Shown: positions 1 to 64,000 of the stretch, one piece after another | How the letters are laid out: each line of letters opens with the position of its first letter | Numbering within the stretch: position 1 is the first letter of the stretch | Virus record (IMG/VR): IMGVR_UViG_3300018891_000001 | Span: 151,871-215,870 of that record | Strand: one strand, 5' to 3' | Length of the DNA: 64,000 nt | The notes under the pieces: generated by a model | Told to the model about the DNA's origin: nothing | Databases searched by the model: none | The model's input: the letters and a program-made list of their open reading frames with translations, nothing else | Translations under genes and position numbers: made by a program

Positions 1-2
1 TT

Positions 3-410
3 TTCTCTAAAGGAAATCATGATGAATCTATGGGGTGGGCCTTTGTTCAGTTATTAAAAGAACGATACCCACAAGTAAGTGTAGACGATAGCTTTATAGA
101 GCGAAAAGCCCATGTATTTGGAAAAGTGTTTATTGGAATCACTCACGGAGATAAAGCACGAAAAAACTTGCATAATTTGTTTCCTGTTGAGTTTCCGGAC
201 TTATGGAGTCAAGCTAAAACACGAGAGATTCATACCGGACACATCCATAAAGAAGATGGCCAAGATATATTCGGCATGATGGTTCGCACTTTATCTACTC
301 GAAATAAAACGGATAAATGGCACAAAGATAACGGATTTGTCGGTGCTCATAAACGGTTTATGTTATTTGAATACAATGAGGAAGAATTAAAAAGCATTCA
401 CTACGTCTAA
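3..410 (+). CDS. Calcineurin-like metallophosphoesterase, 5'-truncated by the window edge
   Basis: Frame is open upstream of ATG 30 and reads FSKGNHDES (GNHD motif), then ITHGD and HTGHIH. Confidence 0.75.
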   Translation, partial: FSKGNHDESMGWAFVQLLKERYPQVSVDDSFIERKAHVFGKVFIGITHGDKARKNLHNLFPVEFPDLWSQAKTREIHTGHIHKEDGQDIFGMMVRTLSTRNKTDKWHKDNGFVGAHKRFMLFEYNEEELKSIHYV

Positions 411-422
411 GGAGGAAGCTAT

Positions 423-542
423 ATGCAATGCCCTGACTGCTATGAATACTTTACTAAATGTCCATGCTGTGATACGTGGTTTTGTCCAAAATGTGAAATG
501 ACAGAAGAAGAATTAGAAGAGAGGGAATTAGATGAAATTTGA
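423..542 (+). CDS. 39-aa Cys-rich microprotein (MQCPDCYEYFTKCPCCDTWFCPKCEM...)
   Basis: AGGAGG SD upstream; three CxxC pairs; fills the gap between neighbouring genes; below ORF-track cutoff. Confidence 0.65.
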   Translation: MQCPDCYEYFTKCPCCDTWFCPKCEMTEEELEERELDEI

Positions 543-765
543 AATCAACATAGGTTGGTCATGGGTTCTTCACAAGGTTCGCCTGGCTTTCCTTGTGGGC
601 ATCTTTTATATCCTCTATGTCTATGTCGCACCGGTATGGGCGTTTATGTGGATTGCTTACTTTATTCTCAATGACTTATGGGAAATTGTACTAGACCTTG
701 AAACATTAAGAGAGGAGAAAACACAAATATGGAAAAATATCTCGCACAGACGCAAGGACTTTTAG
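532..765 (+). CDS. Small membrane protein
   Basis: Hydrophobic segments; overlaps both neighbours in operon fashion. Confidence 0.55.
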   Translation: MKFEINIGWSWVLHKVRLAFLVGIFYILYVYVAPVWAFMWIAYFILNDLWEIVLDLETLREEKTQIWKNISHRRKDF

Positions 766-968
766 GACTCTTTGAAGCAACCATGAGTGAAAGCGAACAT
801 AAACGAGCCAAAGAAGTAGCTGAAGAAATTTGGGATGCAATGCGCCCAGTTATTGAGAAGCATAAATTAAACTTGCATGAAACCATGACAGCTGTCCTTA
901 CTTGTCATTTAGCCATCATGCAAATAGCGTGGGAACAAATCAATGAATACAAAAAGGAGATGGAATAA
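729..968 (+). CDS. Hypothetical protein
   Basis: GAGGAG SD; operon context. Confidence 0.6.
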   Translation: MEKYLAQTQGLLGLFEATMSESEHKRAKEVAEEIWDAMRPVIEKHKLNLHETMTAVLTCHLAIMQIAWEQINEYKKEME

Positions 969-973
969 TCAAA

Positions 974-1564
974 ATGACATCAACTTTACTAACCCATTTG
1001 AATAAAATCTTTTGTTTAATGGGACCATCTGGAGCCGGAAAAGATACTATTGTTCACAGTCTTCCTCTTCCAAGAGTCATCTCTTACCGCACTCGCCCCA
1101 TTCGAAAAGGCGAAATCGATGGTGTGCATGGACATTTTATTGATCGTGAAACATTCTTATCCATGGATGAACAACATTTATGGATTGCAAAAACAAAGTA
1201 TGCCGATCATTTTTATGGCATTACTCAAGGGGAATTATTAGAGCTAGAAGAAAAGCCAATGATGTATGTCGTTGATTGGGAAGGGGTTGTAACCCTAAAA
1301 GAATCCTTTTCCAAAATGGAAGGATATGATCCTTCTCAAATTGTAAGCATCTTTATTCATACTCCAAGAGAAGAATTAGAGGCTCGCATGTATAAACAAG
1401 GAAGAGGCAAGCAAGAGATTCGTGCCCGACTAGATCGAGCAGATCGAGATTATGCTGTCAGCAAAAAATGTGATTATGTGGTAGAAAATCTGAATGGAGA
1501 ACTACATAAAACCCTATATGAAATTATGAAAATCATTTTAAAAGAAAGCTTTAAAACCACATAA
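974..1564 (+). CDS. gmk: Guanylate kinase-like nucleotide kinase
   Basis: P-loop GPSGAGKDT; SYRTRPIRKGEIDG..HF GMK signature. Confidence 0.8.
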   Translation: MTSTLLTHLNKIFCLMGPSGAGKDTIVHSLPLPRVISYRTRPIRKGEIDGVHGHFIDRETFLSMDEQHLWIAKTKYADHFYGITQGELLELEEKPMMYVVDWEGVVTLKESFSKMEGYDPSQIVSIFIHTPREELEARMYKQGRGKQEIRARLDRADRDYAVSKKCDYVVENLNGELHKTLYEIMKIILKESFKTT

Positions 1565-1577
1565 AGAGGAGTTTCTG

Positions 1578-1787
1578 ATGAAAATAATGAAGCATTTTAA
1601 ACAGCATCGTAAACATTACCTTATAATGGAATTGACCTTTTTTCTCTTCATGATTATTCTAGAGTGGTATCGGCAACAAGAGTACACACTGGTCGCATGG
1701 ATATGTAGCGTCATTGGAATATTATGCTTACTGGATTTGGCCTTACTATATTGGTTATATCCTTGCAAAGAAAATAAGGATAATTAA
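1578..1787 (+). CDS. Small two-TM membrane protein
   Basis: GAGGAG SD; two hydrophobic helices. Confidence 0.6.
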   Translation: MKIMKHFKQHRKHYLIMELTFFLFMIILEWYRQQEYTLVAWICSVIGILCLLDLALLYWLYPCKENKDN

Positions 1788-1824
1788 GAAACCCCCCACC
1801 TTAATTGGTAGGGGGTTTCTTTTT
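1786..1824. terminator. Intrinsic terminator between convergent genes
   Basis: AAGAAACCCCC...GGGGGTTTCTTTTT inverted repeat. Confidence 0.7.
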
Positions 1825-1847
1825 TAGTTTTAGGGTTGTCATTACTG

Positions 1848-2006
1848 TCACAATATATTATATTTATCTAATTTTTCCAATATGTCAATAACATCTTCTT
1901 TTTTTATCCCTATTTCTTCTAATTCTTCAAATAAAAGTGGGTCACAAGTCTCCAGTTTTTGTTTCCACTCAGGTTCTGGCGTAAACAGCCATGATGAGAA
2001 ACCCAT
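1848..2006 (-). CDS. Small hypothetical protein (MGFSSWLF...)
   Basis: GGAGGTG SD before the internal ATG. Confidence 0.5.
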   Translation of the reverse strand: MGFSSWLFTPEPEWKQKLETCDPLLFEELEEIGIKKEDVIDILEKLDKYNIL

Positions 2007-2107
2007 AAAAGTTTCACCTCCATTGTCATAAGACGGGCTACACCTCTCTATATATATAATACACAACTGTAATGCATTTCATACGACAAAAACGGAGGAA
2101 TACAAAA

Positions 2108-2257
2108 ATGGAAGGCATCGTTCTCTTGGTAGGTCAGATTGGTGTTGTTTTAGCTGGTTTTATAGGCACAGCTTCCGCCATCAGCTGGTATCACAACGTA
2201 GGAGGGAAGAAAAATGACAGATCTAGTAGTCCGTTGTCAAGCAAGAACGTACGATAA
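2108..2257 (+). CDS. Small membrane protein, first gene of FtsK module
   Basis: GGAGG SD before MEGIVLL; one TM helix. Confidence 0.55.
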   Translation: MEGIVLLVGQIGVVLAGFIGTASAISWYHNVGGKKNDRSSSPLSSKNVR

Positions 2258-2765
2258 TCGACTGATTCAAGTTGTTGTATCAGAATCAAAGAAATCTGCA
2301 ACCATCGATAAGGATGATTATTATACACCTTTTATTCAAGCAGCGGCAAAGGAGGTGAAACAGTACCCCCTCATTACGCAAAGAAAAATATTTCAACTAT
2401 TGACAGCCGCACAAATCGGACTCAGTTCTCTCGTTGTTACCACCGAAGCCCACGCCGAGGAGAGAATCCAATTTCCGATTCTCGAGAAGGCATACGAATT
2501 AGATATTCTTCCAAGCGAGATTGTGAATCTTCTTATTCAGATGATTATCGGGTGCGGGATTCTCGCAGTCGCTTTCGCCATGCTATGCTTCATGATCGCA
2601 GGAACGTATGCCATGATCGGACAAGTGGACAAAGCACGAACATGGTCTGTCAACATCATCAAAGGACTCGGGCAAGTATTAGTGGGTCCAGCCATTATTC
2701 TACTGTTAACAACTTTAGCCGGACTCATATTCCGCAATGTTCCCGGCTTAGACATCTTCTTTTAA
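2214..2765 (+). CDS. Membrane protein with VirB2/TrbC pilin-like C-terminal two-TM domain
   Basis: AHA signal-like site, two TM helices, KARTWSVNIIKGL pilin-like pattern. Confidence 0.5.
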   Translation: MTDLVVRCQARTYDNRLIQVVVSESKKSATIDKDDYYTPFIQAAAKEVKQYPLITQRKIFQLLTAAQIGLSSLVVTTEAHAEERIQFPILEKAYELDILPSEIVNLLIQMIIGCGILAVAFAMLCFMIAGTYAMIGQVDKARTWSVNIIKGLGQVLVGPAIILLLTTLAGLIFRNVPGLDIFF

Positions 2766-2767
2766 GA

Positions 2768-3802
2768 GTGGGAGTACCGTTTTCTGTCTTATCTCTAAAT
2801 GCCGTTCCACAAACTGCATCGGCACATACATGGTTCAATCCTATTCATTTTATTCCGGGAGCTGAAGAAACACTAAACAAATGGGACATCATCGCCAACC
2901 ATGTTGTGAATGTCATTGAATGGTTCAAACATTTCCGTGAAAATATCTTACAAGTTTCAGTGGATTTCATGACATGGAGTTTTGAAGCAATTACAAACGT
3001 GGTCTTGTTTACACCTGTTATCTTTTTTAAATCAGAGTGGTTTTCCAATAACATTCTTATGTTTACTGGACTGTCAGTGGCAATGTCATCTGTTCTTACC
3101 ATGTTTGAGGGCATAAAACGAATCCTAAACAAAAATCACACCAAAATGGATCGCATCTCATGGCGATTTCCACTTGTAATTTTAGGAGCCGGACTTGCAC
3201 CTTTAGGATTTCAAACCATCTTTTCGATCTTAAATGAATTGACAGAAATGATTATCAGCATCACCAGAGCCCAAATGAATGAGGGTTTAAAATCAATGGA
3301 ATTTAGTGAAGCTGCCTTTTATGAGTTTCTTGCTTTTATTGGTTTTGATATTGCTTTAATTGGTATGATGATTCCTATTTTTCTGCAAAACTTTCGACGG
3401 TGGTTTGATATTTTAGCATTAGGGGCTATAACTCCAATTGCACTATCTTGTTGGATGTTTAAATCTTATGAGCATTATTTTCGCATATGGTGGGAGCATT
3501 TAAAAAAATGTTCACTTGTTCAATTAGTGTATGCGGTTTTTCTTTTACTTATTGGAGGGTTAATGTTTGGAGCTAAGCCGCCCGATGATGAAGGAGAACT
3601 TTTGATTAAAATGGGAATTGTCATAGGAGGATTATGGCGCATGAGCCAACCACCTGCCATTTTACGCCGCTACTTGGATACAGGAACGGACATTAAAGGA
3701 ATGTGGAAAGGAGCTGGAGATGCTATCACACCACATCCACTTCTACGAAAAGGATTCCAATTATTTAAAAAATCATCTACTTCAAGAGGAGGCACAAAAT
3801 AG
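2768..3802 (+). CDS. Polytopic VirB6/TrbL-like membrane protein (start uncertain)
   Basis: Many TM segments; R.F.I..L...TPIAL..W......F..WW pattern; GTG just after the upstream stop chosen as start. Confidence 0.55.
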   Translation: MGVPFSVLSLNAVPQTASAHTWFNPIHFIPGAEETLNKWDIIANHVVNVIEWFKHFRENILQVSVDFMTWSFEAITNVVLFTPVIFFKSEWFSNNILMFTGLSVAMSSVLTMFEGIKRILNKNHTKMDRISWRFPLVILGAGLAPLGFQTIFSILNELTEMIISITRAQMNEGLKSMEFSEAAFYEFLAFIGFDIALIGMMIPIFLQNFRRWFDILALGAITPIALSCWMFKSYEHYFRIWWEHLKKCSLVQLVYAVFLLLIGGLMFGAKPPDDEGELLIKMGIVIGGLWRMSQPPAILRRYLDTGTDIKGMWKGAGDAITPHPLLRKGFQLFKKSSTSRGGTK

Positions 3803-3803
3803 A

Positions 3804-3920
3804 ATGGAAGTATTATTAGTGGCTGGAACCATTATGATTATGACCAACACTATGGTGCTGTTAATGTTAGCACCTACTATTTTAAAAGAGGTGAAGCATG
3901 GTGCCACTCGGAAATTTTAA
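3804..3920 (+). CDS. Small hydrophobic peptide
   Basis: GGAGG SD, MEVLLVAG...; coupled to the FtsK start. Confidence 0.45.
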   Translation: MEVLLVAGTIMIMTNTMVLLMLAPTILKEVKHGATRKF

Positions 3921-6204
3921 ACGACTCTTTCAACCTAGTTTAATTCAAAACGAAAAAGACGTATCTTATCATTTGCCTTCTTTATCACGAGCAGAAGCAA
4001 AAGCCCTTCTCTCCGCTCCCTTAGCGGGGGGAGGGGTCTTTGGCCTAGAAGCCCACCAAACAAAAGACCATGAAAGTCTTATTTTTTTTGCTCCGCCTTA
4101 CTATAAAGTGGAATGGAACCTCGCAGACCGAGACGCTGTTTTTGAAAATCTTGAAACCTATAAAAAACAAATCACCATCATGCAACTATATACGAGTAAA
4201 TCCTCATTGTTTCCTCTCTCCATTGAATATACTCAGTCTTTTTGGGAACAGGTTCGGCAATTTGCAGCTGATGATATCGGAATTATTTATCAAATTGTAC
4301 TTGCATACCGACAAGACCGATGGAAAGAACGAATCAAGGAGCAATATCAACTGTATCTAAGTGGAATCCAATCTCCCGCTGATCAAAAATGGGTACGCAG
4401 TATTCAAAATCGAATTAATCACTCCTTAGATCATCTCTTGCAATGGGAGTTCAAATATGCCCCTATTCCTGAAGTGGAACAGAAACTAAAAGAAAATGGA
4501 TTTCGATATAGTATTCGGCTCATTCTTTATGGCGGTAATCGAGCGAGGCGAAGAAAACTAATACATGAAATACAACAAATTTTACGAACCATGGAGTATA
4601 TCAATGAATGGAAAGTGAATACCTTTTTTGCGTTTGACGATATTATTCAGAATATCCAAAAACGCAAGCTCGATAATGTAGGAAAGCAACAAGTCTTATG
4701 TGTATCCGAATTGCTGCCATTTCTGATGTCCGAACATGTAGTGTACATTGAAAAACCGGCCATAAAAAAGGTAACAAAAACAAAGGTAAAAAATCCATTC
4801 GATCTCCTGCCGATAGGCAAGAAAATTCAACAAGTCGATGGGAGTCAAATAGCTCAAAAATTTGTTTACGCTCTCCAAGAGTTAAAGGTAATTAAAGAAG
4901 AAATTGTTGCTAAACGAGTTCAATGTGGGCCAATCATGATGAAAATCACCTTTGATTTACCGAAGGGGATGCGTCTTTCGGATATAACAAAGAAAAATAT
5001 GATTGAGGATATTCAGACTCATATGGGAGTCAAACATCTACAGATCTTACAAGGGGAGGATACGGGAGAATTCGATATTATGTTGCCACAAGAAAAAAGG
5101 CAAAAAATCTTTTTACGAGATTATGTGGATACCTCTGAATTTATGGAGTTTGCCGGACAACATCCACTTCCATTCTTTGTAGGGGTGGACGAAATAGGAC
5201 GCTCCATTTTTCGTTGTCTAAGTGAAATTCGTCATATTCTTGTAGCAGGAACAACCGGATCCGGCAAAAGCGTGTGGATGAATCAACTTATTCTTACCTT
5301 GTTATTAATTCGCAAACCCGATGAACTTCAATTTTATATGATTGATCTAAAACAAGTGGAACTCACCTGCTTTCAAGATTTCCCTCATGTGCGAGAAGTC
5401 ATCACAGATGCGAACAAAGCTATTCACCTACTTAGGAAAATCCAAAAAGAGATGGACAGACGTTATCAATTATTTAGTGAAACAGGAGTAAAAAACATTG
5501 CCTTGTATAATAGAAAACATCCTCATCAAAAGCTCCCTTATATTGTGTGCATTATTGATGAATATGCGGAATTAGCATTACGAACGGATAGTATACATGA
5601 ACTCGTTCAAAGTATGGCACAACTCGCAAGGGCTGCTGGCATCCACTTGATTATTGCAACCCAAGATCCACGAGTTGAAGTAATCCCAGGAATTATTAAG
5701 TCCAACATGCCGGGGAAAATCGGTTTCCGTTGCTCTAATGGAAACAGTTATCTAACATTTTTAAATACGAAACCACCTTTTAACCTATTAGGAAACGGGG
5801 ATGGGGTCATGAGCTTTGAGGGGCAAATAGAGGAGCATATTCGCTTTCAGGGATGTCTGATTATCGATGATCCCAAAAACGAAGGGCTTGAAAGTCAGTT
5901 GATTGCACAAATCGCAAGTCATATGGACGACTATGAAGGAGTAGATTTACCAGAATTAGAGGAAACAGAAGAAGTGCATATAGAAGAAACAGAGACAGAA
6001 ATAGACCGACTTAAACGCATTATTGCTCAAACAGGGGAAACAAGGGTATCACAACTAAGGGAAATGATGAAAATTAACATCAATCGATTGAATGATTTGA
6101 TGAGGGAACTCGCAGAAGAAGGGTGGCTGCAAAAGCCAGAATCCAAACAGCAAGGATACCAATTAATTGCACCAGAAGAGGAATTGGAAAAGTGGAGACA
6201 ATAA
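3898..6204 (+). CDS. FtsK/SpoIIIE-family DNA translocase
   Basis: HILVAGTTGSGKS, MIDLKQVEL, IIDEYAEL, ARAAGIHLIIATQ, LLGNGDG; C-terminal gamma-like winged helix. Confidence 0.92.
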   Translation: MVPLGNFKRLFQPSLIQNEKDVSYHLPSLSRAEAKALLSAPLAGGGVFGLEAHQTKDHESLIFFAPPYYKVEWNLADRDAVFENLETYKKQITIMQLYTSKSSLFPLSIEYTQSFWEQVRQFAADDIGIIYQIVLAYRQDRWKERIKEQYQLYLSGIQSPADQKWVRSIQNRINHSLDHLLQWEFKYAPIPEVEQKLKENGFRYSIRLILYGGNRARRRKLIHEIQQILRTMEYINEWKVNTFFAFDDIIQNIQKRKLDNVGKQQVLCVSELLPFLMSEHVVYIEKPAIKKVTKTKVKNPFDLLPIGKKIQQVDGSQIAQKFVYALQELKVIKEEIVAKRVQCGPIMMKITFDLPKGMRLSDITKKNMIEDIQTHMGVKHLQILQGEDTGEFDIMLPQEKRQKIFLRDYVDTSEFMEFAGQHPLPFFVGVDEIGRSIFRCLSEIRHILVAGTTGSGKSVWMNQLILTLLLIRKPDELQFYMIDLKQVELTCFQDFPHVREVITDANKAIHLLRKIQKEMDRRYQLFSETGVKNIALYNRKHPHQKLPYIVCIIDEYAELALRTDSIHELVQSMAQLARAAGIHLIIATQDPRVEVIPGIIKSNMPGKIGFRCSNGNSYLTFLNTKPPFNLLGNGDGVMSFEGQIEEHIRFQGCLIIDDPKNEGLESQLIAQIASHMDDYEGVDLPELEETEEVHIEETETEIDRLKRIIAQTGETRVSQLREMMKININRLNDLMRELAEEGWLQKPESKQQGYQLIAPEEELEKWRQ

Positions 6205-6224
6205 TCTCCACTTTTTTGTGGTAT

Positions 6225-6253
6225 TTTACAGAATAGCAAAACTATGATACTAT
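6225..6253 (+). promoter_or_regulatory. sigma-A promoter of rep
   Basis: TTTACA-N17-TACTAT with TG extension. Confidence 0.6.
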
Positions 6254-6295
6254 GAAAAGAGAGAGAAAAAACAAAATTCTACAAAAATAGACAGG

Positions 6296-6360
6296 AAAAA
6301 ACCCTTTACTTAGGGGGTAAAGGGTTCGAAAGGTAATATGCGCATATACAATATTCAACT
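6296..6360 (-). ncRNA. Predicted ~65-nt countertranscript (copy-control antisense RNA)
   Basis: Perfect - strand promoter at 6367-6395; ends in hairpin AACCCTTTAC/GTAAAGGGTT plus U tract; antisense to the rep leader. Confidence 0.7.
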
Positions 6361-6366
6361 ATCTTT

Positions 6367-6395
6367 ATTATAATGCGTATTCCTTTCCCTGTCAA
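6367..6395 (-). promoter_or_regulatory. Consensus sigma-A promoter driving the antisense RNA
   Basis: TTGACA-GGGAAAGGAATACGCAT(17)-TATAAT. Confidence 0.85.
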
Positions 6396-6415
6396 AAAGG
6401 AAAGGAGATTTTTTT
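6380..6415 (+). terminator. Conditional attenuator hairpin containing the rep SD
   Basis: TTCCTTTCC/GGAAAGGAG stem followed by T7, immediately before the rep ATG. Confidence 0.65.
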
Positions 6416-6418
6416 CGA

Positions 6419-6970
6419 ATGGAACACGAAAAACTGAATATCTTTGATCCGAATGTCATTTACTACGTGCAACTGCCAACAGGAAAGACTCGGAGATTGA
6501 GTGAAGAAGAACTAGAAAAAATAACACTCAATTCCCCCAACAACATTCCTGAGTTAAACGGTAAAAAGACATGGATCAGTAACTACGTTGCTACGTTCTG
6601 GATGCCGTTTATGAAGCCAGGGCCATTTGCGGTTTACGTTCAATTGCAGAAAATGGCATATGGGGATAAAGATCATGCATTTCCATCTGTTCCGTATTTA
6701 GCCATGATTCTGGGTATTAGTGAACGAACTGTACAAAATTACATTGATCATTTGGTGGATCTGGGATTCGTAATTGTATTAGAACGGTTTGAAGCACAAA
6801 GCAACCGGCAGCTAAGTAATTTATATTTGCTATCAACAACGACTCCGTTTCTTCCTAGGGAGAAGTATGAGAAGTTGCCGAAGAAGTTACAAAGAGAACA
6901 TGACCGATTTATGGATTACATAAAGTTTAAAAAGATTTTACACGAAGAACGAATTCCTGACTATGAGTGA
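6419..6970 (+). CDS. HTH replication initiator (HTH_36-like Rep)
   Basis: AFPSVPYLAMILGISERTVQNYIDHLVDLGFV...SNLYLL; adjacent iterons. Confidence 0.75.
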   Translation: MEHEKLNIFDPNVIYYVQLPTGKTRRLSEEELEKITLNSPNNIPELNGKKTWISNYVATFWMPFMKPGPFAVYVQLQKMAYGDKDHAFPSVPYLAMILGISERTVQNYIDHLVDLGFVIVLERFEAQSNRQLSNLYLLSTTTPFLPREKYEKLPKKLQREHDRFMDYIKFKKILHEERIPDYE

Positions 6971-6971
6971 T

Positions 6972-6998
6972 TAGCCCGCATTAGCGGGCTATTTTTTT
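6972..6998 (+). terminator. rep terminator
   Basis: TAGCCCGC-ATTA-GCGGGCTA-T7. Confidence 0.85.
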
Positions 6999-7008
6999 AT
7001 GCTATTTT

Positions 7009-7252
7009 CTATCCACAAAAATCTGTGGATATGTGTATAAAAGGGGATGAAAATTTTACAGGGGGGAAACCGGGTGAAAAAATTGCAGGGGGATATCTAG
7101 GGGGTGAAAATTTTACAGGGGGATATTTAGGGGGTGAAAAATTTGCAGGGGGATTTATACACAAGAGGGGAGGGTGAAAATTTTACGGGGGTGTAATTTT
7201 TTCAGGGAAAGGATGAAAAATCTGCGGGGAACGACTGAAAAATCTGCATCCG
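7009..7252. repeat. Replication origin: ~8 iterons and 4 DnaA boxes
   Basis: GG(G/A)TGAAAAWTTTRCAGGGG-like repeats, three at 30-bp period; DnaA boxes at 7009-17, 7024-32, 7032-40, 7155-63. Confidence 0.8.
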
Positions 7253-7457
7253 AATAAATACTAAGAAGAAGAAAGTCAATTTGAAGAAGTTTTTTAATGA
7301 ATATCCCTTGTCTACCTTTTCTCTGATAAAAGACATTGCAGTTAGAACTATGTTCTAAATGCACAGTCGAAATGAGAGTGCAAGGGAAATTCATAAGAAG
7401 AAGAAATGGAGACAAAAAAAGCAAATGCGACAATGCATCTGCTTCGTGATTGGATAC

Positions 7458-7682
7458 TTATTTTTTTAACATGAATCGTGGAATGGCATAGAAAAGAGCT
7501 GAAAGGGCTAAACCGACCAAAAAACTACCTAATGTAGCATTCGGATCAAAAAATGAACCAATGGCTGAGCACAAAAACATAGTGCCCAGAATATTTGGAA
7601 TCAAACCTTTCCACCCATGCATCATATGTAACTTCCAAAAAGCTATGACTAAGATAAAGAATAAAATTGTGCTGAGACTCAT
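7458..7682 (-). CDS. Small three-TM membrane protein
   Basis: GGAGG SD; hydrophobic. Confidence 0.6.
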   Translation of the reverse strand: MSLSTILFFILVIAFWKLHMMHGWKGLIPNILGTMFLCSAIGSFFDPNATLGSFLVGLALSALFYAIPRFMLKK

Positions 7683-7839
7683 CTTATTCCTCCTACTAAA
7701 TCAAGTAAAAAGAAGACCTATGCCTTAAAAGCAAAGGTCTCAAAGTTTGGTGAATACAAAGTTATAAAATAACTAGGTTGGAAGATAATAAAAGAGACAG
7801 CATCATTATATCCAATCCTAAGCGATTCGTCTAGAAAAA

Positions 7840-9132
7840 TTAGAACAGCGAAAATTCCATTTGCCCTTCAATTACTTTACGACTTTTGAATTCTGCCATT
7901 TTGAGTTCCACCTCATACACTGCTGTTTCGCATACATGATGAGACGAAATACGATAAGAGGCTAATCGCTGCTGTCGTTCTTCTAAAAATTTTTGATTGC
8001 TTTCTACAAGCTGACGAATGATTTCAGCTTCAGAGCGACTTAATTTCGCATTAAACGGTGGATTGGTTGTAATACATTCAAACTTGATCTCTCTAGCATG
8101 GGCTTTTATAATTTGAATTTTTCGATCATCCGAAAGAGAATTCCACGGTTGATGCAAATCCTCCTCATATTGAAAAATCTCACGTTTTCGCAAATCTACT
8201 GGATGAACAAAAATATCTATTTGTTTACTTTCTTCTTCGAAAATCCGGATAGGTGCTCGGTATTCTCCCAATAGTGAATTTCCCCAATAAATACGAGTAT
8301 CCGTATTAAACTCAAAATATCGGTGAATGGTTTTTGTTTCTGGGTTAATATGCAATCCCATAATCGGTTTTGGCACATATAAAAGAGAAGGCAAAAATAA
8401 AAAGGCTTGAATACAAGCCACTTTTACCATCGTTAAACTTAAATCAGCACCTACTAAATTTAAGCAATTGGATGGCAGCACCATAGCAGCACCACCAATA
8501 CAAGGTTCAAACTGACTATCCGTAGGAGAAGAATTTAGCATCATATTGATAGCTTCTGTTACTTGAATAGGAGTTGGAAAATAATCCAAATGTCCCTTTT
8601 GGCCATGTTCAGCCACAAAAGTAGACAATACATCCGTGGGCTCTAAAAATAATAAATCCAAACTGAATTCCCGATACAACTCTTCCCAAAGAGAATCTGG
8701 AATCGAAGGACGTTTGCAATAGCTAATGCCTAATGCATAACCAATCCATTCAATAAAATCCGTAATCCGATATCCCCGATGATATACTCGATCCATGCAT
8801 TTGGTTAACATTTTATAAGCAGGAGTATTCATGATGGGCGAAGACCGAACCGGATTTTTCGGCATATCTCCATCTTGGTAAGATCCTTTGGCCAAGATAG
8901 AAAGCCACGCATACCAACGACCATACAGCATGGTTTCAATCATCAAGCCCATTCCACGCATCCAGCCAAACCGGTACGAATCTTTCACATCTTGGGGTGG
9001 TTCTGTCCAAAGAGGAGAGTATTGAAGTTCTAATAATTTTCGTTGAATCTCCAGCCATTGTTCTGGGGAAAGGGAAGCACAGAACTCTTGGCCACGACGT
9101 TCCGATTCCAATCGACCATATGATTTTTTCAT
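7840..9132 (-). CDS. N6-adenine DNA methyltransferase (HsdM-like, orphan)
   Basis: YFPTP, FEPCIGG (motif I), GADL, GNSL, TNPPF (motif IV). Confidence 0.75.
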   Translation of the reverse strand: MKKSYGRLESERRGQEFCASLSPEQWLEIQRKLLELQYSPLWTEPPQDVKDSYRFGWMRGMGLMIETMLYGRWYAWLSILAKGSYQDGDMPKNPVRSSPIMNTPAYKMLTKCMDRVYHRGYRITDFIEWIGYALGISYCKRPSIPDSLWEELYREFSLDLLFLEPTDVLSTFVAEHGQKGHLDYFPTPIQVTEAINMMLNSSPTDSQFEPCIGGAAMVLPSNCLNLVGADLSLTMVKVACIQAFLFLPSLLYVPKPIMGLHINPETKTIHRYFEFNTDTRIYWGNSLLGEYRAPIRIFEEESKQIDIFVHPVDLRKREIFQYEEDLHQPWNSLSDDRKIQIIKAHAREIKFECITTNPPFNAKLSRSEAEIIRQLVESNQKFLEERQQRLASYRISSHHVCETAVYEVELKMAEFKSRKVIEGQMEFSLF

Positions 9133-9484
9133 GATTACACCTCAGATAGATGTTTGGTAATACAAATCTCTAAATCTGTTTCATTCATATCAGGGGAGGA
9201 GAGCCACGATTTTCGAACCCATTTATAGCTTTCCAATTCTTCCTTACGATAAACAGCTTTCCAATACTGACCATGAACACTATCTAGAAATATCGAACCG
9301 TGATGATCTAAATAAAAGACAAGGTGAGCTTTTCGTTTTGCCACAGTAAATCCTCCTGTATGCCGGATTTCATTGTTAGTTAACATAAGATAAATTATCG
9401 GAAGTTAATGATTAAAAAGATTTATTGTCTCATTTTATTAAGTATTCTTGTGTTTTTGAGACAGAAAAGAAAAAGTGAAAGCCA

Positions 9485-9688
9485 TTAATTAGCTTTCACC
9501 AATTCATACTCATCTTTATTTAATACTATGTCACCGCCAAATGATTCTTCATAAACCGTAACCGATTGATCTTCTTTATCATAGTATTTTACTTCATAGA
9601 TCTTTCCGATTAAATGTTCAATCGACAATTGTGCGACAGCAATACGTTGTGTGTCAGGTTTACTTGCGATGACTCTAACCTTCATCAT
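9485..9688 (-). CDS. Hypothetical protein
   Basis: GGAG SD; overlaps the upstream stop. Confidence 0.55.
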   Translation of the reverse strand: MMKVRVIASKPDTQRIAVAQLSIEHLIGKIYEVKYYDKEDQSVTVYEESFGGDIVLNKDEYELVKAN

Positions 9689-10275
9689 TTTACTCCTTTA
9701 TCCTTTTTGTATCCTTTTTGCATATCGTCCAATAATTTTTGGAGTTCTTTTCGTTCTTCCATTTCTTTTTCTGTTAAAATTTCCTGAATCTCTAATTCAT
9801 TTAACAAGTCTATGTATTCTTTATACAATGGTATCAAGGTTTCCTTGCTTGGTTCCATTCCTTCTATATATTGAGATTCAGGAACGCTGTTTCTTTCTAA
9901 CCAATCAGCCAATTTTTCCAGACTCCACTTTTTATTTGCAACCAATTTTGAAACAAAGTATAATTCCCAATCTGATATTACGACCACATATCCGTTAAAT
10001 TCCAAAAAAGTGGCTGCAGTAATATATGCTGTACGTTTGTTTCCATCCACAAAGTACTGACTTGTGGCTAGAGTATGCATATATACTGCAGCTTTGGTAA
10101 ATAAACCTGGATATGGTTCATACGTATGCCCACCAAAATCATAAGTTTGAAACGGTTTATATGCCAGACTATCAATAAGACCTGGTTCATACTCACCAGG
10201 CAACCCACCAAACTCTTGTAGAGCCATGTCATGAAACATTCGAATATGTTTGGGCTCTAAAGATTCAATGTTCAA
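9685..10275 (-). CDS. Doc/Fic-family protein (catalytic His replaced by Gln)
   Basis: H....FGG..G; KAA.Y..LA; QYFVDGNKRTA. Confidence 0.85.
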   Translation of the reverse strand: MNIESLEPKHIRMFHDMALQEFGGLPGEYEPGLIDSLAYKPFQTYDFGGHTYEPYPGLFTKAAVYMHTLATSQYFVDGNKRTAYITAATFLEFNGYVVVISDWELYFVSKLVANKKWSLEKLADWLERNSVPESQYIEGMEPSKETLIPLYKEYIDLLNELEIQEILTEKEMEERKELQKLLDDMQKGYKKDKGVK

Positions 10276-10478
10276 TTTTTACTCAACCTCTTTAACCCTT
10301 TGTAATTTCTGCGGATGACTTTGGCGGCAATTTTTTGGAGTTTCGCATCCTTTTCATTGGATTTGCTAGTTCCTTTTTTCATTTCATCCTCCAATATTAA
10401 AACTTGTTGGAACATATATATTCCCCCTTTATCCGCATTATTACTTATCATATTATATATTTTTTCTAAATTATACAA
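10272..10478 (-). CDS. Putative antitoxin for Doc (start uncertain)
   Basis: Small gene overlapping doc by 4 nt; C-terminal VIRRNYKGLKRLSK helix. Confidence 0.5.
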   Translation of the reverse strand: MYNLEKIYNMISNNADKGGIYMFQQVLILEDEMKKGTSKSNEKDAKLQKIAAKVIRRNYKGLKRLSKN

Positions 10479-10493
10479 GCCTTTTCCTGCTTG

Positions 10494-10772
10494 TTAGGTG
10501 ATATCACCAATGCCACCAAAGTAGCCCTTATTATTGGCTTCCTCATCATTGTATTCAATCATAATTCGTTCGATTGTCTTTTCTGTTACTCCTTTAGCTC
10601 GAAGATCATCAAAGGATATACCTATTAAATTGTAATGCTCTAGAATACCATCTGGGCCAACAAGCTCATAGTCTCCATCTAAAAGCTTATTGATGGCTTC
10701 ATCGACCGAATCAGCCTCTACTTCTGCTGAATCATATGAAATATAATATTTAGTGATGTAATATTTCCCCAT
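10494..10772 (-). CDS. Hypothetical protein (DpnD/PcfM-like N-terminus)
   Basis: EVEADSVDEAI pattern; GGAGG SD. Confidence 0.5.
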   Translation of the reverse strand: MGKYYITKYYISYDSAEVEADSVDEAINKLLDGDYELVGPDGILEHYNLIGISFDDLRAKGVTEKTIERIMIEYNDEEANNKGYFGGIGDIT

Positions 10773-10785
10773 AGTTAATCCTCCT

Positions 10786-11055
10786 TTATGGTTTTAAGTA
10801 ATTAGCAATATATTGACAGGCTTCCTGAAATTCTTTTTCTGTTTCAAATGCAGCAAATGCATGAATCTCGCCGCTTTCATGATAATACACACAATATGGC
10901 TTATCTTTAGGATTCAGCTCTAAAACAATATTGCCATATAAATGATAAGCTGATTTCGTTGTTGTACATTCTGTAAGCCACAAGTCCTCTTTCGGACAAC
11001 CATATTTCAAAAGCGTTTCCACTTTTCTTTCTTCAAACTCATGAATGGCAAGCAT
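10786..11055 (-). CDS. Hypothetical protein
   Basis: GGAG SD; operon packing. Confidence 0.55.
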   Translation of the reverse strand: MLAIHEFEERKVETLLKYGCPKEDLWLTECTTTKSAYHLYGNIVLELNPKDKPYCVYYHESGEIHAFAAFETEKEFQEACQYIANYLKP

Positions 11056-12085
11056 CCAAATTCACTCCTTTATGTTCGCTTGTTGTTTTTCTATACTTGT
11101 GTTCTAAATCCATCATCCAAGTATCTAGCCATTGTTGAAATTCACCTTGATAAACTTGTTGAAGTTGTTCATATTCTTTCTGATACACCTCTTTTAAAGG
11201 TCTTCTTGTGTAATGGAAATAAGGAACACTTTTCATAGACTTATTGCCGGAACGCTGTGCTTTCCGGAGTTCTTCATCAAAATAGCAAGCTTTTAAAAAC
11301 GACAAGGGTTCTTGTTCTATGATTTCTGTCCAACTCATTCCTTCTATATCACAATTAAACGGGCACAAGTAACATCGAGAACGTTTAGATGGCATGTTAT
11401 GTGCCAATAAAAAATCAATACTTTCTTGTGTAGAAACATGTTGCTCCACTAATGGATAGGATAGATACATATATTTATATTGTGGAGATCGGTACGTACT
11501 AATCCGATGAATTTCATCATAACTAAATCCAATATCGATAATAAAAGCAATATGAGATGGCATTCTTTGATGAGGAGATAATCCGTGTTTTTCCATCACC
11601 AATCGTCTTGCTGTTTGTTTTACAGGAATGATTTTAAAATCCACCGTACATTGTCTTGGCATTATGCCGGCTTTTTGTTCATGACCATATTCATCAATTC
11701 GATTAAAATACAAAGGCATTTGGAAACGCTGATAGTCGGTATGAATATACCGCATCAGCATTTCCTCTAATCCTTTTTCCATACTTTGATGGTGAGTAAT
11801 AATAAAAGGAGTCGTGTTTTGATATTGAGTTTGTCGGCGTTTCCACCATTCAATTTGATCATGAATAAATTGAGGTTCTGCTCCAGTATCTGAGAAAATA
11901 ATAAAATCATAGTGACGTTTTCCTTGCAAATGTTCTTCTAATAGATGAGCGGATTGTGTGCCGCCTCCAAAAGAAAGAACATAATAAATATGCTCAATGC
12001 CTTTTTGATGTAACTCTTGTTCGATTTCTTGCTTTGTTTTAAAAACGCCATCTTTGTATTTCTTGTGTGTTCGAAAATCCTTCAC
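11039..12085 (-). CDS. PAPS-reductase-like PP-loop protein
   Basis: LSFGGGTQS, FSDTGAE, RQCT..FKI.P, IGFSYDE, YPL, SRCYLCPF. Confidence 0.75.
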   Translation of the reverse strand: MKDFRTHKKYKDGVFKTKQEIEQELHQKGIEHIYYVLSFGGGTQSAHLLEEHLQGKRHYDFIIFSDTGAEPQFIHDQIEWWKRRQTQYQNTTPFIITHHQSMEKGLEEMLMRYIHTDYQRFQMPLYFNRIDEYGHEQKAGIMPRQCTVDFKIIPVKQTARRLVMEKHGLSPHQRMPSHIAFIIDIGFSYDEIHRISTYRSPQYKYMYLSYPLVEQHVSTQESIDFLLAHNMPSKRSRCYLCPFNCDIEGMSWTEIIEQEPLSFLKACYFDEELRKAQRSGNKSMKSVPYFHYTRRPLKEVYQKEYEQLQQVYQGEFQQWLDTWMMDLEHKYRKTTSEHKGVNLDACHS

Positions 12086-12387
12086 GCTTCTTCTCCTTTA
12101 GTATGGTGTTCTTGAGAATGATGCTCTTGTTTTAGAGCGTGAATCAATCCGGCCACAATCAATAAAGTCGCTACAACAGCAAATAATGTAGCCAATGTAA
12201 AATACGCCGCTGCATAGTTTGCATTGATAATGTAGTTATAGGCATCGCCACCTACATACGCATTCACAGGGTCAGCGAAAGTATCTTCTGGGTTTTCATA
12301 ATTATGAATCTTATCAAATCCAAAGAAGATAAAAATCACGGAAACAACATACAACAATGCACTTGATACTTTAAAACGAATATCCAT
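12082..12387 (-). CDS. Two-TM membrane protein (NAYVGGDAYNYIINA type)
   Basis: Two TM helices flanking a YVGGDAYNY motif. Confidence 0.65.
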   Translation of the reverse strand: MDIRFKVSSALLYVVSVIFIFFGFDKIHNYENPEDTFADPVNAYVGGDAYNYIINANYAAAYFTLATLFAVVATLLIVAGLIHALKQEHHSQEHHTKGEEA

Positions 12388-12405
12388 ATCAAAATCCCCT
12401 CTCCA

Positions 12406-14308
12406 TTAAGAATAAATAAAAGTTAATTGTCTTTCTTCAATTGAAGGTTCATACCCTTCTTGCTTCAAAACATCATATGCTTTTTCTACACGTTCAGTTA
12501 CTACCGAGCGGCAATAGCCTCGCTGCAATAATTCATAAAACAGTTCTTTGACGGATTGACCAAACTGATACTTATTGGACCATTGTTCCACTCGGTTAAT
12601 ACATGAATCCCATAATTGTGTATCTCCATTTAAAAAAGAAGGAGTTTGAAATTCCCAGCAAACCAGCGTCTTCACTATAATCACCTCATTTATCTCACTT
12701 TTTGATTAGAAATCAAACAAAGTCCCTTGATAGTTTTCCATAATTATATTATGTTCACTAGTTTCTGCCTCTGCAGCGGATTCTTTAGGCTGAGAAATTT
12801 CTTTTAAATTGATTCGAAAGATACAATGATCGTCTTTGAATTTTTTGTGTATACAATCTTCCGGCTGAATTTCTACTTGAATCGGATACATATGATGCAC
12901 ATAAAGCAACGGGTAATCAATATAAGTAACCGTGGCATATCCGGTATAGTAATCGGAAGAAACATACACCACATCTCCCGTTTGGGGTATATTATAAGAA
13001 TTCAATACTAACCGCTCCTTTAGAATTTGCAAACTCAAAAACAGACATCACGTTTTTAATATCGTCTGTTTCATCGGTAACAAATGCTAGGATCCGATGC
13101 AATTTCGGATCTTCTGCAAAAACCGGCTCAACAAATACAAAATAAAACGAATGTTGCACATATACCGATAAATTATATTGTGTCGTATCTATATCCCGAA
13201 ATAACGATACACTTCGAAACAAGTCATAGCTTTGTATAAGCTCCATAGACTCACCTATTCTTCAATCTCCGCATAATCTTCAATGCTTCGATCATACCAA
13301 GTATGTTCAGAAGGATCCATCTCTTGTAATTTGGCTTTTGCTTCTTCAAGATTAGAAGCTTCAATGACTTGTTCTGATACAGCTGTCAAAGAAAAAACAT
13401 AAAGCGGCATGAATCTCCCTCCTTTATCGTCTTTTCACAAAATTCATGCATGATCTTGTGTGTATGATTAATTCACTTCCCGCCATACAGGGGAATATCC
13501 ATCATCCGCTAATGCTTGCATTTTCGTGTTTCTCTCTGCTTCGGTTTCTGCATAATCCACTTGTTCTTCTCCCATTTCGTTTAACCAAATGATTTTGTAT
13601 TGGTATTCAGCCATTGTTTGCCCTCCTAACCATAGATAAATTTTTTATTTTTTATGAAAATCGTTTATAAAAAATCAGATTGACGCAAGCCATGATACCC
13701 CAATGGATTTCGTTCATAAGAGCGTCTGTCTTTGGCATGTTCGATAATTTCTTGAAACAAGTTTCGCCATTGTGAGGAAAACCAATTGACTCGATCATAC
13801 AATAAGCTAAACAATGCTTCATGTACATCGGTTCGTGTTCCATATTCTTGTGCTAAAATATCATAGTATTCAACTTCTTCTTGCGTCATATAGACTGCAT
13901 ATAACGTGTCTACCACTTTTCTCATCGTATCCATATCATCAATAGGATTCCATGGCTCTCCATGTTCATCAATATAACGGTCCAATTGATTGGATGCTTC
14001 TTCGTAGAACAATTCCTCAAACTGAGTTTGATATGTGTTTGCCAATTGTTCTAATAGTGAAGTCATGCTGTTGCATCCTCCAACCATTTTGAATAAATAA
14101 CAGCGTCACCTTTCCAATATTGATACCCTCGACCAAAAGAGCGTTCTTGGATTACATCCAGATCATCTGGATATTCATAAGTTTTAAAATTTTTCTTTTC
14201 ATGTTGCATATAGTAAGCAATTAAAGCCTGTTTCGGTTCTAATGTATATCGGGCCAATTCGTGAAATTCTCCATCTTCATCAAGCATCATAACCACAGAG
14301 ACTGCCAT
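12406..14308 (-). other. Run of short hypothetical genes (12406-12684, 12706-13038, 12992-13246, ~13256-13410, ~13468-13614, 13665-14087, 14063-14308)
   Basis: Tightly packed - strand ORFs, most with SD; two are below the ORF-track cutoff. Confidence 0.55.
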
Positions 14309-14329
14309 TCTTTTTCCTCCTTATACTCG

Positions 14330-14359
14330 GTATAATTTTGTTTTACTTAGGGAAAAGTA
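14330..14359 (+). promoter_or_regulatory. Forespore sigma-F/sigma-G-type promoter
   Basis: GTATA-N15-GGGAAAAGTA, close to the sigma-F consensus GYATA-N15-GGnrAnAhTw, upstream of SASP. Confidence 0.6.
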
Positions 14360-14393
14360 AAACCAATCCTTATATATAAAGGTGGTGAAAGAA

Positions 14394-14579
14394 ATGTCAC
14401 GCAATACAAATCAAATTCTCGTACCTACAGCTCAACAAGCATTAGAGCAAATGAAGTATGAAATTGCTCAAGAGTTTGGTGTTCAACTTGGAGCAGATGT
14501 CACTTCTCGCATCAATGGTTCTGTCGGCGGCGAAATCACTAAGCGTTTGGTGGCTTTAGCGCAAAGTCAATTGCGCTAA
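14394..14579 (+). CDS. ssp: Alpha/beta-type small acid-soluble spore protein (SASP)
   Basis: [12 protein letters not shown]...[16 protein letters not shown] signature. Confidence 0.95.
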
Positions 14580-14584
14580 CATAG

Positions 14585-14608
14585 CAAAAGCCACTTAGGT
14601 GGCTTTTG
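14585..14608 (+). terminator. Terminator after SASP
   Basis: CAAAAGCCAC-TTAG-GTGGCTTTTG. Confidence 0.7.
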
Positions 14609-14609
14609 G

Positions 14610-14972
14610 ATGGTGATTCCATTCAACAAGAAAGCACATCTTACTATTGGAATTAGTATCGGAATATTGCTTGCATTGGTGTTCGAACATATTTTTCTTC
14701 ATGATGTGTTTTACATCATCATAGGGTCTTTACTCCCTGATATTGATCATCCACGTTCAACATTTGGAAAATACAATCCATTTGTTCGTTTTATGAAACA
14801 TCGTGGAAAATCACATACCATTGTAGGTAGCCTTCTCCTGTCTTTGCCTATGGTTATTATAGGGGTAGACCCTTTTGTTTTTACCTTTTTAGGATGTTTG
14901 ATTCACATTTTGTCTGATAAATGCTACTCATTTCTACCAGGAAAGCGCAAGTTTTCTATTCGATTTTGGTAG
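14610..14972 (+). CDS. YdjM-like membrane metal-dependent hydrolase
   Basis: H; GSLLPDIDH; HRG.SH; H..SD motifs. Confidence 0.8.
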   Translation: MVIPFNKKAHLTIGISIGILLALVFEHIFLHDVFYIIIGSLLPDIDHPRSTFGKYNPFVRFMKHRGKSHTIVGSLLLSLPMVIIGVDPFVFTFLGCLIHILSDKCYSFLPGKRKFSIRFW

Positions 14973-15142
14973 AAGTTACTTATAGCAAATTTCCCGTAAA
15001 TCTTTTAAAGCTTCAACCAATCCCGGCAGTTTCTTAGCGTTACTGTCATCAGGATGTTTCGTTAAGTAATTGATTTTAGCTTGCAAAAGAGCGTGCAATT
15101 CTTCAATTTGCGAACGCTCTTTGCTTGTGTTTATTTCCATTT

Positions 15143-15828
15143 TCAAACACTTTTCTTGATAATATCTTCGCTAAGAAACTTTAAGACTACAGGATTCTTC
15201 TGTTTTTTCAGCCATCGAATATAAGCGACATTATCTGCTCCATAAGTCCCGCTTCGCTGACTAAATGGCACCTCTTGTTCAAATTGCTTCCACAAACGAA
15301 GATGTTCTTCCGGATATGCTGCTGCAAAAGTATTAGTAATAAAAATGGAACTTGCAATTGTATCAAGACTCATATTACGCACTCCTCAAATAAATTCATT
15401 TGGTTTTGATCAGAAATTCCCCAATAGTTCATAACAATCCCATCTTTTACGGCATATTCTTTCTCATCAACTACATATATACCGTCTGGAAATAAGACAA
15501 ATTCGTCATCCATATTTCTAAATTGAATCAAATCTCCAATTGCGGCACCCTTTAACATAGAGAGGCCTATCTGCCCATCTTCAGTTTGCATAAGCTGACC
15601 TAATGGTGTTAATTTTCGAAACGAAGTGACAACTGTTTTCTCCACAACGATTTCCAATTGAAACTGCATACGACAAGAAGGACATGCATACAGTTCTTCA
15701 TCCGATAACTCATGGTCATATGATTCCCATAACCGTTCTGCTAGTCGATCTTCTAATCCTACATAAAACGAATCTCCACAAGAGCAAAAAATATGACCAT
15801 TAGAATATTGAATGCTCACAATCTTCAT
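15143..15828 (-). other. Two hypothetical genes (15143-15382; 15370-15828 with a Zn-ribbon)
   Basis: ORFs with SD; CSCG and CPSC motifs. Confidence 0.55.
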
Positions 15829-15868
15829 CTCCTTTTTTAAAGGGTGTGTAATGCATTACACACTTGGT

Positions 15869-17197
15869 TTATTCGACTTCTTGAAAATCGGATTCAAACG
15901 GATTAAACTCAAATTCTGGAATGCCTTGGAAATCTTCAATTTCCACTGGCGCATTATAATTAATTTGAACGCTTCGTACTGGAACATAAAGCTGCACACA
16001 ATCTGGGTTTCCATTATTTAGTAAGCCTTTAAATGGTTGAATACCTGACGGTTTATTTGGCGCAGACGGCAAAAACTCAAAACGAATATAATCGTCATTG
16101 TTGTAGCGAGAAAGAGCTTCTTGTAAATAACGAACATTGACCGCTACAATCACATCAGCCCCTTTTCCTTCCGTAGTAGAAATATCTTGCTGGAATGAAC
16201 CAACTTCTTGTTCACGAGTATTGACTCGCATTTGATTAAGTTCTGGTTTGATACGAATAATAATCGGCTCATCCGTATTATAAACCGTAGAGTTATTGAG
16301 CAATTCCTTAAATGAACCAGCATGAATTACTACTGAACTTGCAGATTGTGATGAGTCAAAAATCAAACGATCTGTATCTGGATAATTTCCTTCTAATAAT
16401 CGAGCATATAATGTAACATCTTCAAACTCATAAACCACTTGAGTTGGATAAAAGTGAAGAATGACTTCTACTTCAGTTGCATCTAAGTGTTTTTTCACTT
16501 CTTGTAATACCGCTGCTGGCACAGTCATTTCCACATTTGTATGTTCTTCATCCAATTCGTAAACGTACTGACTTAATCGATGAGAGTCAGTGGCAACACA
16601 TTTAATAACACTGCCAGAAATCTTATGAAAGACTCCTGTTAAAATCGGGCGTGTTTCTTTAGTGGATACCGCATAAACCGTATGATCATAAATACGACTT
16701 AATACATCTGGATGAATAGAAACAGAAGTAATCTTTTCACCTAAATCCGGTGTACGTGGAAATTCATGTCCATCTAATCCGTGTAAATCAAAAGTTGGGC
16801 GACCCGATTTGATAACAGCCACTTTATCATGAATACGTATCTCAGTATTTTTGTGATTCAGTTTCTTGACAATTTGAATAAATTTATCGCCCGGAAAACA
16901 AATGGAACCCGGCTTTCCTTCTGTAATTTTAAAATTCGTTCCTTCTTTATTTTGAGTTGCTACAGCTTCTGTTAAGTAATCGTTATTAATGCCACGGAAA
17001 ATCAAACGATCTTCTTGAATTTCCATGTAAATGAATTTATAAATTTCCTGTACGGCCTTTTTCGCTACAGAACGTTCTACTTTGCTTACCAGTTTCTTGA
17101 GCAAATCTGTTTGAATTGCTAATGCCACATGAGTTTTTAATTCCTCTTCAATTTCTTGATCAATTTTTTCTACATCAATACCTTGTAATTCTAACAT
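15869..17197 (-). CDS. dnaN: DNA polymerase III beta sliding clamp
   Basis: ETRPILTGV, VATDSHRL, ARLLEGNYPD, NVRYLQEAL. Confidence 0.93.
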   Translation of the reverse strand: MLELQGIDVEKIDQEIEEELKTHVALAIQTDLLKKLVSKVERSVAKKAVQEIYKFIYMEIQEDRLIFRGINNDYLTEAVATQNKEGTNFKITEGKPGSICFPGDKFIQIVKKLNHKNTEIRIHDKVAVIKSGRPTFDLHGLDGHEFPRTPDLGEKITSVSIHPDVLSRIYDHTVYAVSTKETRPILTGVFHKISGSVIKCVATDSHRLSQYVYELDEEHTNVEMTVPAAVLQEVKKHLDATEVEVILHFYPTQVVYEFEDVTLYARLLEGNYPDTDRLIFDSSQSASSVVIHAGSFKELLNNSTVYNTDEPIIIRIKPELNQMRVNTREQEVGSFQQDISTTEGKGADVIVAVNVRYLQEALSRYNNDDYIRFEFLPSAPNKPSGIQPFKGLLNNGNPDCVQLYVPVRSVQINYNAPVEIEDFQGIPEFEFNPFESDFQEVE

Positions 17198-17265
17198 TCT
17201 AGTATCCTCCCTTTATATGTTTCTTTTTTTCACCCAATAACCCGGAGGGTTTGTAATACATTACA

Positions 17266-17294
17266 ATAATAACAGAATAAACATGATCTTACAA
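17266..17294 (-). promoter_or_regulatory. sigma-A promoter of dnaN, with the operator overlapping +1
   Basis: TTGTAA-N17-TATTAT (TG-extended), followed by the palindrome at 17252-17265. Confidence 0.6.
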
Positions 17295-17303
17295 CATCTG
17301 ATG

Positions 17304-19390
17304 CTATTTGCAAGAGATTTCTTGCTGTTTTCTCTTGCGTTCTTCTAACCACTCTTTTGCGCTTTGTAATCCTCGGAAATGACATCCTCTTTTTGTCCAT
17401 TCGTATATATACTCATGGGAAGTAATGTCATAAAGGAGAATCAAATTGTAACTGCAGTATAATGCTAAAATGTCATGTCCTTCACAATTCGTAGTAATAA
17501 TCCCCTTCCATTTTTTACTCGGAAGGGGAAGTTTACCTTCAAAAGCTCGAGTTAAACATTCATAAATTTGCTTCATAATAGCCATCTCACACCCTTCATG
17601 ATTTTCATATTTACGGTTTTAATGTATATTCCTATTCCCATGAATCTAAATCATCATCATCGTGTTGGATGGAGTGTGGCTTAGTTTGTTGTATGTAGAG
17701 ATATAAATCGAATAATTCTTCTGCTTCTGGTTCAGGTTTCTCCAACAACTGTTTTTTATGCTTTAAAAATTCCCGCAAAGGAACAAAAGGATACACTTTT
17801 AAATCTGTGTCTACATCACCTTCGGTTCCTTCTGGGGTGGAATATGTGTAACAACCTGTTTCAAATAAAAGATAGTAAATACCATTGGGGAGTTCTTCGA
17901 TTTGATCAAGATCATCACAAAGAACTACTTCCCGAAACACTTCCTCAGCATAATTTATATCCCTCCCGTAAGCTCTTGAATCCGGCTAGTTGCATAATAA
18001 TAAAGAGAACGAGCTTCATCAATATCTTTAGCCAACCACAATTTTTCTTCCATTTCTTCTTTTAGCTGTTTTAGTTCATTTTTTATCTCATCAATATTTA
18101 AAATTCGGGATTTAATGTATTCATCAGCCGGTGAACCTTCAGATATTCTCTGATATTGAAAAATTCGGGATTTAATGTATTCATCAGCCGGTGAACCTTC
18201 AGATATTCTCTGATATTGAAAAGTATCTTCACAGCCTCTAAAGAGTTTAGAAATAGCGATTTTATGAGGTTCTTTTTGATTTTCAAGATGTCTGATTTGT
18301 TTTTCTAATTCCCTGATTTGTTGGTCAATATCTTTAATGGCATTAAAATGAGGCTGCAAATTATTTTGAACAATAAACTCTTGTTTGAGCTCTTCCTTTC
18401 GCTGTGCTAATACATCTCGTCGGTCATAGAGAATATCATTGATTTTACCCTCAATCATATCAATCAGTTTCTCAATACGTTTTGCATCTAATCCTCGGTC
18501 ATGACGAATAATTTGTGTAGTCATGATTATCCCTCCCAATGTCCATGACGTTTTAATATTTCAATGACTTCATTGATATAAGGCTCATCCATGTTAATTA
18601 CAATATAGCTATTCAGTTTTTTTCCTTCTTCTATGCGACCTTTGTTGATTTCCTCGCATAAATCACGTAAATACATCTTCTGTGTTTCCCAACCGTATTT
18701 CTCTACATCTTCTGTTTTTAATACAATGTATTTTGGGTGTTGTTTGATTTCTTGAATGGTTGAATCAATCATACTTTCCTTCCTTTCGAATCACCAGTTG
18801 ATGGTACAGCTGCTATCACTCTCAAAATATGGCTGAATAACTTCTTCCACTCGATAAAATACATCATTGTAATAAAAAACATTGCGATTTTGGAAATCAC
18901 GTAGCTCTGGATACCCTTCGATTTTTTCCACTTTTAAAATGATGAGGTGTTCATCAATATTTTCTAGATTTTCATAGTCCCAATCACTTGAAATTTCGTC
19001 TAACTCTTGTTCCAATTCATGTTTGTCTGCATAAAACTCTATCTCATCACTATAATTATTGATGACAATATAGTGCATCGCTTCCTCTCGATCCATCTCA
19101 GCGTAAAAGGCATCTCGACAGGAACGGCATTCATAATAATTCCCTGTTTGAAAAGAACCATAATCATGTTTTTCATGATAACATAATTCCTCGGTAGAAC
19201 CGCATTTTCTGCATTTTTGTTCAATTTCAAAAGCTTCTAACGGCAGTGAATTAATGTAACGATGTGAGTCCAGGTAGGCATATTTATCACTGGCTCCGCA
19301 ATACAGACATTCTGTTCCTTCAAAGTTTTCTGGTAATACACGACCGCAACGGTATTTTGAACAGTATTTCATCATAATCCTCCTTACCAT
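17304..19390 (-). other. Five hypothetical genes (17304-17585, 17632-17940, 17955-18539 coiled coil, 18527-18772, 18791-19390 Cys-rich)
   Basis: Packed - strand ORFs with SD sequences. Confidence 0.55.
18101..18222. repeat. Exact 60-bp in-frame tandem duplication
   Basis: AAATTCGGGA...TGATATTGAA occurs twice; peptide FQYQRISEGSPADEYIKSRI x2. Confidence 0.95.
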
Positions 19391-19441
19391 TTATTCCATT
19401 TCTGTTTCCTATTGCCTACTTCAAATAGAAGGAGCGACCTC

Positions 19442-21883
19442 TTATAAAGCAAAGAGGTCTAGCTCCTGTTGCCCCTCAATAACTTGCTTCCGCTTTGGTA
19501 CACCCTTATTGTATTCTCTAACGTTTTCTACTTTCTTGATGACAGAATCAAACATGGATAAATAATCGTCAATGGCTTTACGAGTCCGACGAACATCTTC
19601 TTTTGTTGCACGACCGACCTTTGCTTCTTCTTCTACAAAGCGAATCAATCCTTGAGCAATCTTACGTACTGTATCAATACCGCCTTCAATTGGATTCATG
19701 ATATAACCTTCATAATCCTGAAACTCCACAGCTTGCATTTCCTCAAAGGACTGATTTTTGCGGGCAAAGATATCATGTACCGTTTCAATATCTTCAAAGA
19801 CATTATCATTAAGGAGCTGTTTGGCTAATGCATTCATGCCGTCAGAACTATCTGCCATGGCACGCAATCCTTCTTCAGAGAATTTTCCTTGCATAGCCAT
19901 AGCTGCATCAATTTTGCGAGCAATATGTTTGAGAGCTTTCTCTTGAATCGTATCACGATACACATAGGTGTATACTTTTACATCTTTCGTTTGTTTGAGT
20001 CGCCATGAACGACGAGAGGCCTGCATGTAATCATATGTGGAATAATCCAATTGGAAAAAGTGGATATTTGGAAAAGCAAGTAAATCTAATCCAACTTTCA
20101 CCAATCGTGGATTGGTAATAAGAATGTCCCAATCGTGTTTCTCCATCATTCCATGAAGCCATTGTTCCCGTTGTTGAGAATTCTTTGGCATTCGAATCCC
20201 GTCATAGCTTCCACCATTTCGAAGAATTCCTACATTATAACCTCGACGTTTGAATTCTTCATACAAGTAAATATCCACTTGATTCCATGCTTCTTTTCCG
20301 GTGTATTTGACATAAATCAGATTCTTGCGACCATGCTGATAAATTTCATCATCAATAATGCGGATCAATTGTTCTACTTTTCTTGGCACAAAATTTACTG
20401 GATCAAAAGTACGAGGAACTCCAAGAATATGACGATGTCCATCTTTATCATATGTGACAATTTCTTCTACATTAAATGGTGTATCCGCATACTGATACAT
20501 GGCATTGATAAAGGTAGAAATACTATTCATGCCACCTAACCCTTCTGTTGAACGCATGGTTACGGCGACATCATGTGCAATTTGTCGATAAGCATCATGG
20601 TGTTCAGAACTCATATCTACCACTACCGGGATTTCTCGATATGGCGGTAATGCATATCCCATGTCATTTAGTTCTAAGAAGGCACAATTATTCATCAGAT
20701 GCATCGGGAATAAATGTGGTGAAATACCTGGTTTTTGTGAAGTCGTACGACGAATGCGACCATCTCGTGCACGAGTACTTCGCTCATTAATTCCATATCG
20801 ACGATTAAAGAGTGATTCATCTTGATACGTAATGCCTTCCCGAAGAAGTCCTTTTGGATTTAAGCGAGCTAGTAAATAAAAAATATCTCGAGCCATTCCA
20901 CCCATTAATGTCCCCGTTAGCAAAATTTGTTTTTCAGTATGGTTCACTAATTGGCCAAATGCAGTACCTGTTGTAGAATCTCCACTTTTGTACTCATGAA
21001 CTTCATCAGCAATTAGGTATTTAAAGAATCCTCTTGGTAATTTCTTATTGATATACCAAGCTGGAGATACTTTTCGATATCCAGAATCCAGTGGAAGTTT
21101 TTCTGGCTGCCATAATACATATCCGCATTCTTGTTCCTCATCTGCCGGCACCCAACGATTACTATTGTAATCCAACTTCCATTCCTTAATTTCCTCTTTT
21201 GGTAAAAGAGAAGTTGGAACTTTGTTTCGGCAGCGATAATTTTCTTTGGTCATATTCTTTACCCAGTTCTTTGATGACTTGTTGTAAGTTTCAAAGAAAT
21301 GTTCTTCTGCATATTCACCGCCACGTTCGAATAATGGATTCCCACACTTTGGACAATAAAAACTGGTTTCGCCTACCGAATAAAACACATCAGGTCTTCC
21401 GCTCTCATAATTCCAGACTTCGTTTCGAATCATGCGAACACGATACTCAGGATGAACAACTTGATGCATGCCATCTCCTCGTCGAACATGTCGAATTTGT
21501 TCAGGTTCTACGTCCTCTACAGAACGGAATGTAATATCAGATTTATGAACACGCCAATCTTTGATAGGCTCCATCGGATAAGTAAACTTGGACAACTCAG
21601 AGCTCATGATGTAATATTCCCATTTCTCCGGTTTCTTGTATTTTATTTTTCCTTTTGCATCCATGTATTGGTTTTGTTCCTGGATTCGTTTTACGTCTAA
21701 CCAATGTTGAATAATATGTGTTTCTACATTCGGTATTCGTTCTTTAATTTCCCGTGCCCATTTTTCTACCATAATGGAAGGACACAGGACAATAACCCGC
21801 TGTGGTTGAGGATTGGTTTCTACGTTTTGCAGCATTGCTTCTGTGATGTATGGAACTACTTCACCCATTGTGGTTTTACCTGT
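19442..21883 (-). CDS. SF2 (SNF2-like) helicase, exon 2
   Basis: Begins TGKTT after the intron; DEVH, LLTGT, GLDL, QASRRSWR. Confidence 0.85.
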   Translation of the reverse strand, partial: TGKTTMGEVVPYITEAMLQNVETNPQPQRVIVLCPSIMVEKWAREIKERIPNVETHIIQHWLDVKRIQEQNQYMDAKGKIKYKKPEKWEYYIMSSELSKFTYPMEPIKDWRVHKSDITFRSVEDVEPEQIRHVRRGDGMHQVVHPEYRVRMIRNEVWNYESGRPDVFYSVGETSFYCPKCGNPLFERGGEYAEEHFFETYNKSSKNWVKNMTKENYRCRNKVPTSLLPKEEIKEWKLDYNSNRWVPADEEQECGYVLWQPEKLPLDSGYRKVSPAWYINKKLPRGFFKYLIADEVHEYKSGDSTTGTAFGQLVNHTEKQILLTGTLMGGMARDIFYLLARLNPKGLLREGITYQDESLFNRRYGINERSTRARDGRIRRTTSQKPGISPHLFPMHLMNNCAFLELNDMGYALPPYREIPVVVDMSSEHHDAYRQIAHDVAVTMRSTEGLGGMNSISTFINAMYQYADTPFNVEEIVTYDKDGHRHILGVPRTFDPVNFVPRKVEQLIRIIDDEIYQHGRKNLIYVKYTGKEAWNQVDIYLYEEFKRRGYNVGILRNGGSYDGIRMPKNSQQREQWLHGMMEKHDWDILITNPRLVKVGLDLLAFPNIHFFQLDYSTYDYMQASRRSWRLKQTKDVKVYTYVYRDTIQEKALKHIARKIDAAMAMQGKFSEEGLRAMADSSDGMNALAKQLLNDNVFEDIETVHDIFARKNQSFEEMQAVEFQDYEGYIMNPIEGGIDTVRKIAQGLIRFVEEEAKVGRATKEDVRRTRKAIDDYLSMFDSVIKKVENVREYNKGVPKRKQVIEGQQELDLFAL

Positions 21884-22979
21884 CGATACCTTCTAGGTCG
21901 GGAATTTAACCCAACCACTCCCCTTTCGGAGAGGACGAGACTATATCATCACTCAGGCTCGGAGACAGCCTTCATCGTGTCGGGCGCTCGTGTCGGGTTT
22001 ATTGGTCGGCATCCTCACCCGTTAGTCGTTGAACCTTCCTAGCTACTCAAGTGCCATTCGCTAGGCTTGGCTGCTGATTGCCATATCCTTTCGGACTTAG
22101 GTTTCCAGCAATTCACCCGATTTTACATGGGCTACAGGATAATGTTTTCGTTCCAGATAAATCGTTGCATTGTTGTAGAGGAAATTTACAAATTTCGCAT
22201 ACAATCCATTTCCACCGAATCGATAACCAAATGCTCTTCCATTCTCTTTGTATTTTTCTCTTAGTGGCAATCCGTGTTCATGTAGAACTTTGGAATAAGC
22301 ATCTAGGAATTCTTTTGTACCAATCACTTCTATATTCACTTGAGGTCTGGAATTATCTCTCGGATCATAGAAGTAATGAATGCTTCCATCTCCATCGAAA
22401 TATCCTCTCATAAAATGATGCAATAAATGATGTGGCACTTGCTCTTCTGTTGGGAATTGCAAGGTCAATGATTTGGCAGGCGTACAGCCTTTATCAATTA
22501 AATCCTGTACAATTTCCATCGATACGAGTTGTAATCGATAGCATAGATGACCATTCACGTTTCTTGGTTTGATGTCCATTTCAGGAGAGATAAAATCTCG
22601 AAATCGCTCAAGATGATTAACATCTTTTTCAGATAAGCTTAGTTCCAATGTTCCCCGTGGTTCATAAACTGAGCCATCGGCATATAAGAAGCCTAACCAA
22701 TATGCTTTTTCCTCGGTATCGATTACTTTAAACGCATCGGTGTTGTGATTGTATTTACTTCTTCCTGTTGTCATCCCTCTGGATTTTATCTGTATCCCAT
22801 CTGCTTTTAACATTTGGGATAATTTCTTGCGGTCAAAACCTGTGAGCTCTGAAATCTTTCTCAACGATTTACCTTCCAAAAACATTTGCTTTGCCATTTC
22901 ATACATGTTATCACTCCCATAGGTATATTTCCTATACCCATAATAACATGCTATGAAATGCATTACGACCTGTTTGTTA
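21884..22979 (-). ncRNA. Group I intron (1096 nt) in the helicase Walker A motif
   Basis: 5' exon ends in U, intron ends in G; P GAATTGCTGGAAAC, Q AATCAGCAG, R TTCAACGACTA, S ATGATATAGTC; IGS GCCCAU and P10 CCUGU. Confidence 0.92.
22097..22906 (-). CDS. Intron-encoded LAGLIDADG homing endonuclease with N-terminal HTH
   Basis: YWLGFLYADGS and FMRGYFDGDGS; GGGAG SD before ATG 22906. Confidence 0.9.
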   Translation of the reverse strand: MYEMAKQMFLEGKSLRKISELTGFDRKKLSQMLKADGIQIKSRGMTTGRSKYNHNTDAFKVIDTEEKAYWLGFLYADGSVYEPRGTLELSLSEKDVNHLERFRDFISPEMDIKPRNVNGHLCYRLQLVSMEIVQDLIDKGCTPAKSLTLQFPTEEQVPHHLLHHFMRGYFDGDGSIHYFYDPRDNSRPQVNIEVIGTKEFLDAYSKVLHEHGLPLREKYKENGRAFGYRFGGNGLYAKFVNFLYNNATIYLERKHYPVAHVKSGELLET

Positions 22980-23993
22980 ACCCATTTCTCCAACGATAAA
23001 ACAAAAATCATCTTCCACCAATGTTTTAGAAACACCCATAACAGTATTGGCTTGCGGTGGATATAGACCTGTAATTCCTTGCTGATTGGCACATAAATTC
23101 ACATCACGAAAAGCGGGATGATGTCGTTCTTTCTCCGGATCAAAACGAACAGCAATATTCTCTTGGATACGTTTTCCTAGCTCTGGTGCAAAGTGAGTTA
23201 AATAATCATCAATCGTCTGACAATGAGGTAATATGGATTGACTTTCATCTCGGCCATCTTCTTCAATTGCAAAGTTTAACTCATATCCTTGAACTCCTTC
23301 TGAGATAATGTTTTCTAGCTGTTCTTCTGTAATCATAAGAAGTCCTGCTTCTAGAGAATAATTGGAACCAAAACACTTCACGGTAAGAGGTGTATAATAA
23401 CCTTCCTCTTCTAGTCGTTCGACAATATAATCAGTCCATTCCTCTAGCATTGGTGTATTATATCGGTCATTCAGAACATGAAACACTTGTTTTTTGTAAT
23501 TACCATCCCATGCCAAAATGAGTTCAGCTAAATGGCTTGGAATAGATTCTGGATCTAGACCTTGATTGATTCGTTCTCTTTGTTCTGCTAACCATTGATT
23601 ACGTGCTTTTAAATCTGGTTTTGCATTTTTGGCCACCATCAAAATATGAGTTAAATCATCAACTTTTAATACCTCTTCATCATACGGCTTTTTAGACGTA
23701 GGAATAGCAAAAACACTATGACGAATAAATCCTGTTTCGTATCGATTTCCTTCAGCACGATAAATTTGTCCCGTTTTTCCATCTTGCATAAGCCATGCGG
23801 CTTGCTTTACTTTGGAATCCACACCAATCAAATTGGCTAAATAGATGACATTATCGCTATCTGTCACAAGTAGATCACAATAGGCTATGCCGCTTGAAGA
23901 ATGACGGTTATACATTTCTAATGTATATATTTCCGGCATATAAAGGCGTGGCATTTCTTTCACCTCTTTGTTTGTATTTTTTAGGCTTCCCAT
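22980..23993 (-). CDS. SF2 helicase, exon 1 (ends FIVGEMG)
   Basis: LYPPQ Q-motif-like sequence; joins TGKT in frame after splicing. Confidence 0.85.
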
Positions 23994-24165
23994 ATTTTGA
24001 TTTCATTTCTTATCCATCGTTTTTCAATATTTCGTTGATGTTTATTACGGCGACGCTTATCTTTCCCTTTTACTCGTGGTGTTGGGTATTGCCCATCTTT
24101 TGTCCAATCCCAGTTACCATATGTTTTATTGGTTTCAATTTTAATTTGACGGTACATGTAATCAC

Positions 24166-25551
24166 CTACATGATTTTTCGGAATTGTCCTTTGGCATCTA
24201 AGATTTTTACGCCAATATTGTAAAATTCTCGTTCTACAACTTTGGTTAAGCCATCATCATCGGTTTCTGTAAATTCACGAACATCTTTAATGGCACTTCC
24301 TTTTACAAGATGCTGATCGGGTCCAGTGCCAATATATCCATTCAAAAATCCGGATGTGAGTAATAACATGATATGTCCTTTATGAAGTGGAGATGGTGTC
24401 ACAGGATTATAGTTATTAAAAACTTGAGAATTCTTCTCTTGATATACTTGCAATAACTTGGATTTTTGAAGGGATAATAAAGCTTCGCTTCCCGTAACCG
24501 GACCTACTCGGAATGATTGAATTTCATCTGGATGACAAGCCGGAACCTCATAAATAGGCTCCAATTGTGGTTCAATTACTCCATACATAGCATCCACTTT
24601 AGCTCGGAAGACTTGCTTTTCATATTGTTCATGTCCTTCAGGAACTGTAATTTCACGAATCTTTCCAAAAGACTTATAAGGTCGTTCTTTGGTTCGAGCA
24701 ATGGCCTTTCCTAATTCATAATGTTCTCGAGTCGCTTTCTTTCGTTTTTTGGCTAAGATAATGCATTTTCGATATTCAAGATATTCATCATCATCCAAAC
24801 GGAGGATTCTAATATCTTCGTACTGATTCACCAATTTAAAAGCAATCGTATCGTCAATAAATTCTTTTGGAGTAATCATGATTAAAATACCACCTGGGCG
24901 CAGGTATGTAGTTGCTCGTTGCAGCAGAAACGCATCCCATCGCATGCTAGACATTTTCTTTTGTTGCTCTTTCATGGCCATGCGCCATGCTTTCACACGT
25001 TTTTCTAATTCGGCACGAATTTTTCTTTCAATCCGCTCTTGACGCTGCTCTTCTGTTTCTTGGTCTTTCCGTTCGGTGTTATCTTCATTTAGTGCGCCAA
25101 AATCAATTTGCTTAGAAATTTGAGCTTGCAGTCGCTTCTTTTCTTCTTCTTGACGCAAGACTTGTTCTCGAATTTCTTTTTCAAAATTTGGCATATTATA
25201 TGGATCAATCTGCTCAAACACTTCATGAATCAATCGATCATCAACATAAGGATGAACCACCATAAGAGAGAAAACATCATTGGTGATCTTAGCTTCAGAG
25301 CGATAATCGGATTGGGAAACACGATAATAGGAATAAGTGTTTCTCATAGAATCACAATCCGCTGGTAATTCATCTACTCCATATAAAAAACGTTGGTCAT
25401 GTTTTGAAGTTAACTGATGAAGAAAAGACCCATTGAAAGCTCTCCAGTCCATAGCAGTAATAGGTTGACCTTCCGGAAATTTTAAATACATTTGCAGCAA
25501 TTTGGTTGTATATTGACTAAGCGGATGATTAATTTTCCATGGTTGTGACAT
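24166..25551 (-). CDS. Degenerate class I methyltransferase-like (DUF6094-type) protein paired with the helicase
   Basis: LYGVD, VHPY in place of NPPY, LRPGGILIMITP, PLHKGH..LLLTSG.LNG...HLVKG. Confidence 0.6.
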   Translation of the reverse strand: MSQPWKINHPLSQYTTKLLQMYLKFPEGQPITAMDWRAFNGSFLHQLTSKHDQRFLYGVDELPADCDSMRNTYSYYRVSQSDYRSEAKITNDVFSLMVVHPYVDDRLIHEVFEQIDPYNMPNFEKEIREQVLRQEEEKKRLQAQISKQIDFGALNEDNTERKDQETEEQRQERIERKIRAELEKRVKAWRMAMKEQQKKMSSMRWDAFLLQRATTYLRPGGILIMITPKEFIDDTIAFKLVNQYEDIRILRLDDDEYLEYRKCIILAKKRKKATREHYELGKAIARTKERPYKSFGKIREITVPEGHEQYEKQVFRAKVDAMYGVIEPQLEPIYEVPACHPDEIQSFRVGPVTGSEALLSLQKSKLLQVYQEKNSQVFNNYNPVTPSPLHKGHIMLLLTSGFLNGYIGTGPDQHLVKGSAIKDVREFTETDDDGLTKVVEREFYNIGVKILDAKGQFRKIM

Positions 25552-25566
25552 ATTCTCATCTCCTTT

Positions 25567-25995
25567 TTAATGATGATAATCAACACATGTATACAAGTCT
25601 TCATAAACTTGATCAATGACTTCCATTGGTACACCTGCATTCAGTAAACCTGTCACATTTTTTAAAGTCGGACCATGATATGTTTTTACATCTTTCCAAG
25701 AATCTGTACCATCAAGGGTTTCGATGGCTTCGCATTCAGTCACTATAAATGGACAGGGCGAACTTAATGTATATACCATAGATTCATCTGCATTTACTCC
25801 CTTGTATTCAAATCGAATCAAAGCTCGATACCATTGACCCTCTACTTGAATACGTTTGTTTAGCATATAGAATTTCTGATTAGAACGACTATCCGTGTAC
25901 CATCCTTTTCGTTTTAAGAAATGAAAGGTTCGATTGCTAATATTATTGGTTTCAATGGAAATACGATTACAGAGGTAAAGACGAATTAATTCCAT
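25567..25995 (-). CDS. Hypothetical protein
   Basis: GGAG SD; first gene after the promoter. Confidence 0.6.
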   Translation of the reverse strand: MELIRLYLCNRISIETNNISNRTFHFLKRKGWYTDSRSNQKFYMLNKRIQVEGQWYRALIRFEYKGVNADESMVYTLSSPCPFIVTECEAIETLDGTDSWKDVKTYHGPTLKNVTGLLNAGVPMEVIDQVYEDLYTCVDYHH

Positions 25996-26010
25996 GATCT
26001 TCTCTCCTTA

Positions 26011-26055
26011 TTGTAATGCATTACAAATTATATCATAAAAGTTAGGGAAAAGCAA
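26011..26055 (-). promoter_or_regulatory. sigma-A promoter with a perfect palindromic operator at +1
   Basis: TTGCTT-N17-TATAAT (TG-extended), then TTGTAATGCATTACAA. Confidence 0.75.
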
Positions 26056-26073
26056 AAAAGTTGAGGAAAATCC

Positions 26074-26616
26074 TCAACTTTTCATTCCCTTGATTCGCAT
26101 TTGAATATCTTCTCGCAATGCTTGCTGTGACTCATATCCAATCGGGTTAATGCCCAAGTCATAGTATATAACATCTAACACGATTTCAATTAACTGAGAC
26201 TTGGTAATGGCACAGCCTCCATTAAACTGATTGTTCGAGGAAAAGGTTCGCAACCACTCGAAGAGTTCCTTGTTGTAGCAATTAAAATTGGTCGCAACAG
26301 GTTTCACTCCATATGATGTCACGGACACATCATCACGAGCGATTTGAAGGACTCCTGTTGGCAAGGAAGAATCCTTTTGAACTGCTACCATTGTATGTCG
26401 CACTTCTTTAACGGATTTTGCAACAGGTGTTTTTGGTTTTTCTGCCGTCATAACAGGTTCCACTGGTACATCTTCTACTATCATTTCCTCTTTTCTTGGC
26501 TCCTCTTCGATTTCTGGAATCGAAAATTTGACTTTCGCACTTGGTTGCACAAATGGTGCTGAAGATGGACCTGAATTAGCATGAACTTGCTTCATCAACG
26601 CTTTAATTTTGTTCAT
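26074..26616 (-). CDS. Hypothetical protein, possible C-terminal RHH-like DNA-binding domain
   Basis: Disordered N-terminus; ITKSQLIEIVLD. Confidence 0.45.
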   Translation of the reverse strand: MNKIKALMKQVHANSGPSSAPFVQPSAKVKFSIPEIEEEPRKEEMIVEDVPVEPVMTAEKPKTPVAKSVKEVRHTMVAVQKDSSLPTGVLQIARDDVSVTSYGVKPVATNFNCYNKELFEWLRTFSSNNQFNGGCAITKSQLIEIVLDVIYYDLGINPIGYESQQALREDIQMRIKGMKS

Positions 26617-26708
26617 AATGGTACCCCCTGCACATATTTCCATAGGTTTAGTATATCGCAGGAAATAATGAGGGGGCAATTATTTATTATTTATTTTTTA
26701 TGTTTTTA

Positions 26709-27476
26709 TTAACGTGGTGCAGGAGCACCAGGAACAGGAATGTTCACGGAACCATTTTGTTGCACTTGTTGTTGATACGCACTTTGGCCTCCTACAGCTT
26801 GTAATGCATTTAGAAGCTTTTCTAATTCATCTACAGAAAGCTCATGAAGATGATTGAAATGTTTTACCGTTTGTGAAATCACTTGTGATAAATATTGCGG
26901 ATTATGGCCTTGAGCCATGAGTTGCCCATACATAGCGTTAATTTGATTTTCAAGACGAACTCGGTCTTGTTGTACTTGTTGCATATGTTGCACCTTCTTC
27001 ATTTCTTCCTGAGAAGCCGATCCGGAATGATATCCCATGTTGTCTAATGCACGACCTACTGCCGATTCTTCTGCATTCTCGACCCAAGCATTTTTATCGG
27101 CTCCTTTACCGCCGGCCATCGATAACGAATAACCTGCTCCATCGGCTTTGGCTAAGACCGCTAAAGAAGCCAACGCAAGACCTGCATTTTGTGGAGTCAC
27201 TGTATTAGCAATATTCGCAATCTTTTCATGAATACTTGAGTCTAATTCATCAAATGTCTTTTTGTCTTTCCAAATCAATGCTCCCATTACAATATAATTG
27301 GCAGCATAGTTCAAATCAGACATAGGAAACGGTAAAATATGTGCATTTGGATGATCATTACGAAGACGCACTTTTCGAGATTTCACTGTTTCGTAGTTGT
27401 TTAAATCAAAGTTATTATAGTTTCCGTTATTGTAATTCCCTTTATTGTAAGACATAACTAATCGTTCCTTTCCCAT
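26709..27476 (-). CDS. Putative Rad52-like single-strand annealing protein
   Basis: ENAEESAVGRAL..MG...SAS.EEM motif; recombination context. Confidence 0.55.
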   Translation of the reverse strand: MGKERLVMSYNKGNYNNGNYNNFDLNNYETVKSRKVRLRNDHPNAHILPFPMSDLNYAANYIVMGALIWKDKKTFDELDSSIHEKIANIANTVTPQNAGLALASLAVLAKADGAGYSLSMAGGKGADKNAWVENAEESAVGRALDNMGYHSGSASQEEMKKVQHMQQVQQDRVRLENQINAMYGQLMAQGHNPQYLSQVISQTVKHFNHLHELSVDELEKLLNALQAVGGQSAYQQQVQQNGSVNIPVPGAPAPR

Positions 27477-27493
27477 TATATTGAGATTATTTT

Positions 27494-27688
27494 TTAAGTC
27501 AAAATCAATTTGTCACCTGAAATCCCTTTTTGGTGGCAAGATGGACAACAAAACCAATACTCATCCAATTTCTTGATTTCATGAGCTTCTTCAATCGTAA
27601 TAGAGCTATTACCATACTGGTAAGAAGTTTCCTTATTCCAGTTTTCAGAATCCGAAGTGTGTAAACATCGTGGACATTGAATGAGCAT
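27494..27688 (-). CDS. Small zinc-ribbon protein
   Basis: CPRC...CPSC. Confidence 0.55.
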   Translation of the reverse strand: MLIQCPRCLHTSDSENWNKETSYQYGNSSITIEEAHEIKKLDEYWFCCPSCHQKGISGDKLILT

Positions 27689-27858
27689 TCTTGATCACCT
27701 CTTATATATCTTGGGTATATCGTTCATGAATGTTAATAGAGATTCCATGGCGTTCTTCTAATTCGTTCAGAATTTCTTCTAAACGATCAATGGCTTCTTG
27801 TTCTTGGATTTTAGATGAATCAAACTCCATATACGCATGAAGATGTAGTACCGCTTCT

Positions 27859-29232
27859 TTAGACATGAGTATCCCCCTTTTGTTTGTAATAGGCTACTTT
27901 ATCTCTTAGAGATTCGTAAGACATTACAAAAAGCTCTGCATATTGTCTTGTTAAGATATCCAGTTGAATCGGATCTTGTTCTTCAGCCAATAATTTAACG
28001 ACTCTTTCTATGCGATCTCCTTGAATTTCTCCAATACGGGCATAATGATATAGGATTTCATCTTGCTGTTCTCGGTAAACTTTTTCTACTCGCCATTGAG
28101 TTAATGTGCGAGTTCTCTTTTGAATGCATTTGGAAAGAGCATCGTCTAATAAGCCATATGTGCGACAAAGTGTGTCTGGATCATGTCCATCAGGAAGCGG
28201 GCATACTTGAACAGATAATCCATGTTTCATTAAAATTAGGGCATCTTTTTCCATAGCCCGTAATCCAGCATCATCTCCATCTCTCATAAGTAATACATGC
28301 ATAGCTCCAGCTCGTTTTAAAAGTTGCACATGCTGTTCACTTAAATTGATTCCCATGGTAGAAACGGCATTACGAATACCATGTCGATGAAGCTGAATAA
28401 CATCGGTAAAGCCTTCAACAAGAGTAGCTCTTTTCCATTGAGAAATGTAGCTTTTGGCTTGGTAGATACCATACAAATAATAATTTCGATCGAACTCGGG
28501 ATAGGGATGATTTCGAAGATATTCTTTATTGACGTATTTTTCTGTTAATGGCCATCGATGATCATACTTAGGAGTGATTCGTTTTCCTTCTGCTTTTTGT
28601 TTTTCATTTAACTCCGCTAAGGCAGTAGCACCAAACGGCACACGTCCCGTAAATGAAATAATATCTCCATAATAGTCATGAATCGGAAACGTGATTTTCC
28701 CTTTGGTATTTAAAAATTCTTGGTCTTCTCCATCACCGAAACCTAATCCCCAAATGTGAATGTCTAAATCTTCAATGCCACGGTTTCGAAGATACTTATA
28801 GGCATCCGGGTGTTGAAGCAAATTCTGTTGAAATCGTTGTTGAGCACGAAGACATTTTTCTACCCACCATTGATGTTGATTTAAACGATATTGCTGCTGT
28901 GGGTCAAGAGCGGGAAGGGGTACATTGAGATATTTGGCCAACCATTCGATAGCTTGACCTAAATTGCAGTTAAAATACCCTTTAATAAAGCCGTACACAT
29001 CCGAAGATGTAGCACGGCTATGGGTTGCACTTCCCGCACCACACCCATTACATGACCACGTATTGGTTTCAGGTTTAATCATCAAACTAGGCCGATCATC
29101 ATCATGAAATGGACAATGAGCGACATAGTTAATGCCAGATGATTTTACCCCACCAATAATGGTATTGATGACTTCATGTACAGGTGCAATCGATTTAAGA
29201 TACTCCTTAAAGTCATCTGGGTACTTTGGCAC
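27859..29232 (-). CDS. dnaG: DNA primase
   Basis: CPFHDD.RPS..C.GCG Zn finger; VEGFTDV; DGDDAG; DPD; AAGGAGG SD before GTG 29232. Confidence 0.93.
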   Translation of the reverse strand: MPKYPDDFKEYLKSIAPVHEVINTIIGGVKSSGINYVAHCPFHDDDRPSLMIKPETNTWSCNGCGAGSATHSRATSSDVYGFIKGYFNCNLGQAIEWLAKYLNVPLPALDPQQQYRLNQHQWWVEKCLRAQQRFQQNLLQHPDAYKYLRNRGIEDLDIHIWGLGFGDGEDQEFLNTKGKITFPIHDYYGDIISFTGRVPFGATALAELNEKQKAEGKRITPKYDHRWPLTEKYVNKEYLRNHPYPEFDRNYYLYGIYQAKSYISQWKRATLVEGFTDVIQLHRHGIRNAVSTMGINLSEQHVQLLKRAGAMHVLLMRDGDDAGLRAMEKDALILMKHGLSVQVCPLPDGHDPDTLCRTYGLLDDALSKCIQKRTRTLTQWRVEKVYREQQDEILYHYARIGEIQGDRIERVVKLLAEEQDPIQLDILTRQYAELFVMSYESLRDKVAYYKQKGDTHV

Positions 29233-29314
29233 GGTGTTCTCCTCCTTATATTCAGTTTTCCCCAAATGCCCCGGAGGGGCCATCAAAGCATTCGTGTAAT
29301 AAAAATCTTTGTGC

Positions 29315-30300
29315 TTACTTTTCTAAATGCAATACATATTTCACTAAGTCGCTAATCTCTTTTGAAACCTTTTCACGAAATTCTGTTCGACCCAATGCTA
29401 ATGCATGGTTAGGACGATTAATATAATCATCAATGGTATCAATAATCAATTGATGCATAAACCGAATTCGATTCGGATCCAACTCATATTGTTTGACGGT
29501 TTGATTTAGTTGCATACGAGTTTCATCCAATTCTTGCTCCAAACGCTGAACCTTTTGTTGCATGCGATTTCGATCATCAATTAAATGTTGAATTAATTCT
29601 TTATTCTGTACAGTGGATAATTGTTCAGATAAATCTTTAAGATATACAACTGTTTGATGAATGGTTTCATTCATAACAGATAAAATTTCTCGATCTTCAT
29701 GTCGCAGCAATTCTTGAGCATCATGAACTTGGTTAGCCTGTTGCAAGAAACGTTCAATTTTTTCATCTAATGTTAGTTCTTTAACTTGAATTGGTTCTTC
29801 AATTTTGTTTTTTGTTAATGAAAATCCTGCATCTATAGAATGAATCTCTTTAGAAGAAATATCTTCGTTCTTATTCTCCTCTCTTGTTTCTATTTCTTCT
29901 GCCACCGTCTGATTTCCTTTTTCCTCTTTTTTGTCTTTCTTGATATGTTTTTCCAAAAACTCACGAAATCTTTCTGCACTTTCTGGTGTAAATGTATCAT
30001 GAAGTTCAATTTTTGGTTTTTCTTTCTTTTCTTTTATGTTTTCTGTTATATGTTCGTGCGCCTGATGTGGAAGACGATAAATTTTCCGTTTATATCTTCC
30101 TCGCTTTGGAGACAGTGAAAGATATCCTTCTTCGACTAATTTATTAAGATGATAATCCATTGTTGGTGCTTGTACGCCAAATTGATCTGCTAAATCTGAA
30201 GAAGAAATCTCTACTTCTCTTTCTGGGCTTTGTTCAATCATTTTGACAATTTCTCTATAAATTTGTTCTCGATTTACCTTTCGAAATGGCATGGCCACCA
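29315..30300 (-). CDS. Winged-helix plus coiled-coil protein
   Basis: SSDLADQFGVQAPTMDYHLNKLVEEGYL. Confidence 0.65.
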
Positions 30301-30399
30301 TGTAATATGCATCTCCTTTTTTCATTAGCTTCTCACATCTATAATACCATAATATCCAAGAAAAAAATAAAAAATGCAAGAAACTTAATGAATTTTTAT

Positions 30400-31596
30400 T
30401 TAAGAAAAAGAAATTACGGTAGATTCTACCACTTCAGAAGGCAATTCGTCTAAAAATCGAGAAGGTTTATAGATACGAGATTTTCCGTCTTGTTGTGATC
30501 TTTGTTCTGCCCATGTGATCAATAATTCTTTTTCTGCACGGGTAATACCAACATAAGCCAAACGACGTTCTTCTTCGATATCTTTTTCACTTTGACTTCT
30601 CCAAGAAGGAAATATGCCTTCATTCCAACCGATGAGAAATACTACTGGGAATTCTAATCCTTTTGAAGCATGCATCGTCATCAAACGAACAGAGTCTGTT
30701 TTCTTATTGTTTTCAGAATCTGTCACTAATGAAATGTCTTGTAAGAAATCTTCTAAGGTTTTATCTGGATTTTCTGTTTCATATTTATCGACAAGAATAA
30801 GAAACTCTTTTAGATTGTCAATTTTCTCATCTGCTTTCTTGTCGTTTTCATAATACGCCCAAAGACCTGATTGTTCTAATACATAACGAACATAAGTGGA
30901 CATTAGTAAGCCGCTTTCTAATTTCTTTTCAAAGTGATCGAGCAAATCGATAAATGCTGTAATTTTGCTAAGTGAACGTTTATTGATACTTGGAATGTCA
31001 CTAGCATTTTTTAAAGCTCGATACACACTGACTTTATGAATATGTGCGTATTCTTCAATTTTATCTTGAGAGGTCTTACCAATTCCACGAGATGGCTTAT
31101 TCAGAATACGCAAAATAGCTGTATCATCTTTTCGATTAAAAATCGATCTTAGATACGCAATGGCATCTTTAATCTCTTCCCGATCATAAAAACCGTGACC
31201 ACCAATGACTTGATATGGAATAAATTGATTACGGAAGAAGTCTTCAATGACTCGAGACTGGGCATTTCCACGATATAAAATGGCAAAATCCTCATATTTG
31301 TATCCATCTTGAAGAACCTTCTTTTTAATCATGGCTGCAATATAAGCGGCTTCTTGATATTCATTTCCACAACCAATGACTTTAATGGTTTCTCCTGGCT
31401 CTCTTGGTGTTCGTAATGTCTTTTCTTTTTGGTGTTTATTGTATTTTACTATTTCATTTCCTGCATGAACAATATTGCGAACAGAACGATAATTTTGTTC
31501 TAGTTTCACAACAGTAGCTTGTGGAAAATACCGCTCAAAATTCAGAATAATATTAATATCAGAACCACGGAAACCATAAATGGCTTGATAATCGTC
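30400..31596 (-). CDS. pcrA: PcrA/UvrD helicase, exon 2
   Basis: DDYQAIYGFRG, LEQNYRS, MTMHASKGLEF, EERRLAYVGITRA. Confidence 0.93.
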   Translation of the reverse strand, partial: DDYQAIYGFRGSDINIILNFERYFPQATVVKLEQNYRSVRNIVHAGNEIVKYNKHQKEKTLRTPREPGETIKVIGCGNEYQEAAYIAAMIKKKVLQDGYKYEDFAILYRGNAQSRVIEDFFRNQFIPYQVIGGHGFYDREEIKDAIAYLRSIFNRKDDTAILRILNKPSRGIGKTSQDKIEEYAHIHKVSVYRALKNASDIPSINKRSLSKITAFIDLLDHFEKKLESGLLMSTYVRYVLEQSGLWAYYENDKKADEKIDNLKEFLILVDKYETENPDKTLEDFLQDISLVTDSENNKKTDSVRLMTMHASKGLEFPVVFLIGWNEGIFPSWRSQSEKDIEEERRLAYVGITRAEKELLITWAEQRSQQDGKSRIYKPSRFLDELPSEVVESTVISFS

Positions 31597-32079
31597 CGTA
31601 AATCTTGGAATTTCATCGCATATACACTTTGACCATAATTACCAACTACATTGTAATAACCATAACAGGCTATTACAGGAAGGAAGTTGATAAATATGGG
31701 TTGGTTATCCACCAAACAAGAAGCAATGAAACGCCATTACATTGCGGTATGGCGGTAAACAACAGGTAAAGCGCATCTTTGAATACATATACAAGGATGT
31801 AACCATTTACCTTCAAAGGAAATACGAGAAATTCTCTCTGCTATTCTCATAGCAGACGAGACCATATCTTCACTCTCTTTCAAGAGGTCCGGCGCTTCGG
31901 TTGTAGGAGTTTCACCTGCACCCTACTCCCTTTCGGGATGGTCGTTACACCTTCCTCATATGAGGCTTGGCACGGGATTGTCTCTCGTTACCGAGTCACT
32001 TCCCCCGTTAGCAACGTGTCCTTCTCACGTCACACCCTGCAAGTACAGGTTCACCGGATTTAACGTGAGCTAACAATTA
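31597..32079 (-). ncRNA. Group I intron (483 nt) in PcrA motif III
   Basis: VVG|DDYQ restored on splicing; P1 GUGGGU/GCUCAC; AACGGGGGAA, AATCCCGTG, P7 GACCA/TGGTC; terminal G. Confidence 0.9.
31730..31852 (+). pseudogene. Relic C-terminus of a LAGLIDADG endonuclease, antisense within intron 2
   Basis: LRYGGKQQVKRIFEYIYKDVTIYLQRKYEKF resembles the intron-1 HEG end YRFGG...FLYNNATIYLERK. Confidence 0.7.
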
Positions 32080-32862
32080 ACCCACGACAAACAAATTGTA
32101 TTGCGGCGCAGCAAGTAATAATAATAATTGAAATTGTGCATAGTTGGCATCTTGATACTCATCACTCATGACATATTGAAATTTTCCTTGCCAATAATCA
32201 CGAGCTTCCGGATAATCACGAAGCAAAATCACTGTATTCATAATGAGATCGCCAAAATCCATTGCGTTCATTTGCTTCATTTGGAATTGATAATGCATAT
32301 ACACTTGTGCCATGACTTGCTCATCAGCTGTTTCAGCTACGTGGTATGTACAGTATTCTGGATCCCATAGATTGTTTTTGGCATTATCTATATAGCTGAG
32401 TGCATACCCAGGCTTGTATTTGTCTTGAATCCCCATTTGCTTATAAATACGCTCAATGACTTGCAAAACATCGCCTGTATCATAAATAACAAACTTGCAT
32501 CGTTTGTTTTTTTCATCTTGCTCATATCCTAATAAATGACCGTGTTTGCGTAAAATGCGTACACATAAGCTATGAAATGTACCCATCCAAATGTGCTTCA
32601 TCGGTTCTTCGCCCACTACTTTTTCTAAACGTTCTTTCATTTCCCGAGCAGCTTTATTGGTAAATGTAGCACAAAAGATATTTTTTGCTTGAATTCCTTG
32701 CGATAGCATATTAGCAATTCGAACTGTTAAGGTTTTTGTTTTACCGGACCCGGCTCCCGCTAAAACAAGAACCTGACCATTAATCGTCGTAGCCGCTTCT
32801 CGTTGTTCTGGATTAAGTTCATTAAGCATATTTGATACTTCCCATAAATTTAATGTAGACAT
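32080..32862 (-). CDS. pcrA: PcrA/UvrD helicase, exon 1
   Basis: LNPEQ, AGAGSGKT, TFTNKAAREM, GTFHS, DEYQD. Confidence 0.93.
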
Positions 32863-32882
32863 ATCCGATTTCTCCTCCCTTT

Positions 32883-33750
32883 TTATTGATCTTCTGGTGC
32901 TTCTCCATAAGGAATTTCAAGATCTTCAGTAATTTCTGTAATATTTTCTGGATAAGGGTAATCAGGAGTTTCATACACAGCACTACGAATATTTTCAATG
33001 GCTGCTTTAGATACTACATCAAAGGCCTCATCACTATCAGGCTCTACTCCTTCTGGAAGATCAACCACTACTCGGACCATGGTTTCAAGTGTAACCAACA
33101 CCGCTTTTTTAGGCATTTGGAGTCCCCCCTTTAGATTGAATTCCATAATACACAATATCTCTATTGCTCAACTGAACTATCTGCGCTTGATCAATAACCA
33201 ATAAGATTTGATGAATTTCTTGTATTTCTTCTTCCAAATGACGCTTTTTCAAATGATGAAAATCATAATCAGTGAAAAGGCCTTCCCCCGGATGTTGAGG
33301 TTTTGATTTAAACAATCTCAATAACCAATTAGTGTTTTGATACTGTTTTAATCGGTCTTCATAACGATTTATAATATTTTGGATTTGATTTTCATGATAT
33401 TCCAATTCTTCTTGTAGCTGACGCATTTTCTTCAATGCAAAAGGATAGAAATCCTTAGCAGGAATATCCACTTTCATCATAATCCCTCCTTTTTTGTGCA
33501 TAAAAAAGCAGACATGAGAAACATGTCTGCTTTTATCAGAGTGATCCTATGAATTTACTATTTCATTCATAGCATCTTCAAAACGCTTTTTAAAGCTCTT
33601 GATTTCTTGTTCACGAGCTTTCAGGTTTTCTGTTAAATTGACATGTCGAGCAGCATTGTTCCACTCTCGAACCATAGAAGCAGATTCATATTTCTTTAGA
33701 AGCTCATTAAATACTTTTTGCATTTTTGTTATATTAGCCATTTTTATCAC
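32883..33750 (-). other. Three hypothetical genes (32883-33116, 33109-33480, 33547-33741)
   Basis: ORFs with SD; terminator hairpin at 33502-33534. Confidence 0.55.
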
Positions 33751-33780
33751 CTCCCTTCAAGGAGGTGGTTTATTATCCGA

Positions 33781-35382
33781 TTACGATAAACGACGTTTCG
33801 CCTGACTAATTAATAATGGATGTACTTGGGATAATTGACGATACAACTCTTCAAACGTTTCCCGAATATCCCATTGTGCTTCTTCGGATGTGCGAAGATT
33901 GATCAAATGATAAGCTTCCCATAAATCAAAACTAGCAAATATATGACGACGATGTGCATTTAACACCACATATTCGGCTTCATTAGAAAAACCTGCTTCC
34001 ACTAGTAAATTATACAATTCTTTAGATTGTTCAGCAATGTCTTTCAAGAGATTCTCTAATCCAGCTTCTTTAATTCTTGGTGGAATGGTAATTCCGAAAT
34101 GTGGTGTTGGATTGGAAAAGACAAAATCTGTTTTCCGATTATGTCTTAATAACTGATGCCAGTTAGCTTCAGATACAAAAAATTCGACCTGATATTGGAC
34201 ATGTTTAAATTCTTCTGGTGCCATATCAAAGTGCTGCATTTCAAACAACAAATCTTTGATGATTTGTTCTTGTTTTTCTTTTCCTAAACACTTGGCTTTG
34301 TAATAAGCTGCCTTATACGGCAAATCTTCATGTTTCATCAACAATAAAGCAATAATATGCGCAATGATTTCACTTTCCATTTTGACACTGCTTAAAACCG
34401 CTGATTTAGATGAAGCGGTTATTGTGTTTCTTTCTGTAAAATGAGTTTCCATTCGTTTTTTGGAATTTCGCTGATATTGCGAAGGTGTAGCGTATTTCAA
34501 TAATACTGGTAACACCTTTGAAATCTCAGTTCGAATATCTTCAGCTAGTTTTTGAGATTCCTTGTGTTTTGAATTACCTAATACTGCGAGTGCATCTCGC
34601 CATGCTCGACCATTGGCCGTCATACCAAGTTGAGTATACATTGAAAGCGGCAAAACATAACGAGCATCTTCAAAAGCCAATTTTTCTAATACTGAATCCT
34701 TTTCTTCTGGATATGTTTTCTTGAGATACTCAAATACTCCCTTAATTAACTGCTCAAATGCATCAAACGCTTTATGAAAAAATTCTTCTACTGTTATACG
34801 AATATTTTCACTTTCTTTATCAATAGGATTATGCCATTGACCACGTTCAGGTTTTTGGTAACGCTGACTATATTCCGTAATAGATAAGAAAGAATTGGCG
34901 AGCTCTAGTTCTGCAGAAGCCAATCGAGAAATGCTTTCAATCCCCACATGAGCCACAGCATGTTCAGCAACAGAAGAATGACCATAGCCCACAGTCCACT
35001 TTTCGTGAAACTTTCTTGCCTTTTCATCGAGTTCTTTGAAGGATTCAATGCGTCCTCTAATGTCGTGGTCCTTGAGGGCGATTTGAAGATGTTGTTTAAA
35101 CGACTTGGGAGAACGTGATACCCAGGCAAATAGGGTTGCAATGAACTCTTCTGGCAATCCGACAATTGCATAAACAGGTCCATCCACGTTAGTGACATAG
35201 GGAGAAATATCAACTTCTTTTATTTGGTGTTCGTTCGGGGAAACCCCTTCACCACTTTGGCCAGTTTCGGATTCTTTTTCAGACCCTTCAAGGCGGTCTT
35301 GCTTCCGATTCCTATTCTTTTTGGAGTTTGTTTGATTTTCTTCATGGAAATCATCCTTTATTTCTTTTATTAGCTTAGACAT
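33781..35382 (-). CDS. thyX: Flavin-dependent thymidylate synthase (tandem-domain ThyX)
   Basis: YGHSSVAEH, EYSQRY, EDARYVLP, QLLRHN, LRT..AQWDIR. Confidence 0.88.
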   Translation of the reverse strand: MSKLIKEIKDDFHEENQTNSKKNRNRKQDRLEGSEKESETGQSGEGVSPNEHQIKEVDISPYVTNVDGPVYAIVGLPEEFIATLFAWVSRSPKSFKQHLQIALKDHDIRGRIESFKELDEKARKFHEKWTVGYGHSSVAEHAVAHVGIESISRLASAELELANSFLSITEYSQRYQKPERGQWHNPIDKESENIRITVEEFFHKAFDAFEQLIKGVFEYLKKTYPEEKDSVLEKLAFEDARYVLPLSMYTQLGMTANGRAWRDALAVLGNSKHKESQKLAEDIRTEISKVLPVLLKYATPSQYQRNSKKRMETHFTERNTITASSKSAVLSSVKMESEIIAHIIALLLMKHEDLPYKAAYYKAKCLGKEKQEQIIKDLLFEMQHFDMAPEEFKHVQYQVEFFVSEANWHQLLRHNRKTDFVFSNPTPHFGITIPPRIKEAGLENLLKDIAEQSKELYNLLVEAGFSNEAEYVVLNAHRRHIFASFDLWEAYHLINLRTSEEAQWDIRETFEELYRQLSQVHPLLISQAKRRLS

Positions 35383-35412
35383 ATTGCTTCCTCCTTGTTC
35401 TTAGAATGGCAA

Positions 35413-35515
35413 CGCCATCACCTGAAACCGAGAAAAGGTGGTCGAGGTGTGTCTACCCTCCTTTTTATAGATTTGTTGTATTACGCATATCAAACCTCGG
35501 TTTCACATGATGACG
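35413..35515 (-). ncRNA. Long RNA helix 1 (20 bp, 63-nt loop)
   Basis: CGUCAUCAUGUGAAACCGAG / CUCGGUUUCAGGUGAUGGCG; two G-U pairs, one mismatch. Confidence 0.6.
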
Positions 35516-35576
35516 GGCGAGCGACTCCCTCCTGCACTCGCCAGTGTTTTATGATATGAAAGCGATGAAAACAAAA

Positions 35577-36125
35577 TTACTGTACGGAAATTGCTTTCCC
35601 GTATACAAATTCTTCTACCGGAAGTTGCTCACCAGCTACAAACCAGTTTTTAAAACGATCTGGCTGAATACCTTGTGTTCCTGGTGTAGCTTTCTTTACA
35701 AGCATGGTAGTTTGACATTCATGGCAATCTACCATTTTTACTCCTTCTGGAATGTAATGGTTTCCTGTATTATTGCATTTAGGACAACGATAACGGCATC
35801 TGTAATGATTAATGCCATTTTTCACTTTAATGCCCGTGTTATAATAAGAAGGAATCTCTTGTTCTTTTTTCTCTATCTCCTCCAATGCTTCTTCCATTGA
35901 AGAAGGTTCCTTCGTAATAACAACATTGTTGGTTACATGAGTTACAGTTGGCGTTTTTTCTTCTGATATGGCATGTTCAATTTTCATTTCTTTCGGTGTT
36001 ACTGAAATTGAAAAGAAATGAAATAGGCCATCAATCATTCTGTCAATCTGTGGAGAGGTGGCTTGTTCTACTTCTAATAATGCTTGTTGATGCTTATTTT
36101 GAACTTGTAATAATACTTTAGGCAT
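35577..36125 (-). CDS. Protein with C-terminal zinc ribbon
   Basis: TGIK...YRCPKC...CHEC. Confidence 0.65.
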   Translation of the reverse strand: MPKVLLQVQNKHQQALLEVEQATSPQIDRMIDGLFHFFSISVTPKEMKIEHAISEEKTPTVTHVTNNVVITKEPSSMEEALEEIEKKEQEIPSYYNTGIKVKNGINHYRCRYRCPKCNNTGNHYIPEGVKMVDCHECQTTMLVKKATPGTQGIQPDRFKNWFVAGEQLPVEEFVYGKAISVQ

Positions 36126-36174
36126 ATCTTTTTTCTCCTCCCTTTACTTGTATTCTTCACTTGTATCGGGAATG

Positions 36175-36263
36175 GCTCCCTAGTAAGCGGAGGGAAAATG
36201 AGGTATATCTATATAAAAAGGGGCATAGGACATGAACAATGGATCCTCCGCTTACTAGGAAGC
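36175..36263 (-). ncRNA. Long RNA helix 2 (19 bp, 51-nt loop)
   Basis: GCUUCCUAGUAAGCGGAGG / CCUCCGCUUACUAGGGAGC; one G-U pair. Confidence 0.6.
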
Positions 36264-36293
36264 AGGAGAACATCTCCTACCTCCGACTGTATA

Positions 36294-36635
36294 TTACCAA
36301 GTGGTTTTCGTAGATTGAATCCGGTCTGTGACTTCATCAATATCCGTCATCATTTGTTTTAATCGTACTAACCCATCTTGCACTTGGTTTTGGCATGCAT
36401 CAATTCGATATGCAAATGCACGCAATGTTTCACGAGATGGTGGATTTGTAGATTGAGAGGCTTCCATAATTTCTTTTTCAATAGAATCAAAGCCTCTTAA
36501 TGCAGACTCAAGCATTTCAATAGCAAATTTCGCTTTATCTGCAATATGGTCAATTTTTAATGCGGTTTCTTTCGTTTTTGCATTTCCCCAATCAGAAGAC
36601 ATATAGTTTGGAGATGAATTGGATGTATAAGACAT
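36294..36635 (-). CDS. Helical hypothetical protein
   Basis: GAGGTG SD before MSYTS. Confidence 0.6.
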   Translation of the reverse strand: MSYTSNSSPNYMSSDWGNAKTKETALKIDHIADKAKFAIEMLESALRGFDSIEKEIMEASQSTNPPSRETLRAFAYRIDACQNQVQDGLVRLKQMMTDIDEVTDRIQSTKTTW

Positions 36636-36648
36636 TGCTTTCACCTCA

Positions 36649-37068
36649 TTACTTTTGATATTTGTCTGTAATTTCATCAATTTTATTAGTTAGTGCATCA
36701 ATTTCATCCGTTAAGCGGTCAATTTCATCTGTGTATTTGTCTACATCTTTAATATTTTTTTGCACTTCCTGTAGATTGCTCATGGCTCCTGTCACCTTGG
36801 ACATAATTTCTGTTGCAATCGAGCTAACCAATACTTGCACATGATCCGGCGCATTGGTTCCAATTTGTTGTACCAATCGGTCCACAAGCGGCTTGATCTG
36901 ACCTAATGTATTTTGAGCATTCGTTAATTCACGGCCACAAGAGTTCAACTCCGCATCAATTTTGTCAGATGTACGGTCAATCTTGGATTGCGTGATCTGG
37001 TCAATTTCACGAATCACTTTATCAATTTCATTACATAATTCTCGTACAGCACTTTTACCTACAATCAT
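36649..37068 (-). CDS. Helical-bundle hypothetical protein
   Basis: Heptad repeats (IDxxTxx); GGAGG SD. Confidence 0.6.
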   Translation of the reverse strand: MIVGKSAVRELCNEIDKVIREIDQITQSKIDRTSDKIDAELNSCGRELTNAQNTLGQIKPLVDRLVQQIGTNAPDHVQVLVSSIATEIMSKVTGAMSNLQEVQKNIKDVDKYTDEIDRLTDEIDALTNKIDEITDKYQK

Positions 37069-37106
37069 TTTCCGATTCCTCCTTAATGATATATGTAATA
37101 AGGGGA

Positions 37107-37205
37107 GTCACATCTCCCCCATCAACAGAAGAGGGAAAAATAAGCGGAAATCTAAGCACATGACATAAAGGGGGAATCCCTCCTCTGCTGATGGGGAAGG
37201 GTGAC
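37107..37205 (-). ncRNA. Long RNA helix 3 (~28 bp, 40-nt loop)
   Basis: GUCACCCUUCCCCAUCAGCAGAGGAGGGA / UCCCUCUUCUGUUGAUGGGGGAGAUGUGAC; three G-U pairs. Confidence 0.65.
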
Positions 37206-37412
37206 AACATCTCCTTCCCTTTTCTGTGCTACAATGTTTCTAATACATCACAAAACGTTTCTTCAATATATTGTTCTTGTTCTTGATCTGACATGTTATA
37301 GACTTCTTCAGAAACTTCCGTTGAAAAATGAACATGTCCTTGATCGTTATAAATGATTAAACGATAGCTGTCTCCAGCTTCTACTATTTCATACTGGTAG
37401 CGAACCATCAGT

Positions 37413-37628
37413 TTAATAGCCTCCTGTTAAATCACTAAAGACTGTTGTGTTGCCGCCATCATAATATTCTGGTTTCTTACCTTCATCAGTCTTCTTAGAC
37501 CCGGCATTGGCTAAAGATACCTCTAATTCTTGAGTAGCTACTACACAAGATTCACCCTGGCCATTTAATACATCAAGCTTAATTTCGCCACCTGGTTTAA
37601 TCGTGAATTTAACCTCTGTCTTTTGCAT
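37413..37628 (-). CDS. DUF2997-family protein
   Basis: F.I.P.G.I...V.NG.G.SC...T..LE..L......KKPEYY. Confidence 0.75.
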   Translation of the reverse strand: MQKTEVKFTIKPGGEIKLDVLNGQGESCVVATQELEVSLANAGSKKTDEGKKPEYYDGGNTTVFSDLTGGY

Positions 37629-37766
37629 TATAATTCCTCCCATTTAACATGTTCTCCAATTGGTAAGAAAAACTGAGTATGCGGAAATACTGTCGCATCG
37701 TTTCTGTGTTCTACCCAACCAATTTCATTGTTCCAATAGCCATCATTTGAAGAAATAATCCACATT

Positions 37767-38066
37767 TTATGAACGACGGACTCCATCTTGCGTTAACACT
37801 CCTTCATCAATGGCTTGTTGAATCACTTGAAGTATATATTCATCTTGTTCCTCATATGAAACATTTAAAAATATTTCATTATTCCATTGAGGTAAGTCTC
37901 TAACATCAAATGAATAATCTCCGTTATCAGAACATTTCACATGATATCCAAACCAGAAAGTACGATAACCTTCTTCCATGTAATCATTTTTGTAGATATG
38001 GTAAATGGTGACATCATTATGAACTAAGGCGATTTCAGGTTCTACCCATTGATATTGGTATGGCAT
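37767..38066 (-). CDS. Hypothetical protein
   Basis: GGAGG SD. Confidence 0.55.
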   Translation of the reverse strand: MPYQYQWVEPEIALVHNDVTIYHIYKNDYMEEGYRTFWFGYHVKCSDNGDYSFDVRDLPQWNNEIFLNVSYEEQDEYILQVIQQAIDEGVLTQDGVRRS

Positions 38067-38112
38067 TCATTCTACCTCCTTACAAGCGGGAGTTTTACTC
38101 CCGCTTTGATTT

Positions 38113-38496
38113 TTACGCAAATGAAGAAGCTAAAATTTCGATTTCGCCTTTTTCATTAATGCTGATATCATCAATGCTCCAACGATTTTCTTCACATGCA
38201 TCCATGACTTGATATTTGGAATGCAACTGAGAAATCTTGTTCGTAAATTCTTTTTCAGACCAAGGAAGCACATACCAATCGGCTTGCAATTGCAATTCAT
38301 TAGTTTCTGTATCACGAACCCAACCAAGAGGTAGTACTTTGCCATTTTTGACAACAGCCAGTTCCGCTTTTCTTGTTTGACCATACCAGTCGGTAATCGT
38401 TGCATTTTCTTTGTAATCAAGTCCCATTTCTTGGAGTCCTCGTTTTACATACTCCATATTAGATACATTACATGTGTAGACTGCAAAATGTGACAT
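38113..38496 (-). CDS. DUF1257 (Ycf35-like) protein
   Basis: MSHF start; L..MG; lG.....; ADWY; GEIEI. Confidence 0.75.
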   Translation of the reverse strand: MSHFAVYTCNVSNMEYVKRGLQEMGLDYKENATITDWYGQTRKAELAVVKNGKVLPLGWVRDTETNELQLQADWYVLPWSEKEFTNKISQLHSKYQVMDACEENRWSIDDISINEKGEIEILASSFA

Positions 38497-38551
38497 CTGT
38501 ACATCGTTCCTTTCTTTCTAAGATTGATTTATTTTAAAGAGCTTTGGCTCT

Positions 38552-38941
38552 TTAATCCTGTTTAGGGCGTGAAAGATATTTTTGAGCCACCTTTTTTAGC
38601 AATTCAATACGTCGCTCTTGAGAAGCTTTCACTTGTCGATAAACTTCTTCTGGCATTTTTTCTGTTTCTTCTTTGGTGTAATTTTTTTCAATCAAGTACT
38701 TCAGATTTTGAATCTTTTTTTGCATATCTTTCATAAAGGATTCTTTGATAAATTGAAAGACTTCTAAATGCTCAATTCGTTGAATAAATTGACGGAACTC
38801 ATTTTCTAACTCCTGAGTTTCGTCCAATGCCAACATAACAGCACGTTCAAAATTTTGTTGTTTATTGTATTGAACTTCATAATGAGAAAACTGTTGTAAT
38901 ATTTCCTGTACTTTTTTCCTTTGTTGATCTTTGTCATGCAT
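38552..38941 (-). CDS. Hypothetical coiled-coil protein
   Basis: ORF within the operon. Confidence 0.55.
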   Translation of the reverse strand: MHDKDQQRKKVQEILQQFSHYEVQYNKQQNFERAVMLALDETQELENEFRQFIQRIEHLEVFQFIKESFMKDMQKKIQNLKYLIEKNYTKEETEKMPEEVYRQVKASQERRIELLKKVAQKYLSRPKQD

Positions 38942-38952
38942 GATAGCACCCC

Positions 38953-40584
38953 TTATCCTAAATCAAGGTCCGGAAAATCTACCTCAACCAATTTTGCTTT
39001 GGTATCAGCAGCGGCATGCAACAATTTATGTTCTTCACTAGAAGCACATTTAGCAGAATGTTTTGCCCAATTACGAAGATTAGTTAACAATTCCGGATTT
39101 CGCTTAGATAATGGAACAATCTTCGAAATTTGTCCTAGTAAATCCTCTTGACGAATATAATGAGTAGCTCGATTGCCTTTTCGATAATCGGCATATGCTC
39201 GTCTACCTGCCTCCGATACAACTTGTTCGATTTCAGCACCAGTAAAATCCTCAGAGTTTTTAGCCAATTCTACAATTTGCGCCTCACTAAAGCAGTTTTC
39301 TTCTTGAGAGACATTACAAATTTTATATCCACGTTTTGTTAAATGAATTTTATAGATTTCTTCCCGTTCAGTCTGAGCAGGAAGTGAGACGAAGAAAATA
39401 TCATCAAAACGACCTGCACGAGTTAGTTCTGCAGGAAGCTTTGTAATATCGTTCGCTGTTGCAATAACGAATACTGGAGCCTCTTTATCAGAAAGCCATG
39501 TCAATAACGTCTGAATGACACGAGAAGTCGTGCCTCCATCCGATTTATCCGAAGAAGACATACCGGCTAATGCCTTTTCAAATTCATCTATCCATAACAC
39601 GCAAGGCGATACACTTTCCGCTAATTTCAATGCACGGTCAATATTCTTTTCTGATTGACCTACTTTAGAATCCATAATATCGCTCATGTTCATTTTCAAA
39701 AGCGGTAAATTCCACATATGAGCAACTGATTTGGCTGTTAAAGATTTTCCGACACCCGGAAATCCAGCTACAACAACTCCACGAACCGGATCAATGCCAT
39801 ATTCTTTTGCTTCATGTTCAAATGCATATTGAGCATCAGCAAACCAGTCTTTTAATATATCCATACCACCAACATGGTCCATGTTTCCTAATTTTGTAAC
39901 ATACTCTAATAGACCAGTCTTTTTAATGACTTGTTCTTTTTCAGCGACAATTTCGTCTAGTACAATCTTTTTATGTTTAGCAACGGACTTTTTTAGTACA
40001 TTGATAATTTCTGATTTCGTCATTCCAATTAATGCATTAATAATCGCTACACGATCACGGCCTTCTGGAACTGGTAAATCTTTTGAAAGAAGAAAGGTTT
40101 CCATGCCACGAAGCTGTTCTTCTACTTGCTCACGAGTTGGTAATTCATAAGTAACAACTGTAATAAGTTTTTCTAGTTCCATCGGAATATTAATTTGCGG
40201 AGATACCAAAAGAATCGGCTTATAGATATTATCCTGTTTTTCCAAAATATCACGAAGACGACGCTTTGCTTGGAAATTTGTCCAGATGTCATGAAAATCC
40301 TTGATAACAAATGCAGCTGGCTTATCGTAATTCTCAATAAAATCCAACAATTTTACAGGATCATATAGTTTTTGAAATAGATCATTTGTAATTAAATCTT
40401 TTAATCCAGATGTAATACTCCATGTATAAGATTCAATACCTTTTGCCTCAATAATGGTTTTTAAGTCCTCTTGAAACCGTTCTTCCTCGAATGTATGGAC
40501 TAAAATAGAACGACGACGGGAATTCATTAATGTTGAAATTTCCTCAATACCAGTCATTTTCTTAACAATTGCCTGCGACATCAT
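38953..40584 (-). CDS. Ycf46-like AAA+ ATPase
   Basis: T.EE.R, KDFH, VGGMD.LK.W, GFPGVGKS, IDEFEK, RAGRFD, FTGAEIEQ. Confidence 0.88.
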   Translation of the reverse strand: MMSQAIVKKMTGIEEISTLMNSRRRSILVHTFEEERFQEDLKTIIEAKGIESYTWSITSGLKDLITNDLFQKLYDPVKLLDFIENYDKPAAFVIKDFHDIWTNFQAKRRLRDILEKQDNIYKPILLVSPQINIPMELEKLITVVTYELPTREQVEEQLRGMETFLLSKDLPVPEGRDRVAIINALIGMTKSEIINVLKKSVAKHKKIVLDEIVAEKEQVIKKTGLLEYVTKLGNMDHVGGMDILKDWFADAQYAFEHEAKEYGIDPVRGVVVAGFPGVGKSLTAKSVAHMWNLPLLKMNMSDIMDSKVGQSEKNIDRALKLAESVSPCVLWIDEFEKALAGMSSSDKSDGGTTSRVIQTLLTWLSDKEAPVFVIATANDITKLPAELTRAGRFDDIFFVSLPAQTEREEIYKIHLTKRGYKICNVSQEENCFSEAQIVELAKNSEDFTGAEIEQVVSEAGRRAYADYRKGNRATHYIRQEDLLGQISKIVPLSKRNPELLTNLRNWAKHSAKCASSEEHKLLHAAADTKAKLVEVDFPDLDLG

Positions 40585-40639
40585 TAATTCCTCCTTAATA
40601 AGTGCTTTTTCCGATAAATGTCCCGGAGGGACGCTTTCC

Positions 40640-41782
40640 TTACAAATCTAAATCAATATCCGAGAATTGCTGCACCAATTTTTCTTCTTTCTGTTTGTTT
40701 TTGCTTTCTTCTAAAATAAGTAAACGACTAGAACGGTAACGTTCATTATTCGTTTCGTATAAAGGGCTTGACTTATCAAGGCCTTCTAATAATGATTTTG
40801 TTTCCTGAGCAGATACAACCATTGAATAAGAAGGATGTTGTTCATTAAAAATATCAATGGCTAATTGATACTTTTCGATATCTATTGATGCCTGTTCTGC
40901 ATTTAACGCCACAGTTGTTTTTTCTCCTGCAACTAATGAATAAATAGATTGTTGCTCTAAAGAATAATAACGAAATTCAAAACGATTACTGTCGGCTAAA
41001 TCCTCAAACATACGACCTACCAAAAGAATACCGTAAATGTGAACAATAGAACGATTTCTTTCGTAGGTGTACTCCAAAGATTCGAAAGTTCCTACATCTT
41101 GATTTGTTTTTGTATCCCGAATGATTCCAATTCCTTGGTTCCATTGATACGATTTGTTAATATGGGCGTAATACTTTCCTTCATTCCATGAACGATTAAT
41201 AAATTGTTCAAGAAGCATATAGACGGTATCCCGAAATTCCGGCACCTCTTCAAGACGTTGGCTTTTAATTTCATGAATCGCTTTAAAGAGCATTTCCTCA
41301 AATGATTGCAAAGAAAGAGTCGCTATCTCCTCCATATTTAATTTGTCATTTCGAGCCTTTACATAAATCTCATTTTTCTCAGCATCCCCATGCAGCGATA
41401 TATCTATCTTAAATTTTTCAGATCCAATCATATCTTCCAGGTACTCAGCATCCACTACAATTTTATTAACCAAATTAATATCAACATAATCGTTTTCGCC
41501 GGTTTTTGGATTATACACTGGCATTCGCAAACCCTCCCATACTTCTTTGATTATATTTTTAGACGATAATGCTGATGCTTTAGAAAGAATTTCATATACC
41601 CCTTGTGGTATAGCTGAATCGATGCATATAGCAGAATCATGTATTACAGAATTAAAAGGAATTTCTTCAATTTCAAGAGAATCGTTTTCATATTTATCTT
41701 GAATATACCTCTGAAAATATTCCTCCAAAGAATGATTTAAATTTCTTCCTAGTCTACCCCAAGAATCAGAAGAAAAATACAT
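40640..41782 (-). CDS. Hypothetical protein
   Basis: 380-aa ORF in the operon. Confidence 0.65.
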   Translation of the reverse strand: MYFSSDSWGRLGRNLNHSLEEYFQRYIQDKYENDSLEIEEIPFNSVIHDSAICIDSAIPQGVYEILSKASALSSKNIIKEVWEGLRMPVYNPKTGENDYVDINLVNKIVVDAEYLEDMIGSEKFKIDISLHGDAEKNEIYVKARNDKLNMEEIATLSLQSFEEMLFKAIHEIKSQRLEEVPEFRDTVYMLLEQFINRSWNEGKYYAHINKSYQWNQGIGIIRDTKTNQDVGTFESLEYTYERNRSIVHIYGILLVGRMFEDLADSNRFEFRYYSLEQQSIYSLVAGEKTTVALNAEQASIDIEKYQLAIDIFNEQHPSYSMVVSAQETKSLLEGLDKSSPLYETNNERYRSSRLLILEESKNKQKEEKLVQQFSDIDLDL

Positions 41783-41783
41783 G

Positions 41784-42617
41784 TTAGACTTCTCCTATTA
41801 AAGTCATCTCTTTTTGTCGCTGTTCATAGCGAATGGAGCAAGTCTTGTTGCAAAACGATAAATCTGAAGTAAGAATATGTCCACAACATTTGCAGGTACG
41901 AGCATTCTGCATCTGTTGATTGTATTCATCTGCATATAAAAATTTAAGTTCTCCCATACGGATACTTGCAGGACCGAAGATGACACGCTGATTGGAAGAA
42001 CCAATAAACCAACCTTCATGCATATATGCATTGGTTGTTAAACGCTTATCTTGCTGATAATCACCGTCTACAATCATATCTATATAAAGCATGAGCTCCT
42101 TTACATCTTCTGGTGTTAAAATGGTAAATTCTGCTTTCTTAGCAGTAAGTGTCCAATTTGTTGTTATTGCCCGATCAAAGCACTGATAGGAATGAGAATA
42201 CCTTAATAAAGCGTCAAACATGGCCTTTCCATGCTTTTCACGAATCCATGTGAATTTCAACCCATACTTCATCAGAGTATCTAATTTATAAGCAGTGTAC
42301 ATTACAAAATGAAACGTAGGATCGATGTCTTTTAACCGTTTCGCTACTTTTGCAATAGCTCTGGCTTGAAGTATCGGTTCACCTCCACAGAATGTGACTT
42401 GCCGATTCCAAGCCGTTTTTACACATATATCGACTACTTCATCAATAGTCATTTCTCGATATAATCCTTCAAAAGTCCATGTACTCTCATTAAAGCAACC
42501 TTGACAGGGAGAAATGACTCCACGAATACAGCCTTTCGTGAAAAACTCTAACCGTTTTCCCGGCCCAGCTGTCGTTGTATCACGATTTACACCAATAAAA
42601 CGTAAAATATCAGACAT
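41784..42617 (-). CDS. Radical SAM protein (NrdG/activase-like)
   Basis: GPG.R..F..GC..(x7)C..CFN; VTFCGGEP; DMIVDG.Y; GSSNQR. Confidence 0.8.
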   Translation of the reverse strand: MSDILRFIGVNRDTTTAGPGKRLEFFTKGCIRGVISPCQGCFNESTWTFEGLYREMTIDEVVDICVKTAWNRQVTFCGGEPILQARAIAKVAKRLKDIDPTFHFVMYTAYKLDTLMKYGLKFTWIREKHGKAMFDALLRYSHSYQCFDRAITTNWTLTAKKAEFTILTPEDVKELMLYIDMIVDGDYQQDKRLTTNAYMHEGWFIGSSNQRVIFGPASIRMGELKFLYADEYNQQMQNARTCKCCGHILTSDLSFCNKTCSIRYEQRQKEMTLIGEV

Positions 42618-42631
42618 ATTTATTCACCTCA

Positions 42632-42696
42632 TGTAAGGCATTACAATGTAACGCCTTTCATAATGTTAGTATAGTCAAAAACTTGGGGAAATACAA
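42632..42696 (-). promoter_or_regulatory. sigma-A promoter with two downstream operator copies
   Basis: TTGTAT-N17-TATACT; TGTAAGGCATTACA and TGTAACGCCTTTCA. Confidence 0.65.
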
Positions 42697-43289
42697 GGGA
42701 AAAGCCACGAATTTTTGAGAAAAATTTTATTCGTGGCAAAAAAACTTAGAGATTTATCATTCTTCTTCAAGTATTTCTTCTATTTGCTCTAAAATAAAAT
42801 CATACAATTGTGTATCACTCATATGATTAATGTGACGAAATTTAGTTTGGTACCCTGTTTTTTGATCAATTAAAATTAGTTCTACATTTTCTCCATATTC
42901 TTCAATGTCATCGTATGAGATTCCCTTGTGCGGAGGATGCTGCAGTAAAGAACAATTCACAGTGGTTTTGGCTACAATTTGAATAGAAAAGCGTTCATTG
43001 ATGACTTCCCATAATTCATTCATTGTAGCAATGTCACCTTACCTAAACGAAATGACAATTCTTTTTGAACTTCTTTCGCTTTTTCTATTTGAGATTGAAC
43101 ATAATCCCAATTTCGAAGTTTCACTCCATCTTTCGCTCGTGTTAAGCAATCATCTAAAAGAGTCAACAAGTGTTCATTATTAAGATTTTGAAATTTTTTA
43201 TGCATACAAACTCCCTCCTAGAATCTCTTTATATGACATCAATACAATGTATGAAAAGAAAAAGGCTCACATGACTGCGAGCCTTTTTA

Positions 43290-43577
43290 TTATATATGAT
43301 GATAAATCATCTCTTTTTCTTCTTCAGTAATTTCTATGGATTGAAACCCAAATTCGGTTGAAAAAGTCAGCGGCTTTGTTGTGACCATTGTGCCAAAATG
43401 ATTCACAAGTACCCCAGGCTCTACAGTAACTGGTTCACACCAATCTTCTTCATCATGACGAATATCATAGTAAAACAACCCTTCTTGTCGTTCATCTGAA
43501 GGAATCCGCAACGATGTTACATGCACAACCGGAACACCACGAAAATAAAATAATATTGTACGATCGGTGGCAATCAT
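43290..43577 (-). CDS. LPD28-like domain protein
   Basis: YYDIRHD..DW..P..VE..V.VNHFGT. Confidence 0.65.
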   Translation of the reverse strand: MIATDRTILFYFRGVPVVHVTSLRIPSDERQEGLFYYDIRHDEEDWCEPVTVEPGVLVNHFGTMVTTKPLTFSTEFGFQSIEITEEEKEMIYHHI

Positions 43578-43591
43578 GTTATACCTGCTGA

Positions 43592-44281
43592 TTATTTCAT
43601 GGTAATGGACAGCTTTTGTTCTTCCGGGATATATTCGAGGAAATCCGGAAGTCGATTAAAGTATGAATCCGCTAACTCTCGTTCGACTTCTAATCGAATT
43701 TCGCCTTCTCGCTTTTTAGTGATCTTTCCTTTTGGACTTGCGGCAATTTCTTCTTGAATCCGTTTTTGAGCTTCCTGTTCTACTCGATTATGAAAATCAT
43801 TGAGATAAGCATTTTGCAACAGTGTCGTATCTAATTCTGGTGCTTTAAGGAATTTTTCTAATTGACCGTGTTCTTGCAAGAAAGCACGAGCTTTATCTTT
43901 ATCAATGACTTTTACTCTTGGTGCAGAACGACGTAAAGCAGCTGTTCCAATATCCAATGACAATTTTTCACCGTTATTGACTTCCTTTAAATACTTTTCA
44001 ATAAAACGGTTGATATTCTCAATTTCCTTTTCCTTATTTTTAATTTTTGTATTCCAGTCATCAATGATTGCATCCCGAAGAATGATTAAACGTTCAGCTT
44101 CTTTTTCAAGATGTTTCCGGGCTAACATCATTTTTCGGATACGAATTTCATCCATTGGTGTTGGTGTATATCCTTTTTCTTGATTAAACGCCTCCATCAT
44201 CTGTTGCATCAGTTCTGCAACATTAATATCTTTTGCTTCTTCTGCAAAGGCTTCATATAACTTTGGATTGGCTGCTGTCAT
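43592..44281 (-). CDS. Gam-like host-nuclease inhibitor or Gp157-like protein
   Basis: Coiled coil, then KLSL..G....R, and PELD. Confidence 0.55.
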   Translation of the reverse strand: MTAANPKLYEAFAEEAKDINVAELMQQMMEAFNQEKGYTPTPMDEIRIRKMMLARKHLEKEAERLIILRDAIIDDWNTKIKNKEKEIENINRFIEKYLKEVNNGEKLSLDIGTAALRRSAPRVKVIDKDKARAFLQEHGQLEKFLKAPELDTTLLQNAYLNDFHNRVEQEAQKRIQEEIAASPKGKITKKREGEIRLEVERELADSYFNRLPDFLEYIPEEQKLSITMK

Positions 44282-44298
44282 TTTAAATTCCCCCTTGA

Positions 44299-45690
44299 TT
44301 AAGATTCAATGATTTCAGTAGAAACAATATAAGTATTGTCTTCATCAAAGAAAAATTCATCCGTGTGATCATAACCATTCACAATATCCCGGCTAATGAC
44401 CACACCGTCACAAACTATGTCACCATGAACTGTTAATTTATCCACTAAGTCTTCTGGTTGAACTTCTGCATCTTTTAAATTGTAGTACCGTAAAGCGATG
44501 TCTAACACGACACGAAGTTTTTTCTCAGCCATTTGATTCCACTCCTTCTTCTTCGTTTTCCTCTTGATTTTCCGCTAAATCCCCCGGAGGGGTAGAAGAA
44601 AAAGCTCCTTCTGATTTTAAAATACCAATAATGTCGTCAATGATTTCCCATCCTGTCTGAACAGAACTATCTTTAATCCAATCACTACGTTTTTTGACAG
44701 CATCAATATGAGATTCTGTTGGTTCAATTCCATTTTGCTGTAACATAGAGGCAATATCTTCACGATGCCATCTGATAACAGCCACTGTATCTGGATCATT
44801 AGAAATAATTTCATAAGAATGAGATTCTAAGATATTTTCCACTTTACGTAACATTTCACCCCATAATTCCTGATCATCTATTGGAATCCCATAAGAAGAT
44901 AGAGCACTTAAAACTTGAATAGCTACTTGTTGACTCATCATAAAACCTCCTTTAGAATTCACCATTAAAAATAAATTCAATCTGCCCAGAAGACTCATAT
45001 CTTTCTTCCATAAAGCGCACCATTGTATCAATCATTTCTAAAAAGTAAAAATCATGAGTTTGTTGAAATTCTCTTTGTGCTTCATCTAATGGTGAACCGA
45101 AACTTATGGCTTCGCCAATTACATTTCCTTCACTATCATGGTATAAAGTCTGACCTTCATACTGTTGTGGAAGTTCTATAAATTCTTTGAATAACTGATC
45201 AAAATTGCGGCTTTTCAAATATTCTTTTAACGCCGGTACATCATCCATAGTTAATGTCAATGAATCACCATAATCATCATAACTATAAGATCCTAATCCT
45301 AGCTCTTCATAAATTCGACCCTGTTCACTACTTTGACGTGCAAATACATACTTCCATACGTATTCACCATCGCAATAAATATAACGACCCATTTGATTTC
45401 CTCCTTAATTAAGTAATGCATTACTTTATTTCTCTTTCGTGTATTGTAAAATACACATACGTTCCGTAATATATTGATTTATCCTCATGGACTTTCACAT
45501 GAGGATATTGTTTTTGAAAGTGTTCTACATCTTGAATGCTCAATATACAAAGAGGTACGCCTGTTACAGACACACGAGTATTTCCAGACCATCCTTCTTT
45601 TTGTAGTTTTCGAATATTTTCATGCATTTCTTCCACATCATTGTGAAACACTTCAATGACTTCCTTATGACGTTTCTGAACAATCTGCAT
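44299..45690 (-). other. Four hypothetical genes (44299-44532, 44525-44941, 44952-45392, 45421-45690)
   Basis: Packed ORFs with SD. Confidence 0.55.
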
Positions 45691-45745
45691 ATTCCTTCTC
45701 CTTGTTTAACTGAATTATCCATTTTCCACTTCTTTTTGGGTATAT

Positions 45746-46219
45746 TTATCCTTTTTTCGCTCCCTTAACGACGGGTACAATATGTTTTTTATCTTTATCA
45801 ATGGTCATTTCAGTGCGTTCACTAGAAAGTTCTGGGAAATCTCCTTCTAGAAATTCCCGTACTTCTTCTAATGTCATGTTATCTTTTGGAACAGGAATTT
45901 TGTGTCCTGCATAATACACTGTAAATTCTGCGCCAACCGTTTCTATTGTTTTTGCTTTAGATGTTGTTTTTTTGATTTCTGCTTTTGTTTCTTTTTTCTC
46001 TTTTTTACTTGATGATGATTTTTCAGTCTTTTTTGTGGAAACTGGTTGTATATCCCCAAACAAGTCCAATTGTTGATCTTCTTCAGGAACTTCAATATCA
46101 TCATCAATGTCATCTAAATCAGGAGCTTTGGTTTCTTGTGATTCATCCTCCGGCTCTGTTTGATATACCTGGATGTTTTGGTTTTGTTGTTCTTGTTCTT
46201 TTTCAAATTCCATGTTCAT
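45746..46219 (-). CDS. Prokaryotic ubiquitin-like protein (PRTRC protein C-like) with acidic disordered N-terminus
   Basis: MTLEEVREFL...FPEL....; C-terminal GAKKG; adjacent to E2 and E1. Confidence 0.65.
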   Translation of the reverse strand: MNMEFEKEQEQQNQNIQVYQTEPEDESQETKAPDLDDIDDDIEVPEEDQQLDLFGDIQPVSTKKTEKSSSSKKEKKETKAEIKKTTSKAKTIETVGAEFTVYYAGHKIPVPKDNMTLEEVREFLEGDFPELSSERTEMTIDKDKKHIVPVVKGAKKG

Positions 46220-46241
46220 AGTAATACCTCCTAATGATTTA

Positions 46242-46925
46242 CTAATTTATAATTGACTCTGCCCATTCGTGAAAAGTCAAATTCTGAGGGGCAGGACGTA
46301 AAATACTGTAATCAAAAGGTTTTCCTTGTGATTCCTCAAGCAATTGTCGAAGTGGCTTACTGGTTAAATTTACTTGTCTCGGAAAATACAAGTGATCATT
46401 AAATGGCGTATGAAGCCATCGGTGTGGAAAGGTCTGTAGCTGAACTAAATCTTTAACAGTTTCATCACTGTAATAGCACATACGACCATTTTCGTATACG
46501 TTGGAATACGGATAGCGATAAAGCTTAGTATCATCTCGTAAAAAACGGTCTTTGTAAGCAAACACTTGGCGATTAGAAACTCGCTGATTTTTTACCGCAA
46601 AGAAAAACACCAAATTAGGAAACGGAACGTCTTGAAACACGCTTTGATGGTATTGAACAGTCGCTGTTGTTTCCGGATACGAAAGAAATACTAAATGGGA
46701 TTCATCGCTTTTCTTTGCATATTTGACAGTATTTAGAGGCAATGATGGACTAATTAAAATCGGTTTTGCCGGTTCCTCTTTTGGTTCATTGTAATCCTCT
46801 ACCAATGAAGATAATAAAAGTTCTGCTAATTGCTGCAAAGTAAGATGTAACGTTCTTTGTATTCCATTTTCCTCAAGCTCTACTTTAGCTAATTCCAGAT
46901 TATCAAGTGTAATCACTGCTTTCAT
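46242..46925 (-). CDS. Prokaryotic E2 (family D, PRTRC protein B-like)
   Basis: VPFPNLVF; LYRYPYSNVY.NGRMC (candidate catalytic Cys); PFNDHL. Confidence 0.75.
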   Translation of the reverse strand: MKAVITLDNLELAKVELEENGIQRTLHLTLQQLAELLLSSLVEDYNEPKEEPAKPILISPSLPLNTVKYAKKSDESHLVFLSYPETTATVQYHQSVFQDVPFPNLVFFFAVKNQRVSNRQVFAYKDRFLRDDTKLYRYPYSNVYENGRMCYYSDETVKDLVQLQTFPHRWLHTPFNDHLYFPRQVNLTSKPLRQLLEESQGKPFDYSILRPAPQNLTFHEWAESIIN

Positions 46926-47425
46926 AATAATCCCTCCTGCATAGAGGATGATAATGATTCTTGAGTGTTTTGTGTGGCTTTTTGAATATCCTGTTGAATT
47001 TGACTTAAAGCCATCCATAAATTTGACAACAAGCTCGAAAACATAGGGGTGCTATAATATTCAATCGTAAAATATCCGTCTTCTTGCCAATCCCCTTCAA
47101 AATCTTCGTAGTATAAACCTGAAGTTTGAACAGCATTTTTTATGGTTTCTTTTACTTGGGAAACCAGTATTTCTGGTATCATAGTCCAATCAAATAGAAA
47201 AGCAATTTCATAACAATGAGGGGTATCTGGTTCGTTTTTTGCTCGGAAAAAACGAAAACGATGTTCTAATCGTGTGATCGCCCGAAGAAAAAAGTCTTCA
47301 CCATTAATGCTTTGGTGTTTATCTGTTATATAATCTTCTCCAAGGTCATATAGAAATTTCATCATCATGACAACATCAATGGTTTCTGCAATTTCGTATC
47401 GTTCTTCTTCATAAAGAAGACTCAA
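46922..47425 (-). CDS. Hypothetical protein within the E1/E2 cassette
   Basis: Overlapping start and stop codons. Confidence 0.55.
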   Translation of the reverse strand: MSLLYEEERYEIAETIDVVMMMKFLYDLGEDYITDKHQSINGEDFFLRAITRLEHRFRFFRAKNEPDTPHCYEIAFLFDWTMIPEILVSQVKETIKNAVQTSGLYYEDFEGDWQEDGYFTIEYYSTPMFSSLLSNLWMALSQIQQDIQKATQNTQESLSSSMQEGLL

Positions 47426-47763
47426 AAGAATGCAACCTCCCTTCTTACGGTAGGCATCTGGCCTAAGTATTGAATAATATCTTCAATCTGAAACGATTGA
47501 ACCCCAATATGATCCCAATCCTCGTCATAAGCTCCTGCTTCATAGGAAGGCCAATACATCACCATATCTAATATCCATTCCAATTCTTCCTGGGTAACAG
47601 ATTGAAGAAATTCATCTGTAATGTTTTCCCTCCTCATGATTTCTCGGTACAATCGGAGTATGCGATAATTGATTTTACGCTCTTGATCTGAATAACGATT
47701 ATTAGCCGACTGTAAAGATTCCATAAATCTAGAAAAATCAAACCGCTTTTGCTTGTTTTTCAT
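47422..47763 (-). CDS. Hypothetical protein within the E1/E2 cassette
   Basis: Overlapping start and stop codons. Confidence 0.55.
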   Translation of the reverse strand: MKNKQKRFDFSRFMESLQSANNRYSDQERKINYRILRLYREIMRRENITDEFLQSVTQEELEWILDMVMYWPSYEAGAYDEDWDHIGVQSFQIEDIIQYLGQMPTVRREVAFF

Positions 47764-48601
47764 CTGAAGACCACCTCATCATTTGTTGCTCCTCAATATA
47801 CATAGGACGCATTAACATGGTTTGAGCATTGAAATTAACATAGTGTGACATAATCATGGATTCAGACAAAAGCATATTCAAATAACTCATCATTACAAGT
47901 GCAGCAGTTTCATTGGTTTGCATGCGCTGCGGATAATACAAAACTTGTTCTCCACATGCTTGCGTAGGCAAACGAGAATCGGTGTCTTCTAAAATATCCG
48001 GATATACCATTCCTACAGGTTCCAAAATTAATTGAGAATACCATTTGAATCCACATACAACTTGACCGGAGTATCCCATCTTCCGCTGAACCGAAGGAAT
48101 TTCCTCTGGGTTCACGGAGTCAATTCCACTATCGATATAAACAATGGTTGACATTTTTTCAAATAGTTGATGCATAATTTGACGGGTAGCATTATTATCC
48201 ACACACCCCAATAAAACAGGAATGTCCACATAAAAATGGGAACGATGATAAGAAAATAAATCCTGCAATTCCTTTACCTGTTCGATATAAGAAGCCCGAT
48301 AATGGATCGGGATTCCATATGCATTACTGTAACGATTGGCTAACACTTCTACTTTAGGAAGTCCTATATCTTGCTCAATAAAAGGCTGACGGTATACATT
48401 TTTCGGTTCTACCTGATCTCCGTCTACAATGACATAGCGATATGAAAATAATTCATTTTGCTGTGATAAGCTATACAATAATTTGGAAAGGCGTTGCAAT
48501 AAGTAACCTCCATTTCCACCTGTGCCAATTTGAATAATCTCAAAATGAAAATATTTATTTTGAGCAATGCGATCCCGCAATGAAATAACAGGTCGATGCA
48601 T
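47738..48601 (-). CDS. ThiF/E1-like adenylyltransferase (PRTRC type)
   Basis: IGTGGNGG, VDGD.VE.KN..RQ, K...LA, GCVDN..TR, QACG. Confidence 0.88.
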   Translation of the reverse strand: MHRPVISLRDRIAQNKYFHFEIIQIGTGGNGGYLLQRLSKLLYSLSQQNELFSYRYVIVDGDQVEPKNVYRQPFIEQDIGLPKVEVLANRYSNAYGIPIHYRASYIEQVKELQDLFSYHRSHFYVDIPVLLGCVDNNATRQIMHQLFEKMSTIVYIDSGIDSVNPEEIPSVQRKMGYSGQVVCGFKWYSQLILEPVGMVYPDILEDTDSRLPTQACGEQVLYYPQRMQTNETAALVMMSYLNMLLSESMIMSHYVNFNAQTMLMRPMYIEEQQMMRWSSDEKQAKAV

Positions 48602-48613
48602 CCCCTTACCTCC

Positions 48614-49261
48614 TCAGTTGGTTTTCCGATGTGTCTCCCCTTTTCTCTTTCGAATAACAGTTAAGCGTCGTTGAGTTCCTTTTTCTGGACGACCTAATCG
48701 ACGTGCAATCTCACGATAATTCATACCACTTTGCCACCAAAACCAAGCTGCTTCATCTTCCTCCTGTGTCCAATTCGTAGGACGTTTTACCTGTTTTGCT
48801 TTTGTGATTTCTTCATCTAGCCATTTTGGTTCTGGGAGAATGATTCCTCGTTTGATATGTGCAAAATTTACTCGTTCTTTATGTAATTCGATCCATTTCC
48901 ATAAATCATAGGGATCAATGAAATAACGATATCGCTTATCTGATTTTGTTACTTTATGTAATTGTTTGGCTTTTAGACCAAAATGGCAAATCCATTGAAT
49001 CACGGTGCGATGATTGACACCAAGAGCTTCTGCTACTTGTGGAGGAGATAAAAGACCACCTGCAAGATTCATATCTTGAAATCCCATTAATTCTTTATAC
49101 TTTTGATGGATGGCCTCTTTACTGCGTTTTAAATGTCTTATAAGATAGCTCATACTTTTTATTCCATATGATTCCAATAAAAACTCTTTATCCTTATCGC
49201 TCCATATCCTTTTCTGATTGAGATAAGAATGTTTCTTTGACTGCTGCAAGAGATTCACCAA
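48614..49261 (-). CDS. Multi-HTH (Myb-like repeat) DNA-binding protein
   Basis: WSDKDKEFL, VAEALGVNHRTV, WTQEED...YREIARRLGR. Confidence 0.7.
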   Translation of the reverse strand: MVNLLQQSKKHSYLNQKRIWSDKDKEFLLESYGIKSMSYLIRHLKRSKEAIHQKYKELMGFQDMNLAGGLLSPPQVAEALGVNHRTVIQWICHFGLKAKQLHKVTKSDKRYRYFIDPYDLWKWIELHKERVNFAHIKRGIILPEPKWLDEEITKAKQVKRPTNWTQEEDEAAWFWWQSGMNYREIARRLGRPEKGTQRRLTVIRKRKGETHRKTN

Positions 49262-50263
49262 TCCTTTTTTCTACATGCTTCATCATTTCCATTTGTTGAT
49301 ATTGTAATAATTTCTCCATGCTATGATAAATCGTCTTTTCTATATTAAGCATTTCTTGATGCTGCTGAACATGATCTTTTTGAAGTTGGAAAGATTCTAA
49401 TTGAATATCAATATTTTTCTTTGATAGCTCGATATACTCCCGCATCAGTTCATTGTTTTCTTCTTGTGCTTTTGCCATACGATGAATCGCTTTAATTAAG
49501 TCCGGCAATTGTTGATCAAAAAATCGACGACCATATCCTGTATTATGAAATGGAATACTCATCTATTGTCACTCCTTTTTTAATCTTCTAGTACAACTGC
49601 GAAATTAGACATAGATATATTATGTTCGGATGATTTCTCTAAAAGAGAAGGATCTTGAGGGCAAATAGCCTCCCATAAATAATAACGTATATCTATAGAA
49701 CATTGATATTGATCGGCTAAACGTTGAGAAAATTGACAGATATCAGAATGATGGTTTTTAAAAGTATCTAATTTTGAAAACTGTAATTCCCATATGAGTG
49801 TATTTTCCTCAAAATATAAATCAGTTACATGAACACCCGAGATCGCTTTAATAAATTTATTCAATTGCGGTCGAACTTTTCTTATTAAAGCCTTTCCTTC
49901 TAAATTATAGTGAGGAAATAAACCTATTGAAAGTTCTTTCACGCTTTCCTCCAAAGGTTTTTCACCCGATAAGGATTTAATAAGTATATCCATAACCTCA
50001 TAATCCTTCAACTTGGCATCATTAAGAGTCAATGGCATATATTTTCCTCCCTATCCTCGAAGCTTTCGCTGAAATTCATCACTTTCTAAATAATCATAAA
50101 ATTGTTCCTCTAAGTCTTCGATGTCTTGTACAAAGAAAGCAGTTTTGCACACATGCCATCCATCATTCGTGATAACTACCATACAATGTGTTCCTTCATC
50201 TGTCTCACAAACATTTACAACTTCTCCTTTAACAAATAACTTTCTCATTCGATGACCTAACAT
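49194..50263 (-). other. Three hypothetical genes (49194-49562, 49580-50038, 50051-50263)
   Basis: ORFs with SD. Confidence 0.55.
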
Positions 50264-50452
50264 TTTTATTCATCCCTTTCTTTTCTTTTAATGATCATTT
50301 GTTCACGTTCTTTAATAGTCAACAAACAAGCACTATAGGCAGCCAGATACACAATAAAACCTTCTGTCATAGAAGCATGAAAGGTCAACTGAATAAGTGT
50401 AGAAAAAAGAACACCAATTACCGTAGCAAAAACTACATTCATATCAAATCAC

Positions 50453-51016
50453 CTATTTCTTTCCATATGAATCGGAACGTAATGCTTTGAGTTGTTCAAC
50501 AAGGAGTCGATTTTGTTCAAGCAAAGATTGAATAGTTTGGACATAAGACAAAAGGATATTATAATCAAGAGCCACATAATCTTTAGGACAACCTTTAAAG
50601 CTAAAAGGAAGAAAATAATAATCTCTGCCCATTTGCCGAGCTTCTTCCTCCAATTTATCGAGCCATTCCTTCTTGATAGTAATTTGTTTAGAACCTCTTG
50701 CATCAACTGCACCACGCTCCTTATATTCGGCTAATGCAGCCGTTATTTCTTCTTCAGTAATCATATCGCCCAGAGCAAAGTGAAAAGCACCAGATGCCAA
50801 TTGCCGACGAGCCACATCCTTAGCTTTTCGCACTGCTTGGTTATAAGAGCGAGTTCCTCTATTTTCAAATTCCATTCCTTCTTTTGCTTCTTTTCGGCTT
50901 AACGATCTAGATTGTAAAGTTTTGCGTTCTTTTAAAGGCCGATACATATTATAATGAAAGCATTTAAAGCACGATTTTCCTGCATTGCCGCATTCTTGTT
51001 CATATACACAATCCAT
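50453..51016 (-). CDS. PD-(D/E)xK nuclease, Holliday-junction resolvase-like
   Basis: FE...ASGA...GD...EYK...ITIKKEWLDKL..EA. Confidence 0.65.
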   Translation of the reverse strand: MDCVYEQECGNAGKSCFKCFHYNMYRPLKERKTLQSRSLSRKEAKEGMEFENRGTRSYNQAVRKAKDVARRQLASGAFHFALGDMITEEEITAALAEYKERGAVDARGSKQITIKKEWLDKLEEEARQMGRDYYFLPFSFKGCPKDYVALDYNILLSYVQTIQSLLEQNRLLVEQLKALRSDSYGKK

Positions 51017-51107
51017 CAATGTTCCTACTCTCTTGTCAAATTATTGTTGTTGTAATGCCTTTCTAAAAGAAAGAAGGAGACACCAAATTCTCCTTCGTGC
51101 CTCCTTC

Positions 51108-51847
51108 TTAATAAGAAACAATACTCTTTTCAATATTTAGCAACGAATTGCTAGTAATTTTCGCTGATGCTTTTGCTTCCAAAGATTTCACCGTTGCTTC
51201 TAATGCATAGTAATATCCTAAAAATCGATCTTCTAAATCAAATAAGTTAACTGTAGGCGAATGATAAAAATCTGGTGCCGGATAATTTCGGGCATACTGA
51301 ATACCCGCTGCACGACGAGCTTGTTCATTAGGCCCTTTATAGTAATCTTCTAGAACGTTTTTAATCAACCGCTGAATTGCATCTTTGTTTCGTCGTGCCC
51401 GACCAAAGTCATACAACGCTTTGGTGTATTCTTCTTCAACACGAACATTGAAATGATGCAAAGCTGTCTTATCCACTGACGGCACTTTTAAAGATCGATT
51501 CATTTGCTCATACTCATCAATTAAGATATCCCAACGTGTAAAATCTTCTTGTAGCAAGCGTTCCAAAACATTCATACACATTCACGCTCGCAATAAAGAG
51601 ACAACGAAGTAGTATCATATTCATCACAAAGTCGCTGGATTTTGTTAGCATAAACATGCATAATTGAACGAGCTAATACTGGAGCTAGTTCTGGAAAAGC
51701 AGTAATGCGAAGAAGAAGCTCATCCCTGACCTCTTTCTTCGCTTCTTCATTCCAAAACTCTTCATGCTCTACAAATCGAATCAATCTCGCCGCCATATAG
51801 TCTGATTGTTTTGCAATGCCCGCATTGTATAGTGACAAGAATGACAA
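51108..51847 (-). other. Two hypothetical genes (51108-51575, 51572-51847)
   Basis: Coupled ORFs. Confidence 0.55.
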
Positions 51848-51858
51848 CCCCTTTTTTC

Positions 51859-52377
51859 TTATTTTGTTTTCACTATATAAGCAACTGTTCCATCATCGAG
51901 AGGTTGTGACACAACAATCTTTCTTGGATCCAAACCTGCTTGAGCGGCATGAGCTTTTCGAAGTTCTTCTTCTAATTGATCAATTTTTTGATAAAGTAAT
52001 TCCTTATCCCTCTTGAGTTGCTCAATTTGTGCCTCTTTGGTTTTTAATATCGTTTCAAAGCGATTTGCACTTGAACTCAATTCATCAATCATCTTAAAAA
52101 TCTCATGCACTTGCTTGTCCGGATCCGGAATCCCATAATATACGATTTCATTGGATTCCGATTTCTCTACAGATGGAACAATGCCTATGACCCCCTGTTT
52201 ACGTAATTTTTTCACAGCACGATGAACTGTGGCTTCACTGAGTCCCAATTTTTCACCGATTTGCTTCATAGGCTCCCGTATTGGGCCCTCTTTCCTTTCG
52301 GTTTGTTCTTTAATATACTGGTAAACCTGAATTTCACTTTGACTCAGAATTTCCAATACCTGTTCTTCTGTCAACAT
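51859..52377 (-). CDS. Winged-HTH regulator with coiled coil
   Basis: MKQIGEKLGLSEATVHRAVKKLRKQGVI. Confidence 0.8.
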   Translation of the reverse strand: MLTEEQVLEILSQSEIQVYQYIKEQTERKEGPIREPMKQIGEKLGLSEATVHRAVKKLRKQGVIGIVPSVEKSESNEIVYYGIPDPDKQVHEIFKMIDELSSSANRFETILKTKEAQIEQLKRDKELLYQKIDQLEEELRKAHAAQAGLDPRKIVVSQPLDDGTVAYIVKTK

Positions 52378-52399
52378 CCTTGATACAACCCCTTTTCTC

Positions 52400-52760
52400 T
52401 TTGTAATACATTACACATTATGAGTGATTATCTAGTAATATACCTCATTTAAAAATAATTTAAACATAATGCATTACAGTTTATCAAGGATTTTCGACAA
52501 TTAGGTATATTTTACTTTAAATTCCTTTAAAATCCTGCGATTTATAGGACTTTATTCCTGCCTACTTGTTTAAATATACCCTTTTCAGCAATAAGTGTCA
52601 ATATTTCAAGGATAAACTATATTTCGCAAATTTCGACGTTAATCGACAGAACGTATGTTCCCATCAACTGTTCTGGTATTAATATACTCTGTTCGGTAAT
52701 AAGTGTCAATAGTTTGATAGCCTATCATATTTCGCAAATTTCGACATTCACCGACAAAAT
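52400..52760 (-). promoter_or_regulatory. Complex control region: duplicated sigma-A promoters, LexA box, Spo0A boxes, two operators
   Basis: TTGACA-N17-TATATT at 52573-52601 and 52681-52709; GAACGTATGTTC at 52649-60; TGTCGAA at 52493-99 and 52740-46. Confidence 0.75.
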
Positions 52761-52790
52761 TTATGATAAATTTGGTATTAGAGGCATATT

Positions 52791-53072
52791 TTAGAAACAG
52801 GATAAATCGATTTCTTGTTGTTTCTTGCGACGACGCTCTGTGCGACGACGTTCTTTTTCACGCTCAACAGCATCTATATCCACTACACCAATGCCACGTA
52901 TACGAGCAATTTCCATAATCTCATCAATATTATAGACACGATAGTTATTTCTCGGATTGCGTCGAGCTGGGGGAATTAGATGATTTTCCTCCCAATACAT
53001 GATGGTATCTCGGTGAACAGCTAGCATGAGTGCTGCTTGATTTAGTGTGTAATCCTGTTTGTATTCCTTCAT
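52791..53072 (-). CDS. MerR-type HTH protein
   Basis: AA.ML.VH.DTI.YWE...LIP..R...NYRVY. Confidence 0.8.
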   Translation of the reverse strand: MKEYKQDYTLNQAALMLAVHRDTIMYWEENHLIPPARRNPRNNYRVYNIDEIMEIARIRGIGVVDIDAVEREKERRRTERRRKKQQEIDLSCF

Positions 53073-53087
53073 TTGTTACGAACTCCT

Positions 53088-53702
53088 TTACAGTTTACTC
53101 TCCACCTTCTGCTTTGCTCGTAACATATGATGACAATACTCTTGAAACCATTCTTGACTGCTCATAGTATACAACGTTCGATACGTCGTAATCATTTCAT
53201 ACCGATCGAGAAGGACAGATGTATAACCTGCACAATTGATAGAAGGATCAAAGTGTTTACCAACATCATAGCCTAATGCAATAATCATTTGTGGTTGCAC
53301 ACATAAAATTTCCGATAACAAATGATGTTGACAGCGTTCAGGAGTTGAACTTTCTTCACATTTGATTAAAGATGTAAAATACACATCATCTAATGAAAAC
53401 TTTGCCCATATCAATGTATCAGCCAGCAGCTTACCTTCTTTGGTTTGGAAATCGATATCACTGGGTGTTTCTCCAATAATCATGACAGACGCATCAAAGT
53501 TGCTTAATTCTAATGGTTTAACATATCGTCTATTATTGCAAGCAAAGCATTGGTGAATGCTTGTTTTAATATGATGTGGTGTTACAGTTTTGTACATATG
53601 TTCTTTATCAAGAATTTGATCATAAAATCCTGGCTCAAGAGCCGTTTTCCGAAATAGATCGGTTTCCAAATCAAAGGGCAGGTTTTTCTCGATTACTGAC
53701 AT
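53088..53702 (-). CDS. Uracil-DNA glycosylase family 4-like protein (degenerate)
   Basis: C..C, MIIGETP, YFTSLIKC, C...L..EI..VQP..IIALG. Confidence 0.7.
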   Translation of the reverse strand: MSVIEKNLPFDLETDLFRKTALEPGFYDQILDKEHMYKTVTPHHIKTSIHQCFACNNRRYVKPLELSNFDASVMIIGETPSDIDFQTKEGKLLADTLIWAKFSLDDVYFTSLIKCEESSTPERCQHHLLSEILCVQPQMIIALGYDVGKHFDPSINCAGYTSVLLDRYEMITTYRTLYTMSSQEWFQEYCHHMLRAKQKVESKL

Positions 53703-53740
53703 CTTGACCCCTCCTCACATAAGGGAGCAAAAAGCTCCCT

Positions 53741-54919
53741 TTAGACTAACGTATTTTCATGATATTCTGAGTCTAGTTCTTCTTGAGAATCATCTTGCTC
53801 AACCACGAATTGAGCATCTTTTGGAATACGACCCTGTACAATATCATTAATATAGTTAAATAGAGCCGGGGATTGTTTTAAAACCGCTTCAACGGTGTCT
53901 TTCCCCATCCATTTAAGTTCATTTCCTGAAGCATCTTTGTATGGATTTTTGACATCTTCTCCTAAGTAATACCATGCTCCTGCACGTTTAATAATATCCA
54001 TATCCATAGCTACATTCATAATATCTTTAATAACATCAATTCCTGTATCCCAATAATAATCAAATTCCGCTTGAGTGAACGGACGAGATACCTTATTCTT
54101 TTTCACACTAATTGTGATCGTTTGGCCAATAAAGGCATCTCCTTTTTTGATTTCTTTTCGACGCACATCCAAACGAACAGAAGAATAAAACTTCAATGCA
54201 CGGCCACCCGGTGTAGTCTCTGGATTCCCATACATTACGCCGACTTTTTCTCGAATCTGGTTAATCATAATGACTAAACAATTATGTTTGTAAGCCAATT
54301 GTGCTATCTTTGGCAAACACTTAGAATTTAAGCGAGCTTGTAATCCAATATGATTATCTTCTGCAGATCCATCAATAACAGCTTTAGGAATGAATGATGG
54401 TAAACTATCACCAACAATCAAGCCCACTTGATTAGAAAGAATCAGTGTTTCCATTAAGTCATAGCCTTCTTCGCCACAGTTTGGTTGTGCAATTAGCATA
54501 CCTGTTTCTTTTGAAATATCCACTCCAAGAGCTTTTGCATGGAATGGGTCTAAGGCATGTTCCGCATCAATGAAAACCGCTTTTTTGCCGTAAAATGGAT
54601 GACCCGGTTGTTTTGCATAATACTGAAATGTAGCAACCGTTTTTAAAGCTACCGTTGTTTTTCCAGAGGATTCTGGTCCATAGATTTCTACCAATCGTCC
54701 CCACGGAAGGCCGCCAATTCCTAAAGCGAAATCTAAGGAAGGGATTCCCGTAGATACAGGCTGGACCTTAACAGTCTCTTCTCCTTCAAATGTATAAATA
54801 GAACCTTCTCCCATTCGCTTATTAATCATGGCAATTAAATCGGCATTACTAGCCATTCCTGTTGATGAAGTTTCAGTTGTGCTTGTTGCTTGTTTATCAT
54901 CTTTCTTCTTTCTGGTCAT
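53741..54919 (-). CDS. recA: Recombinase RecA
   Basis: GPESSGKTT, FIDAEHALD, INQIREKVGVMYGNPETTPGGRALKFYSSVR. Confidence 0.97.
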   Translation of the reverse strand: MTRKKKDDKQATSTTETSSTGMASNADLIAMINKRMGEGSIYTFEGEETVKVQPVSTGIPSLDFALGIGGLPWGRLVEIYGPESSGKTTVALKTVATFQYYAKQPGHPFYGKKAVFIDAEHALDPFHAKALGVDISKETGMLIAQPNCGEEGYDLMETLILSNQVGLIVGDSLPSFIPKAVIDGSAEDNHIGLQARLNSKCLPKIAQLAYKHNCLVIMINQIREKVGVMYGNPETTPGGRALKFYSSVRLDVRRKEIKKGDAFIGQTITISVKKNKVSRPFTQAEFDYYWDTGIDVIKDIMNVAMDMDIIKRAGAWYYLGEDVKNPYKDASGNELKWMGKDTVEAVLKQSPALFNYINDIVQGRIPKDAQFVVEQDDSQEELDSEYHENTLV

Positions 54920-55316
54920 TTATGTCACTCCATCCTTTATAAGTCTCAATAAATTGGTCAATAGCATCTTTTGCCGCTTTTAAATCCCGAAGCGGCTGTA
55001 AATACGCTTCATCAATTTCTATAGGTTGCTGTGTGGCATTTGCCTTTTGCTGCATTGTTCGAATTTGTTTAGTCATATGAGCTCCACGGTATTGAAGAAT
55101 TCGTGACATCCATTGAGCCATGACAATAAGCATGTGATCAGGAACTTCTTCTTCTTGTTTCATGATTTTGACACACTCTTCAAGTGTATTATCAATCATA
55201 CGTACCTTGGCTGTCTTTTTTGGCATACCTCGGTCATGATAATAATCAAAAATTCCATACATAAATCGAGCCAAAGAATTGGCAGGATTAGGCTTTTTGC
55301 GTGCCAAGTGATTCAC
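54897..55316 (-). CDS. Hypothetical protein
   Basis: ORF overlapping the recA start. Confidence 0.55.
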   Translation of the reverse strand: MNHLARKKPNPANSLARFMYGIFDYYHDRGMPKKTAKVRMIDNTLEECVKIMKQEEEVPDHMLIVMAQWMSRILQYRGAHMTKQIRTMQQKANATQQPIEIDEAYLQPLRDLKAAKDAIDQFIETYKGWSDINDQKEER

Positions 55317-55390
55317 TCCATTCTATATACGGCAAAATATGACGAGGTATTATAGGAAATACATCAAAGGGGGAACATCCCCCCTTTGTT

Positions 55391-56143
55391 TTAAGCTCCT
55401 TGTGGTGGGGCTGGCGGAAATCCGCCATTTGGTGCACCTACTGGAGCTCCATAACCGCCACCTGGTGGGTTAGGTGGAAATCCTCCTTGCGGAGCAGGAG
55501 GTGTATTTGATTGCGCCGGATTTGGCGGGAATCCTCCTCCTTGTGGTGGAGCCGGAGGTGGTGTAAATCCTCCCTGTTGCTGTTGTGGAGATGGATTGAA
55601 ATTACCTTGTGGCGGTGCTTGGAATCCACCTTGATACTGTCCTGTTGGTTGTTGTTGTGCTCCTTCACTGCCTTTTGGCATTTCTAATCCTACAAGCTCA
55701 GTAACTTTAATAGTTGGATAATAACTATAAGAACCATCTTGATTCTTTTGTTGGCGAAGTTCAGGGATTCCTTCTACGAACACTCGACGACCTTTCGGAC
55801 AATGATTAATCAAGAAATTATATTTACTATCGGCTCCTTCGTTGCCCCATACTTCAATAAACCAAAAATCAGTTCCTGCTTTTTCGCTACGATGATTAAT
55901 TGCGATCTTAGATGTACCCACTTTTGAATTGTTTACTATTTTTGAAGTTGGATCCTGGGTTAAACGTCCAATGACTTTGATTTTGGCATAATTATCAAAT
56001 CCAGAGCCATTACGTTGACCATTAGATTGCTGATCCATCGGATAGCCGCCTTGATTTGGATACCCTTGATTTGAGTACCCTTGATTTCCATAAGACTGAT
56101 TTCCATAAGACTGATTTCCATAAGGTTGACCGTAGTTATTCAT
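55391..56143 (-). CDS. ssb: Single-stranded DNA-binding protein with low-complexity tails
   Basis: IGRLTQDP, TDFW.IEVWG, KG..V.VEG OB-fold. Confidence 0.85.
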   Translation of the reverse strand: MNNYGQPYGNQSYGNQSYGNQGYSNQGYPNQGGYPMDQQSNGQRNGSGFDNYAKIKVIGRLTQDPTSKIVNNSKVGTSKIAINHRSEKAGTDFWFIEVWGNEGADSKYNFLINHCPKGRRVFVEGIPELRQQKNQDGSYSYYPTIKVTELVGLEMPKGSEGAQQQPTGQYQGGFQAPPQGNFNPSPQQQQGGFTPPPAPPQGGGFPPNPAQSNTPPAPQGGFPPNPPGGGYGAPVGAPNGGFPPAPPQGA

Positions 56144-56179
56144 GTCATATACCTCCTAAAATAAAAAATTATTTTTCAC

Positions 56180-57013
56180 TTAATGTCCCGGAGGGGCTGA
56201 AAAAGATAAATAATAATAAATCACTTTGTCAGTTTTCTTGATATCTGTGACTACCAAAACATGAACAGTATGATCTTGAAACTGTACCTGCAACCTTTCT
56301 CCTATATGAATATCTCGGTTGACAGGATACATAAAATCATGCTCACTTTTATCTGGGAAAACTAACACATTTCTCATGAAATGTTGTCTCCATTCTTCCT
56401 AAAATCTTTTACATCATATGCAAAAACCGACACATCTCTTTTCTCTTTTCCTTGAATACGTCGGCTAATAATATTAACAAACCCTTCGATAAATACATCC
56501 TGACCAATTTGAAATTGATCCATAAAGGTGTTCATGATTTCTTCTGTCACAAACACATGAGTTTGACCCACTAAGTCATCTAAAATGACAATATACATAG
56601 GAAATTCTTCGTCAACCGGAGGAACTATGTTCAGAATTGTACCTCCTACGATCACTTCCTGTTCTTGCACAACTTGATACTTTAGTTGTTCTGAAAAATG
56701 TGTAACATGTTTCTTAAATTTACTCAGCTTTTGTTGAATGTTTAATTTACTCATGGGTTTTCCCTCGCTTTTTTATATATTCTGCATGCAATTCTGCAAC
56801 GAGGGCTTTTACTTCATGAGGATAAATAATACCTTTTCGAATCAATAAATTTAATAAGGCATTAACCAAGATATAAGAAGTGTGAATTTCGCTATCTCGA
56901 TTTAAAACCGCCTCTTCTTGGGGCGAAAATGGAATACTATCTCTGGCCGATTCACCAAACACTTGATCACGAAAATCAAAAAAATCATCATCTCTTTCCC
57001 CTAAAACAACCAT
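56180..57013 (-). other. Three small genes (56180-56377; 56374-56754 OB-fold-like; 56747-57013)
   Basis: Coupled ORFs; 56374 shows VGG.I...LDD.VG...V.IEG. Confidence 0.55.
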
Positions 57014-57027
57014 GTCTCCAACTCCTT

Positions 57028-57713
57028 TTATTTCTTATCCAGAATTTTGACTTGCACCATTACATCCCCCATTGAAACATGAGCATGAGGTACGTAATAG
57101 TCGATATCATACCCTTTGATCAAGCGACCTGTATCATCTGCTCGACGCTTTTCAGTGCGTCCATCCGGCCATTTAATAAGCACCCACGTACCAAGCGGAA
57201 TAATATTAGGATCTACAGCAATTGTAACTCCTTCTTCAGTAGGTCGCCCACTCGCAGTAATGCCATAGCCCGGATCGCCTGGACGTTTTCCAGTAGACTG
57301 ATAGTTATTATCATAAAAGGTTAAACGAAAATAAATCCATTCCCCTTCTCGTTGACCACGGAAAACTACGGGGTGCTTTTGAACTTTTTTTCTAATTCAG
57401 CTACCTTTTGCCTATAAACCTCTAATCTTCTCCGGAGGTCTTCAGTCTCCTTAGTTAGTCGATCGATTTCCATTTCAGACTGCTCTAATAAACCATTCAC
57501 CTTTTTCATTTCCTGATGTAATTGTTGATTTTCTTGAAAAAGGTCTTCATTTTTTTCAAGCACTTCTGTGTACTTTTCGCTCAACTTTTCGTGAGACTTA
57601 CGAACCTGTTTTAAGTCACTTTTGAACGAATAAAAATGAAGGGCTAGAGCAATAGAAGAAACCGTCGTTCCTGCTAGAATTAAGCGAGTTATCGTACGTG
57701 TCTTCTTCTTCAT
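57028..57713 (-). CDS. Membrane-anchored coiled-coil plus 3D-domain (lytic transglycosylase-like) protein via predicted -1 frameshift (~228 aa)
   Basis: A_AAA_AAG at 57390-57384; -1 frame encodes GITASG..IAVDP.IIPLG..ADDTG.LIKG..ID and has no start codon of its own upstream of the domain. Confidence 0.8.
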
Positions 57714-57819
57714 GCTTCGACTCCTTTATTTTATTCCCCTGTATCACTTCTCCCCAAGTTTATCATAAAACTTGGGGTAAATGCAAGGCATTACATCAAT
57801 ATATTACTTGTAATGCCTA

Positions 57820-59382
57820 TCAATAAAATATTTTCTTTAATAAAGAAAAAGTTTTCCCTAACTCTTGAAAGCATTGATAATCAATACAATAAATAATGTA
57901 AGCTAAAATTAGTTTGCATGCTTCTTCATTATTGTCTTTAGGAAATAAATATCCGCTTTGATAGATCTGTTGCTTAAATACATCACGTGTGATTCCACAT
58001 TCTTTTTCGATAAAAGAAGCAATTTCAGGGGTAGCTTTGATTCCTTGTTCGTTCCATAATTGAATAACATAGCAGCATTGAAAAAACAAAGAGGTGCTCA
58101 TGTATTGGTGCACTAATTCCATGTATTCACCTATACAAGTTGTTCTATTAGATCATGGTATTCCTCGCTTAATTCACCTTTCAATTCAGATAATATGTGA
58201 TCAAGCCCATAAAATCCCCAGCAACTATCAATGTGTTCTCCTTCATGTGTTTCAAGAATGTACCCGTAAATGTCTCCAGTTAAGTACTGATCATAAGTTT
58301 TGACTTCGGCTTCCAAAATATCTTCAGCTTGTTGAAGAGTCAAACCCTCTTTTTCTAAATCTTTTACAGGCACATAAATATATCCTACTTGTCCACTATC
58401 CCATGGACATGAAAAAGGAGAAGTTCTCATAGTAATCCCGCTGTGATCATATAAATAAAGCGGCAACATAACTACATGCTCCTCAATGGTATCCATTAAT
58501 TCGTCCATGCTCATTTCTTCCAATACTTCTTCTTCAAGTTCAGCTAATTCCATAGCTAGACTCTCTAAGAAATGACGAGGATCCGAATACGAATGAGAAT
58601 CACCTAAGTTATATCGATGATGAAAACAAACCATGGTACCTAAATTATCAAAATCTTGTCGTGGACTCCGAGCATCATCATCTTGTACAATCTTTAAAAT
58701 AAAATGTTCATTTTCAGCTTGTCGAACCACATAGCTCATCATTATGGCCTCCTTTTTATTGGTTTATTTTTTAATTGAGCATAGGCTCAAAATACAAACC
58801 TTGTTTGTCTTTGTTAATCATTATTCTTTTGTCTTTTTGCTTTCTTAAACTGTTGTTTTCCATAATAATAAGCAGCTTTTCCGACATCTCGACTTAATTG
58901 ACGTAAAAGAGCTGCTCCAGCCATTAGAGCAGCTTTTATCAGTACTTGCTTCATTCCTGATTCTCCTTCTCATGAGTTTCTGCAACACCCATTATTTCTT
59001 TTAAATCAGATAGCGGAAGAGCTTCATCATACAGATCAAAATATTCAAATTCCTCATAATACGGTGCCACAAAATCATGTACAACTTTATGAAAATCCGG
59101 CACTAGATCATAAGAAATGCGACCATCCTCATCCAGATACATAGGTTTATAATTCTTTGGATCGCATTCGTTAATCAGATTAAGATGTTCATCAAAAATC
59201 ATAAAATCGACATGATCACCAGGAATCATAAAATAGCAAATTTCCGGCAAAAAATAAGGCTGATATTGTTCTTGAATCAGCTTAGGAAAATGATTAGCAA
59301 AATCCTCTCGCAAATTATCGATATATTGCTGTTTTATTTTAAGATATTCTTGATGCAAGCGTTGAGTTACTTCTGAGTACAC
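57820..59382 (-). other. Hypothetical genes (57820-58122, 58131-58742, 58951-59382)
   Basis: ORFs with SD; 58131 carries a LYLYDHSG...WDSGQVG motif. Confidence 0.55.
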
Positions 59383-59397
59383 GAAGAAACCCTCCTT

Positions 59398-60570
59398 TTA
59401 TAAAACTAATACCAATTTATCACTAGAGCGAGTAATGGCTGTATATAACCAGCGATGATGTTCCTCGACACTTAGTACTTCATTAATAACCACTACTTTT
59501 TCCCACTGGGAGCCTTGCGATTTATGGCAAGTAATCACATATCCAAAATCAAATTCACAATAAACATTGTACTCATACGGAAGCAATTGATACTTATTTC
59601 CTTTGAAATGATCTTCAAGTAAATACAATTGTTCAAAACATTCATCTGTAAAATCAGGTTGGAATTTGATTTCAAATGCATCACGGGTAATTTCATAATT
59701 CTTTTCAAGTTCTTTCACTTCTTTTACAAATCCCGTCATACCATTGACTAAGCTGATCTCATGTATGTTTTTGCCCCAATTGTTTCGGGTGCAAATCAAT
59801 TTATCTCCCACTTGTGGAAGATCATCCGTAAAACCCAAATATCGACGAATGTCCTGATTTAAAGACTGACGTGTGCGATTATAACCACAAATAATTTGAT
59901 CGGCCGTCGTATACACCTTTTCTCGAATTGCCAGCCAGTCTCGCTGATTAATGACCAACACTTCCTTGCCGTACCATCCATAATCAATCTTTTTCTTGGT
60001 GCGAGCCAGCATGGATAAATGAATAATGGGGTTCCCTTCAGCTTGTCGGTGAATCTCCGTTAATGCAAAATCGGGATTATGAAACATTTGAACAAATTCT
60101 TCATTGCCCGCTTGAGAAACCGGTGGGAGTTGCCCCTGATCTCCGATAAACAAAATCTTTTTACCAAATGAACGCAAATCTTCCATAATCTGTCCATCCA
60201 CCATCGAAGCCTCATCGATCACAATGAGCTTGATATGAGCAAGTTCTTCTTTTTCTTTTTTAACAAATTGTGGCTTCCCTTTTGTATCGACATCCAATTT
60301 GTAAATTAATCGGTGAATGGTTTGGGCACGATAGCGGCCATCGGCTTTTTGTGTAAGCACCAGAGCTGCCTTTCCGGTATAGCAAGCAAATGCTACTCGA
60401 TTCAATCGTAAACCTAATTGTTCAATCACATAATTGACTAATGTAGACTTCCCGGTTCCGGCATATCCTGCGAGAAAAAATGTATCTTTTGAACTATGTT
60501 TATACCAATGTACAATCCGATTAACAGCTTCTTGTTGCATCGGAGTTAATATAATTGAAGATACTGTCAT
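59398..60570 (-). CDS. RecD/Dda-like SF1B helicase
   Basis: GYAGTGKS, IDEASM, GD.GQLPPV, LTEIHRQ, TCHKSQGSQW, LYTAITR. Confidence 0.9.
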   Translation of the reverse strand: MTVSSIILTPMQQEAVNRIVHWYKHSSKDTFFLAGYAGTGKSTLVNYVIEQLGLRLNRVAFACYTGKAALVLTQKADGRYRAQTIHRLIYKLDVDTKGKPQFVKKEKEELAHIKLIVIDEASMVDGQIMEDLRSFGKKILFIGDQGQLPPVSQAGNEEFVQMFHNPDFALTEIHRQAEGNPIIHLSMLARTKKKIDYGWYGKEVLVINQRDWLAIREKVYTTADQIICGYNRTRQSLNQDIRRYLGFTDDLPQVGDKLICTRNNWGKNIHEISLVNGMTGFVKEVKELEKNYEITRDAFEIKFQPDFTDECFEQLYLLEDHFKGNKYQLLPYEYNVYCEFDFGYVITCHKSQGSQWEKVVVINEVLSVEEHHRWLYTAITRSSDKLVLVL

Positions 60571-60634
60571 TTTAAATCCTCCTTACATGAGATCACCACC
60601 TATATTTCCACGAAATTCCCCGGAGGGGGGAAGG

Positions 60635-61051
60635 TTATTCTAAAACATAAAATGTGCCTTCAATTAATTCTTTCATGGTCATCACATTATCAGGGGACAT
60701 CAGAATCGCCATAAATGGATTGTCTTGCGATACAAATGAAATATCCTCGTTTTTTTGTAAAATGCGGTAAAACTCGCCAACTTGCACTTTGACTTTTTTA
60801 CCTTCTTTATAAGCAGTTAAAAACTCCTGAAGTGATACTTCTTTTTGCGCTTCAATGAGTTGAACTCTAGTGTTTAATAAATCTTTTATAAGCACAATCG
60901 GCTCTCCAGTACGACAATTCACAATCATGTCATCAACTTTTGCAACCGTCATGCCATACAAACTGTTATCTGTTGTGACCCGTGCTTTTTGTCCGTTTGG
61001 AAAATGATCTGAAAGTAAATCAAAAAGTGTAATAGATTTTGTTGATGTCAT
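60635..61051 (-). CDS. Hypothetical protein
   Basis: AAGGAG SD. Confidence 0.6.
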   Translation of the reverse strand: MTSTKSITLFDLLSDHFPNGQKARVTTDNSLYGMTVAKVDDMIVNCRTGEPIVLIKDLLNTRVQLIEAQKEVSLQEFLTAYKEGKKVKVQVGEFYRILQKNEDISFVSQDNPFMAILMSPDNVMTMKELIEGTFYVLE

Positions 61052-61209
61052 TCTTACTGCTCCTTTACTATATTTTCACCAAACACCCCGGAGGGGGACT
61101 ATGATGGTTTATTTTCTTTTCCTTCTCCTAAGCTATTATAAAAATCTCTAAATTCTGATGAAACATTTACTGCCTTATAAATGCGTATATTAATAGCACC
61201 CTCTCCCGA

Positions 61210-61392
61210 TTACTTGTAGAATAATACCGGAGAACCTGAACCATGTTTGTATAACTCATCTCTAACTTCATCTTTTGACCACCCTCTTCGCAGTAGTTCA
61301 CGAACCGCATCATCTCTAATACTATCCGGCGTACGATTACTCAAATGGTTCAAAATTGTATGAACGTCATCTTTTTCATCAAACCAACTCAT
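61210..61392 (-). CDS. Hypothetical protein
   Basis: AAAGGA SD. Confidence 0.5.
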   Translation of the reverse strand: MSWFDEKDDVHTILNHLSNRTPDSIRDDAVRELLRRGWSKDEVRDELYKHGSGSPVLFYK

Positions 61393-61412
61393 TGGTATAA
61401 TTTCCTTTCTGT

Positions 61413-61778
61413 TTAGTTTGTTTCTTTTTGTTCCATCATCTGAGCTAATTCTACAAGAGGATGAATATATGTATGAATACCCTCTTGTAGCGGCTGAACA
61501 GAAAAATATTCACCAAACTGTTTGACTTGACGATCCAGCCATTCTTGATAATTAGAAGGATTTACTTATTCTCCTGTAACCTCTTTCAAGAAAGGAAATT
61601 GTTCAAGTAAGAAAGGAGCACACTCTTTTGTTGCCCTTTGTAACTGATGTGTAAACAGATTATCATTGGTCATATAATTGAGAATACCATATACTCCTTC
61701 CATTCCTCGTGGAGATACCAATTTTCGTGTAGTAATGGTTAATATATCACCCAAATGAAATTCTCTCATTATTGGCAT
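61413..61778 (-). pseudogene. Hypothetical gene interrupted by one in-frame TAA (61566-61568)
   Basis: The same frame continues for 50 protein-like codons after the stop. Confidence 0.6.
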
Positions 61779-62065
61779 CCTTTCTTTTAATTAAAAGATG
61801 AAAGAGCCTAGAATAAATCCAACTAAGAAAGCAATAAAAATATGTACAACTTCTTTTAATATAGCTCCAAGAATCTTTGCATAAAAAACAGGCCCAAACA
61901 TGAAATAGCCTCCTTTAATTCCAAAAAACGTGTTCACGAATATGCTTACCGTTCCGATTGCCGCCGATCGAATAACGGGGCTGTTTATACATAAAACCCC
62001 ACTTACTGCGATCTTGTCTCAAACGGCGTTCAACAGAACGTCGCAAATGAAAATAGTGAGCATTT

Positions 62066-64000
62066 CTAACCTTCTTTCCTTTCCAGGTTGGCATTTGTAT
62101 CACCTCCAGCATTTAACCAATCATCTTTATTGCTAATTGCTAGACAAAATGTACACTTAAACCATTTAGCATCAAGCTCCTCAATCGAAGATTCAACATT
62201 AAAACAATTGTTCTCTCCGCATTTTGGACATGGTTTGCTCACGGTTTTTATTCTCCCTCCAAACATTGCAGCAACCTCAAGCCATTGGTTGAAATGTCTT
62301 ATATCTTTGGAGGATAATTCTATAAACACTTCTCTATCCTCAAGAATACAACGAATTTCCACATTTCCTCTTTCATTTAAAGTATGTGTCCAATATTTGA
62401 CATACTCTTTTGTCTTTTTCAAGACCTCACTTCCTTTATCATCTATATTCAATTCGAGGATAGTCCTCTGATGATTGTTCCATATGACCACAATTATTGC
62501 ACACATAGGTGTAAATGGTCGGATTTGCAGAATGAATTTTTGCTGATTTGATCATGGGATAATGAATATTGCATCGATCACAAACCGCATACACCTCTAC
62601 CGGTTTTACTTTTCTAGTGCACACTTTCATTTTAGTTGAGCCTCACTTTTTATAGGTCAATATTAAATAATTTACGAATCTTAAAAACCTTTACACTATT
62701 AGGACAATCATCTTTGATGATTTCTTCAACTTGCTTAGCCCAATATTTTGAGCAATCATCAAAAGCTTCTCTTCGGGCATTGCTGGCTACTTTATTTTTA
62801 AGCTCTGCAATAGCTTGATATATTACTTCTTCGGCATTATCATAATTCAAAACAATTTGCTTACCCATAAAAATCTCCCCTTTTATTAAAAAATCATTAA
62901 AATCGCATGATGCCTGCGTATGGTCTGCCTACTACGCATTATTTTTTGCACTACGCATTAGCACTTTCTTCATCTGCATTAACTAGTTCCATTATTTTGT
63001 GAGCTTTTTTCCACTTCTTTTGTTTGAACAACTTTTTTACCGTGATAAATTTTTCTAATCACTAAACCTAAACAAACACTACCAATAAAGACGATTCCTA
63101 GCCATACAAAATCTATGGTTTCTAGCAAGCATATCCCCTCTTCGCTACACATTTCGTGTCGTATCTGAAACGTACTGTTCAACAAATCTATCTAATCTTC
63201 TTGATGGATATAATCCGAAGAAATTTCAACAAACGTAATTTCATCAAGTTGGATAGTCGCTCTGTCCTCAACGCTGTCGAACCCTACAACCAATCCTTCT
63301 TTTCCTTTAAGAATTCCTTCTGTTATTACACCTTTTTGATTAACGCATAAAGGTTTCATATTTTTTCGCCCCCTGCACAATATGTGTCTGACGCTTAGTA
63401 TCTTCGGAATGTGTATTAACTTCTTTTTCTGTAAAATCTAAATCCACCTAAATGGTCGTGTATACCCATAGGCTGTCCATCGTCGTCGATTATTCCTTTA
63501 AACCCTCTTGGAGGGTAACACTCAACCACAAGATAATATTTACCTTTGGTTGTCCATGGTGTATCTTCTAAACACAATGCTATATCCCCGACCTGCGATT
63601 CTTTGTTTGTTTTCACATACAATTCACCTTTGTAGCTTATTACAAAAGGGAATATCTTTTTTACTTCCATAACCTCACCTCGTTATGTCGCATTATGTGT
63701 CGTATCTCGAAACGAACTATTCACTTTATACAAAAGTGAAATTTTATCCAACCCACAGGAATTTTTCACGATTCCAAAAATCATCATGATTACTTGTTAC
63801 CATATCGCCCATATCATATAATTGCTCTAAATAATTGTTAAGCGCTTCGCACCAATTACTATATTCAAATTCAGATGAATCAATATTCTTTTCAATCATA
63901 TCTTTAACCCACTCAAAATCTTCAATTAGATTTTCAAACTCTTGTAAATCATAATCATCTAACTTATTATATCTTCTTCGCTGTTCCTTTTCTAAAACCC
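62066..64000 (-). other. Array of short hypothetical genes, several with Zn ribbons; the last is truncated by the window edge
   Basis: ORFs 62066-~62430, 62439-62630, 62650-62868, 63192-63359, 63416-63670, 63744->64000. Confidence 0.5.

Follow-up and report, generated by a model that had tools for sequence, protein, structure and literature searches.

A dispersed 14-bp palindrome as the probable operator of a global repressor in large Bacillaceae and Paenibacillaceae phage-plasmids

Palindromic sites in the window and in the complete element

The 64,000-nt stretch of DNA analyzed here (the window) is part of a complete circular virus record of 215,870 bp. It encodes, among others, an FtsK-like protein, the DNA polymerase III beta clamp, a radical-SAM/4Fe-4S protein, SSB, RecA and UDG, and it harbors a group I intron as well as several helix-turn-helix (HTH) proteins (Table 1). 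The virus record originates from a biocrust metagenome.

A pattern search with TGTAATGCATTACA identified ten sites at up to two mismatches in the window (2068, 15847, 17252, 22954, 26012, 42632, 45412, 52402, 52465 and 57782), compared to 0.40 expected from shuffled sequences; the maximum among 100 shuffles was three sites, i.e., none reached ten. The recurrence of the palindrome described in the original prediction is thereby confirmed, but three of the copies listed there (42647, 51051 and 57809) carry three mismatches each and are weak or half sites only. As was also stated, one site is the core of a perfect 20-bp palindrome, in which the motif is flanked by GTG and CAC. The consensus, TG(T/A)AA(T/C)GC(A/G)TT(A/T)CA, is itself a palindrome of 14 bases. 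When folded as RNA the 14-mer yields only -0.5 kcal/mol and therefore represents neither an RNA hairpin nor a terminator.

A scan of the whole replicon, which had been suggested as a check, gave 31 sites at up to two mismatches in the 215,870 bp, i.e., well past the span noted earlier. The putative regulon defined by these sites extends over all of the 216-kb genome and takes in the virion genes, an extent that had been overlooked.

Table 1. Palindrome copies, candidate binding proteins and neighboring features in the window (mismatches relative to the search pattern).
Feature	Position	Strand	Details
Palindrome copy, 1 mismatch	2068-2081		TATAAT 7 nt upstream; ahead of plus-strand operon (small ORF, 2214-2765, 2552-3802, FtsK-like gene 3898-6204)
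Perfect 14-bp copy in 20-bp palindrome	15844-15863		Between beta-clamp gene and gene 15370-15828
Palindrome copy, 1 mismatch	17252-17265		Abuts a TATTAT -10 with TG extension; ahead of DNA polymerase III beta-clamp gene 15869-17197 (-)
Group I intron core	21917-22212	-	Rfam, 97.5 bits
Palindrome-like copy, 2 mismatches	22954-22967		5' part of group I intron; TATTAT -10 8-9 nt downstream, then LAGLIDADG ORF 22097-22924 (-)
Perfect copy	26012-26025		1 nt past TG-extended TATAAT; 16 nt ahead of start of gene 25567-25995 (-)
Third conserved HTH protein	29315-30379	-	354 aa, HTH_20/HTH_5; adjoins primase gene
Adjoining pair of copies, 1 and 3 mismatches	42632-42660		Downstream of TATACT -10 (7 nt to 42647 copy, 22 nt to 42632 copy); upstream of radical-SAM/4Fe-4S gene 41784-42617 (-)
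Palindrome-like copy, 2 mismatches	45412-45425		Nevertheless a perfect palindrome, AGTAATGCATTACT; immediately ahead of ribosome-binding site of gene 44952-45392 (-)
Weak copy, 3 mismatches	51051-51064		One good half-site; upstream of core gene 50453-51019 (-)
Winged-helix protein, candidate cognate repressor	51859-52377	-	172 aa
Two copies, 1 and 2 mismatches	52402-52415, 52465-52478		63 bp apart; just upstream of winged-helix gene
Two tandem 108-bp repeats	52565-52765	-	Each with TTGACA-17-TATATT promoter
MerR-like protein, rival candidate binder	52791-53072	-	93 aa
Two copies, 2 and 3 mismatches	57782-57822		Upstream of gene 57366-57713 and of the minus-strand run with short gaps that follows it: 57028-57183, SSB, RecA, UDG, MerR-like gene

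Placement at promoters

All ten window sites are found at gene junctions or outside called genes, in agreement with the original prediction. In six elements compared, 97 of 127 sites are non-coding, while non-coding DNA makes up 13.8% of the sequence (p = 4e-57). A -10-like (TATAAT-like) hexamer ends 0-8 nt upstream of 61 of these 97 sites; among intergenic positions drawn at random the share is 14.7% (odds ratio 9.8, p = 6e-27). The -35 elements of the motif-bearing promoters are mostly weak. A conserved minority of sites overlaps the -35/spacer region, and about one third of the intergenic sites lack a nearby -10 element. In three genomes, one orthologous promoter has retained the order operator, 9 nt, TATAAT. 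The distance between site and -10 element is variable, which shows that the motif is no fixed part of the core promoter.

The sites said to lie just past promoters are found there: those at 17252 and 26012 directly follow a TG-extended -10 element, and the pair at 42647/42632 follows TATACT. The copy described as residing in an intron ahead of a homing endonuclease (22954) is indeed located within the group I intron, upstream of the LAGLIDADG ORF. The perfect palindrome at 15844-15863 has no -10 element nearby and is therefore an intra-operon site, possibly a roadblock.

These data bear on the alternative that had been offered to a repressor operator, namely a parS-like centromere, and on its wider form, an organizer of the chromosome acting in tethering or condensation, with transcriptional effects being secondary. 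In its favor are the palindromic symmetry, the dispersion and the element specificity of the motif; the element has no other recognized partition system, and KorB of plasmid RK2 is a partition protein that doubles as a global repressor. Nevertheless, we consider this alternative highly improbable, because the sites show no clustering, are tied to -10 elements and ribosome-binding sites and are conserved operon by operon, and because a search of the element for ParB_N, CbiA/ParA and tubulin-family genes found none. The placement at promoters, the dispersion and the outcome of this search fit an operator rather than a centromere.

Relatives, hosts and lifestyle of the element

The palindrome occurs at similar density in five distant relatives and in a 145-kb Bacillus thuringiensis plasmid. 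The elements compared are 191-229 kb in size with a GC content of 34-50% and protein identities of ~30-80% (about 45%). At up to one mismatch, the five relatives harbor 12-19 sites each, while a reversed-pattern control gave 0. The palindrome ahead of orthologous genes is retained in five to six of the six elements; orthologues of gene 25567-25995 have it upstream in all six. More distant kin, i.e., 0305phi8-36, MTATph1, a 235-kb Bti plasmid and a Clostridium plasmid, display the motif at chance level only and are without the candidate binder proteins discussed below.

Within host genomes the palindrome is largely restricted to mobile DNA. In Oceanobacillus profundus, 13 of 15 sites reside on the 194.7-kb element contig, and in B. 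thuringiensis lyx16, 10 of 11 are found on the 145-kb plasmid. Among 49 Bacillus genomes only seven exact sites were identified, in six genomes (reversed control 0), and the six of these loci that were examined are located within SPbeta-like prophages or beside phage holin genes. SPbeta itself carries the same palindrome as a pair between aimP and yopM, and a search of SPbeta for both candidate proteins (the winged-helix protein and the MerR-like protein) found neither. This last result, obtained with the one such prophage tested, together with the prophage-like loci, would be compatible with a binder that is a host transcription factor or a factor common to many Bacillus mobile elements, as would the resemblance to the CcpA/LacI-family cre site, TGTAAGCGCTTACA, which has equal length and shares the outer half-sites TGTAA...TTACA. 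There is, however, little to recommend such a factor: the central CG that defines cre and LacI-family sites is GC here, host chromosomes are at chance level outside mobile elements, and the hosts span Oceanobacillus to Paenibacillus.

The tail sheath shares 70-73% identity with those encoded on complete circular plasmids of B. licheniformis, B. paralicheniformis, B. halotolerans, B. cereus and B. thuringiensis, and one of the relatives is itself a Paenibacillus rhizovicinus plasmid. Because the close kin are complete Bacillus/Paenibacillus plasmids of ~140-260 kb, the family is assigned to the phage-plasmids. In keeping with a plasmid lifestyle, a search of the element for a tyrosine integrase found none. 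The "pp_Blicheniformis" phage-plasmid community listed from B. licheniformis by Pfeifer et al. (PMC7969092) is presumably this family.

Virulent jumbo phages can, on the other hand, persist in isolates (10.1101/2024.12.31.630880), and persistent carriage of such a phage may be an alternative lifestyle; a search of the element for a recognizable partition or lysogeny module found none. The palindrome would then serve a regulator of lytic growth (a temporal switch or an activator of promoters with weak -35 elements) rather than a keeper of lysogeny, and the elements in isolate genomes would be persistent infections, not true plasmid prophages. The weak -35 elements, the conserved subclass of sites over the -35/spacer region and the outcome of searches of the element for a CI/Cro-type HTH_3 protein, a phage sigma factor, ParA/B and an integrase (none found) point in this direction. 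Even so, this scenario appears unlikely: most sites cover +1 just past the -10 element, a position typical of repressors and rarely activating, and TG-extended -10 promoters in Bacillus function without a -35 element. Furthermore, at least ten complete circular plasmids in unrelated strains argue for stable inheritance.

Candidate binding proteins

The most likely binder, as judged from sequence and structural models, is the winged-helix protein, found in seven of seven elements. It consists of an N-terminal winged HTH, a coiled coil of ~60 residues and a small C-terminal beta domain, and the AlphaFold model (pLDDT 82) displays the corresponding winged helix, long helix and beta domain. Identities are 31-55%, and residues S47, A49, T50, H52, R53, K57, L58, N76, E77, I78, Y81 and G82 in the recognition helix and wing are invariant in 22 homologues. 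The protein is predicted to form a homodimer with ipSAE 0.40 (best control 0.00). Of the solved structures used for comparison, 21 of 30 homodimers and none of 23 single-chain proteins attained this mark. The runs agreed in at least 88% of the contacts, with a partner pLDDT of at least 74. In the modeled dimer, residues 100-146 form the interface as a parallel, in-register coiled coil.

Two palindrome copies precede the winged-helix gene, as noted originally, and motif-like copies are found ahead of it in seven of seven elements, as a pair in six of these, where some copies were counted with three mismatches. The two promoters in the upstream 108-bp repeats read toward the gene, contain no palindrome and are the only ones with a perfect -35 element in the intergenic scan. 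This succession of strong promoters and two operators suggests negative autoregulation, in support of the earlier proposal.

It is possible, albeit considerably less probable, that the same operator is bound by another protein, i.e., the MerR-like protein, an unannotated core protein or a further protein of the element, e.g., the HTH_20 protein of 354 aa. The winged-helix protein would in that case initiate replication of the plasmid or simply be the product of a regulated gene. It is similar to phage replication proteins of the HTH_36/DnaD type and matches a "replication initiation" PHROG, and it could therefore be an origin binder. The 108-bp tandem repeats upstream of its gene are a feature that could also belong to an origin, and a structure search gave generic winged-helix matches only (E about 4e-3). 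The MerR-like protein is a conserved rival that was absent from the original prediction. It is distributed exactly like the winged-helix protein, in seven of seven elements and in the same set of ten PLSDB plasmids, the DNA-binding domain is more conserved (56-81% identical), and it matches MerR-family structures, GlnR weakly (E 0.016). GlnR and TnrA bind TGTNA-N7-TNACA, with the same half-sites as in the palindrome. However, the MerR-like protein comprises only the MerR-type DNA-binding domain of ~69 conserved residues and no conserved dimerization helix, which makes a perfect palindrome a less natural target. In addition, its gene is the final one of the SSB-RecA-UDG run, which is headed by an operator, and it would thus be shut off by its own repression. 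The winged-helix protein, in contrast, is modeled as a symmetric dimer and has conserved double operators at its promoter.

The other two proteins proposed earlier are less suitable. That encoded at 29315-30379 matches replication-initiator-like PHROGs and more likely acts at the origin or in the primosome. The 48614 protein was rejected; it is poorly conserved, with a full-length homologue in only one of six relatives.

A proposed repressor regulon and its relation to known systems

We consider it likely, with a probability of roughly 0.6, that the palindrome is the operator of a global, element-encoded repressor, probably the winged-helix protein, which silences these ~140-260-kb phage-plasmids. 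The original interpretation as a master-repressor regulon is thus retained, while its parS alternative and the 48614 candidate are not. In support, the sites are element-specific, predominantly non-coding, located on or after -10 elements and kept upstream of orthologous operons at ~45% protein identity, and as phage-plasmids the elements must silence ~200 kb. In this scheme, ~30 copies per genome would reside on host sigma-A-type promoters, mostly with a TG-extended -10 and a weak -35 element; most would cover the transcription start, a few the -35/spacer region, and some would be found within operons, in the gaps between genes. A dimer with two-fold symmetry, most likely of the 172-aa protein, would block binding or escape of RNA polymerase at promoters and, at sites within operons, stop read-through. 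Operons for replication, recombination, accessory functions and the virion would be repressed alike, which would keep the episomal prophage quiet. If correct, a single repressor maintains a whole giant prophage in a silent state.

The plasmid prophage P1 is silenced by C1, which acts at many dispersed operators at unrelated operons, including the repressor's own region. The element resembles P1 in that one repressor would act at operators scattered over the genome at promoters. In P1, however, C1 binds as a monomer to asymmetric 17-mers, and ParAB and RepA are present, whereas the site described here is palindromic with 14 bp, the candidate is a winged-helix protein modeled as a coiled-coil dimer and a search for partition genes found none. 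Another Bacillus prophage repressor acting on a repeated element at many promoters is MrpR (YopR/SroF) of SPbeta, which recognizes SPBRE at about ten promoters; the in silico prediction of SPBRE preceded the identification of the protein by 24 years (PMC10516654). MrpR is monomeric with a tyrosine-recombinase fold and binds an asymmetric, AT-rich box that measures 26 bp in phi3T (10.1101/2025.11.27.690993), whereas no Phage_integrase-fold gene was found in the 215,870-bp element. Because the palindrome occurs only twice in SPbeta, it is not SPBRE.

In RK2, too, many operons are controlled through a palindromic operator with copies scattered over the plasmid. There, the ParB-family global repressor KorB binds 12 palindromic OB sites and works with IncC/ParA; neither a ParB-family nor a ParA domain was found here. 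In the Streptomyces phage phiC31, repressor c binds 17-bp inverted repeats (CIRs) at many intergenic, promoter-proximal places, similar to the recurrence seen here. The CIRs are found mainly in the early region, whereas virion operons are included here, and phage, host and repressor protein are unrelated. The "stoperators" of mycobacteriophage L5, bound by gp71, number ~30 and are located in short intergenic gaps among early and late genes, some being intra-operon roadblocks, to which the approximately one third of intergenic sites without a promoter, such as that at 15847, may be compared. While stoperators are asymmetric 13-mers that point in the direction of transcription and are recognized by a monomer, the sites described here are symmetric and mostly overlap promoters.

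Distribution and placement of the palindrome

With up to two mismatches, the 14-base palindrome TGTAATGCATTACA is found 10 times in the 64-kb window, where 0.40 matches are expected, and none of 100 dinucleotide-preserving shuffles reached 10. Every site coordinate of the original prediction, in which the palindrome was regarded as the recurrent operator of a master repressor, was recovered upon re-search; the copy at 15847 does sit within a perfect 20-bp palindrome, and those at 42647, 51051 and 57809 are present, but weak, with three mismatches each. A whole-replicon scan, also suggested there, yielded 31 sites (≤2 mismatches) spread over the entire 215,870-bp IMG/VR virus record, of which the window makes up bases 151,871−215,870 and the ends of which share a 61-bp overlap, i.e., the record is a circular assembly. 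The putative regulon is therefore genome-wide and not peculiar to the window.

A scan of IMG/VR for the pattern TATAAT-N(0−8)-motif returned several records of 190−229 kb, each of which was matched more than once. The five relatives found in this way carry 12−19 sites each (≤1 mismatch; none with the reversed pattern); they span a GC content of 0.34−0.50, and 95 of the 232 genes are common at roughly 30−80% protein identity. The site precedes orthologues of three genes, including that at 25567−25995 in the window, in all six genomes (the record and these relatives), and orthologues of four more, including the gene of the winged-helix protein discussed below, in five of the six. Before one gene of the virion block, three genomes have the identical order “operator, 9 nt, TATAAT”, and in high-GC members one half of the palindrome is often TGTAAC. 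The operator is an easy sequence signature for family members, which a 20-base pattern recovered from IMG/VR and GTDB.

The sites reside on the elements rather than in the host chromosomes. In the Oceanobacillus profundus genome, 13 of 15 sites are found on the element contig and two in the other 4.6 Mb, where the control likewise gives two, and in B. thuringiensis lyx16 the 145-kb plasmid carries 10 of 11. Only seven exact copies occur in the genomes of 49 Bacillus species, distributed over six of them (none for the reversed control), and the six loci examined lie in SPbeta-like prophages or beside phage holin genes. The motif is at chance level in more distant relatives, namely 0305phi8-36, MTATph1, a 235-kb B. 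thuringiensis israelensis plasmid and a Clostridium plasmid, none of which has detectable homologues of the candidate binders. Copies are, in other words, many, above chance and confined to the element, as in a dispersed-operator prophage regulon, and the protein that binds them is, given their location, most likely encoded by the element itself. The chance-level counts in host genomes rule out a host regulon and, together with the center of the motif, an operator of the CcpA/LacI family: the outer bases are like those of the CcpA cre site, but the palindrome has GC at its center where CG defines cre.

Nearly all good sites fall between called genes, as had been noted from the sequence. Across the six genomes, 97 of 127 sites are non-coding, compared with 13.8% of the DNA (binomial p = 4e-57). 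When sites are oriented by local transcription, three placements are seen. In the main one, a TATAAT-like hexamer, which is often TG-extended, ends 0−8 nt before the site, and a Shine-Dalgarno sequence with its start codon follows 10−50 nt after it. Fewer sites lie 8−10 nt upstream of a −10 element, where they cover the −35/spacer region, and a third class occupies short intra-operon gaps with no promoter nearby. A −10-like hexamer ends 0−8 nt upstream of 61 of the 97 non-coding sites, whereas for intergenic positions drawn at random the figure is 14.7% (odds ratio 9.8, p = 6e-27); because the spacing is spread over this whole range, the motif is not a fixed part of the core promoter. Promoters were predicted as consensus matches to sequence, and those bearing the motif usually have poor −35 elements. 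One copy had been placed in an intron near a homing endonuclease, and the intron does carry a LAGLIDADG homing-endonuclease ORF (22097−22924) with its own −10 element and an operator-like site.

The original prediction had offered a parS-like centromere, bound by a ParB-type protein, as the alternative to an operator. This reading did not hold: a search of the whole record with PF02195 (ParB_N) gave no match, while control genomes did match, and neither PF01656 (ParA/CbiA) nor PF00091 (TubZ) was matched, in searches that covered the ParA and tubulin types of partition motor. Furthermore, the 31 sites are dispersed over the genome and tied to promoters instead of being clustered at one or a few loci. 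An RNA hairpin or intrinsic terminator is excluded as well, because the 14-mer folds as RNA with an energy of only −0.5 kcal/mol and the common variants TGAAATGCATTACA and TGTAACGCATTACA alter one half only; an Rfam search gave no match at the palindrome sites.

Many operons, among them those with lytic genes, have a site at a predicted promoter or in an intergenic gap. The site is shared by operons for replication, recombination, accessory functions and the virion; global silencing of an episomal prophage is the simplest reading. A symmetric dimer would then occupy about 30 operators; at most of these it would cover the transcription start, just downstream of the extended −10 element, at a few it would cover the −35/spacer region, and at the intra-operon sites it might act as a roadblock, as in mycobacteriophage L5. 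Silencing would be accompanied by negative autoregulation of the repressor gene. The sites, their placement and their conservation are observed, whereas we infer binding, its repressive sign and its role in lysogeny, and the protein−DNA contacts described here are to be read accordingly as predictions.

Nature and gene content of the element

The window encodes phage-type replication and recombination proteins, including a DNA polymerase III beta clamp, a DnaG-type primase, SNF2 and UvrD helicases, ThyX, SSB, RecA and UDG. Crude gene calls made for this analysis (232 genes, 88% of the genome covered) define a minus-strand block that extends from 159.7 kb through the record end to 20.2 kb and a plus-strand block at 20.4−159 kb. 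The latter encodes a myovirus virion: a major head protein, a large terminase, a tail sheath of 974 aa and virion proteins that are 1,400−2,300 aa long. Cultured phages are remote, as the tail sheath shares only 33% identity with its counterparts in Moorella phage MTATph1 and Bacillus phage 0305phi8-36. Complete circular plasmids are far closer: tail-sheath identity is 70−73% to plasmids (140−260 kb) of B. licheniformis, B. paralicheniformis, B. halotolerans, B. cereus G9842 and B. thuringiensis, and 45% to Paenibacillus plasmids. When 20 kb of the window were compared with cultured phages at the nucleotide level, no match was obtained; exact peptides of the winged-helix and FtsK-like proteins likewise had none in IMG/VR, and the sequence of the record was matched only in DNA runs of one biocrust study.

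Pfeifer et al. described a small phage-plasmid community, “pp_Blicheniformis”, from B. licheniformis and without known phage relatives (PMC7969092), which we take to be the same family, and pG9842_140 was noted to lack a recognizable minireplicon (PMC4219350). Such elements, of ∼200 kb, are common in food, soil and biocontrol strains of Bacillus, where they are filed as “non-mobilizable plasmids” without a known replicon, and no cultured phage represents them (PMC4219350). We conclude that the record is most likely a member of a jumbo phage-plasmid family that is transcribed by the host sigma-A polymerase. Pfam searches of the whole record returned no ParB_N, CbiA/ParA, tubulin, Phage_integrase, HTH_3 or Sigma70_r2 domain. 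Close relatives are present in isolate genomes as complete circular plasmids or make up whole contigs there; one takes up the entire 194,705-bp contig of O. profundus DSM 18246. Since no partition, integrase or CI-type gene was found, the element may instead be maintained in the persistent carrier state of a virulent phage (10.1101/2024.12.31.630880).

Coordinates of the candidate binders and other features are collected in the table below. The FtsK/SpoIIIE-like gene is absent from all five relatives and is accessory, outside the family core. The ubiquitin-like conjugation set, present in only three of the five, looks like an accessory Bil-type module. The gap between the two UvrD ORFs, at which no Rfam family reached its gathering score, may be another intron or an insertion. 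Genes lie between the pieces of DNA polymerase III alpha, including one at 145966−147042 of the record with HNH homing-endonuclease repeats, and an operator-like site at 143710 of the record overlaps the end of the first piece. The RemA-like gene adjoins a Cas4-like nuclease gene and the polymerase gene.

Features of the element; coordinates refer to the window unless marked as positions of the whole record
Feature	Position	Strand	Remarks
SNF2-type helicase gene split by group I intron	19442−23993	−	exon ORFs 22977−23993 and 19442−21868
Group I intron core	21917−22212	−	Rfam 97.5 bits
HTH_20 protein	29315−30379	−	354 aa; adjoins primase gene
UvrD-type helicase as two ORFs	32077−32862 (N-terminal domain), 30400−31509 (C-terminal domain)	−	567 nt between
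Conserved trio, all relatives	37413−40584	−	AAA ATPase 38953−40584 (phrog_8638), DUF1257 38113−38496, DUF2997 37413−37643
Ubiquitin-like conjugation set	45746−48601	−	Prok-E2_D 46242−47018, ThiF/E1-like 47738−48601, weak Prok_Ub-like 45746−46219
Winged-helix protein	51859−52377	−	172 aa
MerR-type protein	52791−53072	−	93 aa
FtsK/SpoIIIE-like translocase	3898−6204	+	768 aa; about 34% identical to those of SPO1-like Bacillus phages
RemA-like (PF04025) small DNA-binding protein	record 141853−142179		outside window; kept in 7/7 elements
DNA polymerase III alpha in three pieces	record 142200−143714, 144950−145690, 147231−148451		outside window

Candidate binding proteins

Four DNA-binding proteins, i.e., the winged-helix, MerR-type, HTH_20 and RemA-like proteins, are present in all seven elements examined, and the RemA-like protein could be a further regulator. 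The product of the gene at 48614, originally listed among the candidates, was dropped as a binder, as it has a full-length homologue in one relative only, at 27% identity.

We infer that an element-encoded protein binds the site and represses, and the conserved winged-helix protein, whose predicted dimer and whose own gene preceded by operators would suit this role, is the leading candidate. Its winged helix-turn-helix fold is seen both in a Pfam match (HTH_24, 1.4e-7) and in an AlphaFold model (pLDDT 82), which shows a winged helix together with a helix of 60 residues and a small beta domain. The recognition helix SEATVHRA..KL and the wing SNEI.YYG are invariant in 22 homologues, and those homologues found on long contigs reside on contigs of 140−225 kb. 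Structural and sequence neighbors are generic: the top Foldseek matches of the model are CodY DNA-binding-domain and MarR-type proteins, at an E value of about 4e-3 only, and a search of PDB sequences gave matches of the same kind. The homodimer model has an ipSAE of 0.40, compared with 0.00 for the best control, a contact agreement of at least 88% and a pLDDT of at least 74; of proteins with solved structures, 21 of 30 homodimers and none of 23 single chains came up to this mark. Modelled contacts form an in-register parallel coiled coil of residues 100−146. The model supports, but does not prove, a two-fold symmetric dimer, which would fit a palindrome.

The two copies that had been noticed before this gene recur as motif-like copies in all seven elements, in six of them as a pair 45−63 bp apart, and the proximal copy overlaps the −10 element in several. 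In this genome, two tandem 108-bp repeats (52565−52765) also lie upstream of the winged-helix gene, between it and the MerR-like gene. Each contains a perfect TTGACA-17-TATATT promoter, in front of which stands CGAAAT-TTG-CGAAAT; no other promoter in an intergenic scan had a perfect −35 element. The repeats may serve to express the repressor gene or small RNAs, or they may belong to an origin. Strong promoters followed by operators are, judged from sequence, the layout expected of an autoregulated maintenance repressor. As a caveat to this role, the winged-helix protein resembles HTH_36/DnaD-type phage replication proteins; a Pfam search matched no LexA-type cleavage domain in it.

The MerR-like protein has a distribution identical to that of the winged-helix protein and is better conserved; it keeps the DNA-binding domain only, and its gene is the last in a gene run that itself lies behind operators. 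The phyletic profile, being identical for the two candidates, cannot tell them apart. The same is true of covariation between recognition helices and the T6/C6 operator variants, as the comparison comprises only two clades (low-GC Bacillus-type and high-GC Paenibacillus-type), between which both candidates change together. We put the probability that the winged-helix protein is the binder at roughly 0.5−0.55. The MerR-like protein is an unlikely binder, another protein of the element is just as unlikely, and the remainder falls to anything else. With one conserved operator and two or three candidate binders, experiments can directly address how so large a phage genome stays silent as a plasmid and how it may be induced or cured.

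Copies in SPbeta and relation to known systems

In SPbeta (NC_001884) a perfect palindrome, annotated only as “palindrome”, is found at 77857−77870 and TGAAATGCATTACA at 77773−77786. This pair is flanked on one side by the AimR box (operator) that follows aimP and on the other by yopM, with which the operon for the master repressor of SPbeta begins. Other prophage-like loci of Bacillus have similar pairs, adjoining holin and Rap-like genes. These sites are not mentioned in the papers found in a literature search, and a text search for the motif string matched only an unrelated NFIL3 paper. Phages that match the SPbeta palindrome region are all at least 96.8% identical there, which makes this comparison uninformative on conservation of the palindrome.

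SPbeta has no homologue of the winged-helix or MerR-like protein, the arbitrium and sro proteins have none in the jumbo family, and a comparison of 55 kb of SPbeta with all proteins of the record found no common regulator. Either a further factor is shared, or co-resident elements read each other's operators. That the palindrome is a regulatory word common to unrelated Bacillus mobile elements, such that the jumbo repressor or a common factor reads the pairs in SPbeta and other prophages, seems improbable. If true, one resident element could sense or control the lysis−lysogeny switch of another, and the copies in the arbitrium region could point to such cross-talk.

The palindrome is distinct from SPBRE, as it occurs only twice in SPbeta, both times near yopM, while SPBRE is found at nine or more SPbeta promoters (PMC10516654). 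That the window represents SPbeta with SPBRE is ruled out, since the two differ in the size of the genome, in gene content and in the sequence of the box. The SroF box of phi3T is an AT-rich asymmetric 26-mer (10.1101/2025.11.27.690993).

The system described here is probably a regulon in which one master repressor acts on dispersed operators; the operator is new, and so, probably, is the type of repressor. It differs from SPbeta MrpR in that PF00589 (tyrosine-recombinase fold) has no match in the record, and from the RK2 KorB/ParB type in that no such protein was found there. Few phage “master repressors” that act on dispersed operators are known, and the winged-helix/coiled-coil protein, should it be the binder, would be of a type new among them. 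The likeness to P1 C1 and its dispersed operators, SPbeta MrpR with SPBRE, L5 gp71 with its stoperators and the phiC31 c repressor with its CIRs is in the way of working.

What the first reader, a model, noticed from the sequence alone, without database searches (positions are those of the whole stretch)
6225..6418. Complete antisense-RNA attenuator controlling rep
Seen: a perfect - strand promoter (6367-6395) would make a ~65-nt RNA ending in a terminator near 6296. In the rep leader, GAAAGGTAATATGCGCAT (6328-6345) can pair with ATGCGTATTCCTTTC (6373-6387). This competes with a terminator hairpin TTCCTTTCC/GGAAAGGAG-T7 (6380-6415) that also buries the SD. The antisense RNA covers the antiterminator arm. 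Established: pT181 and Inc18 plasmids use this logic. Its combination with an iteron/DnaA origin and a short phage-like HTH Rep is unusual.
Basis: partly seen in the sequence, partly recalled or inferred. Interest (0 to 1): 0.68.

Follow-up and report, generated by a model that had tools for sequence, protein, structure and literature searches.

The report
Antisense-RNA switch controlling a replication gene
Upstream of the replication-initiator gene of a 216-kb phage-like circular element sits a small antisense-RNA gene and a refolding leader, a copy-number control of a well-known plasmid kind, here in a replicon family where I found no earlier report of it.

Summary
On the - strand there is a promoter (6395..6367) that is the only perfect TTGACA-N16-18-TATAAT in the 215,870-bp genome. 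It is followed by an intrinsic terminator (6327..6299 plus U run), which predicts a ~65-nt RNA. In the rep leader, segment A (6328-6345) pairs with B (6373-6387). B can instead pair with the Shine-Dalgarno segment C (6399-6407), and that hairpin is followed by U7 (6409-6415).

Comparison decides it. Seven other Rep lineages (31-81% aa identity) keep the promoter at the same position, the antisense terminator, a lineage-specific A:B helix and the SD-burying hairpin, while their sequences differ. Cognate A:B duplexes average -19.5 kcal/mol against -11.5 for non-cognate pairs.

The U run is found only in the window and its 81% sibling. The conserved output is therefore probably SD occlusion (pSK41-like), and this clade probably adds termination (pT181-like).

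No RNA data exist for this element. Rep is an HTH_36 protein matching the N-terminal half of pBS72-type Reps. Verdict: real, a new member of a known kind, moderate interest.

The parts
6185..6218 (+). Intrinsic terminator of the upstream FtsK/SpoIIIE-like gene (3898-6204). It insulates the rep leader from read-through.
   Evidence: 14-bp stem followed by a T run. PF01580, E 1.2e-42.
6225..6253 (+). Likely rep promoter: TTTACA, 17-nt spacer, TACTAT, with TG (extended -10). Predicted start ~6260, giving a leader of ~159 nt.
   Evidence: 9/12 plus TG. The same hexamers with a different spacer occur in L003, and + promoters sit at the equivalent place in L002, L004, L007 and L008.
6299..6327 (.). 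Hairpin T1. On the - strand it is followed by a U run (complement of 6296-6301) and is the terminator of the antisense RNA. On the + strand it is a leader stem-loop with no U tail, the likely first contact site.
   Evidence: An equivalent A-run plus hairpin is present in all eight lineages.
6296..6360 (-). Predicted ~65-nt antisense RNA: a weakly structured 5' tail complementary to segment A, then the terminator hairpin.
   Evidence: Predicted counterparts are 61-121 nt long in six other lineages.
6328..6345 (+). Segment A, the 5' arm of the antiterminator / anti-anti-SD helix. It lies inside the stretch covered by the antisense RNA.
   Evidence: Co-variation with B across lineages.
6367..6395 (-). 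Antisense promoter: TTGACA, 17-nt spacer, TATAAT. Its -35 hexamer sits in the loop of hairpin B:C.
   Evidence: 12/12. It is unique in the genome. It is conserved at -17..-24 from the rep start in eight lineages with differing spacers, and shuffles reach the observed score 0-11 times in 2000.
6373..6388 (+). Segment B, pyrimidine-rich. It pairs either with A (rep on) or with C (rep off).
6380..6415 (+). Hairpin B:C (9 bp, 10-nt loop, -10.7 kcal/mol) followed by A plus U7. It is terminator-like and contains the Shine-Dalgarno sequence (AAAGGAG, 6401-6407).
   Evidence: The U run is unique among 188 SD-preceded starts in this genome.
6419..6970 (+). rep: a 183-aa HTH_36 replication initiator equivalent to the N-terminal half of 328-347-aa pBS72/Jenst-type Reps.
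   Evidence: PF13730, E 1.4e-10; phrog_26369, E 1.2e-34, profile positions 25-174 of 347..
6972..6991 (+). rep terminator.
   Evidence: 8-bp stem with 6 GC pairs, followed by T7.
7009..7163 (.). Cluster of four DnaA-box-like 9-mers with at most one mismatch: 7009 (+), 7032 (-), 7040 (-) and 7155 (+).
   Evidence: four within 155 bp, against 0.29 per kb genome-wide.
7045..7229 (+). Seven 19-nt iterons of the form GGGTGAAAAWTTTRCAGGG, spaced 17-40 bp. Presumed origin.
   Evidence: within the genome the motif is essentially confined to this place (one 4-mismatch hit elsewhere). The Geobacillus relative has analogous repeats downstream of its rep.

Best explanation
This is a countertranscript-controlled RNA switch that sets how much Rep is made, and so how often the element's plasmid-type origin (DnaA boxes and iterons, 7009-7229) fires. 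rep is transcribed from a promoter at 6225-6253 with a ~159-nt leader. By default segment A (6328-6345), made first, pairs with B (6373-6387). Hairpin B:C then cannot form, the polymerase reads through, and the Shine-Dalgarno sequence is free. A very strong convergent promoter (6395..6367) makes a ~65-nt antisense RNA (6360 to 6296) in proportion to gene dosage. That RNA pairs with leader hairpin T1 and with A, which leaves B free to pair with C (6399-6407). In this element the hairpin is followed by U7, so it probably terminates transcription at about 6413-6416, four bases before the start codon (pT181-like attenuation). In any transcript that escapes, it hides the ribosome-binding site (pSK41-like occlusion). 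What is shown: the sequence elements, the predicted folds, and their conservation and co-variation across lineages. What is inferred: that the RNA is made, that it binds, that termination occurs, and that copy number is the variable being controlled.
For: Anatomy.

Switch behaviour: blocking the antisense-covered stretch flips the minimum-energy fold from A:B to the SD-burying hairpin in the window and in 5 of 6 other lineages.

Conservation in eight lineages at 31-81% Rep identity:
- The - strand promoter scores 12, 12, 12, 12, 11, 11, 10 and 11 of 12 at the same position, with different spacers. Shuffles reach these scores 0-11 times in 2000.
- Seven of the eight have a predicted antisense terminator (the eighth, L020, was not run through that scan but shows the A-run plus hairpin).
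- Cognate A:B duplexes average -19.5 kcal/mol against -11.5 for non-cognate pairs. Only 1 of 20000 permutations reaches the cognate sum, and the cognate partner ranks first in 6 of 8 lineages and second in the other 2.
- All eight have an SD hairpin of -10 to -15 kcal/mol with the -35 hexamer in its loop.

The leader is more conserved than the gene: 86.7% against 76.6% nucleotide identity between the window and L003.

The antisense promoter is the only perfect consensus promoter in the genome.

For termination: the U7 tract is unique among 188 SD-preceded starts, and the 81% sibling has a 12-bp stem plus U6.

The logic matches the published pT181 mechanism, in which stem-loop IV contains the RBS, lies immediately upstream of the start codon and competes with a pre-emptor. 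It also matches the pSK41 mechanism (both in PMC5703833).
Against: There are no transcript data. The only public runs holding this DNA are DNA-type biocrust metagenome contigs.

The U run is absent in five of the eight lineages that keep everything else, so termination is not the conserved output.

The hairpin is modest (-10.7 kcal/mol, 10-nt loop), and 13 of 200 shuffles fold as well.

Only about 30-40 nt separate A from B, so the time window for antisense action during transcription is short.

The rep promoter is only a 9/12 match, and its start site is inferred.

One lineage (L007) shows no predicted flip. Four relatives (L006, L010, L012, L013) lack the canonical antisense promoter.

No Rfam family matches.
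Confidence: 0.6

Rival explanations
1. The antisense RNA and leader switch are the same, but the output is purely translational. Antisense binding induces hairpin B:C, which only hides the ribosome-binding site, as in pSK41. The U7 tract does not terminate to any useful degree.
For: Five of eight lineages keep the whole apparatus without any U run. In every lineage the hairpin contains the SD. The hairpin is weak for a terminator (-10.7 kcal/mol, 10-nt loop). pSK41 is a published precedent (PMC5703833).
Against: U7 lies directly after the stem and is unique among 188 gene starts. It is kept as U6 after a 12-bp stem in the sibling L003. The SD-to-ATG spacer is stretched to 10-11 nt in this clade, against 7-8 nt elsewhere, as if to make room for the U run. 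pT181's attenuator has the same placement (PMC5703833).
Confidence: 0.27
2. The convergent promoter acts mainly without the structural switch. It could work by transcriptional interference, with polymerases colliding between 6260 and 6395, or by creating a 65-bp RNA duplex that RNase III cleaves, destabilising rep mRNA.
For: The two promoters face each other about 110 bp apart. Convergent-transcription effects are documented for pIP501 (PMC4981023). The two RNAs are fully complementary over 65 nt.
Against: This does not explain the lineage-specific co-variation of A with B. It also does not explain the conserved SD-burying hairpin or the predicted flip on masking.
Confidence: 0.08
3. There is no regulatory antisense. 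rep is transcribed from the proximal + promoter (6345-6374, TATACA, 18-nt spacer, TATAAT), so the - strand RNA is a divergent, non-overlapping transcript of other or no function, and the pairings are incidental.
For: The + promoter scores 10/12, better than the distal one at 9/12.
Against: This promoter is not found in any relative. A transcript starting near 6381 would consist of the B:C hairpin plus U7 and would shut itself off. The conservation statistics for the - promoter and for A:B argue against incidental pairing. The leader is more conserved than the gene.
Confidence: 0.05

Closest known systems
pT181 (Staphylococcus) RNAI countertranscript attenuation of repC
   Same: A small antisense RNA is complementary to the rep leader. 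A pre-emptor arm competes for the 5' arm of a terminator-like stem-loop. That stem-loop contains the ribosome-binding site and lies immediately upstream of the start codon (PMC5703833). The window has the same order of parts.
   Different: The initiator here is an HTH_36 protein of a theta-type replicon with iterons and DnaA boxes, not a Rep_trans rolling-circle nickase. There is no sequence relationship. Termination here is untested.
pSK41 (Staphylococcus, RepA_N) RNAI control of rep
   Same: A ~83-nt antisense RNA acts on the upstream part of the leader and induces a distant stem-loop that sequesters the ribosome-binding site (PMC5703833). This is the behaviour predicted for most lineages of the present family.
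   Different: The Rep family differs (Pfam finds HTH_36 only). The window's hairpin additionally carries a U7 tail. The antisense promoter here lies within the loop of the regulated hairpin itself.
Inc18 plasmids pIP501 / pAMbeta1 / pSM19035: RNAIII attenuation plus CopR
   Same: Antisense-RNA-induced premature termination in the rep leader of a theta replicon, with convergent sense and antisense promoters (PMC4981023).
   Different: No CopR-like repressor gene lies upstream here. The upstream gene is an FtsK/SpoIIIE homologue with its own terminator. RNAIII is 136 nt. The Rep family differs, and here the attenuator overlaps the SD.
pMV158 RNAII
   Same: The antisense RNA is short and consists of a single-stranded 5' tail plus a terminator hairpin (PMC4485353; compare).
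   Different: RNAII blocks translation initiation directly. It does not redirect leader folding from a distance.
pBS72 / pHT01 theta replicon of Bacillus subtilis, and Rep proteins of Brevibacillus phage Jenst and Bacillus phage PJN02/FADO
   Same: Rep residues ~14-182 are homologous to the N-terminal half of these Reps, at 23-31% identity. KX711616 is pBS72 (PMC8708921). Their leaders also show an A-run plus hairpin and a long-range helix.
   Different: Those Reps are 328-347 aa. The window's Rep is 183 aa, and no remnant of the C-terminal half exists in the genome. I found no paper in the held library describing antisense control for pBS72.

Membership tests
Countertranscript-driven transcription attenuation (mechanistic class of pT181 and pIP501) | An antisense RNA gene with its own promoter and terminator inside the rep leader, on the opposite strand. 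| tested here: met
   Promoter 12/12 and terminator. Predicted 65-nt RNA. Conserved in eight lineages.
Countertranscript-driven transcription attenuation (mechanistic class of pT181 and pIP501) | Mutually exclusive leader foldings: a pre-emptor/antiterminator helix against a terminator helix that share one arm, with the pre-emptor arm covered by the antisense RNA. | tested here: met
   Co-variation.
Countertranscript-driven transcription attenuation (mechanistic class of pT181 and pIP501) | The induced hairpin is an intrinsic terminator, that is, a stem followed directly by a U run. | tested here: inconclusive
   Met in sequence for the window (9 bp plus U7) and for L003 (12 bp plus U6). Weak in L002. 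Absent in L004, L007, L008, L011 and L020. The U7 is unique among 188 gene starts.
Countertranscript-driven transcription attenuation (mechanistic class of pT181 and pIP501) | Antisense-dependent truncated leader transcripts and a rise in copy number when the antisense RNA is lost. | not testable with these tools
   No RNA runs hold this sequence.
Antisense-induced RBS sequestration (pSK41 type) | Antisense binding upstream induces a stem-loop that contains the Shine-Dalgarno sequence. | tested here: met
   After masking the antisense-covered stretch, SD-window bases become paired to segment B in the window and in 5 of 6 other lineages. All eight lineages have the hairpin.
pT181 / Inc18 / pSK41 plasmid families (by descent) | An initiator of the Rep_trans, PriCT_1/RepR or RepA_N family respectively. 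| tested here: not met
   Pfam finds only HTH_36 (PF13730) and weaker HTH models. PHROGs places it in phrog_26369. NCBIfam finds nothing. The resemblance is one of mechanism, not of ancestry.
Inc18 two-component control | A small Cop repressor gene upstream of rep. | tested here: not met
   The upstream gene is a 768-aa FtsK/SpoIIIE homologue. No small HTH ORF lies between 6204 and 6419.
pBS72-type Bacillus theta replicon (HTH_36 Rep plus DnaA boxes and repeats) | Rep homologous to pBS72 Rep. | tested here: met
   27.5% identity over residues 14-165 to the pBS72 (KX711616) and pHT01 Rep, but to its N-terminal half only.
pBS72-type Bacillus theta replicon (HTH_36 Rep plus DnaA boxes and repeats) | A full-length two-part Rep of ~340 aa. 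| tested here: not met
   The Rep is 183 aa. Six related proteins are 177-190 aa. There is no C-terminal-half remnant in the genome.
Iteron-type origin | Clustered direct repeats and DnaA boxes next to rep. | tested here: met
   Seven iterons at 7045-7229 and four DnaA-box-like sites at 7009-7163. Binding by Rep is untested.
Rfam PyrR binding site (RF00515) | A score at or above the family's gathering threshold. | tested here: not met
   28.4 bits against a threshold of 54, E 0.43, with the central helix not formed. The hit reflects only the shared layout of three hairpins and a terminator.

The most novel reading that the evidence does not exclude
One homologous leader scaffold (antisense promoter in the loop of an SD-containing hairpin, an upstream co-varying pre-emptor, and an antisense terminator that doubles as a leader hairpin) serves a whole superfamily of HTH_36 replicons of Bacillales plasmids, phage-plasmids and large phages, possibly including the pBS72/pHT01 vector replicon. 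Within that scaffold, lineages switch between translational occlusion and true transcription attenuation simply by gaining or losing a U run. In the 216-kb element the scaffold would set the copy number of a plasmid-like state of a jumbo phage.
Probability: 0.35. Interest if true: 0.6.

Novelty: new member of a known kind. Interest (0 to 1): 0.45.

Why it matters
It extends a classic copy-number control (antisense RNA redirecting the folding of the rep leader) to a replicon family in which I found no report of it. That family comprises short HTH_36 initiators related to pBS72 Rep, carried on large Bacillales plasmids and on a 216-kb phage-like circle from desert biocrust.

The family offers a natural series in which the same scaffold does or does not carry a terminator tail. 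This makes the evolutionary step between translational and transcriptional antisense control directly testable.

There are practical uses. The segment 6150-7350 is a compact candidate mini-replicon with a predictable copy-number knob. The hint that pBS72/pHT01 has a related leader could matter for engineering Bacillus vectors.

Tried and rejected
Rfam search of 5000-8500: only a sub-threshold PyrR hit (28 bits against 54), on both strands. I rejected it as a resemblance of layout only.

Nucleotide searches of 6150-7350: one weak plasmid hit (Geobacillus, coding part only) and no phage hit.

Searches for relatives:
- Single-protein pattern scans of genome and viral contigs found nothing.
- The alignment-based scan of genome contigs found nothing.
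- The DNA pattern CCTGTCAAAAAGG..AAAGGAG found nothing in viral contigs.
- Relatives came instead from the protein word search plus contig look-ups, the alignment-based scans of viral and metagenome contigs and tblastn against plasmids and phages.

RNA evidence: the run search returned only four DNA-type biocrust metagenome runs from one study, kept as contigs. I did not use read laying, because contigs cannot show RNA ends, strand or level.

RNAalifold on a MAFFT alignment of the eight leaders recovered only part of hairpin T1, because the sequences are too diverged to align by sequence. I tested co-variation by cognate against non-cognate duplex energies instead.

The proximal + promoter at 6345-6374 as the rep promoter: rejected, because it is not conserved and the resulting transcript would shut itself off.

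A broken long Rep: rejected, because there is no C-terminal remnant.

GC skew as support for the origin: rejected. The skew sign change near 8000 follows gene orientation, and the locus lies at the skew maximum, not the minimum.

A PDB sequence search with Rep gave nothing significant.

I did not run the large representative-protein search, structure prediction or complex prediction, because the claim does not rest on them.

Full report
**Context.** The window is bases 151871-215870 of a 215,870-bp IMG/VR record whose 61-bp end overlap marks a circular assembly. An independent ENA assembly of 215,890 bp is identical over the 2,952 bp around rep. The only public runs that hold it are four biocrust metagenome runs from one study.

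The record encodes a capsid-family protein (PF05065, 26 bits) and a large terminase (PF03237, 33 bits). The window itself carries a sliding clamp, a primase, UvrD-, RecD- and SNF2-type helicases, ThyX, RecA and SSB. No CbiA-type ParA and no tyrosine integrase were found. The element is therefore a large phage, or a phage-plasmid, that carries a plasmid-type replicon.

**The locus.** An FtsK/SpoIIIE-like gene (3898-6204; PF01580, phrog_3551) ends in its own terminator at 6185-6218.

rep (6419-6970) encodes a 183-aa HTH_36 protein (PF13730, E 1.4e-10). It matches phrog_26369 'replication initiation protein', but only profile positions 25-174 of 347.

After the rep terminator (6972-6991) come four DnaA-box-like 9-mers (7009-7163, against 0.29 per kb genome-wide). 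Seven 19-nt iterons follow at 7045-7229; within the genome the motif is essentially confined to this place.

The GC-skew sign change near 8000 follows gene orientation. The locus sits where the two gene blocks converge, at the maximum of cumulative skew, so I do not use skew as evidence for the origin.

**Checking the observation.**
- The - strand promoter (6395..6367) is TTGACA, a 17-nt spacer, then TATAAT. It is the only perfect consensus promoter on either strand of the whole genome.
- The - strand terminator (stem 6327..6299, then a U run) predicts a 65-nt RNA running from about 6360 to 6296. It has a weakly structured 5' tail and one strong hairpin.
- In the sense leader, the minimum-energy fold (-40.6 kcal/mol, z -4.0) contains hairpin T1 (6299-6327) and the long-range helix A:B, that is 6328-6345 with 6373-6387.
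- B can instead pair with C (6399-6407). This gives a 9-bp hairpin of -10.7 kcal/mol that holds the Shine-Dalgarno sequence and is followed by A plus U7 (6409-6415), four bases before the ATG.
- If the antisense-covered stretch is made unavailable, the predicted fold switches from A:B to B:C.

**Comparative evidence.**

*Relatives found.* The protein word search and contig look-ups gave relatives at 81, 57, 57, 56 and 48% identity. tblastn added Geobacillus subterraneus plasmid pGspE55-1 (57%) and many distant large Bacillales plasmids. Profile-guided scans added lineages at 54, 45, 45 and 36%.

*Antisense promoter.* Eight lineages keep a - strand promoter whose -35 hexamer starts 17-24 nt before the rep start: the window, L003, L002, L004, L007, L008, L011 and B. 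cereus pG9842_140 (L020, 31%, a long Rep). Their scores are 12, 12, 12, 12, 11, 11, 10 and 11 of 12. The spacers differ in sequence. Dinucleotide shuffles reach these scores 0, 0, 0, 0, 1, 0, 11 and 0 times in 2000.

*Antisense terminator.* Seven lineages have a predicted - strand terminator that gives RNAs of 61-121 nt. L020 was not run through that scan, but it shows the same A-run plus hairpin.

*SD hairpin.* All eight have an SD-containing hairpin of -10 to -15 kcal/mol with the -35 hexamer in its loop.

*Co-variation of A with B.* Segments A and B differ from lineage to lineage yet stay complementary. Cognate duplexes average -19.5 kcal/mol, against -11.5 when A of one lineage is paired with B of another. 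The cognate partner ranks first in six lineages and second in two. Only 1 of 20000 permutations of partners reaches the cognate total. Within single lineages, shuffles reach the A:B energy 0-22 times in 500 (the L003 entry of that call used a misplaced A region and is not counted).

*Leader conservation.* Between the window and its 81% sibling, the noncoding leader is more conserved (86.7% nt identity) than the rep coding sequence (76.6%).

Taken together, this is strong evidence that the antisense gene and the three-segment switch are functional.

**Termination or translation?** The U run that would make B:C a terminator is present in the window (U7) and in L003, where a 12-bp stem of -14.8 kcal/mol is followed by U6. 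It is interrupted in the Geobacillus plasmid. It is absent in L004, L007, L008, L011 and L020. The output shared by the family is therefore most simply occlusion of the ribosome-binding site, as published for pSK41 (PMC5703833).

For the window itself, three things favour termination:
- Rep is the only one of 188 SD-preceded genes in this genome with T6 or more in the 20 nt before its start.
- The SD-to-start spacer is stretched to 10-11 nt in this clade, against 7-8 nt elsewhere.
- The layout equals that of pT181, whose terminator stem-loop IV also holds the ribosome-binding site and lies immediately upstream of the start codon (PMC5703833).

My probabilities are about 0.85 that the antisense switch is real, about 0.6 that termination contributes in this element, and about 0.8 that SD occlusion does.

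**Rivals.**
- A purely translational output is the main rival.
- Transcriptional interference or duplex-triggered cleavage could add to the control (compare pIP501, PMC4981023), but neither explains the A:B co-variation.
- The proximal + promoter (6345-6374, 10/12) is not conserved, and its transcript would begin inside B and consist of the off-state hairpin. I reject it.

**Relation to known systems.** In mechanism this is the pT181, pIP501 and pSK41 kind of control. By descent it belongs to none of those families:
- The initiator is HTH_36, not Rep_trans, PriCT_1 or RepA_N.
- There is no Cop repressor gene.
- Rfam has no matching family.

The Rep is homologous to the N-terminal half of the 328-347-aa Reps of pBS72/pHT01 (KX711616 is pBS72 according to PMC8708921), of Brevibacillus phage Jenst and of Bacillus phages PJN02/FADO. 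No remnant of the C-terminal half exists in the genome, and six related proteins are all 177-190 aa. The short form is therefore a genuine variant.

The long-Rep relatives also show an A-run plus hairpin and a long-range helix in their leaders. In the held literature I found no description of antisense control for pBS72.

**Verdict.** It is a new member of a known kind of control, in an uncharacterised replicon family on a phage-like element. It is of moderate interest, mainly for the natural variation between the two outputs and for the possible reach to a commonly used Bacillus vector replicon.

Noticed in passing
L018 (pHT01/pBS72 replicon) 490-800; also L021, L019, L022, L023: Leaders of the distant long-Rep relatives have an A-run followed by a long hairpin with a conserved loop motif GCGGCC(GCC)AA. 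They also have a long-range helix (for example ACUUGUAU with AUACAAGU) ahead of the SD. The common B. subtilis vector replicon may therefore be under a similar antisense control.
   Followed up: partly
L024 (Brevibacillus phage Jenst) 1200-1500: The phage Jenst rep region has an A8 run plus hairpin and a - strand promoter (TTGTCC, 17-nt spacer, TATAAT) upstream of its replication initiator. A partition gene lies next to it.
   Followed up: partly
window 30403-32862 (- strand): A UvrD-like helicase is split into two ORFs about 570 bp apart: the N-terminal domain at 32080-32862 and the C-terminal domain at 30403-31509. This could be an insertion, an intervening element or a genuinely split gene.
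   Followed up: no
window ~7000-8000 = genome ~159 kb; genome ~20 kb: The rep/iteron locus lies where the two gene blocks of the circle converge, at the maximum of cumulative GC skew. The blocks diverge and the skew is minimal near genome position 20 kb. Either skew follows transcription only, or a second (lytic?) origin lies near 20 kb.
   Followed up: partly
window 6223-6231 and 6307-6321: The -35 region of the rep promoter (ATTTTACAG) equals the iteron core. The T1 loop region TACTTAGGGGGTAAA resembles the iteron junction TATYTAGGGGGTGAA. These may be Rep-binding sites for autoregulation, or chance matches.
   Followed up: no
window 6419-6970: Rep is only the N-terminal half of the 328-347-aa Reps of relatives. 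No C-terminal-half remnant exists anywhere in the 216-kb genome, and a clade of 177-190-aa Reps exists.
   Followed up: yes
window 3898-6204 and L003 484-2787: A phage-type FtsK/SpoIIIE gene (phrog_3551, E 9e-169) sits immediately upstream of rep in both the window and its sibling. The genome shows no CbiA-type ParA and no tyrosine integrase. It might serve segregation of the element.
   Followed up: partly
window 46242-48601 (- strand); 9685-10275 (- strand): A ThiF/E1-like gene and a prokaryotic E2-family gene lie next to each other. A Fic/DOC-family gene lies a few kb beyond the origin.
   Followed up: no
L006 2850-3000; L010, L012, L013: Four relatives lack the canonical antisense promoter. 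L006 keeps the A-run hairpin and complementary A, B and C segments, but has only a weak TG-extended promoter candidate read by eye. In L010, rep follows another gene with no structured leader.
   Followed up: partly

What the first reader, a model, noticed from the sequence alone, without database searches (positions are those of the whole stretch)
17241..61095. Oriented CCCTCCGGG leader motif 36-51 nt upstream of seven genes, mostly replication genes
Seen: CCCGGAGGG occurs on + at 17241, 29270, 40622, 44583, 56187, 60619 and 61087; I saw none in the opposite orientation. On the mRNA strand it extends to about CCCTCCGGG-nnATTT-n(1-3)G(n)GAAA. It precedes dnaN, dnaG, the AAA ATPase, the 44299 gene ahead of the Gam-like gene, ssb, the RecD-like helicase and 60635. 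Chance expectation for this GC-rich 9-mer is far below one per window. At dnaN it lies just downstream of a sigma-A promoter, hence inside the transcript. Inference: an RNA signal (CCC-UCC-GGG mini-hairpin whose CCCUCC is an anti-SD able to pair with the nearby GGAGG) defining a post-transcriptional regulon or a nut-like antitermination site. A polar DNA motif for the element's FtsK is an alternative (KOPS is GGGNAGGG).
Basis: partly seen in the sequence, partly recalled or inferred. Interest (0 to 1): 0.78.

Follow-up and report, generated by a model that had tools for sequence, protein, structure and literature searches.

The report
Hairpin promoters of a jumbo phage
The repeated CCCTCCGGG signal is real and is most likely a set of small DNA-hairpin promoters, built like those of coliphage N4, that this 216-kb Bacillus-type phage uses with its own unusual RNA polymerase to switch on its replication genes.

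Summary
CCCGGAGGG occurs 7 times on + and never on - (0.1 expected). The window is the last 64 kb of a 215,870-bp biocrust jumbo phage. The whole genome has 15 copies of a 25-nt element, all in one 74-kb leftward non-structural module. On the mRNA strand it reads: 5-bp stem, TCC loop, stem, RTTT, g, GTGAAAA, then a 20-48 nt leader with SD and start codon.

The stem covaries (C-G x9, G-C x6, no mismatch). Relatives keep the architecture with different stems and loops. All loops read G-N(-N)-A on the template strand, the classic stable DNA mini-hairpin.

The geometry matches N4 virion-RNAP promoters P1-P3, read here from the N4 genome.

The copies start just downstream of a 1158-aa YonO/RdRP-family (PF05183) RNA polymerase gene. 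Phage 0305phi8-36 has that polymerase family and 19 one-strand hairpins. These are probably its published but untested "21-bp promoter candidates".

Best reading: template-strand hairpin promoters for the phage's own polymerase. It is inferred, since no RNA data exist. The anti-SD, nut and FtsK/KOPS ideas are not supported.

The parts
17227..17251 (-). Hairpin-promoter-like element (AACCC-TCC-GGGTT + ATTGG-GTGAAAA), 43 nt before the ATG of dnaN (15869-17197). It abuts the palindrome at 17252-17265.
   Evidence: (37.6 bits)
29256..29280 (-). Element (GCCCC-TCC-GGGGC + ATTTG-GGGAAAA) before the GTG start (29232) of DnaG primase (27859-29232).
   Evidence: (37.6 bits)
40608..40632 (-). Element (GTCCC-TCC-GGGAC + ATTTA-TCGGAAAA) before the AAA ATPase gene (38953-40584).
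   Evidence: (33.3 bits)
44569..44593 (-). Element before the 77-aa ORF 44299-44532. It lies inside the last codons of the upstream ORF 44525-45031.
   Evidence: 35.3 bits
56173..56197 (-). Element before the SSB gene (55391-56143). Stem pair 4 is a C.A mismatch on the mRNA strand, which is a T.G wobble on the template strand.
   Evidence: (36.5 bits)
60605..60629 (-). Element before the PIF1/RecD-like helicase gene (59398-60570). A relative also has its own version of the hairpin before its PIF1-family helicase gene.
   Evidence: (37.2 bits)
61073..61097 (-). Element before the 138-aa ORF 60635-61051.
   Evidence: 39.3 bits

Best explanation
Each copy is a phage-specific promoter of the DNA-hairpin type. 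On the template (+) strand the sequence 5'-nnCCC-GGA-GGGnn-3' (or GCC...GGC) can extrude as a 5-bp stem. Its G-N-A triloop is closed by 5'C:G3', the unusually stable DNA mini-hairpin. On the mRNA strand the stem is followed by RTTT and then by G-GTGAAAA. By analogy with coliphage N4, the hairpin is the recognition element and the A/T-rich four bases act as a spacer. RNA synthesis would then start at the G five or six bases after the stem, giving 20-48 nt leaders that hold the SD. The enzyme is most likely the phage's own sigma-less single-chain two-barrel RNA polymerase of the YonO/RdRP family (PF05183; 1158 aa; genome 14188-17664, minus strand). Its gene heads the same leftward module, and the first copies lie immediately downstream of it, as with T7 gene 1 and its promoters. 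Host RNA polymerase would make the enzyme early. The enzyme would then turn on the small takeover genes and the replication genes (dnaN, dnaG, SSB, helicases). Shown here: the motif set, its strand and position bias, stem covariation, conservation of the architecture in relatives, the match to the N4 promoter layout, and the presence and catalytic motif of the polymerase. Inferred: that the DNA rather than the RNA hairpin is the active form, where the start site lies, and which polymerase reads it.
For: (1) There are 15 copies, all on one strand and all in the 74-kb leftward module. None lies in the ~134-kb rightward module that holds the structural genes. (2) Stem covariation: 90.7% of cells are paired and the covariation score is 0.448 against 0.119 in shuffles (0 of 500 reach it). 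Pair 3 is C-G x9 and G-C x6 with no mismatch. Slid-register controls collapse. (3) Relatives whose polymerase is 63, 62, 58, 51, 34, 32, 30 or ~23% identical carry their own hairpin on the coding strand downstream of that gene. The loops are TACC/TGCC, TCC, T(A/G)TC, T(A/G)AC and TCGC, and the stems differ completely. Two sites upstream of the same 348-aa gene in L040 and L041 differ by a double compensatory change, GCACT..AGTGC against GCCCT..AGGGC. (4) Every loop reads G-N(-N)-A on the template strand: GGA, GGTA, GGCA, GATA, GTTA, GCGA. On the RNA strand they would be UCC, UACC and the like, which to my knowledge are not among the stable RNA loop families. (5) N4 P1-P3, read from EF056009, are GTTGC-TTC-GCAAC-TTAT-G, GAAGC-TCC-GCTTC-TTTT-GG and GCTGC-TCC-GCAGC-TTTT-GGT. 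They share the 5-bp stem, TCC loop, closing C:G pair, T-rich 4-mer and G start. The N4 rules are set out in PMC4496689. Hairpin stability is about -5 kcal/mol, the same as N4 P2. (6) The polymerase scores E 1e-8 and 34.8 bits against PF05183 (cut-off 23.8). Its GGADxDGDT motif aligns with the DNDGD of YonO. (7) 0305phi8-36 has only this polymerase family (gp99). It has no homologue of the second giant polymerase, yet it carries 19 one-strand CGT-TCGC-ACG hairpins. Hardies et al. 2007 proposed 14 phage-specific 21-bp promoter candidates for gp99 in that phage (PMC2147016). (8) Placement is conserved: a hairpin stands before dnaN in G001, before dnaG in 0305phi8-36 and before the PIF1-family helicase gene in L119. 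(9) Canonical intrinsic terminators are separate, larger hairpins. Sigma-70-like promoter matches are not enriched in the two 20-kb stretches scanned.
Against: There are no transcript data. No RNA run was listed, so the start site and even the promoter role are untested. Pairing alone cannot separate a DNA hairpin from an RNA hairpin. The G-N-A loop argument and the three C.A mismatches (template T.G) against one T.G are suggestive only. In 0305phi8-36 two hairpins lie upstream of the polymerase gene itself, which does not fit a simple model in which the enzyme is made first and its promoters lie downstream. SPbeta-type YonO loci show no such hairpins, so the rule is not general to the YonO family. 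Some sigma-A-like promoters do exist within the module.
Confidence: 0.6

Rival explanations
1. The elements are hairpin promoters, but they are read by the other phage polymerase. This is a 2304-aa protein at the tape-measure position (genome 68191-75102, +). It could be delivered with the virion, as N4 vRNAP, crAss gp66 or the P23-45 TMP-fused RNAP are.
For: Its C-terminal half has the beta'-type signature RYPTFH...NADSDGD and a beta-like FKF..GEK block, invariant across 22 homologues. The AF2 model (pLDDT 79.5, pTM 0.73) matches RNAP large subunits in the PDB at E ~1e-7. It sits between homologues of 0305phi8-36 gp145 and gp147, where that phage has its tape-measure protein gp146, a virion protein by mass spectrometry. 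N4 vRNAP and crAss gp66 both prefer single-stranded templates.
Against: 0305phi8-36 has the hairpins but no homologue of this protein and no second DxDGD ORF. In this phage the copies begin only downstream of the YonO-like gene and spread over 74 kb that includes replication genes. That is a wide span for a set of very first genes.
Confidence: 0.12
2. The hairpin acts in the RNA. It could be a leader stem-loop plus a single-stranded AUUUGGUGAAAA box, recognised by a phage RNA-binding protein or endonuclease. The function would be processing, stabilisation, translational control or antitermination.
For: Covariation fits RNA pairing equally well. The element always lies upstream of an SD. Several copies follow directly on an upstream gene with no terminator between, so they would be transcribed by read-through.
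Against: The anti-SD CCUCC is absent from relatives. The loops UCC, UACC, UAUC and UCGC are not among the stable RNA loop families known to me, whereas their complements are the classic DNA G-N(-N)-A loops. There is a point-by-point match to N4 DNA promoters. No Rfam family matches. The element tracks the polymerase gene across lineages.
Confidence: 0.15
3. It is a duplex operator or activator site for a dimeric DNA-binding protein that steers host RNA polymerase.
For: The core is an inverted repeat. A separate 14-bp palindrome regulon shows that the phage does use duplex operators.
Against: The outer stem bases vary freely but stay complementary. A dimer reading bases would not require that. 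The loop and the one-sided downstream box are asymmetric and strand-specific. No -35/-10 pair sits at a fixed distance from the element.
Confidence: 0.07
4. It is a terminator, either intrinsic or specific to the phage polymerase, or an FtsK-orienting polar sequence.
For: There is a hairpin followed by TTT. The phage encodes an FtsK/SpoIIIE-like protein.
Against: The T-run is only 3 bases and is followed by a conserved box. No copy is called as a terminator on its own strand, while true terminators are larger, separate hairpins. Copies are phased to start codons and confined to one module. That does not fit a genome-wide skewed 8-mer.
Confidence: 0.04

Closest known systems
Phage-specific 21-bp promoter candidates of Bacillus phage 0305phi8-36 (Hardies, Thomas and Serwer 2007, PMC2147016)
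   Same: Both are jumbo myoviruses with homologous virion genes (p1400~gp145, lys2147~gp147). Both encode a PF05183 RdRP/YonO-like polymerase at the head of the non-structural arm. Both carry 14-19 co-oriented copies of a ~21-25 nt element ahead of early or middle and replication genes. The architecture I read in EF583821 is the same: variable outer stem, fixed inner stem and loop, T-rich stretch, then G.
   Different: No sequence identity: CGT-TCGC-ACG + TTTTGTA against SCC-TCC-GGS + RTTTgGTGAAAA. The polymerases are only ~23% identical. The 2007 text does not describe a hairpin. I assume, but did not verify against their Figure 6, that their 14 sites are these hairpins. Neither set has been tested experimentally, as far as the held library shows.
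Coliphage N4 virion-RNAP early promoters P1-P3
   Same: Both have a 5-7 bp stem and a 3-nt loop that reads 5'-G-R-A-3' on the template strand (TCC or TTC on the mRNA strand). Both have a 5'C:G3' closing pair, a four-base T-rich spacer on the mRNA strand after the stem, and a G at the expected start. In both, outer stem bases are free as long as they pair. Stability is about -5 kcal/mol.
   Different: The N4 enzyme belongs to the T7 family. No such enzyme was found here: Pfam, PHROGs and PDB-sequence searches of the large proteins tested were negative for one. The model built on this phage's sites does not pick up N4 P1-P3. N4 has 3 sites at one genome end; here there are 15 over 74 kb. Dependence on supercoiling and SSB is unknown.
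SPbeta YonO and its single mapped late-operon start (Forrest et al. 2017, PMC5467207)
   Same: It is a single-chain two-barrel polymerase with a DxDGD motif and no sigma. Its target start site lies downstream of its own gene.
   Different: Its promoter is undefined. 72 SPbeta-type YonO loci show no enrichment of T..C-loop hairpins. YonO drives late genes from one start; here the element precedes early or middle replication genes.
Two-polymerase Thermus phage P23-45 (PMC10770324)
   Same: It has two two-barrel polymerases, one fused to or placed at the tape-measure protein. Each has its own promoter motif, mapped by ONT-cappable-seq and ChIP-seq.
   Different: Its motifs are reported as AT-rich and GC-rich linear motifs. 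The word 'hairpin' does not occur in that text.

Membership tests
N4 vRNAP-type hairpin promoter | Inverted repeat forming a 5-7 bp stem with a 3-nt loop, with outer stem bases free if complementary | tested here: met
   5-bp stem and 3-nt loop; 90.7% of cells paired; C-G/G-C swap with no mismatch; variable outer pairs. N4 sites for comparison.
N4 vRNAP-type hairpin promoter | Template-strand loop 5'-G-R-A-3' closed by 5'C:G3' | tested here: met
   The + strand reads C-GGA-G in all 15 copies. The rule is stated in PMC4496689.
N4 vRNAP-type hairpin promoter | Start site at a fixed distance (loop centre at -11), after four template A's, with +1 C on the template | not testable with these tools
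   The sequence fits: RTTT, then g/G at the right distance. No RNA run was listed.
N4 vRNAP-type hairpin promoter | Read by an N4-like (T7-family) virion RNA polymerase | tested here: not met
   The large proteins tested show no T7/N4-type hit. The only polymerases found are two-barrel enzymes.
N4 vRNAP-type hairpin promoter | Needs negative supercoiling and SSB for hairpin extrusion | not testable with these tools
   Needs biochemistry. The phage does encode an SSB, itself behind one copy.
0305phi8-36-type phage-specific promoter candidates | Ten or more co-oriented copies confined to the non-structural arm, ahead of genes | tested here: met
   15 copies, all in the minus-strand module. 0305phi8-36 has 19 against 0 on the other strand.
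0305phi8-36-type phage-specific promoter candidates | Genome encodes a PF05183 RdRP/YonO-like polymerase at the head of that arm | tested here: met
0305phi8-36-type phage-specific promoter candidates | Motif sequence matches the published 21-bp logo | tested here: not met
   The stem, loop and box differ. Only the architecture is shared. The logo itself could not be read.
Intrinsic terminator | G+C-rich stem followed at once by a run of 5 or more T | tested here: not met
   The run is TTT only. No copy is called on its own strand.
lambda-type nut site | boxA plus boxB hairpin, one per early operon, downstream of the promoter, with an N-like protein | tested here: inconclusive
   15 copies and no conserved upstream box. 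N-like proteins were not searched for.
KOPS / FtsK-orienting polar sequence | Duplex 8-mer skewed genome-wide towards dif, irrespective of genes | tested here: not met
   Confined to 74 kb, phased to start codons, stem covaries.

The most novel reading that the evidence does not exclude
A clade of sigma-less, single-chain two-barrel (YonO/RdRP-like) RNA polymerases of Bacillales jumbo phages recognises extruded template-strand DNA mini-hairpins with G-N(-N)-A loops. This is the same solution that the unrelated T7-family N4 virion polymerase uses. It would be convergent evolution of structure-based promoter recognition. It would also give the first defined promoter class for any YonO-like enzyme.
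Probability: 0.5. Interest if true: 0.8.

Novelty: new member of a known kind. Interest (0 to 1): 0.66.

Why it matters
How YonO-like and other sigma-less two-barrel polymerases find and open promoters is unknown. The SPbeta paper leaves the YonO promoter undefined, and crAss gp66 early transcripts showed no common upstream motif. These data give a concrete hypothesis that an oligonucleotide experiment can test. They supply about 60 natural variants across eight lineages, which already act as a mutational series: free outer stems, fixed G..A loop ends, a T-rich spacer and a G start. If the hypothesis is right, DNA-hairpin promoters are not a peculiarity of N4. They would be a recurrent answer for polymerases that cannot melt duplex DNA. 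It would also reinterpret the untested 2007 promoter candidates of 0305phi8-36. If it is wrong, the element is still a well-defined, strongly covarying regulon signal for the replication genes of a group of jumbo phages.

Tried and rejected
- SPBRE/MrpR operator of SPbeta: a different phage group and a 15-bp duplex site. Dropped.
- Megablast of part of the window, and tblastn of both polymerases, against the phage collection: no match.
- Exact-pattern scan of IMG/VR with the consensus: one chance hit in a 66% G+C contig.
- RNA sequencing runs: none was listed. The DNA runs are biocrust metagenomes, so no start-site mapping was possible and read laying was not used.
- Rfam: nothing at the motif.
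- Covariance model against N4: P1-P3 not recovered, so the likeness is architectural.
- SPbeta P-YonO: I could not convert the published genome coordinate to the phage record. A GGAGA-TTCC-TCTCC hairpin sits at the edge of the published primer pair, but 72 YonO loci show no such pattern. It is treated as coincidence.
- BLASTP, hhalign, Pfam, PHROGs and PDB-sequence searches failed to identify the 2304-aa protein. Motif reading, an alignment-based AF2 model and Foldseek did identify it (then 102-118).
- DNA folding energies do not separate the two strands.
Full report
OBSERVATION. CCCGGAGGG occurs at the seven stated window positions, all on the + strand. Shuffles give 0.10, and there are no near-variants in the window. 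On the mRNA (minus) strand the copies align without gaps over about 25 nt: c-SCCTCCGGS-g-n-R-TTT-g-G-t-G-r-AAAA. Nothing is conserved upstream of this. An SD and a start codon follow. Pfam confirms the downstream genes as dnaN, dnaG, an AAA ATPase, SSB and a PIF1/RecD-like helicase.

CONTEXT. The window is genome 151871-215870 of a 215,870-bp virus record with a 61-bp terminal overlap, so the assembly is circular. It comes from biocrust metagenomes. G+C is about 36%. Genes run rightward from about 20.4 kb to about 158 kb; this module holds the structural genes (tail sheath, virion proteins, a weak portal match). Genes run leftward from about 20 kb through the record junction to about 159.7 kb; this is the non-structural module. 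The whole genome holds 9 exact copies. It also holds 6 copies with GCCTCCGGC and the same downstream box, at 8253, 9540, 10672, 12186, 12681 and 13183. A covariance model built on the 15 sites recovers exactly these at 30-42 bits, all on the minus strand. The next best hit in the phage scores 16.5 bits. No copy lies in the rightward module.

THE HAIRPIN IS SELECTED AS A STRUCTURE. Over the 15 copies, 90.7% of the cells of a 5-bp stem are paired. The covariation score is 0.448 against 0.119 in shuffles (0 of 500 reach it). The third pair is C-G nine times and G-C six times, never mixed. Sliding the partner columns destroys the signal.

RELATIVES. The first copies lie 1-1.5 kb downstream of a 1158-aa ORF (genome 14188-17664, minus). 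This ORF matches Pfam RdRP PF05183 above its curated cut-off. It carries GGADCDGDT, which aligns with the DNDGD of SPbeta YonO. Homologues of this protein were found at 63-51% identity in Logan assemblies and at 30-34% in IMG/VR and JGI contigs. In every contig with enough flank, hairpins of the same build lie downstream of the gene on the coding strand:
- L040, L041 and L119: GCCCT-T(A/G)CC-AGGGC + ATTTTGGTGAAA, with 11 in 20 kb on the coding strand and none on the other.
- L116: CCCAC-TCC-GTGGG, followed six nt later by GTGAAA. L115 has a weaker single candidate, CCTAC-TCC-GTAGG, without a clear box.
- G001: unrelated stems, loop T(A/G)TC, then a T-rich GG.GAA box such as TTTTGGTGAAT.
- L121: GCATGC-T(A/G)AC-GCATGC. 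L123: loop TATC.
Two sites upstream of the same 348-aa gene in L040 and L041 differ by a double compensatory change. G001 is a complete 198-kb relative, with virion genes 45-55% identical to this phage. It has a hairpin directly before dnaN, as here.

PRIOR ART. Bacillus phage 0305phi8-36 encodes the same polymerase family (gp99). It is about 23% identical to the enzyme here, with E 3.5e-8 in a pairwise comparison. Hardies et al. 2007 described 14 phage-specific 21-bp promoter candidates in its non-structural arm. They proposed these as middle promoters for gp99. The text does not mention a hairpin. Reading EF583821, I find CGTTCGCACG 19 times on the coding strand and never on the other. The outer stems vary freely and a T-rich stretch plus GTA follows. 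One copy lies before dnaG. So the finding belongs to a kind that has been noted before but not tested.

WHY A DNA HAIRPIN PROMOTER. On the template strand every lineage's loop reads G-N(-N)-A: GGA, GGTA, GGCA, GATA, GTTA/GTCA, GCGA. In this phage it is closed by 5'C:G3'. That is the stable DNA mini-hairpin. It is also exactly the rule established for N4 virion-RNAP promoters: a template loop 5'-G-R-A-3', a C:G closing pair, the double-strand to single-strand junction at -5/-4, four template A's acting as a ruler, and +1 C on the template. From the N4 genome I read P1 GTTGC-TTC-GCAAC-TTAT-G, P2 GAAGC-TCC-GCTTC-TTTT-GG and P3 GCTGC-TCC-GCAGC-TTTT-GGT. A typical copy here reads CCGCC-TCC-GGCGG-ATTT-GGTGAAAA. 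Predicted DNA hairpin stabilities are alike, -4.9 to -5.3 kcal/mol against -5.2 for N4 P2. If the loop centre is placed at -11, the predicted start is the g/G five or six nt after the stem. That gives leaders of about 20-48 nt. The model built here does not detect the N4 sites. The resemblance is therefore one of architecture, not of sequence family.

WHICH ENZYME. No T7/N4-type polymerase was found among the large proteins tested. A second two-barrel polymerase was found. It is a 2304-aa ORF (genome 68191-75102, +) lying between homologues of 0305phi8-36 gp145 and gp147. That is the position where 0305phi8-36 has its tape-measure protein. It carries RYPTFH...NADSDGD, conserved in G001 and invariant in 22 homologues. 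Its AF2 model (pLDDT 79.5) matches RNA polymerase large subunits in the PDB at E ~1e-7. This recalls the TMP-fused polymerase of P23-45. 0305phi8-36 lacks any homologue of it and has no second DxDGD ORF, yet it has the hairpins. The YonO-like enzyme is therefore the common factor and the more likely reader. This step is inference.

REJECTED READINGS.
- Anti-SD: the loops of relatives lack CCUCC.
- nut: the copy number and placement are promoter-like.
- KOPS: the copies are confined to one module, phased to genes, and covary.
- Terminator: only TTT follows the stem. Real terminators are separate, larger hairpins, and terminator-like sites are enriched over shuffles in their own right.
- Duplex operator: free but complementary outer stem bases, together with an asymmetric loop and box, argue against a dimer that reads bases.
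- An RNA-level role cannot be excluded without transcript data. I give it about 0.15.

LIMITS. No RNA data exist for this phage. The start site, the active strand and the enzyme are all inferred. SPbeta-type YonO loci do not show the pattern, so it is a property of this clade and not of all YonO relatives.

Noticed in passing
window 15847-15860, 17252-17265, 26012-26025, 52402-52415 (and 45413-45424, shorter core); genome 20415, 34020, 74826, 97287, 123353, 131789, 140901, 149128: A second regulon signal: the 14-bp palindrome TGTAATGCATTACA. It occurs 10 times, or 13 with the core GTAATnnATTAC. Several copies lie just downstream of a TATAAT-like -10 box and before an SD, in both gene modules and in the divergent region at about 20.4 kb. 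It looks like an operator on host-type promoters. One copy abuts the hairpin element before dnaN.
   Followed up: partly
L012:8191-15102 (genome 68191-75102, +), outside the window: A 2304-aa protein at the tape-measure position. Its N-terminal part shows DEDDh-like exonuclease motifs by eye, plus a weak Pfam RNase_H_2 hit. Its C-terminal half is a two-barrel RNA polymerase (RYPTFH...NADSDGD; the Foldseek top hits are all RNAP large subunits). It belongs to a family of about 35 clusters of ~2300-aa proteins. It is absent from 0305phi8-36.
   Followed up: yes
window 21917-22212 (-): Rfam group I intron hit (97.5 bits, E 1e-23). It lies between or overlapping the ORFs 19442-21868 (SNF2-like helicase) and 22097-23092, so a gene here may be split.
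   Followed up: no
L009:12700-14188 (genome, minus strand), outside the window: A stretch of about 1.5 kb, mostly non-coding and richer in G+C, lies between the polymerase gene's terminator and the first strong hairpin element. It contains a block (~12745-12830: GGGGAAATTCTACCTTG...TTCACAAAATTGTCACAAAGTGTTC) that is conserved in L115 and L116. No Rfam match.
   Followed up: partly
window 52573-52709 (-): Two tandem near-consensus sigma-70-type promoters (TTGACA-17-TATATT, 11 of 12 each) in the intergenic region upstream of ORF 51859-52377, next to a palindrome copy.
   Followed up: no
window 3898-6204 (+): A 768-aa FtsK/SpoIIIE-family protein (Pfam E 1e-42) on the rightward strand. No link to the motif was found.
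   Followed up: partly
L042:19154-20834 (SPbeta, between yonN and yonK): A 1.7-kb non-coding stretch with long repeated stem modules and an Rfam DUF3800-VIII RNA hit. A GGAGA-TTCC-TCTCC + AGTGTGAAC hairpin lies at the 3' end of the published forward primer used to map the YonO start site. Whether the start lies there could not be checked.
   Followed up: partly
genome 19975-20441 and L040:7196-7727: The divergent region between the two gene modules is conserved between this phage and L040. It holds a sigma-A-like promoter overlapping the palindrome, and a G+C-rich leader of about 140 nt before the first leftward gene.
   Followed up: no

What the first reader, a model, noticed from the sequence alone, without database searches (positions are those of the whole stretch)
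21884..22979. Group I intron splits the helicase Walker A; its endonuclease sits in the P1 loop and overlaps the ribozyme core
Seen: splicing joins GEMG|TGKT into a ~1150-aa SF2 helicase. The IGS GCCCAU (22127-22132) that pairs with exon AUGGGU lies ~850 nt from the 5' splice site, next to P10 CCUGU (22134-38), which pairs with exon-2 ACAGG. The LAGLIDADG ORF therefore fills loop L1 and its last codons encode the IGS and part of the core. Inference: an uncommon host gene and insertion position, with HEG translation competing with splicing.
Basis: partly seen in the sequence, partly recalled or inferred. Interest (0 to 1): 0.65.

Follow-up and report, generated by a model that had tools for sequence, protein, structure and literature searches.

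The report
Mobile group I intron in phage helicase
A self-splicing group I intron carrying its own LAGLIDADG homing endonuclease interrupts the ATP-binding loop of a large SNF2-type helicase gene in a 216-kb phage; the endonuclease gene sits inside the first stem-loop of the ribozyme and runs on into its core, a rare but known kind of arrangement.

Summary
Window 22979..21884 (minus strand) is a 1096-nt group I intron (Rfam RF00028, 97.5 bits, full length). Removing it joins GEMG|TGKT into an 1151-aa SNF2-type helicase, and an uninterrupted homologue (84% identical) reads VGEMGTGKT. The guide CCUGU-A-GCCCAU (22138..22127) is unique in the intron and lies 6 nt before P3. It pairs with exon 1 AUGGGU (U•G at the splice site) and exon 2 ACAGG.

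Six related introns at the same site settle the reading. Three lack the ORF and place the guide 3, 25 or 70 nt from the splice site. Three carry the same endonuclease between the P1 strands. In one relative P10 covaries (UCUGG/CCAGA).

The 269-aa double-motif LAGLIDADG ORF (22906..22097) reads through the guide, P3 and P4 and stops on the UAA of the P5 tetraloop receptor. Its relatives stop in the guide, at J3/4 or beyond P5, a natural series of "core creep". A conserved hairpin sequesters the ORF's start.

Splicing, cleavage and translation/splicing interference are untested, because no RNA data exist. Verdict: a real, well-formed new member of a known kind, of moderate interest.

The parts
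22980..23993 (-). Exon 1 of the helicase gene (338 codons, ends ...VGEMG; last six bases AUGGGU form the exon strand of P1)
   Evidence: ORF list; junction; no Pfam or PHROG hit of its own; collinear with residues 1-~333 of the uninterrupted homologue P0002
19442..21883 (-). Exon 2 (813 codons plus stop; begins TGKTT; SNF2-related helicase core with a Cys-rich insertion)
   Evidence: Pfam SNF2-rel_dom 37 bits (cut-off 24.9), ResIII and Helicase_C below cut-off; phrog_62 DNA helicase 1.4e-30; 574 homologues
21884..22979 (-). Group I intron, 1096 nt; first codon UAA is in frame with exon 1; last base G (omega G) at 21884
   Evidence: boundaries fixed by P0002 and by six introns at the same site
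22978..22985 (-). P1, 5' strand: exon AUGGGU plus intron UA
   Evidence: Pairs with UAGCCCAU at 22134..22127; base-pair probability 0.90-0.999 for seven of the eight pairs and 0.34 for the eighth, in an unconstrained fold of the 1126-nt precursor
22969..22972 (-). P1 extension, 5' strand (intron nt 8-11, CAGG); mimics the start of exon 2 and pairs with the P10 part of the guide before step 1
   Evidence: Base-pair probability 0.97-0.985; in L011 the corresponding UGG pairs with CCA of its changed guide
22127..22138 (-). Internal guide: CCUGU (P10, pairs exon 2 ACAGG), A, GCCCAU (P1, pairs exon 1 AUGGGU with G.U at the splice site)
   Evidence: Unique in the intron and rare in shuffles; same sequence next to the splice site in ORF-less L008; P10 covaries in L011; G-U variants in L010 and L014
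22097..22906 (-). Homing endonuclease ORF, 269 aa plus stop: N-terminal helix-turn-helix region and two LAGLIDADG motifs (YWLGFLYADGS, MRGYFDGDGS); fills L1 and ends in P5
   Evidence: Pfam LAGLIDADG_3 29.1 bits (cut-off 22.5); phrog_4645 1.8e-59; 3978 homologues; invariant D77, D171, D173
22885..22968 (-). Leader hairpin of the endonuclease mRNA; buries the AUG and codons 2-5. RBS GGGAG lies at 22918..22914, 7 nt before the AUG
   Evidence: MFE -32.6 kcal/mol, z -5.27, 0 of 200 shuffles as good; consensus fold kept in four ORF-bearing introns, 3 pairs with compensatory change
22953..22967 (-). 15-mer CGTAATGCATTTCAT, a copy of a genome-wide promoter- or operator-like motif; forms the 5' strand of the leader hairpin
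   Evidence: 13 copies with up to 2 mismatches in 216 kb (about 0.4 expected), mostly 15-30 nt before the RBS of ordinary genes; identical 15-mer in the DnaE intron
22072..22120 (-). P3 5' strand (22120..22114), J3/4, P4 5' strand (22110..22105), J4/5, P5 with 11-nt-type receptor CCUAAG/UAUGG and GAAA-capped P5a (22101..22081), P4 3' strand (22077..22072). The endonuclease stop UAA (22099..22097) is the UAA of the receptor
   Evidence: Rfam alignment; RNAalifold with compensatory changes in P3 and P4; coordinates; naming it a receptor rests on my own knowledge
21939..22071 (-). P6 (22071..22033), P7 5' strand GACUA (22027..22023), extra hairpin between P7 and P3' (22021..21994), P3 3' strand (21986..21980), P8 (21979..21950), J8/7 and P7 3' strand UAGUC (21943..21939)
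21884..21933 (-). P9 with GAAA loop (21933..21918), P9.1 (21916..21896), 3' tail ending in omega G (21884)

Best explanation
This is a mobile group I intron inserted in motif I (Walker A, GEMG|TGKT) of the large SNF2-type helicase gene of a 216-kb phage. The helicase gene lies in the phage's replication-gene region.

Ribozyme. It is compact, about 255 nt (guide, P3-P9.1), and has no P2. Its P1 helix forms between the last six exon bases plus the first intron bases and a guide 842-853 nt downstream. The roughly 830-nt L1 loop holds a LAGLIDADG homing endonuclease gene.

Splicing (inferred from the standard group I mechanism). Guanosine attacks after the U of the U.G pair in P1. The CCUGU part of the guide first pairs with intron nt 8-11. 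It then pairs with exon 2 (P10) to align it for ligation. The omega G at 21884 ends the intron.

Exon 1 translation. The intron's first codon, UAA, stops ribosomes coming from exon 1.

The endonuclease ORF. Its conserved domain ends at ...YLERK. A further 15 codons follow; the last 14 of them, plus the stop codon, are read from the guide, P3, P4 and P5, ending on the UAA of the P5 receptor. A ribosome finishing the ORF would therefore unfold P1/P10, P3 and P4. In read-through precursor RNA the ORF's AUG is buried in a conserved hairpin. The 5' strand of that hairpin is a copy of a phage promoter- or operator-like motif. I infer that endonuclease translation is separated in time or by transcript from splicing, as for I-TevI in the T4 td intron.

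Evolution. Relatives with the intron and ORF, with the intron alone (two keep ORF remnants), and with no intron show the gain-and-loss cycle expected of homing.
For: Ribozyme: RF00028 at 97.5 bits, full length. RNAalifold on four orthologous cores recovers P3, P4, P6, P8, P9 and P9.1, and 19 of 46 pairs have compensatory changes.

Junction: the spliced ORF is open. Uninterrupted P0002 (84% identical) reads VGEMGTGKT, and its DNA (L012, near 3973) matches our joined exons.

Guide: it is unique in the intron, and the strict form occurs in 0.0002 of shuffles. The long-range P1 has base-pair probability 0.90-0.999 for seven of its eight pairs (0.34 for A2-U846) and is in the MFE structure of the whole precursor. 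ORF-less L008 has the same P1 strands around a 15-nt loop, and L010 has a 5-nt loop with guide GCUCAU. L011 has exon 2 UCUGG paired with guide CCAGA, where ours is ACAGG/CCUGU.

Endonuclease: Pfam and PHROG hits, and the catalytic Asp of both motifs is invariant. The same ORF sits in the same place in L013, L014 and L015.

Overlap: 42 nt in ours and L015, 27 nt in L014, 7 nt in L013. Protein tails after YLERK vary. The overlap stretch is 95.6% identical between ours and L015, against 69% for the ORF body.

Leader hairpin: z -5.27, conserved in four introns. Motif.

Precedent for translational control where an ORF enters the core: PMC3984707 and PMC3073962.
Against: No RNA evidence exists. The only runs holding this DNA are four biocrust metagenome DNA runs from one study, probably the source of the record, and their contigs show only the intron-containing form. 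Self-splicing, endonuclease activity, the internal promoter and ribosome interference are all untested. The leader hairpin is supported mostly by sequence conservation (3 compensatory pairs). The first ~75 nt of the Rfam match are probably forced onto coding sequence, so 97.5 bits slightly overstates the core match. Subgroup assignment could not be made with the tools at hand.
Confidence: 0.88

Rival explanations
1. The ribozyme is no longer active. The helicase gene is then a pseudogene or is made as two polypeptides, and the endonuclease persists as a selfish gene between them, like the endonuclease-split genes of some T4-like phages.
For: No spliced RNA has been seen. Gene callers in public data annotate exon 2 as a separate 808-aa protein starting at the Met five codons after the junction.
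Against: The Rfam match is full length at nearly twice the gathering score. All core helices, the U.G pair, omega G, P10 and the in-frame UAA are intact. Helices are kept by compensatory changes among orthologues whose ORFs have diverged to 65-74% identity. The break lies inside GxGKT, which cannot work as two chains. Both exons stay open and collinear with uninterrupted homologues.
Confidence: 0.05
2. P1 forms with a nearer sequence, for example ACCUAU at intron nt 55-60. The endonuclease gene would then lie in a P2-type or other peripheral loop rather than in L1, as the 5' hairpins in the Rfam alignment suggest.
For: The Rfam model places two 5' hairpins (its positions 1-45) at 22212..~22150, upstream of the proposed guide. 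ACCUAU could pair with AUGGGU.
Against: ACCUAU gives U-A rather than U.G at the splice site, has no P10 partner, and is used in the conserved leader hairpin. ORF-less relatives put GCCCAU or GCUCAU 9-76 nt from the splice site and 6 nt before P3, with nothing between. P10 covaries with this guide. The whole-precursor fold picks the distal guide. The Rfam 5' hairpins lie in sequence conserved at the protein level (...FLYxDATIYLERK).
Confidence: 0.03
3. The LAGLIDADG protein now serves mainly or also as a maturase that helps the long-range P1 and the core to fold, rather than only as a homing nuclease. This is not exclusive of the main explanation.
For: LAGLIDADG proteins with maturase activity are known, including one in a bacterial 23S rRNA intron (PMC3984707). 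An 830-nt L1 and the lack of P2 might make folding harder. The ORF is kept intact in four diverged introns.
Against: Both catalytic Asp residues are invariant. ORF-less relatives with otherwise similar cores exist, so the ribozyme does not need the protein in general. Presence/absence polymorphism at one site fits homing.
Confidence: 0.12

Closest known systems
Phage T4 td intron with I-TevI
   Same: Both are phage group I introns in a DNA-metabolism gene. In both, the 3' end of the endonuclease ORF runs into core helices, a hairpin sequesters the endonuclease translation start, and ribosomes in the core impair splicing (PMC3073962, PMC3984707, citing Gibb and Edgell 2010). Both have an in-frame stop early in the intron.
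   Different: I-TevI is a GIY-YIG enzyme in the P6 loop, and it overlaps P6a/P7 by 20 nt. Here a LAGLIDADG enzyme lies in L1 and overlaps the guide (P10/P1), P3, P4 and P5 by 42 nt. Here there is no P2. Regulation here is predicted only.
Nuclear rDNA group I introns with endonuclease genes in P1 (myxomycete introns such as Ppo.L1925 with I-PpoI)
   Same: The endonuclease gene sits in a peripheral extension of P1, so P1 pairing spans the ORF. P1 is one of the recorded positions (P1, P2, P6, P8, P9; PMC3679873). That I-PpoI specifically lies in P1 is from my own memory.
   Different: Those are eukaryotic rRNA-gene introns of subgroups IC1/IE with His-Cys box enzymes and pol I expression problems. 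This one is in a phage protein-coding gene with coupled transcription and translation.
Group I introns of Bacillus phages and prophages (B. cereus-group nrdE/nrdF introns with I-BthII; Bastillevirinae introns)
   Same: The host range is Bacillota. The cores look IA-like, with an extra hairpin between P7 and P3'. Endonuclease genes lie in loops, they target conserved motifs of replication or nucleotide-metabolism genes, and one genome can carry several introns (PMC2248736, PMC11878797).
   Different: Those carry mostly HNH or GIY-YIG genes in P6-P9 loops. LAGLIDADG was found once among 45 Bastillevirinae introns. No helicase host gene is mentioned in that survey (term search).
'Core creep' model of ORF/ribozyme overlap (Edgell, Chalamcharla, Belfort 2011)
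   Same: The model predicts variable extension lengths and dispensable tails. Here orthologous introns at one site end the ORF in the guide (7 nt), at J3/4 (27 nt), in P5 (42 nt) or beyond it (the P0130 tail). The protein family's conservation stops at YLERK.
   Different: The model names stop-codon mutation. Here one step looks like a 1-nt length change between YLERK and the guide, which moves the guide's UAG out of frame. The direction of change was not established.

Membership tests
Group I self-splicing intron (Rfam RF00028) | Conserved core P3-P9 with the P7 guanosine-binding helix and J8/7 | tested here: met
   97.5 bits against a gathering score of 50, model positions 1-253; P3, P4, P6, P8 and P9 recovered by RNAalifold, 19 of 46 pairs compensatory
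Group I self-splicing intron (Rfam RF00028) | P1 between the exon end and an internal guide, with U.G at the 5' splice site | tested here: met
   AUGGGU/GCCCAU, U(-1).G848; base-pair probability 0.996; unique site; same guide in six orthologous introns
Group I self-splicing intron (Rfam RF00028) | Terminal G (omega G) and P10 pairing with exon 2 | tested here: met
   G at 21884. P10 is ACAGG/CCUGU. In L011 it is UCUGG/CCAGA (two compensatory changes). In L014 it is ACGGG/CCUGA, with 4 of 5 paired including U.G
Group I self-splicing intron (Rfam RF00028) | Exon ligation restores a functional reading frame | tested here: met
   1151-aa open frame; the junction equals the uninterrupted P0002
Group I self-splicing intron (Rfam RF00028) | Guanosine-dependent self-splicing; spliced RNA in vivo | not testable with these tools
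   No RNA run holds the locus; only DNA contigs do
Subgroup IA group I introns | Extra helices P7.1/P7.2 between P7 and P3' | tested here: inconclusive
   A conserved hairpin region lies between P7 5' and P3' (columns 158-187), but no subgroup-specific models were available. There is no P2, and the P5 receptor/L9 GAAA pair recalls IC3 ribozymes (own knowledge)
LAGLIDADG homing endonuclease, double-motif monomer | Two LAGLIDADG motifs, each with the catalytic acidic residue | tested here: met
   LAGLIDADG_3 at 29.1 bits, above the 22.5 cut-off; D77 and D171/D173 invariant in 14 homologues
LAGLIDADG homing endonuclease, double-motif monomer | Site-specific cleavage of the intron-less allele, and homing | not testable with these tools
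   Indirect only: intron-plus-ORF, intron-only (two with ORF remnants) and intron-less alleles exist at one site among relatives
SNF2/SF2 helicase (host gene) | Motif I GxGKT plus SNF2-type ATPase core and C-terminal helicase lobe | tested here: met
   GEMGTGKT is restored by splicing. SNF2-rel_dom scores 37 bits, above the 24.9 cut-off. Helicase_C at 18.2 bits is below its cut-off. phrog_62 DNA helicase scores 1.4e-30
td/I-TevI-type control of an ORF that enters the core | Translation start sequestered in precursor RNA, and an intron-internal promoter giving a translatable transcript | tested here: inconclusive
   The hairpin is predicted (z -5.27) and conserved. The promoter- or operator-like motif is over-represented upstream of genes, but no transcript ends are known

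The most novel reading that the evidence does not exclude
The endonuclease ORF is read through the guide itself, so its translation and the formation of P1/P10 are mutually exclusive. The AUG-burying hairpin is built from a phage promoter/operator motif. Under this reading the intron acts as a timed switch. Transcripts read through from the helicase promoter splice and give helicase. Transcripts started at, or released by a regulator of, the internal motif give endonuclease and cannot splice. The set of orthologous introns with ORF ends at four different core positions would then be a natural experimental series for the 'core creep' model, showing how much ribosome entry a ribozyme tolerates.
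Probability: 0.25. Interest if true: 0.55.

Novelty: new member of a known kind. Interest (0 to 1): 0.38.

Why it matters
The finding adds a clear, comparatively supported case of a phage group I intron whose homing endonuclease gene lies in L1 and reads through the internal guide and three core strands. Such overlap is known, but overlap with the substrate-recognition element is the most direct conflict possible between translation and splicing.

Four ORF-bearing and three ORF-less introns sit at one site, and their ORF ends fall at different core positions. Together they give a ready-made series for testing the 'core creep' idea and the cost of ribosome entry.

It also flags an uncultured family of roughly 200-228-kb Bacillota phage-like elements that are rich in introns in replication genes. 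For genome annotation, it shows that the '808-aa helicase' entries in public data are exon 2 of an 1150-aa protein.

Tried and rejected
- Megablast of the gene against the phage collection found nothing. tblastn found only 23-32% identical matches in unannotated gut phage records, so no named relative exists.
- The search for sequencing runs gave four DNA runs from one biocrust study and no RNA. Laying them showed one contig per run, identical to the window, with no joints. This is neither support for nor evidence against splicing, and it is not independent of the record.
- PDB sequence search with the endonuclease gave no meaningful hit.
- The sigma-70 promoter scan found no more sites than shuffles, and none before the endonuclease ORF.
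- The two 5' hairpins of the Rfam alignment were considered as P1/P2 and rejected. They lie upstream of the guide in protein-conserved coding sequence.
- The proximal P1 candidate ACCUAU was rejected (see rivals).
- An internal AUGGGU at intron nt 39-44 could act as a decoy for the guide. It is not conserved in L014 or L015, so I attach no weight to it.
- For the DnaE intron of the same genome I could not find a P1 with U.G at the junction that Pfam supports (GAU|CUC). Its P1 is left unresolved.
- No structure prediction, complex prediction or large protein search was run, because the family assignments were already clear.

Full report
**Observation**

Everything lies on the minus strand. Exon 1 (23993..22980) ends ...GAA AUG GGU. 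The next 1096 bases (22979..21884) begin UAACAAACAGG and end GGUAUCG. Exon 2 (21883..19442) begins ACAGGUAAAACC. Joining the exons gives an open frame of 1151 codons that reads FIVGEMG|TGKTTMG across the junction.

A scan of the intron for any hexamer able to pair with AUGGGU with G opposite the last U found four sites. Only one has a P10 partner within 3 nt. The exact form CCUGU-N(0-3)-GCCCAU occurred in 0.0002 of 20,000 shuffles.

**It is a group I intron**

The Rfam model RF00028 matches 22212..21917 on the minus strand at 97.5 bits (gathering score 50), E 6e-24, over model positions 1-253. Downstream of the guide the elements follow in order:
- a 6-nt joiner
- P3 (UCGGGUG/CGCCCGA)
- P4
- P5, with CCUAAG/UAUGG flanking a GAAA-capped P5a
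- P6
- the P7 5' strand
- an extra hairpin
- the P3 3' strand
- P8
- J8/7 and the P7 3' strand (GAUAUAGUC)
- P9, with a GAAA loop
- P9.1
- a 12-nt tail ending in G

There is no P2. I read CCUAAG/UAUGG as an 11-nt-type tetraloop receptor for the L9 GAAA loop; that reading is from my own knowledge and was not tested.

**The junction is right**

A word search with exon 2 found 574 relatives. The closest uninterrupted one is P0002 (1142 aa, 84% identical, on a 216-kb metagenomic contig). It reads FLVGEMGTGKTAQG. Its DNA at L012, near position 3973, is collinear with our two exons placed end to end. The intron therefore sits inside motif I (GxGKT) of an SNF2-related helicase. Supporting hits are Pfam SNF2-rel_dom at 37 bits and phrog_62 'DNA helicase' at 1.4e-30.

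**Comparative test of the P1 and L1 claim**

Several relatives in the list are 750-830 aa and start at the Met just after the junction. I fetched four of their contigs, plus three contigs that carry the closest endonuclease homologues. This gave six full introns at exactly this site and one 3' fragment.

Three of the introns have no ORF:
- L008 (424 nt) begins UAACAAACAG, has a 15-nt loop, and then has the same CCUGUAGCCCAUGUAAAA followed by P3.
- L010 (331 nt) has a 5-nt loop and the guide GCUCAU.
- L011 (382 nt) has an L1 loop of about 60 nt.

Three introns (L013, L014, L015; 1073-1133 nt) carry an endonuclease 65-74% identical to ours between the same two strands.

So the ORF is an insertion in L1, and the guide is the sequence 6 nt before P3.

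P10 covaries. Ours, L008, L013 and L015 pair ACAGG with CCUGU. L011 pairs UCUGG with CCAGA. L014 pairs ACGGG with CCUGA, with 4 of 5 positions paired including one U.G. L010 has no evident P10.

Intron nt 8-11 (CAGG) can pair with the same CCUG before the first step. L011 has UGG opposite its CCA at the matching place.

An unconstrained partition-function fold of the whole 1126-nt precursor puts the long-range P1 in the MFE structure. Base-pair probabilities are 0.90-0.999 for seven of the eight P1 pairs (0.34 for A2-U846) and about 0.97-0.985 for the extension.

RNAalifold on the four most similar cores recovers P3, P4, P6, the extra hairpin, P8, P9 and P9.1. Compensatory changes occur in 19 of 46 pairs, for example G-C to A-U in P3 and three pairs exchanged in P4.

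**The endonuclease**

The ORF starts at ATG 22906, with GGGAG 7 nt upstream, and stops at 22099-22097, giving 269 aa. It matches Pfam LAGLIDADG_3 above its cut-off and phrog_4645 at 1.8e-59. It has about 4000 relatives, mostly unnamed, from Bacillota-type contigs.

An alignment of 14 relatives keeps both motifs invariant (AYWLGFxYAD and RGYxDGDG). Conservation ends at ...YLERK, and the tails after that vary from a few to about 18 residues. The N-terminal 45 residues resemble the helix-turn-helix domains that Pfam finds in longer relatives.

**The overlap**

The guide starts in frame 0 of the ORF. The last 14 codons (YPVAHVKSGELLET) plus the stop codon are read from the guide, the joiner, the P3 and P4 5' strands, J4/5 and the first bases of P5. 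The stop is the UAA of CCUAAG. The overlap is 42 nt.

However, the first ~75 nt of the Rfam match (22212..~22139) are coding sequence upstream of the guide, inside L1, and are not core.

The relatives differ in where the ORF ends:
- L015 has the same 42 nt.
- L014 stops at a UAA that forms J3/4 (27 nt).
- L013 has one base fewer between YLERK and the guide, so the UAG inside CCUG-UAG-CCC is in frame (7 nt).
- The tail of P0130 (...PVAHVKPGELLEPLT) runs beyond P5.

This is the pattern predicted by the 'core creep' proposal of Edgell, Chalamcharla and Belfort (PMC3073962, section 7): variable extension and a dispensable tail.

Between ours and L015, the 45 nt from the guide onward are 95.6% identical. 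The ORF body is 69% identical and the rest of the ribozyme 71%.

L008's loop (GAAAGAAAGCUACU) and L011's L1 retain the last codons of the ORF, so the ORF-less forms are deletion derivatives.

**Expression signals (predicted)**

The first intron codon is UAA in frame with exon 1, in ours and in all six full-length relatives.

Intron nt 12-95 fold into a hairpin of -32.6 kcal/mol (z -5.27). In it, UGCAUUUCAUA pairs with the AUG and codons 2-5, and the RBS sits in an internal loop. The fold is kept in all four ORF-bearing introns.

The 5' strand of the hairpin is part of the 15-mer CGTAATGCATTTCAT. The identical 15-mer lies at the matching place in another endonuclease-bearing intron of this genome. 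The motif, with up to 2 mismatches and sometimes in the palindromic form ...GCATTACAT, occurs 13 times in 216 kb where about 0.4 is expected. Most copies lie 15-30 nt before the RBS of ordinary genes.

I infer that this is a phage promoter or operator, and that endonuclease synthesis is kept apart from splicing. That is the arrangement described for I-TevI (PMC3073962, PMC3984707). None of this has been measured.

**Context**

The window is the last 64 kb of an IMG/VR virus record of 215,870 bp with direct terminal repeats, rated complete. Nearby genes encode a primase, a replication initiator, a UvrD-like helicase, a thymidylate synthase-like protein, a clamp and clamp loader-like proteins, and an FtsK-like protein.

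The genome has seven RF00028 matches, four above the cut-off, and four paralogous LAGLIDADG genes.

Related helicases lie on 195-228-kb contigs from Priestia, Bacillus, Oceanobacillus, Paenibacillus (one labelled plasmid) and Alicyclobacillus assemblies. No cultured phage in the collection is close.

**Not shown**

No RNA run holds the locus. Four DNA runs of one biocrust study hold it, probably as the source of the record, and show only the intron-bearing form. Self-splicing, cleavage, the internal promoter and ribosome interference remain to be tested.

**Comparison and verdict**

The element works like the T4 td/I-TevI system: a phage intron whose ORF enters the core, with a sequestered translation start. 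It differs in enzyme family, in the position of the ORF (L1, a position recorded for nuclear rDNA introns, PMC3679873) and in what is overlapped (the guide itself). LAGLIDADG genes are the less usual family in phage introns (PMC3984707, PMC11878797). I found no paper describing an intron in a phage SNF2 helicase, but that search covers only open-access text.

This is a new member of a known kind.

Noticed in passing
window 31838..32089 (-) = G000 183708-183959; flanks 32862..32077 and 31509..30400: A second, weaker group I match (37 bits, below the cut-off) lies between two ORFs that are the N-terminal (UvrD-helicase, profile 1-246 of 271) and C-terminal (UvrD_C, 2-350 of 350) halves of one UvrD/PcrA-like helicase. 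It is probably another intron. No endonuclease paralogue was found in it.
   Followed up: partly
G000 143691..~145003 (+) (locus L003) and 145674-145941 (L004): The Pol III alpha (DnaE-like) gene carries two group I matches. The first splits PF07733 exactly between profile positions 103 and 104, at the PD|LDID catalytic motif. It has a paralogous LAGLIDADG ORF (143767-144717) between the 5' splice site and the core, ending in a P2-like hairpin, which is the same layout as the helicase intron. I could not draw its P1 with a U.G pair.
   Followed up: partly
G000 30259-31656 (+) and 65124-66289 (+) (loci L002, L005, L007): There are two more endonuclease-bearing group I elements. In one the LAGLIDADG ORF follows the core match. 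In the other it lies between two partial core matches. One 216-kb genome therefore holds the same endonuclease family at three different positions in ribozymes.
   Followed up: no
window 2068..2082 (+) and G000 20414, 22362, 88001, 97286, 108815, 140901, 149127: The motif [T/C]GTAATGCATT[T/A]CAT is repeated 13 times with up to 2 mismatches, usually just before an RBS and sometimes as a perfect palindrome. It is a likely phage promoter or operator; the regulator is unknown.
   Followed up: partly
L008 3876-3954 (+): An ORF-less intron at the same helicase site in a relative contains a full-length match to the skipping-rope RNA motif (RF02924, 49.4 bits against a gathering score of 36.7) in its 3' peripheral region. 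This motif of unknown function may here be a peripheral domain of a group I intron.
   Followed up: no
L008 3572-3586; L011 ~1010-1064: The L1 loops of ORF-less introns keep the last codons of the endonuclease gene (ERKLLL-stop in L008; ...ATIYL.RK-like in L011), a direct trace of ORF loss.
   Followed up: yes
window 24166..25551 (-): The gene just upstream of the helicase has a weak DUF6094 (uncharacterised methyltransferase) match. It is its conserved neighbour in all the relatives I fetched. The helicase's 330-aa N-terminal region has no family match.
   Followed up: no
public protein sets (P0001, P0007, P0012, P0017, P0023, P0031, P0040, P0054): Exon 2 of this helicase is annotated as a stand-alone protein of about 750-830 aa in many records, including an NCBI Alicyclobacillus entry. 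Most begin at the Met after the Walker A junction, so the intron site is widely occupied and mis-annotated.
   Followed up: partly
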